Part shown: one piece after another, positions 1-39,703 of the stretch
How positions within the stretch are numbered: position 1 is the stretch's first letter
Layout: each line of letters starts with the position of its first letter
Virus record (IMG/VR): IMGVR_UViG_3300030450_003652
Location: 1 to 39,703 of that record
Reading direction: 5' to 3' (one strand)
Source: a virus
Taxonomy: Duplodnaviria; Caudoviricetes
DNA length: 39,703 bases
The notes under the pieces: model-generated
What the model saw: the letters and a program-made list of their open reading frames with translations, nothing else
Told to the model about the DNA's origin: nothing
The model's database searches: none
Position numbers and translations under genes: made by a program

Positions 1-31
1 AATAATAGGTCCACAATAAAATATAAATAAT

Positions 32-583
32 ATGAGTAATTTTACAGATTTTTTTCCAGCAGCTGGTGGAGGCGGTGGTGGTATACCTAAATATGAAGAA
101 TTTACTGCTTCTGGTACATTTACTCCAAGCCAAGAATTAATTGATGCGGGTGGTAGATTAGCTTATATAATAGTAGGCGGAGGTGAAAAAGGAGATGGTA
201 GCTATGGTGGTGCTGGGGGTATGGTAATACACGGTTATGCCACTTTAACTTCAACAACAGGTTGTACGGTAACAATTGGAGCTGGCGGTACTTGCGGTAA
301 CTGTGATGGAGGCGACACTACTGTTGCTTTTGCAAGTGCAGGGGGAACAAGTATAACTGCTAAAGGAGGATCGGGATTATATTATGGATATGAAGGACAA
401 TTTGCTAGAAATGGTGGAGGAACTGGTTCTACAGCACATCCAGGAGTTTTTGGTTATGGGAGAGGTGGTGGAAACCATAATGGAAATGTTACTAATACTA
501 ACCCTATTGGGAAATATGGGTCCGGAACTGATTCAAGCTATAATGGTATTAATGGCTTTGTAAGAATAATTTGGTTTGAATAA
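32..583 (+). CDS. Glycine-rich tail-fibre/virion protein
   Basis: 183 aa; motifs FTASGTFTP, IVGGG, GGAGG, VTIGAGG and a C-terminal G-x-V-R-I-x-W, typical of phage Gly-rich fibre domains; A-rich start context. Confidence 0.7.
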   Translation: MSNFTDFFPAAGGGGGGIPKYEEFTASGTFTPSQELIDAGGRLAYIIVGGGEKGDGSYGGAGGMVIHGYATLTSTTGCTVTIGAGGTCGNCDGGDTTVAFASAGGTSITAKGGSGLYYGYEGQFARNGGGTGSTAHPGVFGYGRGGGNHNGNVTNTNPIGKYGSGTDSSYNGINGFVRIIWFE

Positions 584-589
584 AATATT

Positions 590-931
590 ATGGAAAGAAT
601 AGCAATTATAGAAAATGGCGTAATAACTAATATTATTGCAGGAAATTTGGATTTTGCTGAAAGCTATGATGGAATGGCAGTTGTTGTAAATGATGATAGT
701 ATAGGTATAGGATGTACATACACAAACGAAACATTTGGGCCTCCTAATAAATCACAAGAAGAAAAAGAAGCAGATGCTAGATCTTGGAGAAATAGAGAAT
801 TATTAAGTACTGATTGGATTGTATCATTAGCAGATTATCCAAAACATGCAGAATGGCTAACCTATAGAGAAGAATTAAGGGATTGGCCATCAACAGAAAA
901 TTTTCCAGATACGAAACCTTCAAAACCATAA
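590..931 (+). CDS. Tail fibre assembly chaperone-like protein
   Basis: C-terminal WRNRELLSTDW...WLTYREELRDWP...FP motif recalled from phage tail assembly chaperones; directly follows a Gly-rich fibre gene. Confidence 0.7.
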   Translation: MERIAIIENGVITNIIAGNLDFAESYDGMAVVVNDDSIGIGCTYTNETFGPPNKSQEEKEADARSWRNRELLSTDWIVSLADYPKHAEWLTYREELRDWPSTENFPDTKPSKP

Positions 932-934
932 TAA

Positions 935-2122
935 ATGGCATTAACAAAATTAACAAAGAACTTAATTGACGGAACTTTTGGTACTGAATGGGATAGTACC
1001 ATCCAGACAAGTAATTTTACAGCTGTAGCTGGAAAAGGTTATTTTGTTAATACAACATCTAACGAAATAACAGTTACTTTACCAGCAGGAGTAGTTGGTA
1101 ACGAAGTTATTATACAAGACTATGCAGGTACTTTTGGAACAAATAAAGTAATATTTGATTCCAACGGTTCAGAAAAGATTCAGGGTTCTACAGATAATTT
1201 TGAAAATACTACTAATAATTCTACTATAACTTTAGTTTATCAAGATGCCACTAAAGGTTGGACAGCTGATAATATTGCTGTATTTACTCCTACTATATCA
1301 ATATCTTATCTAATAGTTGCAGGAGGAGGTGCCGGTGGAGGCCACATCAACACTAATTATGGTGGAGGTGGTGGTGCTGGTGGTATGCTAACAGGTATTA
1401 AAAATAACGCTTCACCTGCAACAAATTACTCAATAACAGTTGGGGCAGGTGCTACATCTGGAACTGACGGGAGTGATAGTCAAGCGTTTGGAATAACTGC
1501 AACAGGCGGTGGTGGGGGCGGATGGTATAATAGCACAACCCCCTCGGATGGTGTAGGTAAAGATGGTGGATCTGGAGGTGGTGGAGCATCAGGTTATGCT
1601 TCAGGGGCTTTGCCTCCATTTGCAGGAGGATCCGGAGTATCTGGACAAGGAAATAATGGTGGTGAAGCTAATAACAGTGGTGGTTATCAATCTGCTGGAG
1701 GAGGTGGCGCTGGAGCTGTTGGGGGCAGCGTTAGTGGAAGTGGAGGTGCCGGTGGTGATGGTGGTGTCGGAGTAGCAAGCACAATAACTGGTTCTTCTGT
1801 ATTTTATGCAGGAGGAGGAGGAGGCTCTGGTTATAATGGGGCCGGTGGTGCTGGTGGAAATGGTGGTGGTGGCTACGGTGGATCATACAATCCTACTGTT
1901 AATCCAGCCGCAGCAGGTGCTGCTAATACTGGTGGTGGTGGCGGTGGCTCAATGAACGCACTAGGTAATGGGGGTGCTGGTGGATCAGGAATAGTAGTAT
2001 TAAGTTATCTTTCCTCACTTACTTTAACAAACGGTGGCGGGTTAACACTAACAACAGCAACTGTAGGCTCAAATAAAGTAACAACTATAACAGCAGGAAC
2101 TGGAAATATACAATTAAACTAA
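935..2122 (+). CDS. Glycine-rich tail fibre protein
   Basis: 395 aa; N-terminal MALTK; GKGYFVNTT..TVTLP...DYAGTF...LVYQDATKGW module followed by a long Gly-rich domain (YLIVAGGGAGG ... ANTGGGGGG ... GGSGIVVL). Confidence 0.75.
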   Translation: MALTKLTKNLIDGTFGTEWDSTIQTSNFTAVAGKGYFVNTTSNEITVTLPAGVVGNEVIIQDYAGTFGTNKVIFDSNGSEKIQGSTDNFENTTNNSTITLVYQDATKGWTADNIAVFTPTISISYLIVAGGGAGGGHINTNYGGGGGAGGMLTGIKNNASPATNYSITVGAGATSGTDGSDSQAFGITATGGGGGGWYNSTTPSDGVGKDGGSGGGGASGYASGALPPFAGGSGVSGQGNNGGEANNSGGYQSAGGGGAGAVGGSVSGSGGAGGDGGVGVASTITGSSVFYAGGGGGSGYNGAGGAGGNGGGGYGGSYNPTVNPAAAGAANTGGGGGGSMNALGNGGAGGSGIVVLSYLSSLTLTNGGGLTLTTATVGSNKVTTITAGTGNIQLN

Positions 2123-2126
2123 TAAT

Positions 2127-2495
2127 ATGGCACATTACGCATTTTTAAATATGGCTAACGTAGTAACCGAAGTAATAGTAGGTAAAGATGAAGGCGATAC
2201 AAATACAAACTGGGAATTAGAATACCAAGATGTAAGAAAACAAGTGTGTAAAAGAACTTCTTATAATACTCGTGGGGGTGTACACTCAAATGGTGGCACT
2301 CCATATAGAAAAAATTATGCCGGGATAGGATATACTTATGATTTTGGTAGAGATGCTTTTATACCACCAAAACCTCATTCAAGTTGGTTACTAAACGAAT
2401 CATCTTGTACATGGGAAGCCCCAGTAGAATACCCAGATGATGGGGATATATATACATGGGATGAAGAAAATCAAGAGTGGGATAAAGTATCATAA
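2127..2495 (+). CDS. Small tail-fibre-associated protein (probable chaperone/partner)
   Basis: MAHYAFL..., KRTSYNT, RKNYAGIGYTYD..RDAFIPPKP..SW, W-x-AP..YP motifs, recalled from small genes that follow Gly-rich fibres in aquatic phages. Confidence 0.65.
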   Translation: MAHYAFLNMANVVTEVIVGKDEGDTNTNWELEYQDVRKQVCKRTSYNTRGGVHSNGGTPYRKNYAGIGYTYDFGRDAFIPPKPHSSWLLNESSCTWEAPVEYPDDGDIYTWDEENQEWDKVS

Positions 2496-2505
2496 AAAAT
2501 ATTAA

Positions 2506-5268
2506 ATGGCACAAACTAAACCTAAGGCAGGACAATTTTTTGGCGTATCAGATAATGGTACAGACGGTCAGTTTTTAAGAACTGATGGTGCGGGTGGTAT
2601 GTCTTGGGCAGCCCCAATAGTTGAACCTACAATAACTTCTATTGACTATCCAGGAACAGCTACAGCTGCAGATCCGGCTGGGGGTGAGAGTATTATAATT
2701 AATGGCACTAATTTTCAAAGTGGAATTACTTGTACTGTAGGTGGCACATCTGCTACTACAGCTTTAAACTCTGGTACACAAATTACAATTACATCTCCTG
2801 CAAAAGCAGCAGGACAATATACTGTTGCAGTAACAAATACAGATGGAGGATCAGCATCAGCAGGAAACTTTATACAATATAGTGGAGTTCCAATATGGAG
2901 CACTAACTCAGGTAGTTTAGGTAGTGTTCAGGAAGGAGGAACTGCATCATTTCAAGTAACAGCAACAGAAGGTAGTGATACAATAGAATATGCGGTAACC
3001 AGCGGTAGTTTACCATCAGGTTTGTCACTTAATACAAATACCGGGGCTATTACAGGAACAGCACCTTCAGTATCATCAGATACAACTTCAACATTTAGTA
3101 TTACTGCTACAGATGACGAAAACCAAACTAGTTCAGCTCGATCTTTCAGTATTACTGTAACCAATATTTCTCCTTCACAATTTATAAATACAAGAATATA
3201 TACTGGTAATGGTAGTAATGCGGGATCCTATCCTTCAATTGGAGGTAGTTTAGATGTAACTACAGATTTTACCCCGGATTTAGTAATTGTAAAAGCAAGA
3301 GATGCAGCAACAGGCTGGGTTGTAGGAGATTCTATAAGAGGAAATTATGGATATATGTATCTTAATAGTACAAGCCCAAGCGGTTCAGCTTGTGGAGCAT
3401 ATGGAAGTAACCCATGTGGTGGCGCTTATGGTGATGGAGGTATTGGTATAGGTACAAACAAATTTATTGTAAAAGATGACGGTTCTGGTAATTATGGGGT
3501 TTCGGGGCCAGGTACATTGTATCAAGCATTTGCGTGGAAAGCAGGAGGGACACCTACAACTACTAATTCAGGTGGGCAAACACCTACATCAGGATCAAAA
3601 ATGATTGATGGTAGCGCAAGCACAACTAATTTTGCTACTGCTACAGAATATCCGTCAAAACAAACTATTAATACTAGTTTAGATTTTAGTATGTCTTTAA
3701 TTACTAAAACTACAGCTACAGATCCTTTGCAAGTTCCACATGGGCTTTCAGGGACTCCGGATTTTGTTATGTTAAAACAGGCAAATGGAAGTGGGGATTG
3801 GCTTATATATCATACAAGTGTAGGAACCGGTAAATATTTAAGTACTACTAGAAACGAACAAGGGGGTGGTGCTGGGACTGATACACCAGTTACTAGTGCT
3901 CTTTCTTTTAGCACAGTAAACGCGGATATTATACAAAATAAATGGACAAACAGTAATTGGTATTGGATGTGCTATGCATGGAAAAGTAAAGCAGGATTTT
4001 CTAAATTTGGCACTTACACTGGAAATGGCAGTACTAATGGCCCTGTAGTAGAAACTGGATTTGAACCAGCTATAATTATAATAAAACGAACTGATGCAGC
4101 AGCTAACTGGCGAAGTTTTAATAACGCTACTTCAACTAGTAATCCTAGGGATAAAGAAACATATCCTAATTTAGCAAATGTTGAAAGCACATTTGTTGGA
4201 GTAAATTTTTATGATAATGGTTTTCAATTAAAAACTTCTGATTCAAATAGTAATGCAAATAATGGAACATATATATATGCTGCTTGGGGAGCAGCCTCAT
4301 CTACAGCAACACCTACTTTAGCTAATAGCCAAAAAACTACATTATTTACCGGTAGAAATACCACGGTAACTGGTGTAGGATTTAAACCAGATATGGTAAT
4401 AGTAGCAAATAGGGCTGCAGCTAATGGATCTTTTTTAATTGACTCATTAAGAGGTCCTTCAATGACACTTTGGCCTCCTGGAAATTATTATGCAGACTCA
4501 AGAAGTTCAGTTACAGCTTTTAATAGTGATGGTGTAACTATAGGTAGTTATACATCTATTGGAACTGGAAATAATGTGTTATGGAGTTGGAAAGCTGGAA
4601 TTATACCTAGTATAAATAATGATGGAGCAACTCAAAGCGTAATTGCAGTTAATCAAGCCGCTGGGTTTAGTATGGTTCAATGGGCGGGTTCAGGTAGTGC
4701 AGCTACCATCGGGCATGGTCTCGGGGCGGTTCCCCAGTTCATCATAGTAAAAAATCTAGATGAAAATGAAAAATGGAGGGTATATAATAATACTAGTGGC
4801 CCAACTAAATATATGAGTTTAAACGATGATTATGGTGAAGGAACATCTTCAGCTATTTGGAATGATACAGCACCTACATCTACTGTATTTAGTACCGGTA
4901 CTGATACATCAGTAGGCGGAAATGGGGATAATTTTATTGCTTATTGTTGGACTTCAATAGCAAATTATTCTAAAGTGGGGACTTATGTTGGTTCAAGCAG
5001 TGCTCTTACTGTAAATGTTGGTTTTGCACCTTCTTTTGCTATATTTAAAAGAATTGATGCTGCTGCTACTGGAGGTTGGAGAGTGTTTGATACCGTAAGA
5101 GGAACAGATAAATCTTATACTTTAAATAGTGATGCTGCAGAATATGATGATACCGCTAATTATGTAGATTTTACATCAACAGGTTTTTCTTTTAGTACTT
5201 CTCAACAAAACCCTGATATTAATGCAAATGGAGGTAACTATATATACATAGCATTTAAACAAACTTAA
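2506..5268 (+). CDS. Tail fibre / receptor-binding protein with Ig-like (IPT/TIG and putative Ig) domains and two repeated beta-rich modules
   Basis: 920 aa; GQFLRTDGAGGMSW neck; PTITSI..GGESIIINGTNF (IPT/TIG-like); GSLPSGLSLNTNTGAITGT (Ig-like); two copies of F-x-PD-x-VIV...DS-x-RG...WKAG...HGL...P...G-x-Y-x-G...GF-x-P...YIY-x-A. Confidence 0.75.
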   Translation: MAQTKPKAGQFFGVSDNGTDGQFLRTDGAGGMSWAAPIVEPTITSIDYPGTATAADPAGGESIIINGTNFQSGITCTVGGTSATTALNSGTQITITSPAKAAGQYTVAVTNTDGGSASAGNFIQYSGVPIWSTNSGSLGSVQEGGTASFQVTATEGSDTIEYAVTSGSLPSGLSLNTNTGAITGTAPSVSSDTTSTFSITATDDENQTSSARSFSITVTNISPSQFINTRIYTGNGSNAGSYPSIGGSLDVTTDFTPDLVIVKARDAATGWVVGDSIRGNYGYMYLNSTSPSGSACGAYGSNPCGGAYGDGGIGIGTNKFIVKDDGSGNYGVSGPGTLYQAFAWKAGGTPTTTNSGGQTPTSGSKMIDGSASTTNFATATEYPSKQTINTSLDFSMSLITKTTATDPLQVPHGLSGTPDFVMLKQANGSGDWLIYHTSVGTGKYLSTTRNEQGGGAGTDTPVTSALSFSTVNADIIQNKWTNSNWYWMCYAWKSKAGFSKFGTYTGNGSTNGPVVETGFEPAIIIIKRTDAAANWRSFNNATSTSNPRDKETYPNLANVESTFVGVNFYDNGFQLKTSDSNSNANNGTYIYAAWGAASSTATPTLANSQKTTLFTGRNTTVTGVGFKPDMVIVANRAAANGSFLIDSLRGPSMTLWPPGNYYADSRSSVTAFNSDGVTIGSYTSIGTGNNVLWSWKAGIIPSINNDGATQSVIAVNQAAGFSMVQWAGSGSAATIGHGLGAVPQFIIVKNLDENEKWRVYNNTSGPTKYMSLNDDYGEGTSSAIWNDTAPTSTVFSTGTDTSVGGNGDNFIAYCWTSIANYSKVGTYVGSSSALTVNVGFAPSFAIFKRIDAAATGGWRVFDTVRGTDKSYTLNSDAAEYDDTANYVDFTSTGFSFSTSQQNPDINANGGNYIYIAFKQT

Positions 5269-5279
5269 TAAAATAAAAA

Positions 5280-5696
5280 ATGGCTTTAACTAAAGTAACA
5301 AGTAATGTACTAGATGATAATGCGGTTACAACTGCAAAAATCAATGCGGCAGCAGTAACAAATCCTAAAATAGGTCCTGAATTTACTACAGCAGCAGCTT
5401 TAACAGCAGGTGCAACAGTGGCTATGGATTACACTGCAGCACAAGTATTTACGTTAACACCTAATGCTAACACAACAATAAATATTACTAATCCTATAAT
5501 TGGAGTTAGTAAAGTAATCGTTATAACTGGAAGTGGAGGTTCATATACTATAACTTATAATGTGGGTGGCGCTGCAGGTACTTTTAATAAAATATCAGGT
5601 ACATATGATGACACTGCTGGAGTAAAAAACTTTATACAAATTACATGCGTGGGTAATACTGAGTTTTGGTATACTTGCTCTCAAATAGCAACATAA
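5280..5696 (+). CDS. Small tail fibre adaptor-like structural protein
   Basis: 138 aa, Thr/Ala-rich; N-terminal MALTKV plus AVTTAKI/AVTNPKI repeats typical of fibre anchors. Confidence 0.6.
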   Translation: MALTKVTSNVLDDNAVTTAKINAAAVTNPKIGPEFTTAAALTAGATVAMDYTAAQVFTLTPNANTTINITNPIIGVSKVIVITGSGGSYTITYNVGGAAGTFNKISGTYDDTAGVKNFIQITCVGNTEFWYTCSQIAT

Positions 5697-5697
5697 T

Positions 5698-8600
5698 ATG
5701 TTTGGACAAAGCTTGCTTTCTGGAGCTTTCGGAACAGCCATAATCTTTGTTCCAGATGAAAACTTTAGTACACAATTATACGACGGTAATGGTGGGCCTA
5801 ATTCAATTGGTGGAAAACTATATGGAGCTGGAGAATTTAATGGGGGTACTATTGGCAGTGGTGGTTCATATATAGAATTAGGAAATAGCACAGCTATTGG
5901 GAATGCCTCAGCGGCTGTAACTATGTCTACGTGGGTAAACTTTGACAACTTAAATACTCAAAATTTTATAATTTACCGCGATGATAGCTCGGTACAAAAC
6001 CAACAAGGAATATATGATTATGGGAATGGGAATATTTACTTTCAACCTGAAAACCTTAATAATGGTAATTTTGGTTATGTAAGTAATTCTGGATTATATA
6101 CTACGGGAGAATGGGTTCATATTGCAATGGTATTTGATGGCAGTGGAACTGGTAATAGTGGAAGATTAAAAGCATATATAAATGGCAATCAAGTAACTTT
6201 AACTTACAATAACACAATACCAAGCACAACAGGCGCAGCAACAACTCCTTTAAGAATAGGAGGAAGACAAAGTGGTCAAGCTAGTTTTAGTGGTAGTATT
6301 GATCAAGTTAGATTATTTAATTCCGCTCTTAGTGCCTATCAAGTGTTGGAATTATATAATGAAACTACTACAACAGCAAGTAAATTAGATTTTCCAACTG
6401 GAGCCGGTTGTATAGCGGCTTATACATTAGATAATTATGGAAATACAATATTATCGACAGAAAAATTAAGTACTTGTGATTTTCCTAGTGGAGCAAGTTG
6501 TGAGGCTTTATATGAGTTCAATGGTAATGGAAATGATACCTGTGGAAATTATAATGGTACTCCCTCTAATGTAACTTATGGTCCTGGTCTTTTTAATAAA
6601 ACTGCTATATTTAATGGTAGTACTAGTTACATACAATATCCTACTCTTGGAAATGTTTTTCAAAACAATTACTCTATTTCAGCATGGTTTAGACTTGAGG
6701 CTTATACATCATCAGGTAACCCAGGTTATGACTTAGCTACAATTGTAAGCACTTTTACGGATTATTATGGATGGGTTGCGGTTAACAGTGCTACTAATAA
6801 ACTTAGATACTACACAGAATACTTAACTCAAGCCCCTTGGGGATATGGTATAGAAAGTACAACAACAATTAACTTAAACCAATGGTACCATATGACGGTA
6901 ACTAAATCTAGTACAACTGGAATGAAGTTATATCTTAATGGTGTATTAGAAAATACCGAATCTGCTGCCACTCAAAATTTAGCTAGTAGTGCCGCTAATA
7001 CTTATGAAAGCGTATGGGGAAATTATTCTGGAAGTAATCCAAACCAGTATTCTAACTTTACCGGCCAAATAGATCAAGGAAGAATATTTAATTCTGTACT
7101 TACACAAGCTCAAGTAACAGAATTAAGTAGAGGAGAGCCTAAATATAATGGAGCAAGTAATAATGTAACATATAATGGTTTTATAAAATTTCAACCGGGT
7201 CTTACTTGGATAAAAAGAACTAGTTCTACTGAGCCTCATGCTTTATATGATAGCCTTCGAGGGCCTAATAGACAACTATCCAGTGATTCTGCTTTAGCTC
7301 AAGCTATTAATACAGCGCCATATGAAGGTTTAACAAGTTTTGACTCATATGGATTTACACTTAATAATAATGGAGGGGTTAATGGAAGTTCTCAAGCATA
7401 TGCCTCGTGGAATTGGAAATCTGGTAATGAAATGTGGGCTTTAGATTTAGATATTGGAACTACAACCGGATATGTAGATGTACCTAATGGAGTTGGAGCA
7501 TTGGGTAATGCAACCTCAGATTTATCATTTTCTTGTTGGTTTAAAATTCCAGATGCTTCTATACAAAGTTTTATTATATGTTCATATGTAAATCCTAATT
7601 ATTCAAAAATTAATATTAATACTGAAACTAATGGAAAATTAAGAGCAAATTTTGGTGATGGCACAAGTTCAGAATCATCTATTTATACAACATCAACAGG
7701 ATGGACTGACGGCAACTGGCATCATCTTGCTTATACAATGGAGTGGAATAGTGGTAGTTCTTATTTTGATATTAAATTTTATAAAGATGGTTCATTAGAT
7801 TCTTCTCATACCACAAGTGGCCAAACTGTTGCTATGTCTGGCAATGGATTTACATTTGGAGGGGTAAAAAATACCACATCTGGTACCACTAGTGCTTATA
7901 GCACTGCTCAAATAGGACAGGCACGGCTTTATAATTCAGTATTGTCAAGTACTCAAGTAACTGAATTATATAACCAAAAAGCTACAAAATATGATACACT
8001 TGATTTTCCAACTGGAGCTGGGTGTGTGGCGGCATATAATTTTAAAGGAAATCCAGATGATTTAAGTGGAGCTTATAATGGGCAAGGAAATAATGATTTT
8101 ATTAGACAAATAGGTAAAGACACTATAAATACAGATGGTTCTATAACTAGTACAGTTACAGCAAATCAAAATTCTGGATTTAGTATTATATCTTGGGTAG
8201 GAAATCAAACTAATGGTTCTATTGGGCATGGGCTCAAAAAAGCCCCTACCTTACTTATATTAAAAGATACTAGTGTTGCTTATAATTGGTATGTTTTTTG
8301 TAAACCTACAGGTACAACTGATAATTTAAGATTTGAAGGATTAAATAATACATCAGCTGCAACTGTGCAAAATAGTCAATTTACCACCACTTCGTCATTG
8401 ATTGAAAATTTAACAACATTTGCTTCTTTAAATACAACAGGGTCTAATATGTTAATTTATGCATTCCATGATGTAGCAAAATATAGCAAAATTGGCACGT
8501 ACGTTGGGAATCGCCCTACAACTGTTACCATAACTACTGATTTTGAACCTGGGTGGGTGTTAATCAAAGATACTGCCAATACTGAAGGTTGGGTAATAAT

Positions 8601-8760
8601 AGATAATAAAAGAGGCGATCAATTATTAGAGGCCCAAAGTACTGCTGGTGATACATCTTACAATTCTGTTCAATTTACCTCTACAGGATTTACGGTAGGT
8701 GATAGCGGATTAGTTAATACTAGCGGGGCTACAATTATATATATGGCTTTTGCTAAATAA
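5698..8760 (+). CDS. Tail fibre / receptor-binding protein with three LamG (ConA-like lectin) domains
   Basis: 1020 aa; three W-x-H-x-x-x-(V/T)...(A/L/F)Y-x-(N/D)G...I(D/G)Q-x-R-x-(F/Y)NS-x-L...QV-x-EL units, plus the beta-rich module shared with 2506..5268. Confidence 0.8.
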   Translation: MFGQSLLSGAFGTAIIFVPDENFSTQLYDGNGGPNSIGGKLYGAGEFNGGTIGSGGSYIELGNSTAIGNASAAVTMSTWVNFDNLNTQNFIIYRDDSSVQNQQGIYDYGNGNIYFQPENLNNGNFGYVSNSGLYTTGEWVHIAMVFDGSGTGNSGRLKAYINGNQVTLTYNNTIPSTTGAATTPLRIGGRQSGQASFSGSIDQVRLFNSALSAYQVLELYNETTTTASKLDFPTGAGCIAAYTLDNYGNTILSTEKLSTCDFPSGASCEALYEFNGNGNDTCGNYNGTPSNVTYGPGLFNKTAIFNGSTSYIQYPTLGNVFQNNYSISAWFRLEAYTSSGNPGYDLATIVSTFTDYYGWVAVNSATNKLRYYTEYLTQAPWGYGIESTTTINLNQWYHMTVTKSSTTGMKLYLNGVLENTESAATQNLASSAANTYESVWGNYSGSNPNQYSNFTGQIDQGRIFNSVLTQAQVTELSRGEPKYNGASNNVTYNGFIKFQPGLTWIKRTSSTEPHALYDSLRGPNRQLSSDSALAQAINTAPYEGLTSFDSYGFTLNNNGGVNGSSQAYASWNWKSGNEMWALDLDIGTTTGYVDVPNGVGALGNATSDLSFSCWFKIPDASIQSFIICSYVNPNYSKININTETNGKLRANFGDGTSSESSIYTTSTGWTDGNWHHLAYTMEWNSGSSYFDIKFYKDGSLDSSHTTSGQTVAMSGNGFTFGGVKNTTSGTTSAYSTAQIGQARLYNSVLSSTQVTELYNQKATKYDTLDFPTGAGCVAAYNFKGNPDDLSGAYNGQGNNDFIRQIGKDTINTDGSITSTVTANQNSGFSIISWVGNQTNGSIGHGLKKAPTLLILKDTSVAYNWYVFCKPTGTTDNLRFEGLNNTSAATVQNSQFTTTSSLIENLTTFASLNTTGSNMLIYAFHDVAKYSKIGTYVGNRPTTVTITTDFEPGWVLIKDTANTEGWVIIDNKRGDQLLEAQSTAGDTSYNSVQFTSTGFTVGDSGLVNTSGATIIYMAFAK

Positions 8761-8770
8761 ATTTAATTAA

Positions 8771-9184
8771 ATGAGTAGAAAAAAATTTAAAGATACTGGC
8801 GTTGGGAAATTTTTGTTAAACAAAATTCCTGATGTTGTAGGAAAAATTGCTGGTGACACTCCAGTAGGGAGTGTTATTCAAGCAATAATAGGGGGTAGCG
8901 ATATGTCTGAAGGAGATAAAGCTATTGCTCTTAAAAAATTAGAAGTAGAACGTGCTGAAATTGATGGCACCACAAGACGTTGGGTGGCAGATGCTAGATC
9001 AGGAAATTGGCTTGCGGCTAATGTGCGTCCTCTAATATTAATTTTTTTAACTGTAAGCTACGTTGTGGGGTGGTATTTAAAATACCCTCTTGACCAAATT
9101 ACGGGTCTTCTTACTATCGTAATTGGAGGCTATTTTGGTTCACGTGGCGTGGAAAAAGTATTTGGAAATAATAAACATAAATAA
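8771..9184 (+). CDS. Putative holin
   Basis: Two hydrophobic segments after W-x-x-x-NVRPL, ending GYFGSRGVEK with a basic tail; immediately upstream of the endolysin. Confidence 0.65.
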   Translation: MSRKKFKDTGVGKFLLNKIPDVVGKIAGDTPVGSVIQAIIGGSDMSEGDKAIALKKLEVERAEIDGTTRRWVADARSGNWLAANVRPLILIFLTVSYVVGWYLKYPLDQITGLLTIVIGGYFGSRGVEKVFGNNKHK

Positions 9185-9186
9185 TA

Positions 9187-9594
9187 ATGAGAGCAATAAA
9201 CGAAGCAATTTTACATTATAGTGCTACTCCTGAAGGGAGAGACTTTGATGTCGAAGACATTAGAGAATGGCACGTAGATGGTAACGGTTGGAGTGATATA
9301 GGTTATCATTATGTAATAAAATTAGATGGGACTATTCAAGAAGGTAGGCCTATTAGTAAAACAGGCGCTCACTGTAAAGGGCGTAATAAAGGAACAGTAG
9401 GTATATGTTATATTGGCGGAGGATTAAAAGATGGCACTGATACACGAACAGACGCTCAAAAAGCATCTATTTTACAATTACTTATAGAATTAACTAATGT
9501 ATATGGTATAAAAAAAATATCTGGACACAACCAATATTCAAAGAAAAATTGTCCGGGATTTGATGTTCCAAGTGAATATTCTAGTTTAGTATAA
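9187..9594 (+). CDS. Endolysin, N-acetylmuramoyl-L-alanine amidase (Amidase_2, T7 lysozyme-like)
   Basis: ILHYSAT, GWSDIGYHYVI, GRP...GAHCKG-x-N, GICYIGG, GH, K-x-CPGFDV zinc-amidase motifs. Confidence 0.92.
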   Translation: MRAINEAILHYSATPEGRDFDVEDIREWHVDGNGWSDIGYHYVIKLDGTIQEGRPISKTGAHCKGRNKGTVGICYIGGGLKDGTDTRTDAQKASILQLLIELTNVYGIKKISGHNQYSKKNCPGFDVPSEYSSLV

Positions 9595-9605
9595 AATTAA
9601 ATTAA

Positions 9606-9827
9606 ATGGCAAAATTAATAAGAAAGATAAGCATAGGCACTGATTATAAAAATGAAGCTATGCATTATTCTGTAGGGCAAGAGGTATATGGAGGACACAC
9701 TATTTCGGATATTTTAGAAGAAGAAGGTGCATATAAAATTTTTATAACCAAAAATAATGAAGTGTTGCCATGGAAACATTTTAATTCTAATATGGCAATA
9801 TCTGTAGAATACAATTTAAATTATTAA
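9606..9827 (+). CDS. Conserved hypothetical phage protein
   Basis: 73 aa, typical codon usage and start context; LIRKISIG-x-DYK...MHY-x-VGQ recalled from flavobacterial phages upstream of GroES-like genes. Confidence 0.65.
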   Translation: MAKLIRKISIGTDYKNEAMHYSVGQEVYGGHTISDILEEEGAYKIFITKNNEVLPWKHFNSNMAISVEYNLNY

Positions 9828-10415
9828 ATGAGATCTATCCACAATTATATTATATCCACTCAAAACAGATACAATAATAAAATTAATATTAATAAAAAAG
9901 AATTAATATTAAATACAGAAATTAATGAAAGAGATCATATTTTTGTAAATAGAATTGCAACTGTTAAGTCTATACCTTTAGATATAAAATCCCCTATTCA
10001 AATAGGAGATGAAATTATTGTGCATCACAATGTATTTAGAAAATGGATTGATGTTAGAGGTGAAGAACAAAATTCTCGTAATTTTTTAAGTGAAGATACA
10101 TATTTTGTAGCTCCAGATCAAGTATTTGCGTATAAAAATAATGATGAATGGAAAGCTACTGATGGTTATTGTTTTGTAAAGCCAATTTATAAAGATGATA
10201 AATGGGCTCTTAAAACAGACGAAAATTTAAAAGGTGAGTTAATATATAGTGATAGTAATTTGGATGCTTTAAACGTGCTCTGTGGAGACGTAGTGGGCTT
10301 TACACCAGATTCTGAGTACGAATTCACTATAGAAAATCAAAAATTGTACCGTATTTTATCAAATCATATAACAATTAATTATGGATCGCAGAGAAAAAGT
10401 AATTTCAGCAGCTGA
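9828..10415 (+). CDS. GroES-like (co-chaperonin) protein, apparently two tandem GroES-like units
   Basis: ATVKSIP...IQIGDEIIVH and CFVKP...GELIY...GDVVGF...EFTIENQKLY both resemble the GroES G-x-V...V-x-x-GD-x-V pattern. Confidence 0.6.
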   Translation: MRSIHNYIISTQNRYNNKININKKELILNTEINERDHIFVNRIATVKSIPLDIKSPIQIGDEIIVHHNVFRKWIDVRGEEQNSRNFLSEDTYFVAPDQVFAYKNNDEWKATDGYCFVKPIYKDDKWALKTDENLKGELIYSDSNLDALNVLCGDVVGFTPDSEYEFTIENQKLYRILSNHITINYGSQRKSNFSS

Positions 10416-10626
10416 TAAAGCTCTAATAGAACTTGAAAAAGTTATTAGACAAACAATAGATTTAGTTGAATTAGACCCAGAAAAAGCTAAAACAGCAGCT
10501 CAAGCAAAATGGGTGGCTATTGAAGATTCTTTAAAAATTATAGAAAAAATTGAAGAATTATCAGATAAAAAAGAAAACAAAAAAGAAAATAAAACTTTTT
10601 TGGGAGTAGAAAATAGAATAAAATAA
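10381..10626 (+). CDS. Putative terminase small subunit
   Basis: 81 aa helical, charged protein; stop overlaps the terL start (TAATG); assignment is positional. Confidence 0.45.
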   Translation: MDRREKVISAADKALIELEKVIRQTIDLVELDPEKAKTAAQAKWVAIEDSLKIIEKIEELSDKKENKKENKTFLGVENRIK

Positions 10627-12863
10627 TGTATAAACAAACGTTATATAAGGTTCTAACCGATCATTTATCTAATAAAACAGTAAAGAATTGGAATAGACAT
10701 AAAAAATTTACTCAGGGCTATAATGAAGACTTAGATTGTGTTATAATTAGTAAAGATGGTACATTAGGAGAAATATATGAGATTCAAGGTCTTAAGGTAG
10801 GATTACCTCAAACTCCAAAAATTATTGATGGTAAAGATTTAAAAAAATCTGATCAATATTTTAAAAAATTGGAAAAACCACAATCTCTTAAAAGAATAAA
10901 AACAATATATGATTTTCAAAGTTATCCAGAAAAAATTAAAGATCAATATTATGAATATATTGATAGGGAGTTTAATTATAGGAATGACGGGTATTGGTTC
11001 ATGTGCAACGGCGAACCATGTTACATTACAGGATCGCACTATATCTATCTCAACTGGACCAAAATCGACGTGGGATCACCGGACTTTAGACAAGCAAATA
11101 GAATTTTTTTCTACTTTTGGGAAGCGTGCAAATTGGATAGAAGATGTTACGGAATGTGCTATCTTAAGAATAGACGGTCTGGCTTTAGCTTCATGGCATC
11201 AGCTGAATGTGTCAACCAGGCTACAACTTCAAAGGATTCTAGGTTTGGGATCTTATCTAAGACTGGAGCAGATGCTAAGAAGATGTTCACAGATAAGGTT
11301 GTACCGATCTCAACTAATTATCCCTTTTTCTTTAAGCCAATACAAGATGGTATGGAAAGACCCAAAACGGAATTATCCTATAAAGTTCCCTCGAGAAGAC
11401 TCACGAGAAACACCATTAAATTTACCTCCGCGGGAGAAGCCGAGGAGATACAAGAAGGATTGGATACAACCATCGATTGGAAAAATACCGGGGACAACTC
11501 GTACGATGGGGAGAAGTTACAACTCCTCGTTCATGACGAATCGGGTAAATGGGAACGTCCCGACAATATCCTCAACAACTGGAGGGTCACAAAAACGTGC
11601 CTCAGGCTCGGATCCAAAATAGTTGGTAAATGCATGATGGGATCCACTTCTAATGCTTTAGAAAAAGGAGGGGATAATTTTAAAAAACTTTATTATAATT
11701 CAGATGTCACAAATAGAAATCGCAATGGCCAGACTACAAGTGGATTATATGCTTTGTTCATACCTATGGAGTGGGGATTCGAAGGGTTTATCGATAAGTA
11801 TGGGTTCCCTGTATTCAATACACCACCAAAACCGGTTGAGGGAATTGATGGTGAATACATCTCTACGGGAGTCATTGACCACTGGGAAAACGAAGTTGAA
11901 GGTTTAAAAAAAGACTCAGATGCTTTAAATGAATATTATAGGCAATTTCCAAGATCGGAAAAACATGCATTTAGAGATGAGACTTTTAATTCTTTGTTCA
12001 ATTTAACTAAAATTTATGAACAAATTGATTTTAATGAAGAAATGACTAAAAAAGGTCATATAGTTAAAGGAAATTTTGGCTGGAGGAATGGTATAAAAGA
12101 TAGTAAAGTAATTTGGCAACCAAATATTAAAGGAAGATTTTTACTTTCTTGGATACCACCAGATAATTTACAAAACAATATAATAAATAAAAATGGTATA
12201 AGCTATCCGGGTAATGATGGATTAGGAGCATTTGGATGTGACCCTTATGATATTTCAGGAACAGTAGGTGGAGGTGGTTCTAAAGGGGCTTTACATGGAT
12301 TAACAACATTTTCAATGGACCCTAGTGTGCCCAGTACTAAATTCTTTTTAGAATATATAGCAAGACCGCAAACTGCAGAAATATTTTTTGAAGATGTATT
12401 AATGGCATGTGTATTTTACGGAATGCCATTATTAGCAGAAAACAATAAACCTAGATTGTTGTATCATTTTAAAAGAAGAGGTTATAGGGGATTTTCAATG
12501 AATCGCCCTGACAAATTAAGATCTAAATTGTCAAAAACCGAATTAGAATTAGGGGGTATACCAAATACCTCAGAAGATATAAAACAAGCTCATGCGGCAG
12601 CAATAGAATCTTACATAGAAGAATATGTAGGTAAAATAAGAGAAAATCATGGTAATATGTTTTTCCAAAGAACATTAGAAGATTGGGCTAGATTTGATAT
12701 AAATCGAAGAACAGCTCACGATGCATCTATTAGTAGCGGTTTAGCACTAATGGCTTGCAGAAAACATATGTATAGACCAAATATAGAAAGAACAGTAAAA
12801 AAACTTGATTTTATGTTTTCACACTATAATAATGAAGGATCAAGAAGTCAGTTAATAAAATAA
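10626..12863 (+). CDS. terL: Terminase large subunit
   Basis: Walker A-like LKNRRSGFS, Walker B LLVHDESGK, motif III MMGSTSN, RNase H-like GCDPYD and HDASISSG; precedes the portal. Confidence 0.92.
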   Translation: MYKQTLYKVLTDHLSNKTVKNWNRHKKFTQGYNEDLDCVIISKDGTLGEIYEIQGLKVGLPQTPKIIDGKDLKKSDQYFKKLEKPQSLKRIKTIYDFQSYPEKIKDQYYEYIDREFNYRNDGYWFMCNGEPCYITGSHYIYLNWTKIDVGSPDFRQANRIFFYFWEACKLDRRCYGMCYLKNRRSGFSFMASAECVNQATTSKDSRFGILSKTGADAKKMFTDKVVPISTNYPFFFKPIQDGMERPKTELSYKVPSRRLTRNTIKFTSAGEAEEIQEGLDTTIDWKNTGDNSYDGEKLQLLVHDESGKWERPDNILNNWRVTKTCLRLGSKIVGKCMMGSTSNALEKGGDNFKKLYYNSDVTNRNRNGQTTSGLYALFIPMEWGFEGFIDKYGFPVFNTPPKPVEGIDGEYISTGVIDHWENEVEGLKKDSDALNEYYRQFPRSEKHAFRDETFNSLFNLTKIYEQIDFNEEMTKKGHIVKGNFGWRNGIKDSKVIWQPNIKGRFLLSWIPPDNLQNNIINKNGISYPGNDGLGAFGCDPYDISGTVGGGGSKGALHGLTTFSMDPSVPSTKFFLEYIARPQTAEIFFEDVLMACVFYGMPLLAENNKPRLLYHFKRRGYRGFSMNRPDKLRSKLSKTELELGGIPNTSEDIKQAHAAAIESYIEEYVGKIRENHGNMFFQRTLEDWARFDINRRTAHDASISSGLALMACRKHMYRPNIERTVKKLDFMFSHYNNEGSRSQLIK
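10909..11622 (+). CDS. Candidate overprinted gene (+1 frame of terL), lipoprotein-like
   Basis: 237 stop-free codons in the +1 frame; basic N-region, hydrophobic stretch and IGS-C lipobox (Cys codon 11002-11004); terL synonymous codons turn C/G-ending across this span. Confidence 0.6.
   Translation: MIFKVIQKKLKINIMNILIGSLIIGMTGIGSCATANHVTLQDRTISISTGPKSTWDHRTLDKQIEFFSTFGKRANWIEDVTECAILRIDGLALASWHQLNVSTRLQLQRILGLGSYLRLEQMLRRCSQIRLYRSQLIIPFSLSQYKMVWKDPKRNYPIKFPREDSRETPLNLPPREKPRRYKKDWIQPSIGKIPGTTRTMGRSYNSSFMTNRVNGNVPTISSTTGGSQKRASGSDPK
11704..11907 (+). CDS. Second candidate overprinted ORF (+1 frame of terL)
   Basis: 67 aa; frame open from about 11663; GC-elevated synonymous sites at about 11760-11900. 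Confidence 0.35.
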   Translation: MSQIEIAMARLQVDYMLCSYLWSGDSKGLSISMGSLYSIHHQNRLRELMVNTSLRESLTTGKTKLKV

Positions 12864-12865
12864 AT

Positions 12866-15283
12866 ATGGCGACACAAACAACAGGACAATATAGTCAATT
12901 TCCAAGCCAAGCAGTCTCAGATGCTGAAAAGCAGTCTTTAGATTATGGGTTTAGAGTAGCTAAAGCTATTGAGCAAGATTGGTTTAATAGAGATGGTAAT
13001 ATTGGAAGATTTTATCAGTCTGCTAATGAATATCATAACCTTAGATTATACGCAAGAGGTGAACAGGCTATTGGAAAATATAAAGATGAATTTTCAGTTA
13101 ATGGGGATTTATCGTATTTAAATTTAGATTGGAAACCAGTTCCAATTATTCCTAAATTTGTAGATATTGTTGTTAACGGTATGCAAGATAGATTATTTTC
13201 TATTAAAGCTGTTGGTCAAGATCCTATTGCTACAGATAGAAAAACTAAATTTGTAAAAGGAGTTGAAAATGATATAGCTAGTCAAGCCTTATTAGATGTA
13301 ATGGAAGGAGAGTTAGGATCAGCCCCTAGAGCAATTCCTAAAGATCAGCTGCCTTTAAATTCAGAAGAGTTTCAACTATATATGAATTTAAATTATAAAC
13401 AAGGTATTGAAATTGCTGAAGAAGAGGGTATAAATAATGTAATGCTTTCTAATAAATATGATGAAATAAAAAGACGCATAGATTATGATTTAGCAGTATT
13501 AGGTATTGGAGCAGGTAAATGTACATTTAATAATACGGATGGTATAAAGCTTGATTATGTAGATCCTGCTAATTTAATATGGTCTTATACAGAAGATCCT
13601 AATTTTAATGATTGTTATTATTTTGGAGAAGTTAAAAGAGTTAAACTTAATGAACTTAAAAAACAATTTCCTGGAGTAACTAATGAAGAATTCCAAGAAT
13701 TAGCTAAACAAAGTTACGATTGGACATCTTATAATGATTACACTAATGCTTCATGGAATAATGACAATAATATAGTTTCTGTATTGTATTTTAATTGGAA
13801 AACTTGGGAAAATAATGTTTATAAAATAAAAGAAACCTCTACTGGTGCAAGCAAAGCTATTAAAAAAGATGATAATTTTGATCCACCAAAAGATAAAAGA
13901 AATAGGTTTGAAAGAGTGGCTGAAGCTGTAGAAACAGTTTATGAAGGAGTTCTTATATTGGGGACTAATACTATGTTACAATGGGAAAAGGCTTCTAATA
14001 TAGTAAGACCTAATTCTAATACTAATTTAGTATTGATGAATTATGTAGTAAGTGCCCCTAGAATATATAGAGGGGCTATTAATTCATTAGTTGCTAAAAT
14101 GATGCCTTATGCGGATTTAATTCAATTAACGCATTTAAAAATGCAACAAGCAATACAAAAAATGACTCCATCGGGGGTATATTTAGATGCAGACGGGTTA
14201 GCTGAAATTGATTTAGGAAATGGTACAAATTATAATCCACAAGAAGCATTAAATATGTATTTTCAAACGGGATCTATTATTGGTAGATCGTTAACCACAG
14301 AAGGTGATCAAAATTTAGGAAAAATTCCTATTACAGAATTACCTGGTGGCGGTGGGAATCAAATTCAAATTTTAGTTACTGCATACAATCAATATCTTCA
14401 AATGATTAGAGATATAACTGGATTAAATGAAGCAAGAGATGGATCAGATCCAGACCCTAATTCATTAGTAGGTGTTCAAAAATTAGCAGCGGCTAATAGT
14501 AATGTGGCTACAAGACATATACTAGATAGCAGTATGAATATTACTACGCGTTTAGCTCAATGCATCGCGTTAAGATTTAAAGATGCTTTAGAATACCATC
14601 CTACTAAAGAAGCCTTTATTGGAGCATTAGGACCATTTTCAGTAGGATCGTTGGAAGAATTAAAAAATTTACATCTTCATGATTTTGGTATATTCTTAGA
14701 GTTAGAGCCTGATGAAGAAGAAAGAACTTTATTAGAAGCTAATATACAAATGGCTTTATCAAAAGAAAATATATTTTTAGAAGATGCAATTGATGTAAGA
14801 GAAATAAAAAATATACAATTAGCAAATCAACTGCTAAAATTTAGAAGAATTAAAAAACAACAAGTTGATCAGCAACAAGCTCAAGCTGCAAGTGCTGCCC
14901 AAGCAGAAGCACAAGGGCAAGCACAAATTCAAGTGGAAAATGCTAAAGCGCAGGCCGAACAAGTTAAAACTGAATCTAAAATTCAATATAGAAAAGCAGA
15001 TATAGAATTTGAAATTAAAAAGCTTGAAGTTGAGGCAAGATCAAAAAGAGAATTAATGCAGTTTGAATATGATTTAAATGTTAAATTAAAACAATTAGAA
15101 CTGCAAGCTCAAAAAGAGCTAGTAGATAAACAATCAGAAACTCAAAAAGAGGTAGCGAATGTTAAGGCTTCAGTAAGTAGTATTGCTGGGCCACCTGATA
15201 CATCTAAACCTAAAAAATCTTTTGAATCTAAAGGAAATGATGTTTTAGGAGGTATCGATTTATCAAGGTTTGAACCTAGATAA
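12866..15283 (+). CDS. Portal protein
   Basis: 805 aa directly after terL; LDWKPVPIIPKFVDIVVNG, IRDITGLNEARDG, long C-terminal coiled coil; size typical of crAss-related portals. Confidence 0.85.
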   Translation: MATQTTGQYSQFPSQAVSDAEKQSLDYGFRVAKAIEQDWFNRDGNIGRFYQSANEYHNLRLYARGEQAIGKYKDEFSVNGDLSYLNLDWKPVPIIPKFVDIVVNGMQDRLFSIKAVGQDPIATDRKTKFVKGVENDIASQALLDVMEGELGSAPRAIPKDQLPLNSEEFQLYMNLNYKQGIEIAEEEGINNVMLSNKYDEIKRRIDYDLAVLGIGAGKCTFNNTDGIKLDYVDPANLIWSYTEDPNFNDCYYFGEVKRVKLNELKKQFPGVTNEEFQELAKQSYDWTSYNDYTNASWNNDNNIVSVLYFNWKTWENNVYKIKETSTGASKAIKKDDNFDPPKDKRNRFERVAEAVETVYEGVLILGTNTMLQWEKASNIVRPNSNTNLVLMNYVVSAPRIYRGAINSLVAKMMPYADLIQLTHLKMQQAIQKMTPSGVYLDADGLAEIDLGNGTNYNPQEALNMYFQTGSIIGRSLTTEGDQNLGKIPITELPGGGGNQIQILVTAYNQYLQMIRDITGLNEARDGSDPDPNSLVGVQKLAAANSNVATRHILDSSMNITTRLAQCIALRFKDALEYHPTKEAFIGALGPFSVGSLEELKNLHLHDFGIFLELEPDEEERTLLEANIQMALSKENIFLEDAIDVREIKNIQLANQLLKFRRIKKQQVDQQQAQAASAAQAEAQGQAQIQVENAKAQAEQVKTESKIQYRKADIEFEIKKLEVEARSKRELMQFEYDLNVKLKQLELQAQKELVDKQSETQKEVANVKASVSSIAGPPDTSKPKKSFESKGNDVLGGIDLSRFEPR

Positions 15284-15309
15284 AAAAAATTAATTTATTA
15301 TATTATATT

Positions 15310-16659
15310 ATGGAAGAACAACAAACAGAAATTAAAGAAGCTCCAGAAGCTAATGAACCTACACAATCTAAAGAAGCAATTGTATTAGAGGAAGCTGTTA
15401 AAAGCGGTGAGGTAGATAAGGCTTTTGGATTACAAGACGATGGTGTCTATAAAATAAATTTAGATAAGCCACCCACGGAGGTTAAAAAGGAACCTAAAGC
15501 TAAAACAAAAAAAGCAGAACCTAAAGTAGAAAAAGATGCCGTTCAAAAACAAGAAACAAAGGATAGCAATGTGCCTATCGAAAAATCCGAAGACTCGCCA
15601 AGTGTGCAAAAATTGGATAAAGAAATACGGGGATCCGCTAAGGAAGAAAAAGAAACCGTTAAAACCGAGGAAAAAGTATTAGATAAAACAAATGAACCTA
15701 ATACTAATAGTAGTGTTCCAGATTCACCACTTGAATTAATAGCTGAAGAGGAACCTAAAAAAAATGTAAAAACGGAAGAAAAAGAAAAAGAAACTCCAAT
15801 TTTACAAGAAAAAGAAATTAAGGAAGAAAAGGTAGTTCTTCCAGAAAATGTTGATAAACTAGTTAAATTTTTAGAAGATACAGGGGGAACAATTGAAGAT
15901 TATGTAAATTTAAATAGAGATGTTTCTAAAATGGATAATATTAGTTTATTAAGAGAATACTATTCAAAAACAAAACCTCATTTAGATGCAGAAGATATTG
16001 ATTTTTTATTTAATAAAAATTTTGCATATGATGGGGAAGCGGATGATCCGCAAGATATAAAAGCTAAGAAATTAGCTTTTAAAGAGGAATTATTTAATGC
16101 TCAAAATTATTTCACTTCTAATAAGGAAAAGTATTATGCTGATCTTAAGTTAAGAAAGCAAGATACTTTAACACCTGAACAAAATGAAGCAATAGAGTTT
16201 TATAATAATTACAAACAGCAACAACAGGGAGCTGAGGAAAAAGCAAACAATTTTAAAAAGGAAACAGATAAAGTTTTTAACGATAATTTCAAAGGTTTTG
16301 ATTTTAAGGTCGGAGAAAACAAATACCGTTATAAAGTTGAAAATCCTCAAAAAGTTAAAGAATTTCAATCTTCTATTAATAATTGGATAGGGACTCATTT
16401 AGATAATAAAGGTATTATAAAAGATACTGCTTTTTATCATAAATCTTTATTTGCTGCACAAAACGCAGATAAAATAGCTAATCACTTTTATGAGCAAGGC
16501 CGTGCTGATGCTATTAGAGAAAGTGCTAAACAAGCTAAAAATATAAAAATGGACCCTAGATCAGATAATGCCACTGTGCCAAAAACTAATACTTCTGGCA
16601 TACGTGCTGTTTCATCCAATGATGACAATCCCAACAAGTTGCGAATTAAATGGAAATAA
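15310..16659 (+). CDS. Putative capsid scaffolding protein
   Basis: 449 aa, very E/K-rich N-half; TGGTIEDYVNLNRD, IANHFYEQGRADA; lies between portal and major capsid genes. Confidence 0.7.
   Translation: MEEQQTEIKEAPEANEPTQSKEAIVLEEAVKSGEVDKAFGLQDDGVYKINLDKPPTEVKKEPKAKTKKAEPKVEKDAVQKQETKDSNVPIEKSEDSPSVQKLDKEIRGSAKEEKETVKTEEKVLDKTNEPNTNSSVPDSPLELIAEEEPKKNVKTEEKEKETPILQEKEIKEEKVVLPENVDKLVKFLEDTGGTIEDYVNLNRDVSKMDNISLLREYYSKTKPHLDAEDIDFLFNKNFAYDGEADDPQDIKAKKLAFKEELFNAQNYFTSNKEKYYADLKLRKQDTLTPEQNEAIEFYNNYKQQQQGAEEKANNFKKETDKVFNDNFKGFDFKVGENKYRYKVENPQKVKEFQSSINNWIGTHLDNKGIIKDTAFYHKSLFAAQNADKIANHFYEQGRADAIRESAKQAKNIKMDPRSDNATVPKTNTSGIRAVSSNDDNPNKLRIKWK
15536..15682 (+). CDS. Candidate overprinted small basic protein (+1 frame of scaffold gene)
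   Basis: Hand translation MPFKNKKQRIAMCLSKNPKTRQVCKNWIKKYGDPLRKKKKPLKPRKKY* (48 aa); A-rich leader; CpG-rich island limited to this span; resembles recalled MPFKS-x-x-QRR...P...W-x-K-x-Y phage peptides. Confidence 0.6.
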   Translation: MPFKNKKQRIAMCLSKNPKTRQVCKNWIKKYGDPLRKKKKPLKPRKKY

Positions 16660-16682
16660 TAACAACTTAAAATCAAAACAAC

Positions 16683-18194
16683 ATGGCTTTTACAGCTGGG
16701 GTTCCGGCCCCTTTACAACCAACCCAAACTAAAAATATGTATGCTGGGAATTATATAAATTTCACAGATACAAATTTTGCACAATGGGGACAACAATTCT
16801 TACCTGATGTATACGAAAAAGAAGTAGAAAGATATGGAAACAGAACTATCGGTGCTTTCCTTCGTATGGTATCAGCAGAAATGCCTTCTGCGTCTGACCA
16901 AATAATTTGGACTGAACAAGGAAGATTACACACTAGATATACACAGGCTTTACACGTAGCAAATAATGCTGCTACAACAGCTTCTACTGCTAACGCAAGT
17001 ACAGCAGGAGGTGTAACTCAGCACTATTATGTTAATCCTGCTAATCAGCCTTCAAGTTTAGGCTCAACTACGCAAGCAACTACTGAGGTTAACTTCAGAC
17101 TTGGACAAACAGTTATGATCCAAAAAGAAGCAGCTACAGGTAATATTGGAGCAGCAGGAGCACCTGTGGTTAAAGGTATAGTAACATTCGTATCAGCACA
17201 ACACTTTTCTATAAAAAGTTATACAGGAACACCTGCGGTTGCTGCTGGCGATAAATTTACAGTAATAGCTTATGGATCTGAATTTGCAAAAGGAACTTCA
17301 AACTTCACTGGTAAACTTGATCCTAGCTACGCTACTTTTTCTAATTCACCAATTATCTTAAAAGAAAATTACTCTATCAATGGTTCTGACACTGCTCAGA
17401 TCGGTTGGATTGAAGTTACTTCTGAAAATGGAGCTAATGGGTACTTATGGTATATGAAATCAGAGCATGAAAATAGACTTCGTTGGGAAGACTATTTAGA
17501 AATGTCTATGGTTGAAGGTGTTTTACAAAATGGTACTGGTGCTGTTTTAGGATATGGATCAACTCAAACTGCTAAAGGAACTGAAGGTTTCTTCGCATCT
17601 TTAGAAGCAAGAGGAAATGTATATTCTGGATTTGGAGCACAAGCTGCCGGTGGTGGTGCACTTACTGACTTTGATGCTGTACTTAAACAATTAGATAAGC
17701 AAGGGGCTATCGAAGAAAATATGCTTTTCTTAAATAGAAACCTTTCTTTAGAAATTGATGATATCCTAGCTCAACAAAATGGAGCTTATGCTGGTGGTAC
17801 TTCTTTTGGAGTATTTAATAACAGTGAGGATATGGCGCTTAATTTAGGATTTACTGGTTATAGAAGAGGTTCTTATGACTTCTATAAAACTGACTGGAAA
17901 TATCTTAATGATTGGTCAACAAGAGGTGGTTTTGGAGATATCGAAGGAGTATTAATTCCTGCAGGTACTTCAACTGTATATGATCAGCAATTAGGTCAAA
18001 ATATTAAAAGACCTTTCTTACATGTTCGATACAGAGCTTCTGAAGTTGATAACAGAAAAAATAAATCTTGGATCACTGGATCTGTAGGTGGAGCTGTTAC
18101 AACTGATGTTGATGAAATGAGAATCAATTACTTAAGTGAAAGATGTCTTATTACACAAGCGGCTAATAATTTCGTATTATTTAAAGACGCGTAA
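16683..18194 (+). CDS. Major capsid protein
   Basis: 503 aa; QQFLPDVYEKEVERYGNRT, DQIIWTEQGRLH, LNLGFTGYRRGSYDFYKTDWKYLND, YLSERCL; high-expression-like codon bias; followed by a strong hairpin. Confidence 0.88.
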   Translation: MAFTAGVPAPLQPTQTKNMYAGNYINFTDTNFAQWGQQFLPDVYEKEVERYGNRTIGAFLRMVSAEMPSASDQIIWTEQGRLHTRYTQALHVANNAATTASTANASTAGGVTQHYYVNPANQPSSLGSTTQATTEVNFRLGQTVMIQKEAATGNIGAAGAPVVKGIVTFVSAQHFSIKSYTGTPAVAAGDKFTVIAYGSEFAKGTSNFTGKLDPSYATFSNSPIILKENYSINGSDTAQIGWIEVTSENGANGYLWYMKSEHENRLRWEDYLEMSMVEGVLQNGTGAVLGYGSTQTAKGTEGFFASLEARGNVYSGFGAQAAGGGALTDFDAVLKQLDKQGAIEENMLFLNRNLSLEIDDILAQQNGAYAGGTSFGVFNNSEDMALNLGFTGYRRGSYDFYKTDWKYLNDWSTRGGFGDIEGVLIPAGTSTVYDQQLGQNIKRPFLHVRYRASEVDNRKNKSWITGSVGGAVTTDVDEMRINYLSERCLITQAANNFVLFKDA

Positions 18195-18207
18195 TTTTTT
18201 TATTAAT

Positions 18208-18246
18208 AGAATACAGGCCCTTCGGGGCCTAGTGTTCTTATTTTAT
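18208..18246 (+). terminator. Intrinsic terminator / stabilising hairpin after the capsid gene
   Basis: agaatac-aggccc-TTCG-gggcct-a-gtgttct, cUUCGg tetraloop, followed by T-rich tattttat. Confidence 0.8.
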
Positions 18247-18257
18247 ATTATTTTATC

Positions 18258-19046
18258 ATGACAACAAAAACAAAACAAACTAAAAGTTCTAATATTTCAC
18301 CTAAAGAAAAAAATTGGGAAATTAAAGATAGAACTTATATATTAACAAACGGTAGAGCGCCTATTACTTGGTCAATTCAAACAAGAAATACTCCAAGAAA
18401 ACCTTTATTATGGTTTAATGAAGAAACAGGTGAAACCAGAGAATTAAGATTAACATCAAATCATCCAAGTCTTTTTATAGACGAACAAAAAGGCCCTGCT
18501 TTATTGGAGCATGTTATGTTTGAAGACGGTGTTCTATTTGTTCCAAGAAATAAACAAAATTTACAAAAGTTAATGTCTATATATCATCCTTTAAGTAATG
18601 GAAATTTATGGGAAGAAGTAGATACAGCTAAAGAGGCTAAAGACGAAATTGATTGGATTGAATATGAATTAAAAGCACTTAATTTAGTACAAGAGTTAGA
18701 TATTAGTCATATAGAAGCTATTATGCGTACAGAATTAGGTAGCAGTGTTGGCCAATTATCATCTAAAGAATTAAAAAGAGATGCTTATAATTTTGCTAAA
18801 GGCAATCCTAAATTGTTTATAGAATTAAGTGAAGATGATGATCTTAAATTAAGAAACTTAGCTAATAGAGCGGTTGAAGCAAATATTATTAAACTTACAG
18901 ACGATAATACTGTATTTAAATTTGCTAATGGTAAAAAAATTATGACGGTACCATTTGATCAACATCCGTATGGCGCATTAGCGCAATATTTTAAGACTGA
19001 TGAAGGCTTAGATTTAATGAAATCTATTGCTAAAAAATTAGCTTAA
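18258..19046 (+). CDS. Conserved hypothetical protein of the head/neck module
   Basis: 262 aa, normal codon usage; lies between capsid and ring genes; no recognisable catalytic motif. Confidence 0.6.
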   Translation: MTTKTKQTKSSNISPKEKNWEIKDRTYILTNGRAPITWSIQTRNTPRKPLLWFNEETGETRELRLTSNHPSLFIDEQKGPALLEHVMFEDGVLFVPRNKQNLQKLMSIYHPLSNGNLWEEVDTAKEAKDEIDWIEYELKALNLVQELDISHIEAIMRTELGSSVGQLSSKELKRDAYNFAKGNPKLFIELSEDDDLKLRNLANRAVEANIIKLTDDNTVFKFANGKKIMTVPFDQHPYGALAQYFKTDEGLDLMKSIAKKLA

Positions 19047-19052
19047 TAAAAT

Positions 19053-19082
19053 TAATATAGGGCGAGAGATTGCCCTATATTA
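19053..19082. promoter_or_regulatory. Long intergenic hairpin (terminator-like or RNA processing/stability element)
   Basis: taatatagggcga-GAGA-ttgccctatatta, 13-bp stem (one G-U) with GNRA loop; no + strand U-tract. Confidence 0.6.
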
Positions 19083-19107
19083 CCTAATCAATATTAAAAA
19101 TAAATAA

Positions 19108-19860
19108 ATGGTAAATATAAACACTGTATATAACGCTGTTCTTGTTATTACTAACAAAGACAATAGGGGCTATATAACACCTGAGGAATTTAACAGTTTA
19201 GCTACTCAAGCTCAAGAGGCAATATTTGCTGGTTATTTTTTGAAACAAATGGCTTATGAAATGCAAACACCACCTACTAATGTAGAAAGTGATTTTTCCA
19301 ATCCTACATTAACATCTTCGCAAAAAATTGCTGCATTTTATAAGAATGCTTCATTAACTAAAAATGGCAATGAATTTACTTACCCCTCGGATTTTTATAA
19401 ATTAGGAGTGGTAAATGTAAATGATATTGTTGCTGACAATGCCTCTAATGAAGAGATTAAATATATAAATTTATCTCCTTTAACTTACCCTGTAACTACA
19501 CAGCCAGTATATACCTTAACAGCAACAGGCGTTAAAGTATATCCAAGTTCTATAGCTAGCGGAGTAACAGTAGATTATTTATCTAAACCGGTACAACCTA
19601 AATGGGGATATGTAATGCCAACACCTGCTCAAGTAGCATCTGGTGTTCCTAATGAGCCTATTTATGATCCTACACAATTTGATCCAGCTACTGATAATTA
19701 TAGCACCCCGGCTAAATCTTATAATTTTCAATTAGATGCTTCAGAGCAATCTGAATTAATAGTAAGAATATTAAGTTATGCTGGCGTGGTTATAAAACAA
19801 GCTGATGTGGCTCAATTTGCAATGGCAAAAGAACAAGAACTTACAACAACTGAACAATAA
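19108..19860 (+). CDS. Putative neck/ring (head-tail adaptor) protein
   Basis: NKDNRGYITPEEFN..A..AQ, P-x-DFY-x-LG, DYL-x-KP..PKWGY, ELIVRIL-x-YAG; position after the head genes. Confidence 0.6.
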   Translation: MVNINTVYNAVLVITNKDNRGYITPEEFNSLATQAQEAIFAGYFLKQMAYEMQTPPTNVESDFSNPTLTSSQKIAAFYKNASLTKNGNEFTYPSDFYKLGVVNVNDIVADNASNEEIKYINLSPLTYPVTTQPVYTLTATGVKVYPSSIASGVTVDYLSKPVQPKWGYVMPTPAQVASGVPNEPIYDPTQFDPATDNYSTPAKSYNFQLDASEQSELIVRILSYAGVVIKQADVAQFAMAKEQELTTTEQ

Positions 19861-20798
19861 TGGCAATATCAAGAAGACCTTTAGACGTAGATAATTATTC
19901 CGCTTTAGACGGGGGTAATGGTACAGAAATACCAGGATCTTATAGAAGAACTAACATCAATGATATTATTAATAATTTTATGATTTCCTATATTGGTGAT
20001 GGTAAAGCTTTAACTAAAGTTCCTAGATACGAAGTGGCTTTTTGGGCACAAAGAGCTGTACAAGAATTTAGTTATGATGTTTTTTATTCTAATAAAACTG
20101 TTGAAATACAACTAAGTCCTACTTTACAAATGTCATTACCTTCCGACTTTGTAAATTATGTAAGTTTTTCTTATACAGATAAATTTGGTAATATGAGACC
20201 TATATTACCTTCTCAAGCAACAAAGCCAACTAGAGGTATTGCTCAAGATGATGATTATAAATATTTATATGATCAAACTGGAGAAGTACTATGGGCAGAA
20301 GAATCCGAGACATTAGATAGATATCAAAAAGCAATTTCACTTTTAACAGTTGATGAATTAGCAAGTTATTATATTGGATATTATAATAGTATTTATGGCC
20401 CAGAAAGTGTAATGGGCTGGTGGGGACAACGCTATGGAACTATTCCTGAATTTGCTAATATGAATGGAACTTTTGTATTAGATCTTAATGCGGGACAAGT
20501 TTATTTTAGCTCAGGATTTAAAGCTGATGATATTATTACTTTAAGATACATTTCTGATGGGTTAGGGGATAATGGAGATTTTTCTAATGTATTTGTCCCT
20601 AAGTTAGCTGAAGATGCAGTTATGGCTTTCATGCTTTATAATTTAGCAAAATTACGCCCAACTGTAGCGCCAGCGGTTCCTTTGTATAAAAAAGAAGCTT
20701 ATGCTAAAATGAGAAATGCTAAAATCAGATTATCTAATATGAAACTTCCAGAAATATCTCAAGTATTTAGAGGAAAATCAAAATGGATTAAACATTAA
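19860..20798 (+). CDS. Putative tail tubular/ring protein
   Basis: AQRAVQEFSYD, LPSDFVNYV, LRYISDGL, VPKLAEDA, RNAKIRLSN; coupled by TAATG; precedes the muzzle gene. Confidence 0.6.
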   Translation: MAISRRPLDVDNYSALDGGNGTEIPGSYRRTNINDIINNFMISYIGDGKALTKVPRYEVAFWAQRAVQEFSYDVFYSNKTVEIQLSPTLQMSLPSDFVNYVSFSYTDKFGNMRPILPSQATKPTRGIAQDDDYKYLYDQTGEVLWAEESETLDRYQKAISLLTVDELASYYIGYYNSIYGPESVMGWWGQRYGTIPEFANMNGTFVLDLNAGQVYFSSGFKADDIITLRYISDGLGDNGDFSNVFVPKLAEDAVMAFMLYNLAKLRPTVAPAVPLYKKEAYAKMRNAKIRLSNMKLPEISQVFRGKSKWIKH

Positions 20799-20807
20799 TA
20801 GAATTTT

Positions 20808-23800
20808 ATGCCAGTAATTAAAAGAACATTTAATGGCGGTGGTATGAACCGTGATTTAGATGATAGACTAGTACCTCCGGGACAATACCGAGAAGCACTA
20901 AATGTTAATATAGGCAAATCGGAAAGTGCTGATATGGGCGCTGTAGAAAATATTTTAGGAAATGAATTGATTGGGGATATAAATACAGCAGGAGCTAAAT
21001 GTATAGGTGTATTTAGAGATAGTTTTACAGAAAGACTATATTTCTTTACAACTACTAATAATAGCACTGATAAAACAAATACAGGTACTCATGCTATATA
21101 CGAGTTTAGTCAAATAAATAATCAATTAAGAACATTAGTTACTAGAAGCGATTTAAACTTCCATCAAGATTTTCCAATTAATGGTATAAATTTAGTAGAT
21201 AATTTATTATTTTGGACTGATAATAGAAATTGTCCAAGAAAAATTAACGTTGAAAAAGCTAGGAATGATGCGGCATATTATACTAATTTAACATCATTAG
21301 ATGACGTGGCATCAGTTGCTAAGTTTGCGCCTTATGATTCACCTACTGTATTAAGTATTGGAACAACAGACGAACAAGGGCAAACTATTACATCTAACTT
21401 TTTAGAAAACAAAATGATTAGGTTTTCATATAGATGGAAATTTGAAGATGGAGAATATAGTTTATTAGCCCCATTTACCACTACAATGTTTTCAAGGTTA
21501 AATAATACTGATACTATTACTACAACAACTGGTGATTTTGGGGAAATAGAAACTTTTATTAATGCAATTAAAGCTGTTCAATTACAAGTTCCTACACCTA
21601 CTGGATATGGTATTACAGAAGCTGAATTAGTTTATAAAGAAACAGGATCTAGTACTTTATATGTAGTTGAAAGCCAACCGGTTACTACAACAACAGATTT
21701 TGTTAACTTTTTTTATGAATCTCAAGATCCATTTAAAACACTTCCGCCTGATCAATTAACAAGAGTATATGACGCAGTACCTAGGGTGGCTAAAACTCAA
21801 GAATTAGCAGGAGGGAGAATAGTATATGGTAATTTTTTACAAAATTATAATGTTCCAGATATAAGTTTTAATGTAACAAGGACAGGAGAAGCCGCGGCTA
21901 GGAATGCGCGAATACCTTATTTATCAGTTAAATCACGAAGAACATATCAAATAGGTATTGTATTAGCAGATAAGTTTGGAAGACAAACGCCAGTTATATT
22001 GTCAAATACAGGAGGAGATTCTATCTATGTAGACCCAAAGATCGGTGATGCTAATACTACTGACGCATTCAATGCTTTAAGAATTGCTTTTTCACAAGAT
22101 CAAATAAACGCATTACAAGCTTTAGATTGGGCTTATTCTTATAGGGTAGTTATAAAACAAAGAGAACAAGAATATTATAATTGGATATCATTAGTTACTG
22201 GTCAAGATACAGTGGCAAGGCTGGGTGATAGCATAAATAAAATACCAAGGGATCAAGATGCAGTAATACCACCTAGCACAGGAACTTCAATATCACCATG
22301 TGATGTATCTGTCTTTCCTAAATATTTAAATGCTACCAATCAAACTGGATCCAATTCTACAATAGTACAATCTATTGCAAATCCTGCGGGAACAGCATTG
22401 GTTTCTACAGGCGCTGTTACTTCTGGGTTATGTGTTTATGAAACAACTCCGGTAGAATCAGATTTAGATATATTTTATGAGACAGCTACTAGTGGGTTAA
22501 TTAGTGATTTAACCACAACAGCTATAAACATAGATTTTTTTAATTGTTATCTATTAACAATAAATCCAGCAGCAGGAGCGTATGCGGGTACACATATAGA
22601 AGTAAATAGATTACGAGCAGGCTATAATGAAACGGCTTTTGATTATGGGGTTAGAGCTTATGTGGTGCAAGAAAATTTTGCTGAAGAATTACGATTTAAT
22701 ACTTTAATACATTCTAGTGGTTTATTTAACTCAAGAACTGGTATTAATTATATAAATCAATTTAATGAATCTGAAGGAGGATTAACAGTATCACTAGACC
22801 CACGAAATGGATCAATACAGAAGTTACATGCCACTGATACTTCTATTAATATTTTTCAAGAGGATAAAGTTTCTTTTTCACCAATTAATAAAGACTTTAT
22901 TTATTCCGCAGAAGGAGGAAATATTCCTGTAACTAGTAATACACAATTTTTAGGGACTATAGCTCCTATTAATGGAGAATATGGAATTTCTTTAAATCCT
23001 GAATCATTTGCACATTATGGACTTGCACAGTATTTTGCAGACAAAAATAATGGTGTAATATTAAGGCTAGCAGGAAATCAAATAACCGAAATTTCAAAAA
23101 ATGGAATGGCAGATTTTTTCAGAGATGCTTTAAGAAGTGCTTCTTCGGCGGTGGGATGTTATGATGAATATCATGCTCAATACACTATTACTTTCATTGG
23201 TGAATGTTATGATAGTAATGAAGATACAAATGTAGCTACTGCTTCTAGTAATTATTTAACATTATCATTTGATGAATCATTAGGTGCTTGGAGTACTTTT
23301 AAATCTTATAATCCTGAAAGAGCAATAAGTCTTAATAATACATTTTATTCTTTTAATAATGGCAATTTATGGCAACATAATTCATCTGATGTAATTAGAA
23401 ATAGTTTTTATGGAGCTAGCGCTCAAGAATCTTTTATTGTTCCAATATTTAATGATGATCCATCAACAATAAAAACTTTTAATAATATACAATATGAAGG
23501 AACTGATGGTTGGGAAATAGAATATATAGAAACTGATATAAGTTCTTTAGGTACTGTGCCAACAGAAACTACCTCTTATAATACTACTTTAAAATTTTCT
23601 GGAAATGGGCCCAATAGCGTCGTTACTGGAGAAAGTTCAATTTGTGCTAAAGCAAATCAGGCAGTTCAATGGATAGCTACTTTTAGTCCTATTAGTTCCG
23701 ACTATCAATTTACAGCTACTAATGATATAATATTGACGCCTCCAACAGGAGTAAGTATTATTAATCCTACGTCTATAACCGACGGAAATTTAGTATTTGT

Positions 23801-24899
23801 TATAACAGCTAATTCAGGAACAGCAAGCAGCACTAAAACAGTTGCAATAAGTGGTGTAGGTGCGTCATTTGCTTATAGTGTTTCTTTATTAACGGTAAAT
23901 ATTACCGATAGTGTAAGTAATACAGATTTAGCACCAGCTTCTATTGCTAAAACTACAGCAGGGGCTTCAACACTGACTTGGGTATTAACTCCGGGAGCTA
24001 ATTATTATATTCCAGATCCAGTTAATCCTATAGCATCAAGCACTATAACTGTAGATATTTCTGGCATGCCATCATCTACTAGTCCTCAAACGCCAACAGC
24101 AGCAAGGAATAGTGGTAATCAGAATTTAATAGATTATAGCATAGATGTAACTGTACCTACAGTTGCAACTTCTGGAACAATAGCTGTTTCAGGAGCAGCC
24201 ACATTAAAGCCTATATTAGCATGGACTGGTATAACAGGAGCTGGGATTACAGGTGCAGTGTTTACGCCTCCGAGCGAAGCCCCTGCATTAAACCAAGGAT
24301 ATTTTTGGGGACCTTTTGATGGAACTTCAGGTAGAACAGCTACAGTAGTATGGGCGGCTGGAGGAATTAGTAATACAGAAACTATAACTAATAGCAGTTT
24401 AGATAATGTAGTTTTTACACCAGCTAATACTGTAACCAAAAATGTTAATGCTGATGGAGCGGGCGCAAGTATATCTGTATTATTAGATGTATTTACAACT
24501 AACCAAACAGCCACAGGAACTATAAATACTAGCCCTATAGTGCCTGCAACTTTAGGTGTTGTAGCGGCAAATCAACCTCCTCAATTTGTATGGGAAAATA
24601 ATACATCTTATTCAACTGCAACTTCAGGATTTTGGACAACTCCTCCTAATGTTGATTTAGTAGTAACGGTTGATCCGGCAGATACCTGGATAAAAATTGG
24701 GGAAACATCTAATCCTACAAGTTCACAATTGAATTTAACTGCTGAAACACCATTTTTTATAAATGTAGACGATTATCCTGGTTCTGCCCCACTCCCAATC
24801 ACTAGGACAGGAACTATAGATTTAACTTATCCTGCTACAGGAAGAATTACAGGATTAACATCAGTTACTATTACAGTAACACAATCAAGACAACCATAA
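20808..24899 (+). CDS. Tail muzzle / stabilisation protein (P22 gp10-like) with a Thr-rich Ig-like C-terminal extension
   Basis: GGMNRDLDDRLVPPGQYREALNV, LFWTDNRNCPRKIN, RFSYRWKFEDGEYS, GRIVYGNF, YGISLNPESFA, FADKNNGVILRL; after about 23540 a T/S/A/P-rich beta region. Confidence 0.75.
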   Translation: MPVIKRTFNGGGMNRDLDDRLVPPGQYREALNVNIGKSESADMGAVENILGNELIGDINTAGAKCIGVFRDSFTERLYFFTTTNNSTDKTNTGTHAIYEFSQINNQLRTLVTRSDLNFHQDFPINGINLVDNLLFWTDNRNCPRKINVEKARNDAAYYTNLTSLDDVASVAKFAPYDSPTVLSIGTTDEQGQTITSNFLENKMIRFSYRWKFEDGEYSLLAPFTTTMFSRLNNTDTITTTTGDFGEIETFINAIKAVQLQVPTPTGYGITEAELVYKETGSSTLYVVESQPVTTTTDFVNFFYESQDPFKTLPPDQLTRVYDAVPRVAKTQELAGGRIVYGNFLQNYNVPDISFNVTRTGEAAARNARIPYLSVKSRRTYQIGIVLADKFGRQTPVILSNTGGDSIYVDPKIGDANTTDAFNALRIAFSQDQINALQALDWAYSYRVVIKQREQEYYNWISLVTGQDTVARLGDSINKIPRDQDAVIPPSTGTSISPCDVSVFPKYLNATNQTGSNSTIVQSIANPAGTALVSTGAVTSGLCVYETTPVESDLDIFYETATSGLISDLTTTAINIDFFNCYLLTINPAAGAYAGTHIEVNRLRAGYNETAFDYGVRAYVVQENFAEELRFNTLIHSSGLFNSRTGINYINQFNESEGGLTVSLDPRNGSIQKLHATDTSINIFQEDKVSFSPINKDFIYSAEGGNIPVTSNTQFLGTIAPINGEYGISLNPESFAHYGLAQYFADKNNGVILRLAGNQITEISKNGMADFFRDALRSASSAVGCYDEYHAQYTITFIGECYDSNEDTNVATASSNYLTLSFDESLGAWSTFKSYNPERAISLNNTFYSFNNGNLWQHNSSDVIRNSFYGASAQESFIVPIFNDDPSTIKTFNNIQYEGTDGWEIEYIETDISSLGTVPTETTSYNTTLKFSGNGPNSVVTGESSICAKANQAVQWIATFSPISSDYQFTATNDIILTPPTGVSIINPTSITDGNLVFVITANSGTASSTKTVAISGVGASFAYSVSLLTVNITDSVSNTDLAPASIAKTTAGASTLTWVLTPGANYYIPDPVNPIASSTITVDISGMPSSTSPQTPTAARNSGNQNLIDYSIDVTVPTVATSGTIAVSGAATLKPILAWTGITGAGITGAVFTPPSEAPALNQGYFWGPFDGTSGRTATVVWAAGGISNTETITNSSLDNVVFTPANTVTKNVNADGAGASISVLLDVFTTNQTATGTINTSPIVPATLGVVAANQPPQFVWENNTSYSTATSGFWTTPPNVDLVVTVDPADTWIKIGETSNPTSSQLNLTAETPFFINVDDYPGSAPLPITRTGTIDLTYPATGRITGLTSVTITVTQSRQP

Positions 24900-25135
24900 T
24901 GAGTATAATAAATTTTCCTTTTCAAAAAAAAGAAGGTAAATATTTTGCACCAATAGTCTCAGAAGAAACTACATATAAAGTTTCTAATGGGGCTGTTGTA
25001 GCAGATGCAACTAAATTAGTTGGAGGTGTAAAAGGAGCCTATGCAATAGCTAAATTAGTTTTACCAGCTGCAAATGCAGGAACTAAAACAGAATTATTTT
25101 CTGTAGGATCTTTAGCAGTATATTCTTCTAGTTAA
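24899..25135 (+). CDS. Small protein resembling the detached C-terminus of the muzzle protein
   Basis: FQKKEGKYFAPI ... GVKGAYA ... ELFSVGS..VYSS; TAATG-coupled to the muzzle gene. Confidence 0.55.
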   Translation: MSIINFPFQKKEGKYFAPIVSEETTYKVSNGAVVADATKLVGGVKGAYAIAKLVLPAANAGTKTELFSVGSLAVYSSS

Positions 25136-25143
25136 ATTATATT

Positions 25144-25638
25144 ATGAGCAAACCTATTAAATTAAATCAAGATTTAGAAATTCCATTTAAAGATAAAATG
25201 GAAAAAGCCATTAAAGCATTAATAAAAGAAAGTGACGATGTGCTAATATCATCTAATGGTGGGAAAATTCATAGAGACCCTCCCCATCATATAGTGAAGG
25301 TTGAGCATGACTTTGCTCCTGGCATTTATATGCGAAGGATGTTAATGCAAAAAGAAACATTGGTTTTTGGGGCTATACATAAAAGAGAACACGCGTGGTT
25401 CCTTTTAGAAGGAGAAATAACCGTTACTGATCAAAGCGGTCAATTTAAATTTAAAGCCCCTCATTTTCATATATCAGAGGCTGGCACACAAAGAATTATT
25501 TTTGCAAATAAAAAAAGTGTTTTTCAAAATGTTTTTAAAAATCCTAAAGAATTAAGGGATTTAGATAAAATTGAAGATTACCATTATTGTACTACACAAA
25601 AAGCATATCAAGAATACATAAATAATAAAAATAAATGA
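25144..25638 (+). CDS. Cupin-like protein
   Basis: HDFAPGIYMR...GAIHKREH...LLEGEITV...AP...SEAGTQR cupin-type pattern. Confidence 0.6.
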   Translation: MSKPIKLNQDLEIPFKDKMEKAIKALIKESDDVLISSNGGKIHRDPPHHIVKVEHDFAPGIYMRRMLMQKETLVFGAIHKREHAWFLLEGEITVTDQSGQFKFKAPHFHISEAGTQRIIFANKKSVFQNVFKNPKELRDLDKIEDYHYCTTQKAYQEYINNKNK

Positions 25639-26954
25639 TTTACTTAATTGAAAATATAGAATTATTATCACAACTTCCTATTGATGCAGAACCGCAAATT
25701 GTGAAAGGTACTGCTGCATTAGTGACAGCTGCTGCTGTTAGTGCTGGCGCTGCATTGCTTAAAACAGGAATAAACGCAATTGGTATTGGTAGAAAGAAAA
25801 GGGAAAGAAAAAGAAAAGCAAAAGAACTTGAAAAACAAATGTCTAAGGTAGAGAATTTTGAGTTTACCAATGCATGGGAAGGTCTAGAAGGCACCTCTTA
25901 TGAAACTGTTGCAGGTGAATTAGGTGAATTAGGAGATGCTGCGCAATTAGGGCAAGCCGGGAAAGCTGAATTAGGCACATTAGGTAGGGCTAGAGGTTAT
26001 AGCGCTAGAGGGTATGAAGGTGAAGGTTATGAAAGTCAAGGTTATACTGCAGGACAAACTAATATAGCTGGTTTAGCACGAGGTGCGGCAACAGGTTTAA
26101 CTAATACAATGTCTAACCTCCAAGTTTCTACAGCTGGGGCTGAAATGGCGGCAAGAGAGGCTGATCAATCTTTAGCAGCTAGTCAAGATTTAGCAGCTCA
26201 AGCAGGAACAGGAGCTGGAGGAGCAACGGCTCTTGCAGCAGCCGCAGCAAAGTCTAAAGCAGGGATTGCTGCAGATATAGATAAACAAGTTAAACAAAAT
26301 GAAATGATGAGAGCTCAGGGTGAATCTGAACTCCAAAGAGCACAATTAGCTCAAGGGAATTTAGCATCGCAATTTGATTTAGGGCAATCTCAATTCAATG
26401 TAGGCGCGGCTAATCAAGCTGCCCAGTTTGGCGCTGCTGCAGCCAATCAAGCTGCTCAATTTGGTGCTGATGCAAGAAATCAAGCCAATAGATTTACTGC
26501 AGATGCTATGAATCAAGCCGCAAGATTTAAAGCCCAAGCACAAAATCAATTTGCTTTAACACAATTTGGAGCTGAAAATGCATTAAGCCAATTTAATGTA
26601 GGCGCACAAAATCAATTTGCTATGGCAGATGTTGCGGCACAAAATCAATTTGGATTAGCTCAATTTGGTGCTGAAAACCAAATGAATCAGTTTAATGCAG
26701 GTCAACAAACTGCTGCTAATAGATTTGCAGCTGAAAGCGCTTATGATGCTGATGTTAGAACTAGAGGTGGAGCTGAGGCTATGCAAAATAATCAGTATAG
26801 TAAAGAAATAGCACTTTTAAATGCAAGAGGGGGACAATCTGCTGCTGCAGATGCTGCATATAACAATCAATCTGCTTCAGTAAGAGGTGCGGCAGGCGGT
26901 GTAGTTGATGCAATTGCAGATAGCAAATGGGCTGCGAATAATTTTAAAAATTAA
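25635..26954 (+). CDS. Putative ejection / DNA pilot protein
   Basis: N-terminal Ala/Gly hydrophobic helix, basic patch, A/Q/G/N-rich body with 11-residue QF/RF repeats. Confidence 0.55.
   Translation: MIYLIENIELLSQLPIDAEPQIVKGTAALVTAAAVSAGAALLKTGINAIGIGRKKRERKRKAKELEKQMSKVENFEFTNAWEGLEGTSYETVAGELGELGDAAQLGQAGKAELGTLGRARGYSARGYEGEGYESQGYTAGQTNIAGLARGAATGLTNTMSNLQVSTAGAEMAAREADQSLAASQDLAAQAGTGAGGATALAAAAAKSKAGIAADIDKQVKQNEMMRAQGESELQRAQLAQGNLASQFDLGQSQFNVGAANQAAQFGAAAANQAAQFGADARNQANRFTADAMNQAARFKAQAQNQFALTQFGAENALSQFNVGAQNQFAMADVAAQNQFGLAQFGAENQMNQFNAGQQTAANRFAAESAYDADVRTRGGAEAMQNNQYSKEIALLNARGGQSAAADAAYNNQSASVRGAAGGVVDAIADSKWAANNFKN
26391..26730 (+). repeat. Coding tandem repeats with about 33-nt (11-aa) period
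   Basis: QFNVGAANQAA / QFGAAAANQAA / QFGADARNQAN / RFTADAMNQAA / RFKAQAQNQ..., degenerating downstream. Confidence 0.75.
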
Positions 26955-26971
26955 TAGATTAATTTAATAAT

Positions 26972-28633
26972 ATGGCAAAAATAGCAACACCAAAAATTGG
27001 ATGGGATTATATGGCAGGTGTAAGAGGCACTATTGCAGGAGCTAAACAAGCAGAACAGCAAGTTTACCATGATAAGCTGGTTAGAGCTCAGTTAGAGCGA
27101 ACTAGAGATATAGAAAGAGAAAGACAAAGAAAACAAGCTGAAGCCCAAGATAAAGCTAATGAAGCATTTTATCAGCAAACTTATGATACTTTTAATAAAC
27201 CATTTGCCGATAATTATTCAGGTAATAAAGGTATAAATACTCTTTTTGAAAATTTTGGAAATAATTATAAAAAAGATTATGTTAGTATTGTTAAAGATCC
27301 TAATTTAAGTGGCGAACAAAAAGTACATAAACAGGGCGTAATGGAAAGAAATGCCAAATTTGTAGGTGCTGCACAAAAACATATTATTAATTTTCTTAAT
27401 AATTTTACAGAAAAAAGTGTAGAAGGAGATATTTCGAGGGCAATGCCTCCTTTATATCAATCTATTGGGGCAGACCTTGTTGCTGGGCAGTTTGATGCAG
27501 AATTAACATGGGATAACGACGCAGAAACTGTTTTTTTAAAAGGCAAAACTCAAGACGGACAAGAAATAAATTTATCTGTACAGGATATACCATTGCATTG
27601 GCCTGGAGTTATGAAGGCGGGCACGCCTATGGAAGATGCTATAGCTGCCGCTAGAGACCAATGGAATAATGATATAAAAGAATTTTATAAAACTAAAGAT
27701 AATAATTTACTACCTTCTTTTAATGAAGAAAGAATAAAAGCTGTATTAGATGCTCAAGTAGAAAGTTATGGTAAAGATGGGGTTAAAGTTTTTGCAATGG
27801 ATACTATGGGTTGGGGAGAACAAGATTTTAATAATGCTGTTAGGGCTTATTTAAATACCGAACGCACAGAGTACCCTTTTGGAGGTGAAGAAACCTTATA
27901 TAAGAAAATGATGAATAGGACTAGAGCTGATTTTGGAGAAGAAAATCCTGAAAAAGAAGGATACGCAGAGGCACAAAAAAAATGGGAAAATTGGGAAAGA
28001 ACTAAGCATAGCTATTTTCCTAAAAAAACTAAAATGACTCAAGTAGAGGCTGAATTAGCTGTAATGGAAGATTTAACGGAGACTTATGTTGATACTATGC
28101 GTCAAGTCTGGGATACGGATGCTACTCTTAGCGGTATAAAACCATTTCCAGCTCAAAGATCTCAAACAAGTGATACTCAACAATTAATTAGAGATGAAGC
28201 CGAATCTTTTAATGCCGTAGTAGAAACTGATATAAATAATTTATGGCCCATTTTAGGCACAAAAGGAGGTGTGGCTTATATAGATGAAAAAACAGGAACA
28301 CCTACTCTTAAGTATGACCAAGAATATCAAAACAGTCCTACTGAAGAAGTAATTATTGATTTAAACAATGATGAGGCTTTACGAAATTTATGGCTAAAAG
28401 GTGTTAGAAGAGAGCTAGACTCAAGTAAGTATGATGCCGATGTATTAAAAGAGTGGCATGCACAAAAAAGAGCTTTTAAAGCAAATTTATTAAACTCTAT
28501 AAAAAGAGGCACTAAAAATAGAAATATTTTTAATAGAGGAAATGAATTAATAAGTTTAGATTCAGTGCGTTTAAATTCAGTTGGATTGCCACAACCGGGA
28601 GCCGCCCCTACCAGCCGTAGGATGGAGGATTAG
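26972..28633 (+). CDS. Putative internal core / ejection protein
   Basis: 553 aa, helical, N-terminal charged coiled coil; second of three increasing-size genes after the tail module. Confidence 0.5.
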   Translation: MAKIATPKIGWDYMAGVRGTIAGAKQAEQQVYHDKLVRAQLERTRDIERERQRKQAEAQDKANEAFYQQTYDTFNKPFADNYSGNKGINTLFENFGNNYKKDYVSIVKDPNLSGEQKVHKQGVMERNAKFVGAAQKHIINFLNNFTEKSVEGDISRAMPPLYQSIGADLVAGQFDAELTWDNDAETVFLKGKTQDGQEINLSVQDIPLHWPGVMKAGTPMEDAIAAARDQWNNDIKEFYKTKDNNLLPSFNEERIKAVLDAQVESYGKDGVKVFAMDTMGWGEQDFNNAVRAYLNTERTEYPFGGEETLYKKMMNRTRADFGEENPEKEGYAEAQKKWENWERTKHSYFPKKTKMTQVEAELAVMEDLTETYVDTMRQVWDTDATLSGIKPFPAQRSQTSDTQQLIRDEAESFNAVVETDINNLWPILGTKGGVAYIDEKTGTPTLKYDQEYQNSPTEEVIIDLNNDEALRNLWLKGVRRELDSSKYDADVLKEWHAQKRAFKANLLNSIKRGTKNRNIFNRGNELISLDSVRLNSVGLPQPGAAPTSRRMED

Positions 28634-28662
28634 TATAAAAAGAATTAAAAAATATTATATAT

Positions 28663-31600
28663 ATGTTTGAATGGAATGGGCAACAGTTCACTTTAGATCA
28701 AGTATTAAAATCTGCAGAAGAAGCAGGCCTTAGCTTTGAGGAATATAAGGAAAAATATGGTATAATTGAGGTTGAAGATAAAGAACCAGTTTCTGATTTT
28801 CAATATAATGGTAAATCTTTTACTTTTGATCAAGTAGACAATGCCGCAAAGGAGGCCAACTTGAGTTTTAATGACTATGTACAAACATATGGCATCGAAA
28901 CACCTAAAGAGGTTGAAGTTGTTGGAGAAAGATATCCTAAAGCAAAAGAAGAATCCAAAGTTCCATATGCTCCTCAAGAGGAAATTGTTGGGCCTAGCAC
29001 TCAATCACGAGAGTGGTTGGAACAACAACAAACAGATCTTTTAGATTACGAAGAAAATCTTATTCCTGAAGCAGAAGAATTATTTTCGCCTGATTGGGTT
29101 GAAGATAATCAAGTATATGTGCCTAGCACAGGACCAGTTGCTATTGGGGGAATAGCTGCTAATACAACCGGGGGCGGGGTCTATATAGATCCAGTGAACA
29201 AGGGAAGAACTGAAGCAATTGAAGAGGCTAAAAAATTATTAAATGAACAAAATGGCGGAACAAATTTAGTAGAACCATCTGAAGAAGAAATTTTAGAAAC
29301 TGCTAAAAATATTTGGCTTAATAAAAAACAAGAAAATCTAGAGGTTGATTTTGCAGATCATTATTTACGTAAAAATGCAGCACTTGATTGGGGTGATTTA
29401 AAAACATATGCTTCTATAGCTTCTCCATACATAATGCCCACTTTAAATCCTGAAATGAAAGCATTTAAAGAAAGGCAAGCTACTCTTGCTAAAGGAGATA
29501 AAAAATTTGCGCAAGAAAAAGTACAAAAAAATAAATTAGATCTTAATAAACTAAGCACTAAAGTAAAAACTAATGAATTACAAGCTATTAATTTAGCTCA
29601 AGGTGATTATAAAACCCAAGAAGACTTCGACGAAGCCAAAAAACAACTTGCAAATATAGCTTTAGAAAACGAAGCTATTATTAAAAAAAGTGAATATATT
29701 TTTGATGATTTAAAAGCTAATTCTAAAGAAATAGGTAAATATGATGAATATCTTGATGTAATAAAAAGAGATTATAGTTTTTCAGGTATAGCTTTAGGGT
29801 CGCTTACTGCATCTACTATAGAATTAGTTAATGGAGGGTTAGCTATTCCGAGATATTTAAAAACTGCTGCGGATAATTTAGCAAGAGGAATTACTGACAA
29901 TAAATATGATATGCCAGATTGGGTGTTTGCTTTAGCTGGCCCCGCTTTTAATCTTTTAGCTAGTGAGGAAACTAAAGATGTTAATGATTTCTTGGATAAT
30001 GTTTCTGAAAATATTAGGGGTACTTTTGCAAAAAATCAAGAGGTAACAGACATAGATAGCCTAGGTGGTGTTGCAAGTTGGATAGCGCAATTAATTGGTA
30101 ATCAAGCTCCAATAATGGCAACTATGATGTCTATGCCTACATATTCTTTAACAGCGTTAGGGGCTTCAGCTGCAGGTGGTAAATTTCTAGAAATGGAAAA
30201 AGAAATGGGTTTACCGGGCGGGCCAACTTATAGTGGTCTTGAATTGTTATTAGCTCCAGCTATAGTAGGGGGAGCTGAATATCTTTCAGAAAAAATAACC
30301 TTAGGGCAGGTGAAAGGCGTAATGAAGGCTGTTAAAGGCGATCAATCTATTATTGAGGCAGTAAAAAGATATCTTACAAATGATTACCTTAGGTGGACTA
30401 AAGACATGTTCCAAGAAGGTGGTTCAGAAGTTGCGGCAACTTTAGCTGAAAACATGACTGATAAGTATCTATTAGACAAAGATGTTGAATTAACTAGAGG
30501 GCTAGCTGATTCCTTTGCAAGTGGTGCTGTAATGAGTGGATTTATATATAAAGCCCCATTGGCTGGGAGAGCTTTAAGTAAAGTATTTTGGGGTGAAGAT
30601 GTAAGAAATCAAATTCAAACTGGTAATCAATTAATTAAAGAGTTAAATAATGAACTTAATAATGATAATTTAACGGAAACTGAAAGAAAAGACATCTTAA
30701 ATAATATTGCTGAAATCGATGCTAAGCAAAAGAAGATAATGCGAAATGCTAATGAAAGCTTTGATAATGCTACTACTACAGAGAAAAAAAGGCTTTTTAA
30801 AATATATGATTTACAAAATAACATTAAGAGAAGGGCTATAAAAATAGCTAATAACACTAAGCTTAGTGAAAAAAATAGAAAAAAAATGATTGATATCCAG
30901 CAAAGAAAATGGGATGGCTATCAAGATGAAAAAAATTCTATATTAATAAGATTAAGCGAAAAGAATTTTGATCCTCAAACTTTTTCAATAGAAGAGTATG
31001 AAAATAATGTTACTAAAGGGAAAATGGGTCGTAATGAATATATAGACAAACAAATCCAAACATTATCTAATACTTTATTAAATTTACAAGAGCGTAGAAA
31101 AAAAGCTACTACTGCTGAAGAAATAAAATTATTAGATTTAAAAATAAAAAATGTTCAAAATAAAATAAAATATTTAGTACCTGAAAAATCAGGATTTTTT
31201 AGCATTATCCCAACAACTATAAGGAAAGCTAACTCTATAAAAGAATTAAATGAAGCTTTTATTACTAAGTCTGCTGAATTAAGTGATGCATTAAAATCTA
31301 AAAAAATAACACCAACTGAGTATAATAAACAATACAAAAGACTTAAAAATAGTTTTGATAAAAAAAGAAATAGTTTTATAGAAAAAGTTGATAAAACTAA
31401 AGGCGAATATACTGAATTACAAAAATTATATGATTCAACTATAGACAAAGAAGGGAAATTACCTACAACGCAAAGAGGCCAAAATAAATTTGTTAATGAA
31501 TTTAATAAAATTGCAGCACCAATTTTTGAAAAAATAGCTCAAAGATTATATGATAGAACATCTAAAGATAAAGTTGGAGGTTTAACAAGAAAAAATTTTA

Positions 31601-34600
31601 TTAAAGGTTTACAATCTGAAGCTTGGAAAATTTTAGAAGAGGAGTTTGATCCTAGTTTACAAACTTTAGATAAATTTATTAGCAATAGATTAAATTTAAG
31701 AGCTAATAGATTATTTGGCGAGGATACAGGCAGAAATGATGAATTTACAGAAGAGTTAACTGATAAAATTTCTCAAACAATTGTTGAAGAAATTGAGGAA
31801 GAAAATGAAGGAAATAAAATAATAGAAACTAGTAAGCTTTTAAATTTACCTAAAAATATAACTAAAAAACTTAAAGCTAGTATTCCTACTATCTTATCTA
31901 CTTTAAAAAGTAAAATTGATTCTAGAAAATTTAAAGGAGAAATAAGCAAGGCTTTTAAAGATTTGTTATATGGAGATCTAAAAGAATTTTTTGGTAAAGA
32001 TAAAAAAGGAAATAAGAGATTTACAGATTTTATAACTAAAAATACTAAAGCTTTATATGATACACTAACAGAAGAAAGCATGAGAATGGCCCGTAATAAT
32101 AAGACCGGGGTAAATCCTTTTGTTGAAGCTGGATTTTTAATTGAAAAAGATGGTGAATTAGTAAAAGCTGCTTTTGAAAATATTGATCAACAAGCATTCA
32201 TAGATTATTATACTGCTAAAGATAAAGCAGCAAATACTATGTCTGATCGTAGAATGAATTTAATAGAAGCTGTAGCCTCCTCTATTGGGTCTGCAGAAGC
32301 AATAAATGCATTAGCTACAGATGCTGATATTAAAAATAAATTTTTAGAACAACAAACCAAAGAACTTGAAAAAGCTGCTAAAGGTTTAAGTTTATTAGAA
32401 TCATATGCTCGTAATATATTCCAAAAAATTACTAAAAAAATTGAAAAAGAATTTGCTAGATATGGGTTTACCCGTTGGAGTACTTTAGCGTTAACGTATG
32501 GATTTAACGATATTAATTTAAATAATGCTAAGGAGAGAGAAGCTTTTTTAGAAAATTTAGTTAAAACAGGATTAACTAAATTATTACCAGCTAGTTTATT
32601 TAGAAGTTTTCAAGGTGTTAGTAAACCTAAAATATTTATAGAATCTGACGGATTAAAATACGTAAAAAACCTTGATGGGGAATTGTTATTAAAAAAGACA
32701 TATGAAACCCTTTCAAAAAAACAAAAAAAAGAGCAAGGTTTTGGTAATATAGAAAGAGACCATGACAGGCATGTATTTTTTAAAAACGCCGCCGAAGCTG
32801 ATGCTTGGATTAAAGAGGTGGGAATAGAAAATTTTGCCAAAGATCCTATTATTGATAAAGCATTAAAGAAAAGCGCTTATACTAGTAAAATAAAGGGGAA
32901 AACTGTTCTTACAAAAGTAAATTGGAAAGAAGAAGATAATAAATTAGTGGCATTAGAAAAAATATTTGATATTTTTCAAGAGTACATGCTTGACAATGGT
33001 AAAGTAAATAAAAAGAACGCTTCTATAGTATCTGCTTTGTTAAAATCTTCTCCATCGTGGCAAGGGCATTTTGTTAGAAAACTAGCTCCAAGAGGATTTA
33101 CTAATTCAAGTAAATTATTAGATGATTTAGGAAATAGACTATTTGTAGAAGAACATACTTTACCCGCTTCTGCTGTAGCTAAATATCTATTTGAGCAAGC
33201 TATTAATGGAACAGTAAAAAATAATTTTGATTTAATCAAAAAAAATTATTTTCAAGGGCCTTTATTAAAGACATCTGATGATAAATTATCTGGAATTGGT
33301 GTTGATGGAAAACCTTTTACATATAAAGAGTCTACACCATCTGGTTGGATGTTAACAGATAATATTTGGGCTAGATATTTTAATGCTAATGTAAATAATA
33401 CGCGTGGTGGTATAGATCCCAATGTTATTATTTTAAGAAACGGTAAAACTGTTGCCCAAGAATTTAATGTTCAATCTGATGGAACTATAACGCCCGATGT
33501 TAAACAATTGCAACAAGAAGGTATCGCTGAACAAACAGGGGACCAAGTAGAAAATTTACTTGATAGGGCTATAGCTAAATTAACTGAGCTTACAGGTTCA
33601 CAAGGCACATTACAAATGAATTTAGCTGCTGTTCCTATCCATTTATTAACAGGTGGATTAAGAGCCGTTAAATTGGCATATCAAGGAGGGAAAAGCTTAA
33701 GTCAAGCTATTAGTGCAGGATATAATAAAGTAAAAAATTATATGACTGAAACAGAATGGGCTGAATTTGTTGGTGTTTCTGTTCAAGAAGTAAGAAATGA
33801 AAAAAATCCTGCTCAAGTTAAATTGGCCATTCTTTCAGAAAAAGGTGTTGCTCAAATTCAGGAACAATCAAGAAAAACTGATAATGCTTTATTAAAAGAG
33901 TTTGGAATTGATATTGACGGATTAAGTACTGATGAAATTGTTGAAAAATTAAATATACTTAGGAAAGCTAAAAGCGAAGCTTCAAATCCAAAAAATCCAA
34001 CTAAGAAGGCTAGAGTATTTGATTTTGACGACACGCTGGCTAAAACTAATTCTAAGGTACTTTACACGCTCCCAGATGGAACGGAAGGTAATTTAAATGC
34101 TACAGAGTTCGCGGAACAATACGAGTCCTTAAAAGAATCCGGTGCAACTTTTGATTATTCTGAGTTTAATAAAGTAAAAGACGGCACTAAAGGTCCATTA
34201 GCTACATTAGCTAAAAGATTTACGGAGGCATTAGGTGATAGAGATGTATTTGTATTAACAGCACGCCCAGCGGAAGCAGCGGCAGCTATACAAGAATTTT
34301 TACGAAATACTTTAAATATTAGTATTCCACTAAAAAATATATCTGGAATAGAAAATGGAACTCCCGGCGCTAAAGCTATGTGGATTGCTGAAAAAGTTTC
34401 AGAAGGTTATAATGACGTTTTCTTTGCCGATGATTCCAAACCTAATGTTGAAGCTGTTGAAAAAATGTTAACCGATTTAGGTGTAACAAATAGAGTTCAA
34501 CAAGCTAAAGAAGATGGCCAGAAAACTTTAGAAGACGAAATGGATTCTTTGATTAGAACTAATAAACCTTCTAAGTTTGGTAGAATATTAAATAAATTAA

Positions 34601-36816
34601 ATATTTATATTCCGCCTGGAGCTGATGATTTTGCTGGTTTATTATCTTATTTTTTAGGCAGCGGTAAAACAGGCGAACAACAACAAAAATGGTTCCAAGA
34701 AAATTTATTAGATCCATTTGCTAAGGGGATTGACGCATGGACTGCAGCAAAAGTTTCATTAGCTGAAGATTATAAAGCATTAAAGAAAAGATTTAAAAAT
34801 AAAAAATTATTAGCCGAAAAGGTTTTAGGAGGATTATATACTAAAGAGCAAGCTGTTAGAGCTTATCTATATAATAAAGCTGGACAAGATTTAGGTTTAA
34901 ATAAAGCTGATACCGAAGATCTAATAGCTTTAGTTGAGGGCGATGCTAAACTTAAAGCTTTTGCTGAAGAATTATCTAAAATAACTAAATTAGATAATGG
35001 ATATCCTAATATTACTAAAGAATGGTTGGGCGGTAATATTGATACAGATATGGCTAATGCTGCCAACACATCTTTAAGAGATATATTTTTACAAGATTTT
35101 ATAAATAATAAAAATCAGATTTTTTCTCCACAAAATTTAAAATTAATAAAACAAGCATATGGTAATGATTTTACTAATGCATTGGAAAATATTTTAGAAA
35201 GAATGACTACGGGTATAAACCGTAAAAAGGGAAAAGATAAAGAATTTAATGCGGTAATGACCTGGATTAATCAATCCGTTGGTGCAGTGATGGCTATTAA
35301 TATGAGATCGGCAATTCTTCAGCAGTTATCTATTGTAAACTATACTAATTGGAGTTTTAATAATCCATTTATGATGGCAAAAGCAATGGCTAATGTTCCT
35401 CAATTTTTAAAAGATTATGTTAAAATATGGAACTCCCCATTTTTAAAAGAAAGAAGAGGGGGAATGGCTATTGAAGTCAATATGGCAGATATAGCAGATT
35501 CAAATCCAAGTAATTTATTCTTAAAATTAAATAAAAAACTACTTGAGTTAGGATTTAAGCCTACACAATGGGGTGATAGCAATGCTATATCCTTTGGAGG
35601 AGCTACTTGGTATAGAAACAGATTAAATCAATTACTTAAAGAAGGTACGATGACTGAGAAAGAAGCAGATGCTCAAGTTATGTTAGAGCTTCGTGAACTT
35701 TCTGAAGAGCACCAGCAATCTTCTAGACCAGATAGAATATCTAGACAACAATCCTCAGATATAGGTAGATTGATATTAGCTTTTGCTAACACGCCTTTAC
35801 AGCTTGCTAGATCGCATAAAAAAGCTATAGGTAATCTTATTTATAGAAGAGGCGATGCTAAAACAAATATGTCTAAAGCTATTTATTATGGAATGGCACA
35901 AAGTTTAATATTTGTAGCATTACAACAAGGATTATTTTCTTTATTAGCTGATGATGATGATGAAATGGATGAAAAAGAAAAAAGAAAGCTAGATTATGCT
36001 CTTCATGGTGTTATAGATGGTTTGCTTAGAGGGATAGGATTTGCAGGAGCAACAACTGCAGCTCTTAAAAGTTTGGCTATGGAATATTATTCCCAATATC
36101 AAAAAAGAAAAGAAGGTAAATATGTAAGAGATGGTGCTCTAAAATTGATTCAAAGAGGTCTTTCAATTTCGCCTCCACTTAGTAAAAAGATTGGGGATAT
36201 TGTTGAAGCACAAAAGTTTGAAACATGGAGACAATATAAAAACGATCCTTTTTATAAAGGATTTGCTGTAGCTAATTATGTATCAGGGTTAACAAATATA
36301 CCCGCAGACAGGGTATTTAAAAAGATTGAAAATTTGAAAGCTGCGTCTGATGACAGAACCGAAGCATGGCAATCTATATTTTTATCATTAGGATGGTCAC
36401 CTTATAATGTAGGCGTACAATGGCCTGAAATGCCTCCTAAGAAAACTAAGAAAAAAAGTACTACATCAAAGAAAAAAGTTAAAAAGAAAAAAGTAAAAAA
36501 GAAAAAAAGCCCTATAAAAATGGAATTACCTGAAGGAGTTTTAGGTAGAGCTAATAAAGACGGCACTATTGAAATTAAAAAAGGACTATCTAAAGAAAAA
36601 GAAGCGGAAGTAGAGGCCCATGAAAATGCCCATTTGCTTCAGTTCCAAACTGGGAAATTAGATTATAATGATGAATATATTAGATGGAAAAATCAACAAG
36701 CTTTAAGAACAGCTGATCGTAAAATCTTTTGGAATGGTAAATTATATAAAGAAGGGGATAGGGCTTTACCTTGGGAAATAGAAGCCAATAAATTAAGTAA
36801 ACAACGAACTGTATAA
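28663..36816 (+). CDS. Giant multidomain (polyvalent) internal virion protein with HAD phosphatase and C-terminal zincin domains
   Basis: 2717 aa; VFDFDDTL / VLTARP / K / FFADD HAD motifs (about 34003-34500); HENAH...LPWEIEAN zincin (36520-36816); hydrophobic Gly/Ala helices; duplicated N-terminal repeat. Confidence 0.7.
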   Translation: MFEWNGQQFTLDQVLKSAEEAGLSFEEYKEKYGIIEVEDKEPVSDFQYNGKSFTFDQVDNAAKEANLSFNDYVQTYGIETPKEVEVVGERYPKAKEESKVPYAPQEEIVGPSTQSREWLEQQQTDLLDYEENLIPEAEELFSPDWVEDNQVYVPSTGPVAIGGIAANTTGGGVYIDPVNKGRTEAIEEAKKLLNEQNGGTNLVEPSEEEILETAKNIWLNKKQENLEVDFADHYLRKNAALDWGDLKTYASIASPYIMPTLNPEMKAFKERQATLAKGDKKFAQEKVQKNKLDLNKLSTKVKTNELQAINLAQGDYKTQEDFDEAKKQLANIALENEAIIKKSEYIFDDLKANSKEIGKYDEYLDVIKRDYSFSGIALGSLTASTIELVNGGLAIPRYLKTAADNLARGITDNKYDMPDWVFALAGPAFNLLASEETKDVNDFLDNVSENIRGTFAKNQEVTDIDSLGGVASWIAQLIGNQAPIMATMMSMPTYSLTALGASAAGGKFLEMEKEMGLPGGPTYSGLELLLAPAIVGGAEYLSEKITLGQVKGVMKAVKGDQSIIEAVKRYLTNDYLRWTKDMFQEGGSEVAATLAENMTDKYLLDKDVELTRGLADSFASGAVMSGFIYKAPLAGRALSKVFWGEDVRNQIQTGNQLIKELNNELNNDNLTETERKDILNNIAEIDAKQKKIMRNANESFDNATTTEKKRLFKIYDLQNNIKRRAIKIANNTKLSEKNRKKMIDIQQRKWDGYQDEKNSILIRLSEKNFDPQTFSIEEYENNVTKGKMGRNEYIDKQIQTLSNTLLNLQERRKKATTAEEIKLLDLKIKNVQNKIKYLVPEKSGFFSIIPTTIRKANSIKELNEAFITKSAELSDALKSKKITPTEYNKQYKRLKNSFDKKRNSFIEKVDKTKGEYTELQKLYDSTIDKEGKLPTTQRGQNKFVNEFNKIAAPIFEKIAQRLYDRTSKDKVGGLTRKNFIKGLQSEAWKILEEEFDPSLQTLDKFISNRLNLRANRLFGEDTGRNDEFTEELTDKISQTIVEEIEEENEGNKIIETSKLLNLPKNITKKLKASIPTILSTLKSKIDSRKFKGEISKAFKDLLYGDLKEFFGKDKKGNKRFTDFITKNTKALYDTLTEESMRMARNNKTGVNPFVEAGFLIEKDGELVKAAFENIDQQAFIDYYTAKDKAANTMSDRRMNLIEAVASSIGSAEAINALATDADIKNKFLEQQTKELEKAAKGLSLLESYARNIFQKITKKIEKEFARYGFTRWSTLALTYGFNDINLNNAKEREAFLENLVKTGLTKLLPASLFRSFQGVSKPKIFIESDGLKYVKNLDGELLLKKTYETLSKKQKKEQGFGNIERDHDRHVFFKNAAEADAWIKEVGIENFAKDPIIDKALKKSAYTSKIKGKTVLTKVNWKEEDNKLVALEKIFDIFQEYMLDNGKVNKKNASIVSALLKSSPSWQGHFVRKLAPRGFTNSSKLLDDLGNRLFVEEHTLPASAVAKYLFEQAINGTVKNNFDLIKKNYFQGPLLKTSDDKLSGIGVDGKPFTYKESTPSGWMLTDNIWARYFNANVNNTRGGIDPNVIILRNGKTVAQEFNVQSDGTITPDVKQLQQEGIAEQTGDQVENLLDRAIAKLTELTGSQGTLQMNLAAVPIHLLTGGLRAVKLAYQGGKSLSQAISAGYNKVKNYMTETEWAEFVGVSVQEVRNEKNPAQVKLAILSEKGVAQIQEQSRKTDNALLKEFGIDIDGLSTDEIVEKLNILRKAKSEASNPKNPTKKARVFDFDDTLAKTNSKVLYTLPDGTEGNLNATEFAEQYESLKESGATFDYSEFNKVKDGTKGPLATLAKRFTEALGDRDVFVLTARPAEAAAAIQEFLRNTLNISIPLKNISGIENGTPGAKAMWIAEKVSEGYNDVFFADDSKPNVEAVEKMLTDLGVTNRVQQAKEDGQKTLEDEMDSLIRTNKPSKFGRILNKLNIYIPPGADDFAGLLSYFLGSGKTGEQQQKWFQENLLDPFAKGIDAWTAAKVSLAEDYKALKKRFKNKKLLAEKVLGGLYTKEQAVRAYLYNKAGQDLGLNKADTEDLIALVEGDAKLKAFAEELSKITKLDNGYPNITKEWLGGNIDTDMANAANTSLRDIFLQDFINNKNQIFSPQNLKLIKQAYGNDFTNALENILERMTTGINRKKGKDKEFNAVMTWINQSVGAVMAINMRSAILQQLSIVNYTNWSFNNPFMMAKAMANVPQFLKDYVKIWNSPFLKERRGGMAIEVNMADIADSNPSNLFLKLNKKLLELGFKPTQWGDSNAISFGGATWYRNRLNQLLKEGTMTEKEADAQVMLELRELSEEHQQSSRPDRISRQQSSDIGRLILAFANTPLQLARSHKKAIGNLIYRRGDAKTNMSKAIYYGMAQSLIFVALQQGLFSLLADDDDEMDEKEKRKLDYALHGVIDGLLRGIGFAGATTAALKSLAMEYYSQYQKRKEGKYVRDGALKLIQRGLSISPPLSKKIGDIVEAQKFETWRQYKNDPFYKGFAVANYVSGLTNIPADRVFKKIENLKAASDDRTEAWQSIFLSLGWSPYNVGVQWPEMPPKKTKKKSTTSKKKVKKKKVKKKKSPIKMELPEGVLGRANKDGTIEIKKGLSKEKEAEVEAHENAHLLQFQTGKLDYNDEYIRWKNQQALRTADRKIFWNGKLYKEGDRALPWEIEANKLSKQRTV

Positions 36817-36829
36817 ATAAATATAAATT

Positions 36830-37405
36830 ATGTCAACATCACAAAATAATGAAGTACGCAATGCTGCTTATTATGGATACTCAGGACAAGATGAAAATTT
36901 AGGTTTTGAAGAAGAGCCAAAAAAAGAAGAAAAGGCTAAAGCACCAGCGAATTCAGTTAGAACAAATAAATTAAGAAGAAAAGGGGAAGCTATCCTTCAA
37001 GATAAAAATTTAACTACAGAAGAAAAACAAATTCAAGCATTAAGAAAAAGAAGAAAATACGATAGAAGTGTTCAAAGAGATGCTGACCAAAACAAAAGAG
37101 ATATTGAGCGTGGTCAAATAAGGGTAGATAGAGACAACCGTAGAATAGAAAGAATGGCTAATAGAAATCAAATATCTATAGGAGAAGCCACTAAAATATA
37201 TAAAGATAGACAAGAAGCATTATCAGGATTTAAAAAAGGGACTAGACCGCCCCATCCATCTTTAGTTGAAATGGAAAATCAAAATAAAAAGGAAGCTACT
37301 AATAAATCTAATCAACAAAAACTAGATGAGCAAAACGTTGATAATTCCCCTTGGAATATCAAGAGCACTTTATCAAAAAATACGTCTCAAACTAAATTTT
37401 TATGA
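36830..37405 (+). CDS. Hypothetical charged (R/K-rich) protein
   Basis: 191 aa ORF with A-rich start; no recognisable motif. Confidence 0.6.
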   Translation: MSTSQNNEVRNAAYYGYSGQDENLGFEEEPKKEEKAKAPANSVRTNKLRRKGEAILQDKNLTTEEKQIQALRKRRKYDRSVQRDADQNKRDIERGQIRVDRDNRRIERMANRNQISIGEATKIYKDRQEALSGFKKGTRPPHPSLVEMENQNKKEATNKSNQQKLDEQNVDNSPWNIKSTLSKNTSQTKFL

Positions 37406-37450
37406 GGCATAATTAAAATAATTAATAACTATAAACACAAATAAACGACA

Positions 37451-37729
37451 ATGAGTGAACTTAGTGAAGACACTAAATTTCAAGTAAGCATTAAGACTCT
37501 AGCGGCAATTGGAGCTGGCATATTTGCATTAGTAGGTATGTATTTTGCGCTCCAGGCCGATATAGAAGAGGCTAAGCTCTTGCCCGAACCTCCGGTTTCG
37601 AGAACGGAATATGACCTTAAAGATGAATTAATTCGCGAATCTATAATGAATACAGAAGAAAAGGTTCAAGAAAATTCGCAAAAACTGGATAAAATAGATG
37701 AAAAATTATATGAAATAATTAAAAAATAA
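37451..37729 (+). CDS. Single-TM membrane protein with C-terminal coiled coil
   Basis: TLAAIGAGIFALVGMYFAL followed by the heptad-like EEKVQENSQKLDKIDEKLYEI. Confidence 0.65.
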   Translation: MSELSEDTKFQVSIKTLAAIGAGIFALVGMYFALQADIEEAKLLPEPPVSRTEYDLKDELIRESIMNTEEKVQENSQKLDKIDEKLYEIIKK

Positions 37730-37733
37730 TACA

Positions 37734-38078
37734 ATGAAATATATAATAACTTTAATTTTGTTTTTAATTGCCTATACTGGCTTTAGCCAAACTAAAGATA
37801 TCCAATTATTACAAATTAATTCAAGTTGGAATTTAAAAAATGATATTCCAAGAGGAGATTTACCTAGTAAATACATGGTACATAAGATACGAATAGATCA
37901 TGCTACCATAGAACATCAAGGCCCTAACTTTAAAGAAAGTTTTGCTGGTAAACCTTTACCTATATTAATTTTATATGTAGATGGTAAAATAAAATATCAA
38001 TGGACTGCAGACTTATCTTTTAAATTAAAAGTATCTAAAGGTGAAATTTTAGATGTTATAGAAAAAGTGCTTAAATAA
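37734..38078 (+). CDS. Secreted protein, degenerate thioredoxin-like fold
   Basis: Signal peptide MKYIITLILFLIAYTGFS-Q; QINSSWN and LPILILYVDGK resemble Trx-fold motifs but there is no CxxC. Confidence 0.5.
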   Translation: MKYIITLILFLIAYTGFSQTKDIQLLQINSSWNLKNDIPRGDLPSKYMVHKIRIDHATIEHQGPNFKESFAGKPLPILILYVDGKIKYQWTADLSFKLKVSKGEILDVIEKVLK

Positions 38079-38079
38079 T

Positions 38080-38148
38080 ATGGAGTTTGCATTATACATA
38101 ACCTGTTTAGTTTTAATGTGCTTATTTATTATTCGTAGGGTAAAATAA
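38080..38148 (+). CDS. 22-aa single-TM micropeptide
   Basis: Hand translation MEFALYITCLVLMCLFIIRRVK*; ATG 1 nt after the upstream stop; fills the gap up to the terminator. Confidence 0.55.
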   Translation: MEFALYITCLVLMCLFIIRRVK

Positions 38149-38186
38149 AAAAAAGGGTAGCCAAATTAATGGTTACCCTTTTATTA
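38147..38186. terminator. Bidirectional intrinsic terminator
   Basis: aaaagggtagcca-aattaa-tggttaccctttt flanked by A- and T-tracts, between convergent operons. Confidence 0.85.
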
Positions 38187-38187
38187 T

Positions 38188-38400
38188 TTAAAATATTAAT
38201 CCTATAAGAATTCCAACTATTGGTCCAACTATAGACCAAATTTCTAAAAATTTTATTCTACCTAACTCTTTTTGAGTAAAAACATTATCAGAGGTATCTA
38301 AAATAAGATTACCTGCTTTCTTTTTAGTTTCATTTAATTGGTTTTCTAAATCTTTAATTTTTTGTTTTGCATCTGCAAACGTAAATCTTTTTTTTGCCAT
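38188..38400 (-). CDS. Small C-terminally anchored membrane protein
   Basis: 70 aa; N-terminal coiled coil and C-terminal IWSIVGPIVGILIGLIF. Confidence 0.65.
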   Translation of the reverse strand: MAKKRFTFADAKQKIKDLENQLNETKKKAGNLILDTSDNVFTQKELGRIKFLEIWSIVGPIVGILIGLIF

Positions 38401-38420
38401 ATTTGTTTATTTATTATTAA

Positions 38421-39703
38421 TTACCCATCGCACGATAAACAATCAGGATTCATTGCATTAGCTGCAATATCACCTCTCAATACAGATTCAGTACGCATAT
38501 AATAAAGTGTTTTTATACCATGTTTCCATGCTTCTATATGTATTTGATTTATCCATCTCGGGGTTGCTTCAGCAGGAAATGCTAAGTTAAGACTAACAGA
38601 TTGATCTATATAGTCTTGCCTTATTCCAGCTTGATTAACCAATTCTAATTGATTAATTTCTTTAAATGTTTTAAAAACATTTTTTACAGGCTCTCCATTT
38701 TCATGATTCTTTGTTAATTTCCCTTTATCAAAAAACCATCCATCAAGTTCATTTATATCTTGAACAGATCCACCATCTTTTAAAATTTTATCCCAAATTT
38801 CTGAAGTATCTATTTTAAGCCTTCTTAAAATTTTTTGTAATTCTTTATTCTTTCTTATAAAAGTTCCTTTAGCTGTTTGTTCAGTAAATACATTTGCAGC
38901 CCAAGGTTCAATCCCTGGAGATATATTTCCACTTAATTTACTATTTGATACAGTGGGCGCTATCGCTCTTAAATGTGTATTTCGCATTCCAGTACCCGCA
39001 CACCATAAAGGTTCACCATATGTATCCGCAAGAGCCCTAGAAGCACGTTCTGTTTCTATTTTAATCTTAGAAAATATTTCTCTAGTCTTAAATTGAGCTA
39101 AAAGCCCTTCAAAAGCAATTCCATTTTTTTGTAACAAAGTATGCCAACCTACAACACCTAATCCTAATGCTCTTCCTTTTTCAGCTGATCTTACAGAATT
39201 TTCAAATCCAACTCTTCCTTTGGCTTTATGTATAAATTCAGATAATACTCCATCTAAAAACCAAATAGAGTCATAAACAAGATTAGTATTTTTCCATTCA
39301 TCATATTTATCCAGATTAACTGAAGATAAACAGCAAACAAAACTATGTGTTTCATCTGTATGTAAAACTATTTCGCTACAGATGTTTGTCATATGTACTT
39401 TTAAACTGTTCGACTTATAAGCTTTTGGATTAGCCTTGTTTGTATTTCCTTTAAAGAGGATATACGGCTCGCCAGTAGCTTTACGCTTTTGGAGGAGTTT
39501 TCCCCATTTTTTTCTTGCTTCGGGATTTCCTGCTTCAAGTTTTCGCATAAACTTGTCACCAACGACAGCACACTGATGTAAGTTAAGAGATTGTCTATTG
39601 ACGTCCCCTTTAGGTTCTCTGATTTCCAACCATTCATCGAAATCAGCGTGCTCGATGTTGATATTAACGGATGCAGCCCCTCTACGTACTGATCCTTGAT
39701 TGG
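38421..39703 (-). CDS. nrdA: Ribonucleoside-diphosphate reductase class I alpha subunit (5' truncated by window edge)
   Basis: Frame open to the edge (NQGSVRRGAASVN...DEWLEIREPKG); TNICSEI, CCLSS, RALGLG, APTVSNS, DQSVSLN, KTLYY, C-terminal CLSC. Confidence 0.93.
   Translation of the reverse strand, partial: NQGSVRRGAASVNINIEHADFDEWLEIREPKGDVNRQSLNLHQCAVVGDKFMRKLEAGNPEARKKWGKLLQKRKATGEPYILFKGNTNKANPKAYKSNSLKVHMTNICSEIVLHTDETHSFVCCLSSVNLDKYDEWKNTNLVYDSIWFLDGVLSEFIHKAKGRVGFENSVRSAEKGRALGLGVVGWHTLLQKNGIAFEGLLAQFKTREIFSKIKIETERASRALADTYGEPLWCAGTGMRNTHLRAIAPTVSNSKLSGNISPGIEPWAANVFTEQTAKGTFIRKNKELQKILRRLKIDTSEIWDKILKDGGSVQDINELDGWFFDKGKLTKNHENGEPVKNVFKTFKEINQLELVNQAGIRQDYIDQSVSLNLAFPAEATPRWINQIHIEAWKHGIKTLYYMRTESVLRGDIAANAMNPDCLSCDG
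39401..39703 (-). CDS. Candidate overprinted ORF (+1 frame of nrdA), possibly 5' truncated
   Basis: 101 codons including the stop, open to the window edge; GC-elevated span; hydrophobic stretch followed by a coiled-coil-like segment. Confidence 0.4.
   Translation of the reverse strand, partial: PIKDQYVEGLHPLISTSSTLISMNGWKSENLKGTSIDNLLTYISVLSLVTSLCENLKQEIPKQEKNGENSSKSVKLLASRISSLKEIQTRLIQKLISRTV

Follow-up and report, generated by a model that had tools for sequence, protein, structure and literature searches.

We found that the +1 frames of three phage genes, encoding the terminase large subunit (terL), a putative scaffold and NrdA, are likely kept open by selection and would encode four small proteins translated from internal starts. 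This reading of the sequences draws on frame-specific stop avoidance across diverged homologues, third codon positions that suit the +1 product, conservation of the ATGs and a family of stand-alone peptides. The window, meaning the whole stretch of DNA analyzed, comprises 39,703 nt (positions 1–39,703 of IMG/VR record IMGVR_UViG_3300030450_003652; Duplodnaviria, Caudoviricetes) and belongs to a group of uncultured marine dsDNA phages with genomes of 60–70 kb that probably infect a flavobacterium. Its host genes are terL (10626..12863, plus strand, 745 aa; PHROG 6681, E = 7e-172), located ~1 kb downstream of holin and amidase genes (8771..9594, plus strand; PHROG 3427 and 822); nrdA (38421..39701, minus strand; PHROG 84, Pfam PF02867), which lost its 5' part at the contig end; and a gene at 15310..16659 (plus strand) without a match in PHROG and Pfam scans, considered a putative scaffold based on its position between the portal and a capsid-like gene and its composition (acidic N terminus). 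The four nested ORFs had no match in PHROG or Pfam, and no report of these nested genes was found in the titles and abstracts of the literature searched, which includes few subscription papers.

An earlier note had described four spans as open in the +1 frame on the host strand, and all four proved free of stops: terL ORF1 (10909..11622, plus strand), terL ORF2 (11704..11907, plus strand, open from 11662), a scaffold ORF (15536..15682, plus strand) and nrdA ORF-A (39401..39703, minus strand). The accompanying claim of a shift to C/G-ending codons was right in direction but overstated: GC3 was higher in each span, including ORF1 (0.44 vs 0.18 in the rest of terL), ORF2 (0.33 vs 0.26, where the comparison part of terL includes ORF1), the scaffold ORF (0.32 vs 0.15 elsewhere in the gene) and ORF-A (0.35 vs 0.14 elsewhere in the gene), but A/T endings were still the majority. 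Likewise, the claimed rarity of such long +1 frames applied to two of them. When synonymous codons were shuffled within each gene (5,000 runs), an equally long +1 run appeared in 0/5,000 permutations for ORF1 (240 codons) and 2/5,000 for the nrdA span, compared to P values of 0.14 (ORF2) and 0.88 (scaffold ORF); genome-wide, 14 +1 runs of at least 50 codons were seen versus 12.9 expected. In this genome, then, neither ORF2 nor the scaffold ORF is longer than chance would allow, and support for both comes from homologues.

One alternative is that the spans are GC-richer mosaic patches or products of chance, in which fewer A-ending codons leave fewer +1 stops and nothing is translated. This would account for the raised GC3 and for the two ORFs of chance length, but permutation within the ORF1 span, with local GC3 kept, still left 5.4 stops and never a stop-free span (0/5,000), and +2 stops there were undepleted (25 vs 20.4). 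In ORF1-positive terL, NTA before a purine was found at 1/432 sites within ORF1, a partly circular count, whereas NTA before a pyrimidine remained at 0.63–0.65. Together with a signal tuned at two positions and stand-alone homologues of the scaffold peptide (both below), these results make the mosaic or chance explanation highly improbable overall; for ORF1, ORF-A and the peptide, it was ruled out by the junction-specific test and homology. The homologue comparison named beforehand as a possible refutation failed to refute: relatives keep the frames open, and avoidance is limited to stop-forming junctions, with the caveat that homologues share ancestry and their counts are not independent. All four ORFs either exceed the codon null or stay open across diverged homologues (ORF2 and the peptide via homologues alone), and selection on the second frame was indicated by synonymous suppression, codon tuning or a start codon, although weakly for the ORF1 body. 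Every nested gene has been lost from some relatives. The +1 bias itself is the usual one for overprinting.

ORF1 (237 aa) is a predicted lipoprotein with a basic, unfolded body (pI 10.5) and a predicted signal-peptidase-II signal (10909..11004, plus strand; lipobox IGS-C, Cys32 at 11002–11004), and the 'envelope protein' of the earlier note fits it. A rule-based scan and codon tuning both supported the basic n-region, hydrophobic h-region and lipobox Cys of a bacterial lipoprotein. The frame was open for at least 130 codons in 51 of 80 terL homologues and closed in 20, most of the latter with flat GC3. Judging from codon usage, the predicted signal is built through synonymous codon choice, at two different positions: the hydrophobic stretch lies at host codons 113–128 in group A (clade A) and 129–145 in group B, and four-fold sites at both have A3 of 0.00–0.07 and T3 of 0.77–0.78 (0.00 and 0.78 in group A). 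Ser(-1) and Ala(+2) flank the group A lipobox Cys in 20/20 sequences, while the group B lipobox (T/S-C) is atypical and a second Cys is present in 26/28 group B sequences versus 2/19 ORF1-negatives. These groups leave out five homologues with split or inserted terL (L024, L025, L026, L059 and L060), and the terL tree was built from terL of at least 560 codons. Since the third position that is free to vary in the host would serve as the second position of the +1 codon, T-rich third positions could yield hydrophobic stretches, and the G/C rise may reflect selection favoring a hydrophilic body.

The body of ORF1 is weakly constrained (synonymous divergence 0.80–0.89 vs 0.90–0.94 in downstream flanks), its length ranges from about 90 to 240 codons among relatives, and its AlphaFold model was unusable, without a fold (pLDDT 38.6). 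A search of 1.84 billion proteins returned 150 matches, 13 of which were inspected and were terL +1 translations or frameshift chimeras, and ORF1 was absent from elemoA, phi13:2, phi38:1 and the Manatee Spring phage. With no stand-alone homologue in these comparisons and a distribution narrower than that of its host gene, ORF1 classifies as de novo.

With somewhat less than even confidence, we propose that ORF1 arose de novo as a late lipoprotein of the outer membrane and replaced a stand-alone u-spanin-like gene in disrupting that membrane. It lies some 1.3 kb behind the amidase, within a late packaging gene, and in relatives a u-spanin-like lipoprotein gene comes after the endolysin; the window has no lipoprotein gene after the amidase and no lipobox gene other than ORF1. 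Stand-alone u-spanin-like genes were present in 0/12 ORF1-positive and 3/5 ORF1-negative near-complete genomes, and at all 15 loci with both a u-spanin-like gene and terL codons 120–215 ORF1 was broken, including in a lineage nested inside group B. That no relative was seen to combine an intact ORF1 with a stand-alone u-spanin-like gene points to a possible part in lysis. Phylogeny confounds this contrast, however, because the three complete genomes with a u-spanin-like gene are distant from the window (TerL 59–63%). ORF1 has the predicted N-terminal lipoprotein signal of a u-spanin but not the C-terminal transmembrane (TM) anchor (residues 150–237, GRAVY -1.38), has a model too poor to give a view of the beta-rich periplasmic domain of u-spanins, showed no homology to the u-spanin-like family (probability 0.8%) and, with terL as host, is not placed inside or beside an i-spanin gene as an embedded o-spanin would be. 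A TM-bearing candidate (37451–37729) was found in only 7 of 22 genomes.

Llp of phage T5 and Cor are receptor-blocking or superinfection-exclusion lipoproteins, and ORF1 could be a real nested gene of that kind and not a lysis factor. The absence of a C-terminal TM and of a shown partner i-spanin, the dispensable C-terminal half and the existence of near-complete genomes that lack both ORF1 and a u-spanin-like gene (G034 and G067) are consistent with receptor blocking, which we regard as somewhat less likely given the late position close behind the amidase and the failure of ORF1 to co-occur with the lipoprotein located after the endolysin in relatives.

Several features of ORF1 have precedents. 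The phiX174 lysis gene E lies in the +1 frame of D, which encodes a scaffold. The E product is described as a de novo membrane protein with a hydrophobic segment that, like that of ORF1, arises because second codon positions in the new frame carry T (PMC8227390), but phiX174 is a 5-kb ssDNA phage under size pressure, in contrast to the dsDNA genomes here with several nested genes each. Levivirus sgl genes are reported as de novo lysis genes that, like ORF1, occupy the +1 frame of an essential enzyme (rep) and are gained or lost between relatives (Chamakura 2020, PMC7693330); by that account most lie in less conserved parts of Rep, whereas ORF1 overlies a stretch that is among the most conserved in TerL (amino acid difference 0.03–0.08 between close pairs at codons 141–260), and leviviruses are RNA phages whereas ORF1 is a predicted lipoprotein in a DNA phage. 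Lambda Rz1, an embedded o-spanin, is likewise described as a +1 lipoprotein overlooked by gene callers (Kongari 2018, PMC6139136), and the u-spanin T1 gp11 is given there a lipobox and C-terminal TM layout that is shared with the stand-alone gene that excludes ORF1; ORF1 differs from both in its terminase host, which is not an i-spanin, and in having no C-terminal TM and no shown partner. The disruptin phiKT gp28 is presented as a cationic outer-membrane disruptor in a spanin-less phage (bioRxiv 10.1101/515445) and by that description resembles ORF1, whose body is strongly cationic, but it is a 56-aa amphipathic peptide and thus shorter than ORF1, which also has a lipobox. Replacement of a spanin by ORF1, if real, would help to explain phages without an identifiable one (91 of 677 in the PMC6139136 survey).

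ORF2 (67 aa, soluble) is probably coding and may be a short soluble late protein. It was open in 70 of 80 terL homologues, has a conserved core (ARLQVDYxLCSYLW) and showed the strongest synonymous suppression among the spans (normalized divergence 0.55–0.63 vs 0.98 in ORF1-negative terL). This suppression, the chance length and a start that is not uniformly conserved (eight group B copies have no conserved ATG at host codon 367, and seven of the eight have no ATG before the core) would also fit a nucleotide-level element, such as a promoter, protein-binding site or RNA structure. Such an element is improbable for ORF2, since stop-forming junctions are avoided within it (0/108 vs 16/43, where 0/108 is NTA before a purine in ORF1-positive terL, a count that is not circular), shuffled sequences fold better than the region itself (z = +1.75) and an Rfam search returned no match.

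The nrdA ORF-A is represented by the last 100 of 120 aa, with its ATG beyond the contig end; 97 of the 100 residues are identical to those of relative L081. It was open in 54 of 80 homologues, and the AAT codon that gives the ATG was present in 53/53 versus 16/24 sequences (background 0.70). NTA preceded purines at 0/550 sites, a count circular by selection, versus 153/351 before pyrimidines, and synonymous divergence was 0.71–0.79 compared to 0.86–0.93 in the flanks, with an even profile close to 1.0 in nrdA genes that lack the ORF. A protein-level search gave 75 matches, mostly of 116–124 aa. The structure predicted by AlphaFold is a helical bundle (pLDDT 67), and fold searches of PDB and BFVD yielded generic helical bundles only, none at E ≤ 0.001. 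We tentatively suggest that ORF-A arose de novo and is a soluble, helical protein with an accessory part in the replication phase, host takeover being its likeliest task.

The scaffold-nested peptide (48 aa), by contrast with de novo origin, belongs to an old family with stand-alone members, judging by profile matches: an HMM of 39 stand-alone MPFKS copies found it at E = 8e-6, with the next best of 943 segments at 2.7. Among 120 loci with the MPFKS pattern, 62 were nested in a scaffold homologue and 45 were scored as stand-alone, of which three (L177, L184 and L265) run into the end of their locus and seem to be nested, leaving ~42/120 truly stand-alone. The window copy shares the N-terminal motif and conserved Pro and Trp of these small basic phage peptides, a family of no known function, but is nested in the scaffold +1 frame, where Glu codons GAA would be read as Lys AAG. 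It is more conserved than the host frame (0.65 vs 0.47, 99/105 pairs) and has 1,419 called homologues; 17 of 31 non-nested loci had a head, packaging, tail, lysis or GroES-like neighbor, in a scan leaving out 4/35 loci (24/106 listed proteins). MPFKS peptides weakly matched PHROG 1375, and the nearest named Atlas cluster was DUF3008 (0.85, a lead only); Streptomyces phages were among the weak matches. The profile gave only spurious repeat-protein matches against PDB sequences, and no match to the ribosome-rescue factor ArfA came up for 23 MPFKS members in Pfam at E ≤ 5 or PDB at E ≤ 10, with HMMER filters that drop weak matches. The earlier 'basic peptide' label fits, and we see an even chance that the peptide is associated with the head, probably binds DNA and is produced along with the scaffold.

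The hiding of genes that the earlier note called systematic extends further, to nrdB, primase-helicase, thyA and a MazG-like gene. Each of 21 related genomes carried 2–9 strong +1 runs compared to 0.3–0.5 expected, 101 of 105 of them in terL, nrdA, nrdB, primase, thyA or the MazG-like gene, and runs scoring at least 10 numbered 72 in +1 (0.8 expected) and 7 in +2 (1.4 expected); most control genomes lack several of these host genes. The +1 frames might instead be entered by programmed ribosomal frameshifting, yielding fusions to the host N terminus, as weak start contexts (A at -3 in only 5% of clade A ORF1 starts) and variable ORF2 starts could suggest. This is quite unlikely, since in most nested ORFs an ATG follows the preceding in-frame stop by only a few codons, the first ORF1 ATG where lost (L022 and L065) is replaced close by, and neither an N-terminal signal peptide nor a family that begins at Met1 would fit without a free N terminus. 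Internal initiation may instead follow from the host: an SD-like motif precedes 4% of 700 core starts, Flavobacterium initiation is described as Shine-Dalgarno-free (PMC6847099), and ribosomes that need no such site could start at an internal AUG in A-rich mRNA.

Nested genes of such length are considered rare among dsDNA phages, and overlaps in DNA viruses are given a median of ~16 nt (14 nt for +1 overlaps; PMC8903798), yet this clade appears to carry several per genome, discarded by annotation. We speculate that this abundant marine clade steadily breeds new genes inside its most conserved enzymes (as many as nine in the +1 frame of one genome, many of them membrane-bound). The one born in terL may have displaced an ancestral u-spanin and may disrupt the outer membrane with no anchor in the inner membrane, which would be a route to lysis that evolved from scratch and needs no spanin. 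Since relatives either carry or lack each gene, place the signal at one of two positions and show visible losses, they offer a natural series for gene birth, and synonymous sites and GC3 of the marker genes terL and nrdA are distorted in this clade. The sequencing runs that contain these sequences were marine DNA sets; one RNA run gave nine contigs, none across most of ORF1, and was uninformative on frame or translation. Gly-rich tail genes also had +1 runs of 68–72 codons (384–563 and 1563–1775), which are within the chance range and were set aside.

The nested +1 layer is real and broader than first claimed. The earlier note had proposed systematic +1 overprinting, which was borne out over a wider range of genes. 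Across 22 genomes (the window plus 21 selected via nrdA), 72 stop-free runs scoring at least 10 were found in the +1 frame versus 0.8 expected, compared to 7 in +2 (1.4 expected) and, for the three reverse frames, 6, 0 and 0. The 21 clade genomes each carried 2–9 runs scoring at least 8 (0.3–0.5 expected) versus 0–1 in nine control genomes or part-genomes, most of which lack several host genes, G036 and G067 serving best as controls. Nearly all runs (101/105) lay inside terL, nrdA, nrdB, primase-helicase, thyA and a MazG-like gene, together 53,413 of 300,904 codons, while the remaining genes held 4 versus 7.2 expected. A +1 preference is usual for internal overlaps (23 versus 1 in the counts of bioRxiv 10.1101/229690), and the layer, though itself new, is a form of overprinting already known in kind; the literature searched, largely at the level of titles and abstracts, yielded no report of these nested genes. 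In nrdB, primase-helicase, thyA and the MazG-like gene, which lie past the end of the window contig, conserved +1 ORFs occur in 14–20 of 18–21 genomes (G001–G038; L311–L388), most of which encode a predicted transmembrane (TM) segment and have an ATG close to where they begin.

In the window, the open +1 frame was confirmed for all four spans: ORF1 (10909–11622) and ORF2 (11704–11907) in terL, one in the putative scaffold gene (15536–15682) and ORF-A in nrdA (39401–39703, minus strand). The proposed shift of host codons to C/G endings held only in that G/C third positions are raised, as A/T endings are still the majority. Lengths beyond codon-permutation expectation were found for ORF1 and nrdA (matched in 0 and 2 of 5,000 within-gene permutations) but not for ORF2 (P = 0.14) or the scaffold ORF (P = 0.88); judged from the window genome alone, these two spans are ordinary. 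Comparison with relatives revealed frame-specific selection, codon tuning, conserved starts and peptide homology.

Among 80 IMG/VR terL homologues (61–86% identity), ORF1 was open for at least 130 codons in 51, open for 90–129 in 3, closed in 20 and uncovered in 6, with lengths varying from ~90 to 240 codons. Within ORF1, NTA frequency was 1/432 before purines, a partly circular figure, versus 333/509 before pyrimidines, compared to ~0.65 before either outside nested ORFs. Stops in +2 were not depleted; the depletion is junction-specific. T-rich codons are known to give hydrophobic +1 products (PMC8227390). In clade A (20 ORF1-positive sequences, the window among them), the hydrophobic stretch falls at host codons 113–128, where four-fold sites have A3 of 0.00 and T3 of 0.78, and is followed in 20/20 by Ser-Cys-Ala, for which the less common codons of Phe and Cys are required. 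The 28 sequences of group B are likewise tuned, but at host codons 129–145, and have a second Cys in 26/28 versus 2/19 ORF1-negative sequences. GC3 rises in ORF1 because T3 falls past the signal, where the +1 protein turns hydrophilic. The ORF1 body is weakly constrained (synonymous difference 0.80–0.89 of expected versus 0.90–0.94 downstream) and does not fold in an AlphaFold model (pLDDT 38.6).

In a terL tree of 68 rows (SH-aLRT support only, midpoint root), clade A was monophyletic; some negatives fell outside group B and others within it, those within being compatible with ORF1 losses. ORF1 was absent from the cultured relatives elemoA, phi13:2 and phi38:1 and from the Manatee Spring phage. 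The terL genes of G034, L438 and L447 have stops in the signal region with the remainder open, apparently recent losses; two of them, L438 and L447, also have the u-spanin-like gene discussed below. Searching 1.84 billion proteins with an ORF1 profile gave 150 matches, and all 13 inspected were terL +1 translations or chimeras. The presence of such ORF1 translations and TerL/ORF1 chimeras in protein libraries (P0121–P0270) shows that gene callers slip into the open +1 frame on fragmentary or error-bearing contigs.

ORF1-negative relatives, G036 among them, often encode a 141- to 160-aa lipoprotein with a C-terminal TM immediately after endolysin, the layout defined for u-spanins (PMC6139136). 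This gene was found in 0/12 ORF1-positive and 3/5 ORF1-negative near-complete genomes and in 0/109 ORF1-open loci, many of them too short to test, and ORF1 was broken in all 15 loci (12 distinct) holding both this gene and terL codons 120–215. One carrier lineage, L044, is nested inside group B. That the gene was never found alongside intact ORF1 favors a role in lysis, and we tentatively suggest that ORF1 disrupts the outer membrane. Against this role, ORF1 has neither a C-terminal anchor nor homology to the u-spanin-like family, both genes are missing from G034 and G067, and the lineages compared are few. Receptor blocking, which would suit the missing anchor and the genomes with neither gene, seems somewhat less probable given the same mutual exclusion. 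ORF1 belongs to neither the u-spanin nor the embedded o-spanin family. The u-spanin-like family itself (L370:10756–11199, L044:395–829, L431–L473) is unannotated, with a lipobox and C-terminal TM but without a PHROG name, and sits right behind endolysin in inspected loci.

ORF2 was open in 70/80 terL homologues, many of them ORF1-less, with a variable start position. Stop-forming NTA was found at 0/108 sites in ORF1-positive genes versus 16/43 in negatives, and synonymous difference fell to 0.55–0.63 versus 0.98. The region had no Rfam match and folded more poorly as RNA than shuffles.

ORF-A was open in 54/80 nrdA homologues, with a single ATG and 120–124 aa. The Asn codon yielding this ATG was AAT in 53/53 versus 16/24 ORF-less nrdA and 0.70 elsewhere, and synonymous difference was 0.71–0.79 versus 0.86–0.93 in flanks. 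Its AlphaFold model is a helical bundle (pLDDT 67) with no significant match in a fold search; 9 of its 75 homologues are chimeras with RNR domains. A second nrdA +1 ORF (codons ~289–444, ~155 aa; L124:3398–3862 and 13 other loci) occurs in 14/80 homologues, 12 of which also have ORF-A, and most copies end in a hydrophobic stretch of ~40 residues. The sole strong exception to the +1 rule is a Cys/Arg-rich, mostly ATG-started +2 ORF in nrdA (codons ~286–370, ~80 aa), present in 7/21 genomes (G003, G004, G008, G009, G012, G017 and G018).

The scaffold-nested basic peptide (MPFKS family) is the clearest coding case. A motif scan placed it in +1 at 27/80 loci, 25 of them among the 46 loci with a BLAST-detected scaffold gene. 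Its conservation exceeded that of the overlying frame (0.65 versus 0.47; higher in 99/105 pairs), and the family has 1,419 called homologues. Among 120 pattern matches, 62 were nested in the same scaffold gene, 1 lay in a different ORF, 3 overlapped an antisense ORF, 9 headed longer proteins and 45 scored as stand-alone, 3 of these being cut and probably nested. An HMM of 39 stand-alone copies matched the window peptide (E = 8e-6; next best 2.7), and 17/31 scanned non-nested loci neighbored head, packaging, tail, lysis or GroES-like genes versus 1 with a polymerase. The peptide is not of de novo origin; an older peptide gene probably came to underlie the acidic scaffold linker, an overlap that GAA (Glu) read as AAG (Lys) in +1 may have favored. 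Pfam and PDB searches gave no support for ArfA. As an N-terminus of longer proteins (L168, L180, L196, L201, L204, L212, L219, L239 and L240), including a NUDIX protein adjoining a portal gene, the motif may be a capsid-targeting tag.

All functions proposed for the nested ORFs are predictions. Translation would proceed by internal initiation, with ORF1 presumably lipidated; SD-free initiation is established in Flavobacterium (PMC6847099). Only 5% of clade A ORF1 starts have A at −3, and therefore ORF1 expression may be low. Nested genes probably reside in conserved enzymes because slow, indel-poor host genes would preserve a second frame while third positions are left free.

The window spans an entire virus contig of 39.7 kb. 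It has genes for tail proteins, holin, amidase, a GroES-like protein, TerL, portal, the putative scaffold and structural proteins, one of these a crAss-type muzzle; its nrdA, on the minus strand, is 5'-truncated. We infer a flavobacterial host because flavobacteria are the hosts of the closest cultured TerL relatives (elemoA, 44.5%; Cellulophaga phages, 36–37%) and because, in related genomes, SD-like motifs precede just 4% of the 700 core-gene starts examined. The best-matching public sequencing runs are marine. The window's late module is crAss-related: one gene matches the Crassvirus muzzle family (Pfam PF25731), and a 2,717-aa protein has no clear family (20808–24899 and 28663–36816). Three small envelope-type genes, each in 6–7 of 22 genomes, end the late operon (37451–38400): 37451–37729 (N-terminal TM, coiled-coil-like tail), 37734–38078 (Sec signal) and 38188–38400 (minus strand, C-terminal TM). 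Further small Lys/Arg-rich stand-alone proteins recur among relatives (families 38, 47, 49, 60 and 71).

What the first reader, a model, noticed from the sequence alone, without database searches (positions are those of the whole stretch)
10909..11622. 237-codon lipoprotein-like gene nested in the ATPase domain of terL
Seen: the +1 ORF starts MIFKVIQKKLKINIMNILIGSLIIGMTGIGS-C-ATAN, i.e. a basic N-region, hydrophobic core and IGSC lipobox. A second start at 10951 (caatattATG) resembles this genome's real starts. Hand counts give 28/60 GC at 11521-11580 versus 11/60 at both 10861-10920 and 12001-12060. The ORF spans both Walker motifs, so the constraint is costly. Known: lambda Rz1 is an outer-membrane lipoprotein embedded in the +1 frame of Rz, and xSC lipoboxes are common in Bacteroidota. 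Inference: an o-spanin-like or superinfection-exclusion lipoprotein hidden in terL, about 1.3 kb from a holin/endolysin pair that has no adjacent spanin genes.
Basis: partly seen in the sequence, partly recalled or inferred. Interest (0 to 1): 0.85.

Follow-up and report, generated by a model that had tools for sequence, protein, structure and literature searches.

The report
Hidden lysis-type gene inside phage terminase
A second reading frame inside the DNA-packaging gene of an uncultured aquatic phage stays open in over a hundred diverged relatives and is broken in those that carry an ordinary predicted outer-membrane lysis gene, so it likely makes an exported, probably lipid-anchored protein that would help burst the host's outer membrane.

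Summary
Observation confirmed. The +1 ORF 10909-11622 is not chance (P=3e-10 under synonymous recoding of TerL). A signal-bearing open frame sits here in 118 of 208 distinct TerL loci. The GS-C lipobox is in 33 of 33 loci of the window's clade and has fixed TerL Met126. The start is 10909, not 10951. The mature part is Arg-rich, predicted unstructured and varies in length (83-206 aa); two other carrier groups have poorer lipoboxes. None of 118 carriers has a stand-alone u-spanin-type gene in view; three lineages that lost the nested ORF have one. The window encodes a distant TMD+coiled-coil protein (37451-37729), a family absent from u-spanin genomes. Best model (~0.5): a de novo o-spanin-like lipoprotein pairing with that i-spanin-like protein. 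A large non-carrier clade has neither gene, and nothing is shown at the bench. The scan noted this nested gene before on other genomes; eight literature searches found no report.

The parts
10626..12863 (+). Terminase large subunit (host frame, 745 aa)
   Evidence: PHROG 6681 E 7e-172; 36-44% identical to TerL of Elemovirus, Maribacter phage Panino, Pachyviridae and Pervagoviridae phages
10909..11622 (+). Nested ORF1 in +1 frame, 237 aa; predicted exported lipoprotein with a 206-aa Arg-rich, low-hydrophobicity mature part
   Evidence: AF2 pLDDT 41
10909..11004 (+). Signal peptide of ORF1: K-rich n-region, h-region, IGS-C lipobox (Cys32 at 11002-11004)
   Evidence: GS-C in 33 of 33 clade-A loci; TerL Met126 in 43 of 43 A/A' loci vs 0 of 75 B and 24 of 90 non-carriers; TerL third-position T 0.77 here
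11155..11286 (+). Two periplasmic cysteines of ORF1 (Cys83, Cys126); the shortest carriers end just after the second
   Evidence: 117 of 118 carriers have two or more; invariant in alignment A1; largely dictated by TerL Met codons; truncations
11704..11907 (+). Nested ORF2 in the same +1 frame, 67 aa, motif D-Y-x-L-C-S-Y-L-W-x-G; no signal peptide
   Evidence: TerL 4-fold changes per site 2.6 vs 5.4 (A) and 3.0 vs 6.2 (B); doubly synonymous first positions vary while third positions are fixed; a start codon in all 59 listed
8771..9184 (+). Holin-like protein (137 aa)
   Evidence: PHROG 3427 holin E 1.9e-12; PF11351 below cut-off
9187..9594 (+). Endolysin (amidase)
   Evidence: PF01510 E 2e-15; PHROG 822
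37451..37729 (+). Candidate i-spanin: 92 aa, one N-terminal TMD then long helix, no periplasmic Cys
   Evidence: AF2 helices 14-42 and 51-91, pLDDT 77; homologues abut the endolysin in G003, G004, G009, G045; 1480 homologues, no Pfam

Best explanation
ORF1 is an open +1 frame kept by selection inside terL that likely arose de novo and is predicted to encode an exported, probably lipid-anchored, unstructured basic protein that would act as the outer-membrane half (o-spanin-like) of the lysis system. Shown by sequence comparison: stop avoidance, a selected signal region and lipobox, a shift away from hydrophobic residues and towards Arg, and closed frames in outgroups. Inferred steps: it is translated from 10909 on the late transcript that also carries holin and amidase; it is exported by Sec, lipidated at Cys32 and left on the periplasmic face of the outer membrane (no Bacteroidetes surface-export signal); it dimerises through its Cys residues and contacts the TMD+coiled-coil protein 37451-37729, so that the membranes fuse or rupture once the amidase removes the wall. 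Where a phage gains a one-protein u-spanin, both halves become redundant and are lost. Odds: real translated gene about 0.93, exported about 0.9, lipidated in this clade about 0.7, role in outer-membrane lysis about 0.5.
For: Openness P=3e-10. 118 of 208 distinct TerL loci are carriers: 33 type A, 10 type A', 75 type B. Mature hydrophobic fraction 0.263 vs null 0.482 (sd 0.027); Arg 0.102 vs 0.029. 0 of 118 have two or more acidic residues after the Cys (export signal K-(D/E)2 or Q-A-(D/E)2 from the abstract of PMC5080379). A stand-alone lipoprotein+C-terminal-TMD gene was seen in 0 of 118 carriers (36 with an endolysin in view) and in 15 of 18 non-carriers with an endolysin in view. These genes occur in three non-carrier lineages inside the carrier radiation (L044/L181/L186/L190/G024; L179 group; L412/L457/L453/L438) and two deep ones (L018, L366). 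One type matches PHG11b_49 (45% over 76 aa, E 6e-5), listed as a u-spanin in Table S1b of PMC6139136. Eight genomes at least 90% complete: u-spanin type alone in G011, G024, G074; TMD-coil + beta-barrel in G010, G043, G044, G079; TMD-coil + nested ORF in G001. In 4 of 5 deep carriers (L424, L426-428; not L425) a TMD-coil gene lies between groES and terS, just upstream of terL; not in non-carrier sister L069. No Cys in the i-spanin with two in the o-spanin is the commonest combination, and summed periplasmic lengths run 62-300 aa (PMC6139136 sections 8 and 12); here about 266.
Against: The mature region shows no fall in TerL-synonymous change (4.9 and 5.5 changes per 4-fold site vs 5.4 control in A; 6.7 vs 6.2 in B), and its length varies 99-206 (A) and 83-183 (B), so no conserved C-terminal binding surface is evident. 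A 38-leaf non-carrier clade, with four near-complete genomes, keeps the TMD-coil gene without the nested ORF or a u-spanin. G002 and G051 have both barrel and nested ORF, and G046 has the start of a barrel gene. No TMD-coil gene was found in carriers G080 (81%), G081 (78%) and G046 (56%). The G001 TMD-coil match is weak and was seeded by my own alignment. u-spanin loci were enriched by searching with that protein, and the independent events are only three to five. Only 7 of 75 B and 0 of 10 A' signals fit the classical lipobox pattern (T/I or L before Cys), and signal-peptidase-I cleavage fits them too. The two periplasmic Cys are largely forced by TerL Met codons. The i-spanin candidate is 26 kb away in this genome. 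There are no expression or peptide data.
Confidence: 0.5

Rival explanations
1. A partner-free cationic outer-membrane disruptor: the Arg-rich unstructured chain is exported (lipidated or released by signal peptidase I) and destabilises the outer membrane by charge, like the cationic peptide gp28 of phiKT.
For: Selection acts on composition, not sequence; mature pI 10.4, K+R 34 vs D+E 16; variable length; non-classical lipoboxes in A' and B; it would explain exclusion with u-spanins equally well. phiKT gp28 seen only in a search listing (bioRxiv 10.1101/515445).
Against: Net charge over codons 145-262 is barely above the closed frames of non-carriers (7.9 and 6.8 vs 5.8 per 100 aa). It does not explain why the TMD-coil gene is missing from the three near-complete u-spanin genomes or why it lies next to terS-terL in deep carriers.
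Confidence: 0.15
2. A receptor-blocking or superinfection-exclusion lipoprotein (like T5 Llp; recalled), made late to stop progeny being inactivated by receptors on debris, or a lysis-timing regulator.
For: Lipoprotein-type signal, late-operon position, and patchy gain and loss across the tree.
Against: Specific receptor binding should constrain a folded surface, and none is seen. It gives no reason for exclusion with u-spanin-type genes. Small lipoprotein genes on the opposite strand occur in non-carriers and in carrier G009.
Confidence: 0.2
3. The frame is translated and tolerated but has no envelope job; or the recoding serves an RNA or DNA element, or terL expression.
For: No sequence-level purifying selection on the mature part; no family or structural match.
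Against: Two separately placed signal peptides (A and B) were each built by codon choice, and A changed TerL residues 95 and 126-127 to make an ATG and a Cys. Zero stops over codons 120-255 in carriers despite synonymous distances of 0.43-0.54.
Confidence: 0.1
4. Chance ORF in a GC-rich segment imported by recombination.
For: The local GC island is real.
Against: P=3e-10; the GC rise is mostly at third positions (GC12 0.39 vs 0.31-0.38), tracks the two ORFs and drops in the 28-codon gap; it is present in both carrier clades and absent in non-carriers.
Confidence: 0.02

Closest known systems
Embedded o-spanins, lambda Rz1 in Rz (Kongari et al. 2018, PMC6139136; passages, section 8, first part of section 12 and supplement hits read)
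   Same: Out-of-frame (+1) gene for a predicted outer-membrane lipoprotein with an unstructured periplasmic part and periplasmic Cys; missed by gene callers.
   Different: The three architectures described are embedded in, overlapping or separate from the i-spanin gene. Here the host gene is terL, the candidate partner is 26 kb away, the mature chain is long and variable, and there is no homology.
T4 PseT.3/PseT.2 separated two-component spanins (same paper, section 12)
   Same: Away from the holin and endolysin genes; i-spanin without Cys, o-spanin with two.
   Different: The T4 genes form a tested pair in their own frames; here the pair is inferred from co-occurrence only.
u-spanins of flavobacterial phages, e.g. 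11b PHG11b_49 (Table S1b of PMC6139136; curated predictions)
   Same: The genes that stand where ORF1 is lost have this topology, follow the endolysin, and one type is homologous.
   Different: ORF1 itself has no C-terminal TMD (best 19-residue hydropathy 0.87 in the mature part), so it is not a u-spanin.
Viral genes born by overprinting (PMC3494269, PMC8227390; search listing only)
   Same: Restricted distribution, closed frame in outgroups, predicted disorder, biased composition.
   Different: The host is a core dsDNA-phage packaging ATPase, it carries two nested ORFs, and the signal peptide was rebuilt at a new position in clade A.

Membership tests
Overprinted gene | Alternative frame open beyond chance and kept in diverged relatives | tested here: met
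   P=3e-10; 118 of 208 distinct loci
Overprinted gene | Host frame older; nested frame closed in outgroups | tested here: met
   Longest +1 stretch 39-87 codons in 5 of 5 outgroup TerL; all 45 protein hits are TerL-nested or assembly-frameshift forms as far as read (14 read)
Overprinted gene | Translation shown | not testable with these tools
   Needs ribosome profiling or proteomics
Bacterial lipoprotein (Sec/SPII) | Basic n-region, h-region, lipobox with G/A/S before Cys | tested here: met
   Window and 33 of 33 clade-A loci fit a recalled PROSITE-type pattern; only 7 of 75 B and 0 of 10 A' do. SignalP is not available
Bacterial lipoprotein (Sec/SPII) | Cys lipidated in vivo | not testable with these tools
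   Bench test needed
o-spanin | Outer-membrane lipoprotein without a TMD, facing the periplasm | tested here: met
   No mature TMD; no acidic export signal in 118 of 118; prediction only
o-spanin | An i-spanin gene (N-terminal TMD, helical periplasmic part) in the genome | tested here: met
   37451-37729; found in 7 of 10 carrier genomes
o-spanin | Gene embedded in, overlapping or next to the i-spanin gene | tested here: not met
   26 kb apart here; within about 700 nt of terL only in L424, L426-428
o-spanin | Periplasmic cysteine in the pair | tested here: inconclusive
   Present in 118 of 118 but largely forced by TerL Met177 and Met220
o-spanin | Homology to a known spanin family | tested here: not met
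   No Pfam or PHROG hit; no usable Atlas hit
o-spanin | Complements the Rz/Rz1 lysis defect with its partner | not testable with these tools
   Bench test needed
u-spanin | Lipobox plus C-terminal TMD | tested here: not met
   Polar C-terminus; mature hydropathy maximum 0.87

The most novel reading that the evidence does not exclude
A two-component spanin whose outer-membrane half was born from scratch inside the terminase ATPase gene, recruited a distant inner-membrane coiled-coil protein that elsewhere works with a beta-barrel, rebuilt its own signal peptide by recoding TerL, and is discarded whenever a u-spanin is imported; the same terL region carries a second, independent de novo gene.
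Probability: 0.4. Interest if true: 0.88.

Novelty: new variant of a known kind. Interest (0 to 1): 0.72.

Why it matters
It is a clear natural case of a new gene written over one of the most conserved phage enzymes, with gain, signal-peptide relocation and repeated loss visible across an abundant aquatic phage group (the scans estimated about 7,500 stored stretches matching this TerL). If the lysis role holds, it gives one reason why some phages of Gram-negative hosts seem to lack spanins (91 of 677 in PMC6139136): the gene can hide in an unrelated essential gene. The lambda Rz/Rz1 complementation assay makes the idea directly testable, and it shows that TerL third positions and some residues in this group are shaped by a second protein.

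Tried and rejected
Complex prediction of 37451-37729 (residues 32-92) with ORF1 (33-170): no verdict, score 0.00; not used either way. AF2 of ORF1 gave pLDDT 41, so no fold search was run. RNA runs: one metatranscriptome held a small share, with contigs over 12 of 30 bins; contigs cannot show frame or expression. I first read late-strand lipoproteins in G043, G044 and G010 as replacements; the 346/351-aa ones are homologues of a beta-barrel-like protein that carrier G002 also has, so that count was dropped. L159's 104-aa hit was excluded by eye as not u-spanin-like. ORF1-ORF2 read-through: rejected, TerL Met-Met forces a TGA and other stops lie between. ORF2 as a promoter or nucleotide element: disfavoured by free doubly synonymous positions, not excluded. 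ORF2 profile against 1.84 billion representatives: 22 hits; the 11 read were terL-derived or repeats. A weak ORF2 match to a small basic protein of MW202828 (E 0.047) is treated as chance. Frameshift entry at TTT AAA AAA: not conserved. Literature: eight searches listed no report of a gene nested in this terL; subscription papers and bioRxiv supplements were not visible. Rows dropped: loci without the RRSGFS anchor or with under 80 codons before it, 33 duplicates (241 to 208), and L059 from the codon alignments.

Full report
Context. The window is a 39.7-kb virus record, about 60% complete. It encodes tail fibres, a holin-like protein (8771-9184), an amidase (9187-9594), GroES, TerL (10626-12863), portal, capsid-region genes and a crAss muzzle homologue. 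The nearest cultured TerL proteins are from Flavobacterium Elemovirus (44%), Maribacter phage Panino (42%) and Cellulophaga Pachyviridae and Pervagoviridae (36-37%), so a Bacteroidota host is inferred.

Observation. The 237-codon +1 ORF, its N-terminus and the GC counts are as stated. Given the TerL protein and the genome's codon usage, the exact probability of no stop is 3.4e-10 (22 at-risk sites); 5000 recodings gave at most 146 codons. GC3 is 0.13 before the ORF, 0.45 in it, 0.18 in the next 28 codons, 0.39 in a second +1 ORF (11704-11907) and 0.16 after, against 0.16 genome-wide.

Relatives. TerL loci came from three viral scans and from scans with u-spanin-type proteins. Of 241 usable loci 208 are distinct. 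Of these, 33 carry a type-A signal as in the window, 10 a variant A' (GL-C), 75 a type-B signal placed 14-16 codons downstream, and 90 are closed. In the first set, carriers had no stops over TerL codons 120-255 although synonymous distance there is 0.43-0.54; non-carriers had 0.3-1.2 stops per 15 codons in all but one bin. Five outgroup TerL genes are closed (longest +1 stretch 39-87). On the FastTree tree, type B occurs deepest and A/A' form one clade next to B members, which suggests one origin and a later rebuilt signal (backbone support is moderate). The protein search found 45 hits; the 14 read were TerL-nested products or assembly-frameshift forms. There is no Pfam, PHROG or Atlas match.

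What selection acts on. In clade A the Phe125 codon is TTC in 17 of 17 (giving Ser), and TerL has Tyr/His95 and Met126-Cys127 where others have Phe95 and variable residues, creating the ATG and the Cys. Met126 is in 43 of 43 A/A' loci, 0 of 75 B and 24 of 90 non-carriers; GS-C is in 33 of 33 A. The 10909 Met is in 24 of 33; the 10951 Met in 3 of 16. Third-position T at 4-fold sites is 0.77 (A) and 0.86 (B) in each clade's own h-region and falls to about 0.25 in the mature part. The window's mature chain is 26% hydrophobic against a null of 48% (sd 2.7) and 10% Arg against 3%. Parsimony changes at 4-fold sites are not reduced in the mature part (4.9-5.5 vs 5.4), mature length varies from 83 to 206, and AF2 gives pLDDT 41. 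So the protein is kept open, exportable, polar and Arg-rich, without a conserved fold. Caveat: only 7 of 75 B and 0 of 10 A' signals fit the classical lipobox pattern (recalled), and signal peptidase I could cut them. No carrier has an acidic export signal after the Cys (definition from the abstract of PMC5080379), so a periplasmic position is predicted.

ORF2. Codons 363-410 of TerL are more constrained than ORF1 (2.6 vs 5.4 changes in A, 3.0 vs 6.2 in B, 4.6 vs 6.0 in non-carriers). Arg364 is AGA/CGA, Leu374 TTA/CTA and Leu377 TTG/CTG in clade A: positions silent in both frames vary while third positions are fixed, as expected for a +1 protein. The motif is open in 31 of 31 A, 9 of 10 A', 48 of 67 B and 25 of 89 non-carriers, and it survives in the L044/G024 lineage that lost ORF1, so it is a separate unit. 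It has no signal peptide and no stand-alone homologue. My guess, untested, is a small cytoplasmic helical effector.

Function by comparison. An earlier scan note (e1-9565632) suggested exclusion with an ordinary lipoprotein gene, and I tested it. A stand-alone lipoprotein with a C-terminal TMD, right after the endolysin, was seen in 0 of 118 carriers (36 with an endolysin in view) and in 15 of 18 non-carriers with an endolysin in view; the latter figure is inflated because I searched with that protein. It marks three loss lineages inside the carrier radiation and two deep lineages. One type matches PHG11b_49 of phage 11b, curated as a u-spanin in the supplement of PMC6139136; the other matches an unannotated Polaribacter phage gene. 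The window also encodes a 92-aa TMD+helix protein (37451-37729) whose homologues abut the endolysin in G003, G004, G009 and G045. In 51 handles, none of the 8 with the u-spanin type had it and none of the 16 with it had the u-spanin type (many are fragments). Among the 8 genomes at least 90% complete, 3 have only the u-spanin type, 4 have TMD-coil plus a beta-barrel-like protein, and 1 has TMD-coil plus the nested ORF. In 4 of 5 deep carriers a TMD-coil gene lies just upstream of terS-terL. Against this: a large non-carrier clade keeps the TMD-coil gene without either, some genomes have barrel and nested ORF together, three partial carrier genomes show no TMD-coil gene, and the events are few.

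Mechanism. I commit to an o-spanin-like role at about 0.5: late co-expression (terminase is a late gene in crAss001, passage of PMC10136315), Sec export, lipidation at Cys32, periplasmic face of the outer membrane, contact with the TMD-coil protein, membrane disruption after wall removal. All these steps are inferred. It works like an o-spanin in topology, size range and Cys pattern (PMC6139136 sections 8 and 12) but fails two membership features, linkage to the i-spanin gene and homology, so I do not file it as a member.

Novelty. Eight searches listed no paper on a gene nested in this terL; 'terminase' does not occur in the spanin survey's text or six supplements. The scan's own notes describe the same nested gene on other genomes; these are repeats, not independent evidence. 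The notes shown to me do not mention ORF2, the i-spanin-like candidate or the three-way pattern, but I saw only a few lines of each. Verdict: a real overprinted gene, a new variant of a known kind, interest 0.72.

Noticed in passing
window 11704-11907 (+): Second nested +1 ORF in terL, more constrained than the reported one (D-Y-x-L-C-S-Y-L-W-x-G), kept in lineages that lost ORF1; no homologue outside terL.
   Followed up: yes
window 37451-38078; G002 38106-40551; G010 42688-47847; G043 53381-56842: Envelope module after the giant gene: TMD+coiled-coil protein, a secreted protein that looks thioredoxin-like by eye, and in many relatives a 350-430-aa beta-barrel-like protein and an endolysin. 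Possibly an undescribed outer-membrane lysis system; the TMD-coil family has 1480 homologues and no Pfam.
   Followed up: partly
G043 55802, G044 240, G010 44671: The same N-terminal leader pattern (SC-x3-KKCC-x-Q) sits on the barrel in two genomes and on a 1058-aa repeat protein in a third.
   Followed up: no
L081:3491-4114, L082:6183-6728, L259:4061-4663: Outgroup phages (MW202828, Elemovirus, Panino) carry 180-207-aa proteins with an N-terminal TMD and a C-terminal run that looks like amphipathic beta-strands, near the lysis genes or terL; candidate reverse-topology spanins.
   Followed up: no
L059:2861-6064: TerL frame of 1069 aa with an insertion of about 320 aa after the ATPase motif region; possibly an intein.
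   Followed up: no
L065, L106, L113, L135, L136, L146; G009 18446-18637: Carriers with intact signal but short mature chains (83-122 aa); G009 has a frame break in terL near the nested start, possibly an assembly error.
   Followed up: partly
window 28663-36816: 2717-aa protein with a weak polynucleotide-kinase PHROG match at 1772-1951 (E 4.6e-5) and a C-terminal motif shared with small proteins of relatives.
   Followed up: no
window 38421-39703 (-): Ribonucleotide-reductase-like gene (by eye) at the contig end, on the opposite strand.
   Followed up: no

Follow-up and report, generated by a model that had tools for sequence, protein, structure and literature searches.

Does a 48-residue reading frame that lies out of register inside an acidic, scaffold-like phage gene encode a protein of its own and, if so, what might this protein do and how did it come to lie there? 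The locus belongs to a 39.7-kb linear virus record, about 60% complete, the whole of which (39,703 nucleotides) was analysed and is called the window here. The closest deposited relatives of the window are MW202828, Maribacter phage Panino, the Flavobacterium elemo phages and the Cellulophaga phages of the phi38:1 kind, and because of these relatives the host is likely a Bacteroidetes bacterium. Matches to PHROG head families were obtained for the terminase, portal and capsid-like genes. The features that are referred to below are the following.

9828-10415: gene for a GroES-like co-chaperonin, adjoining the terminase gene
12866..15283, + strand: portal gene (phrog_6547, E 5e-131)
15310..16659, + strand: host gene, an ORF for an acidic 449-aa protein between the portal and major capsid genes
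15523..15535, + strand: likely initiation region of the nested gene, without Shine-Dalgarno sequence, with A at -13, -12, -6 and -3, unpaired in the fold
15535..15546, + strand: scaffold codons GAT GCC GTT CAA (DAVQ), overlying the first four codons of the peptide (host-codon comparison)
15536..15682, + strand: nested gene, 48 aa and a TAG stop by translation, in the +1 frame of the 449-aa ORF
16683..18194, + strand: likely major capsid gene, used for the tree (phrog_13704, virion structural protein, E 9e-92)
28663..36816, + strand: giant gene of 2717 aa (26% identity over 464 aa to elemo gp18, E 2e-9)

The 449-aa host protein can be subdivided into a low-complexity N-terminal linker and a core that is conserved from about residue 177. 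It has no match in Pfam or PHROG. The core is 37% identical to an elemo-phage protein labelled 'structural protein', and from its position and composition the gene at 15310-16659 is likely a scaffold gene. The likely capsid protein next to it is 40-49% identical to proteins from elemo, Panino and MW202828. Similar TAT-rich tracts can be observed at 15295-15309, 18240-18257 and 28645-28662, directly upstream of the scaffold gene, a 262-aa gene and the giant gene, respectively; possibly, these act as a late promoter or translation enhancer.

The nested ORF begins at scaffold codon 76, and the translation given in the original prediction (48 aa, then TAG) is exact. The product would be a 5.9-kDa peptide with a net charge of +18 and a pI of 10.8, in which a module of roughly 33 aa with a helix-loop-helix layout is followed by a Lys-rich tail. 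The structure model (pLDDT 82) places helices at residues 6-13 and 18-31, followed by the basic tail; a hydrophobic signal, transmembrane segment or signal segment is not found in the peptide. It had also been claimed that an unusual codon signal is bounded by the ATG and the TAG. The rise itself is real, with 8 CpGs in the 148 nt within the ORF vs 13 in the 1202 nt outside (p=0.001) and a GC3 of 16/49 vs 60/401 (p=0.004), but the borders are not sharp, as three more CpGs lie upstream at 15405-15476. An ATG-initiated +1 ORF of at least 35 aa is also present in the first 130 codons of 9 of the 68 scaffolds without the gene. Since an open stretch of this length is thus common by chance, the case for a nested gene rests on comparison.

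The comparison with stand-alone relatives is the most direct one. When a profile of 31 stand-alone copies only is run against the 943 six-frame segments of the window, the nested ORF ranks first (18.5 bits, E 9e-5), with 5.0 bits for the next-best segment and 7.4 for the best of 1000 shuffles; the likeness exceeds chance. The same profile reaches at least 20 bits for 24 of the 46 nested peptides, the window subtype being among the weaker ones. A single-sequence search with the 48-mer gives no match, and the family was reached by profiles only. With a 16-sequence profile and a cut-off of E<=0.001, 2,823 clusters were matched. Among the top 150, the module begins at residue 1 in 134, and 67 are proteins of at most 100 aa; the others are longer, and nearly all are without Pfam domains. 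Free-standing copies are annotated in Streptomyces phage FlowerPower (gp48) and in 023Pt_psg01, and occur unannotated in S-CBS2, C75C1 and P-RSP2. The module is conserved in phages of Streptomyces, cyanobacteria and Bacteroidetes alike. These homologues begin at the same Met as the nested ORF. The N-terminal M-P-F-x4-Q is invariant, and the mean net charge over 56 distinct peptides is +13, a few copies (e.g. L224) having acidic tails. The module also heads proteins of 200-700 aa in head modules, and a GG motif directly follows it in 77 of 80 long forms. In a sample of IMG/VR (4 of 64 parts scanned, one strict motif), 120 loci were found: 76 nested, all in the +1 frame, 8 starting longer ORFs and 36 classed as free, of which about 3 are probably contig-end cuts. 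One 81-aa database protein, P0113, shows the module running on into acidic, scaffold-like sequence, which may reflect either an indel from assembly or a true change of frame.

Outside this family, few leads were obtained. Searches of Pfam, NCBIfam, PDB sequences and Foldseek gave no significant match to the peptide or the family, and the best viral fold match to the peptide is an unnamed 57-aa protein (E 0.24). ArfA (PF03889) was rejected, since the window has no match to it at E<=10 and 0 of 45 members match it in Pfam at E<=10; DUF3008 (PF11450) was rejected likewise, as the window peptide has no match to it and none of the 45 members matches it in Pfam at E<=10. In the Atlas, the nearest clusters with a name bear DUF3008, at 0.86-0.87 (below 0.9), with DUF3008 on 14-15% of the members. 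A match to phrog_1375 at E<=0.1 is seen for 25 of the 45 members (best 1.6e-5) and not for the window peptide. The kinship to PHROG 1375 and DUF3008, both of unknown function, is distant at most. A literature search that excluded supplements and most subscription journals found no description of the family or of the overlap, so that a mention in a proteomics table is possible; the sole phage match for 'MPFKS' is an unrelated C-terminus.

The second comparison is that among the scaffold genes themselves. A +1 ORF of 40-54 aa that starts with MP[FY] is found at the D/N-A-V/I-Q motif in 78 of 78 scaffolds (77 loci from protein searches and the window). As one of the six search seeds carried the motif and many of the 77 loci are near-copies, homologues were resampled through the capsid gene. 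Among the complete scaffolds of the same N-terminal type obtained in this way, 26 of 36 have the gene, 9 are without it and 1 has a 22-aa remnant; the gene is dispensable. Two absences had been named beforehand as speaking against a gene, namely that of stand-alone homologues and that of the +1 start in homologous scaffold genes; the homologues and the conserved start were both found. When 114 representatives are placed in a capsid tree, the 46 carriers of the scaffold-nested gene all fall into two neighboring groups (5 and 50 rows), and none of the 59 remaining rows carries it in the scaffold. The carrier label needs 9 changes vs 36 for shuffled labels, the 55 rows not being resolved as one clade. 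In the L255 scaffold a stop cuts the nested ORF to 22 aa while the host motif is retained, which is likely a recent loss. A second, different basic peptide of 39-45 aa is +1-nested in the same scaffold linker in 7 of the 114 representatives, two of which are without the first peptide; its loci include L023:2048-2164, L094:3154-3273, L227:2417-2551 and L252:2400-2534. It does not occur in the window. Its matches to DUF7230 and YhfG are weak and below cut-off, and none of 10 tested sequences matches ArfA at E<=1.

The way in which the two frames change points in the same direction. Over the first three overlap codons, the host third positions are invariant in 95 of 95 distinct genes, and the host first positions vary (D/N, V/I). 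This set was selected by a pattern that includes the start, and a pairwise test is cleaner. In 32 disjoint pairs, the differences at host positions 1, 2 and 3 amount to 131, 40 and 25 within the overlap (896 codons), compared with 538, 323 and 1532 in the core (7320 codons). The pN/pS in these pairs is 0.13 for the +1 peptide frame and 2.24 for the overlapping host frame; as controls, the scaffold core gives 0.17 and the +1 frame of the core 1.3. These values indicate purifying selection on the +1 frame and not on the scaffold frame. The suggestion that the DAVQ motif of the scaffold is the shadow of MPFK is borne out as well: a DA(V/I)Q-type motif is missing in all 8 group members without the peptide and in 59 of 59 sister scaffolds, and where the motif occurs the host wobble is fixed and the host residues vary. 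The host frame still sets one rule on nested copies, which is the absence of stops. A T at the peptide wobble position before AA, AG or GA is found in 0 of 716 cases in nested copies vs 102 of 373 in free copies.

A start signal can also be recognized. Bacteroidetes initiate without Shine-Dalgarno pairing and favor A at -3, -6, -12 and -13, as outlined in PMC6847099. An A is found at these positions in 41, 44, 38 and 43 of 46 nested starts, respectively (linker control: 0.51, 0.51, 0.52 and 0.34), and all four are present in 30 of the 46 vs 115 of 3027 same-phase linker positions. The 46 starts are homologous and hence not independent observations, so that the pattern supports internal initiation but does not prove it. 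Public RNA runs (n=6) covered at most 19% of the scaffold-gene words, and the contigs from four runs miss the overlap. A promoter scan of 15000-16000, of a kind that excludes Bacteroidetes promoters, found 4 where 3.2 are expected, none of them on the + strand inside the scaffold gene. The stretch 15536-15682 is almost certainly a real protein-coding gene.

The scaffold is not the only host of this gene. Whole-genome searches of sister phages, reaching beyond the scaffold gene, yielded six inspected cases (MW202828, G002, G003, G008:C10, G009:C198 and elemo NC_055853) in which the peptide is +1-nested in the giant gene (2,000-3,900 aa). At the nested copy the giant gene reads D/N-A-V/I-Q, as the scaffold does. 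A further whole-genome match was found in G016, outside the six inspected cases. In elemo NC_055853, an unannotated 42-aa copy at 52379-52507 (L493:7401-7529) is nested at codon 1221 of gp18, and all 68 elemo records match the peptide. From the scaffolds alone, elemo and MW202828 were read as lacking the peptide, which is ruled out by the copies in their giant genes. The pattern of the nested form gave 116 loci, with 54 in the scaffold, 51 in the giant gene, 9 in unassigned hosts and 2 cut short. The giant gene of the window, a homologue of elemo gp18, is without a nested copy, and the sole family match in the record is the one at 15536. Six scaffold-type records, the window included, have one family match each, its position having been checked for the window only. 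In genome searches no copy was found in Panino, phi38:1, phi13:2, Gundel_1, G001 and G004, nor in four partial records or assemblies holding two loss lineages.

How the gene came to lie in both hosts can be approached from its DNA. The copy in the giant gene of MW202828 shares 86% identity over 99 nt with the scaffold copy L246, vs 78% with the nearest giant copy and 71% with the nearest free copy. Given this cross-host pair, the dual-coding block has likely moved between the two host genes. Mapping the giant label onto the peptide tree, which has only 44 columns, takes at least 3 changes on branches with strong support. In the phase that is used by the hosts, free copies contain 3.8 stops on average, and 1 of 27 is stop-free. 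The other phase is stop-free in 18 of 27, and no nested copy uses it. Together with the cross-host similarity, this stop pattern would fit one recoding followed by transfer better than many independent insertions. The original prediction called the peptide 'overprinted'; that it is so in the usual sense of a new gene on an old frame is doubtful: the nested frame is the conserved one, its relatives occur in unrelated phages, and the scaffold frame is unconstrained. De novo overprinting implies a younger nested frame without outside homologues, and here such homologues are found. The reverse history, with birth in the linker and later release, may also apply.

A portable dual-coding cassette is conceivable, at a likelihood that we would set a little under one half. 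Here, a widespread stand-alone gene would have been recoded once, so that its minus-one frame became a stop-free acidic linker, and then repeatedly exchanged by recombination between the scaffold and the giant gene in a large set of aquatic Bacteroidetes phages, where it would encode a conserved core peptide; elsewhere, the 33-residue module would serve as N-terminal anchor that targets the head. Read one base back, a Lys-rich gene would give Glu, Gln and Lys, which a disordered acidic linker could tolerate once the wobble bases that make stops were removed. The stop-free block could then recombine into another tolerant gene. If this were the case, an old gene would have been captured and transferred at this locus, which is the opposite of classical overprinting.

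Few cases of nested phage genes are known, and the usual explanation is that of new genes on old frames. The D protein of phiX174 is a scaffolding protein. Gene E is overprinted on gene D, with E as the de novo frame, and de novo overprinted proteins are described as usually lacking remote homologues (Pavesi 2021, PMC8227390). The present locus resembles E in D as a small out-of-frame gene nested in a phage scaffolding gene (putatively so here), and differs in that the nested frame is constrained and has thousands of homologue clusters. In the lambda Rz/Rz1 spanins a small gene is wholly embedded, in the +1 frame, in the flexible linker of a late gene, and is often missed by annotation (Kongari et al. 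2018, PMC6139136). The same can be observed in the window, where the nested gene lies wholly in the +1 frame of the flexible linker of a late gene; unlike Rz1, the peptide is no lipoprotein, and no pairing of it with the host protein is known. An embedded o-spanin of the Rz1 type was rejected, as the peptide has no hydrophobic signal and the host is a soluble acidic protein. In the spanin survey, no family is reported to mix embedded with overlapped or separated members (PMC6139136), unlike the peptide family, which is nested in two host genes and also free-standing. Giant cargo proteins of crAss-like phages are described, but no overlap is reported (PMC10136315). In the present case, it is the nested gene that is old and conserved, and its occurrence in two host genes and in free form provides a natural series for the origin and movement of overlaps. 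A large phage protein family has been missed by annotation, with 76 of the 120 sampled IMG/VR matches being nested. The elemo copy can be silenced in a way that leaves the host protein unaltered, so that the function of the family is directly testable in cultured phages.

As for this function, several small, basic and late phage proteins, such as phiX174 J and the T4 internal proteins, are proposed to accompany the packaged genome, and the T4 internal proteins use an N-terminal packaging tag. The peptide may be likened to them by function only, with no sequence or fold match to solved structures. The gene is widespread among phages and unannotated, and by its charge and gene context its product is putatively a DNA-binding peptide of the virion. 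The leading reading, which we hold tentatively and at slightly less than an even chance, is that of a late basic peptide that is packed in the head and binds nucleic acid without sequence preference. In this mechanism, host ribosomes would begin translation of the head-gene mRNA at the internal ATG via the A-rich Bacteroidetes signal, and the peptide would thereby be made alongside scaffold and capsid. The helix-loop-helix module and the Lys tail would contact the DNA backbone within the head, counterbalancing its charge. In the longer proteins, this module would act as N-terminal anchor.

As in virion core peptides, the predicted product is small, strongly basic and encoded among late genes, and both host genes of the nested peptide are head or virion genes. 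For 24 of the 31 listed free or N-terminal loci, the neighbors were scanned. Of these loci, 13 lie near portal, terminase, capsid, scaffold or virion-structural genes, another 4 near GroES, and the remaining 7 near other or unknown genes. Two of these 7 loci and a third locus are long forms that lie, along with portal and prohead protease, in T4-like head modules. The near-constancy of the module in phages whose capsids are unrelated would favor a universal ligand, e.g. nucleic acid, over a single phage protein. GroES is also a frequent neighbor of free peptide copies in other phages. Clusters of small, very basic genes (45-130 aa, net charge up to +39) are found in three related genomes, namely G003 (2.1-3.4 and 25.4-26.2 kb), G011 (1.7-2.4 kb) and G012 (48.5-51.1 kb), and possibly form a wider set of core or late peptides; there are none in the window, which is itself partial.

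Against head-packed nucleic-acid binding speak the frequent loss of the gene and the invariant M-P-F-x4-Q, which looks more like a docking motif or the ligand of a specific pocket than like part of a plain polycation. Neighbors without a link to the head also occur (DNA polymerase, ferredoxin, lysis genes). An SP-x-K packaging motif shared by the peptide tails and virion proteins was tried and rejected, the loose pattern occurring in 27 of 46 tails and in only scattered proteins of five genomes. A complex prediction for the capsid protein with the peptide scored 0.00 and was counted neither for nor against.

The late-gene context fits a virion protein and a late host-acting protein alike. The peptide could bind a conserved host machine, likeliest the ribosome or another RNA-protein complex, and tune late translation in the cytoplasm without being a virion component. 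This would agree with its high conservation across phages of very distant hosts, with a small, basic product with an invariant N-terminal motif, and with the second type of nested basic peptide in the same linker (7/114 representatives). The reading is nevertheless unlikely, though the foremost of the alternatives: no ArfA or ribosomal-protein match was obtained apart from one member at Ribosomal_S17 (E 0.027 only), NCBIfam gave no relevant match, and it is hard to see why such a module would sit on the N-terminus of 200-700-aa head-module proteins.

Alternatively, the module may be a specific capsid- or portal-docking motif, i.e. an encapsidation tag or assembly cofactor, with the basic tail being secondary. 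It is always N-terminal, on cargo of widely differing lengths, the GG directly after it in 77 of 80 long forms would suit such a tag, and several free copies lie directly after the portal gene or before the scaffold and capsid genes. However, T7-like, T4-like, Streptomyces and Bacteroidetes phages share the module in nearly unchanged form while their capsid and portal proteins belong to different PHROG families, and the gene has repeatedly been lost, which makes this explanation distinctly unlikely.

It is improbable that a membrane-active or otherwise host-toxic cationic peptide is encoded that aids lysis or host shut-off. The helices of the model are predicted to be amphipathic and basic, FlowerPower gp48 is flanked by a peptidase and a holin and L314 by holin and endolysin, and 2 of 45 members match Ponericin (best E 0.00085). 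Yet neither a transmembrane nor a signal segment is present in the peptide, head genes make up most of the contexts, and the window encodes its own holin and amidase away from the nested ORF.

Finally, the +1 frame is very improbably no separate gene at all, whether as the shadow of a DAVQ required by the scaffold or as a part reached by frameshifting to give a scaffold-peptide fusion, because the restriction of host codon 2 to V or I, the A-rich runs on both sides of the ORF and the fusion seen in P0113 are outweighed by the host-frame pN/pS of 2.24, by an ATG that is retained while the host residue switches between D and N, by the initiation signal at this internal ATG, by a +1-frame stop two codons upstream of it in the window and by stand-alone homologues that share the start Met.

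Besides the head-gene locus, the window contains a candidate second nested gene. A 237-aa ORF at 10909-11622 (+ strand) lies in the +1 frame within the terminase gene (10626-12863). Over this ORF the GC3 is about 0.4-0.6 vs 0.05-0.2 in most of the remaining terminase gene. Its N-terminus contains a hydrophobic stretch and a Cys and is lipoprotein-signal-like, which may be the shadow of conserved terminase residues. Among 80 relatives, the 13 closest ones (78-86% identical) have this frame open over 123-235 aa, in 12 cases from the same ATG, and in most of the more distant ones it is disrupted.
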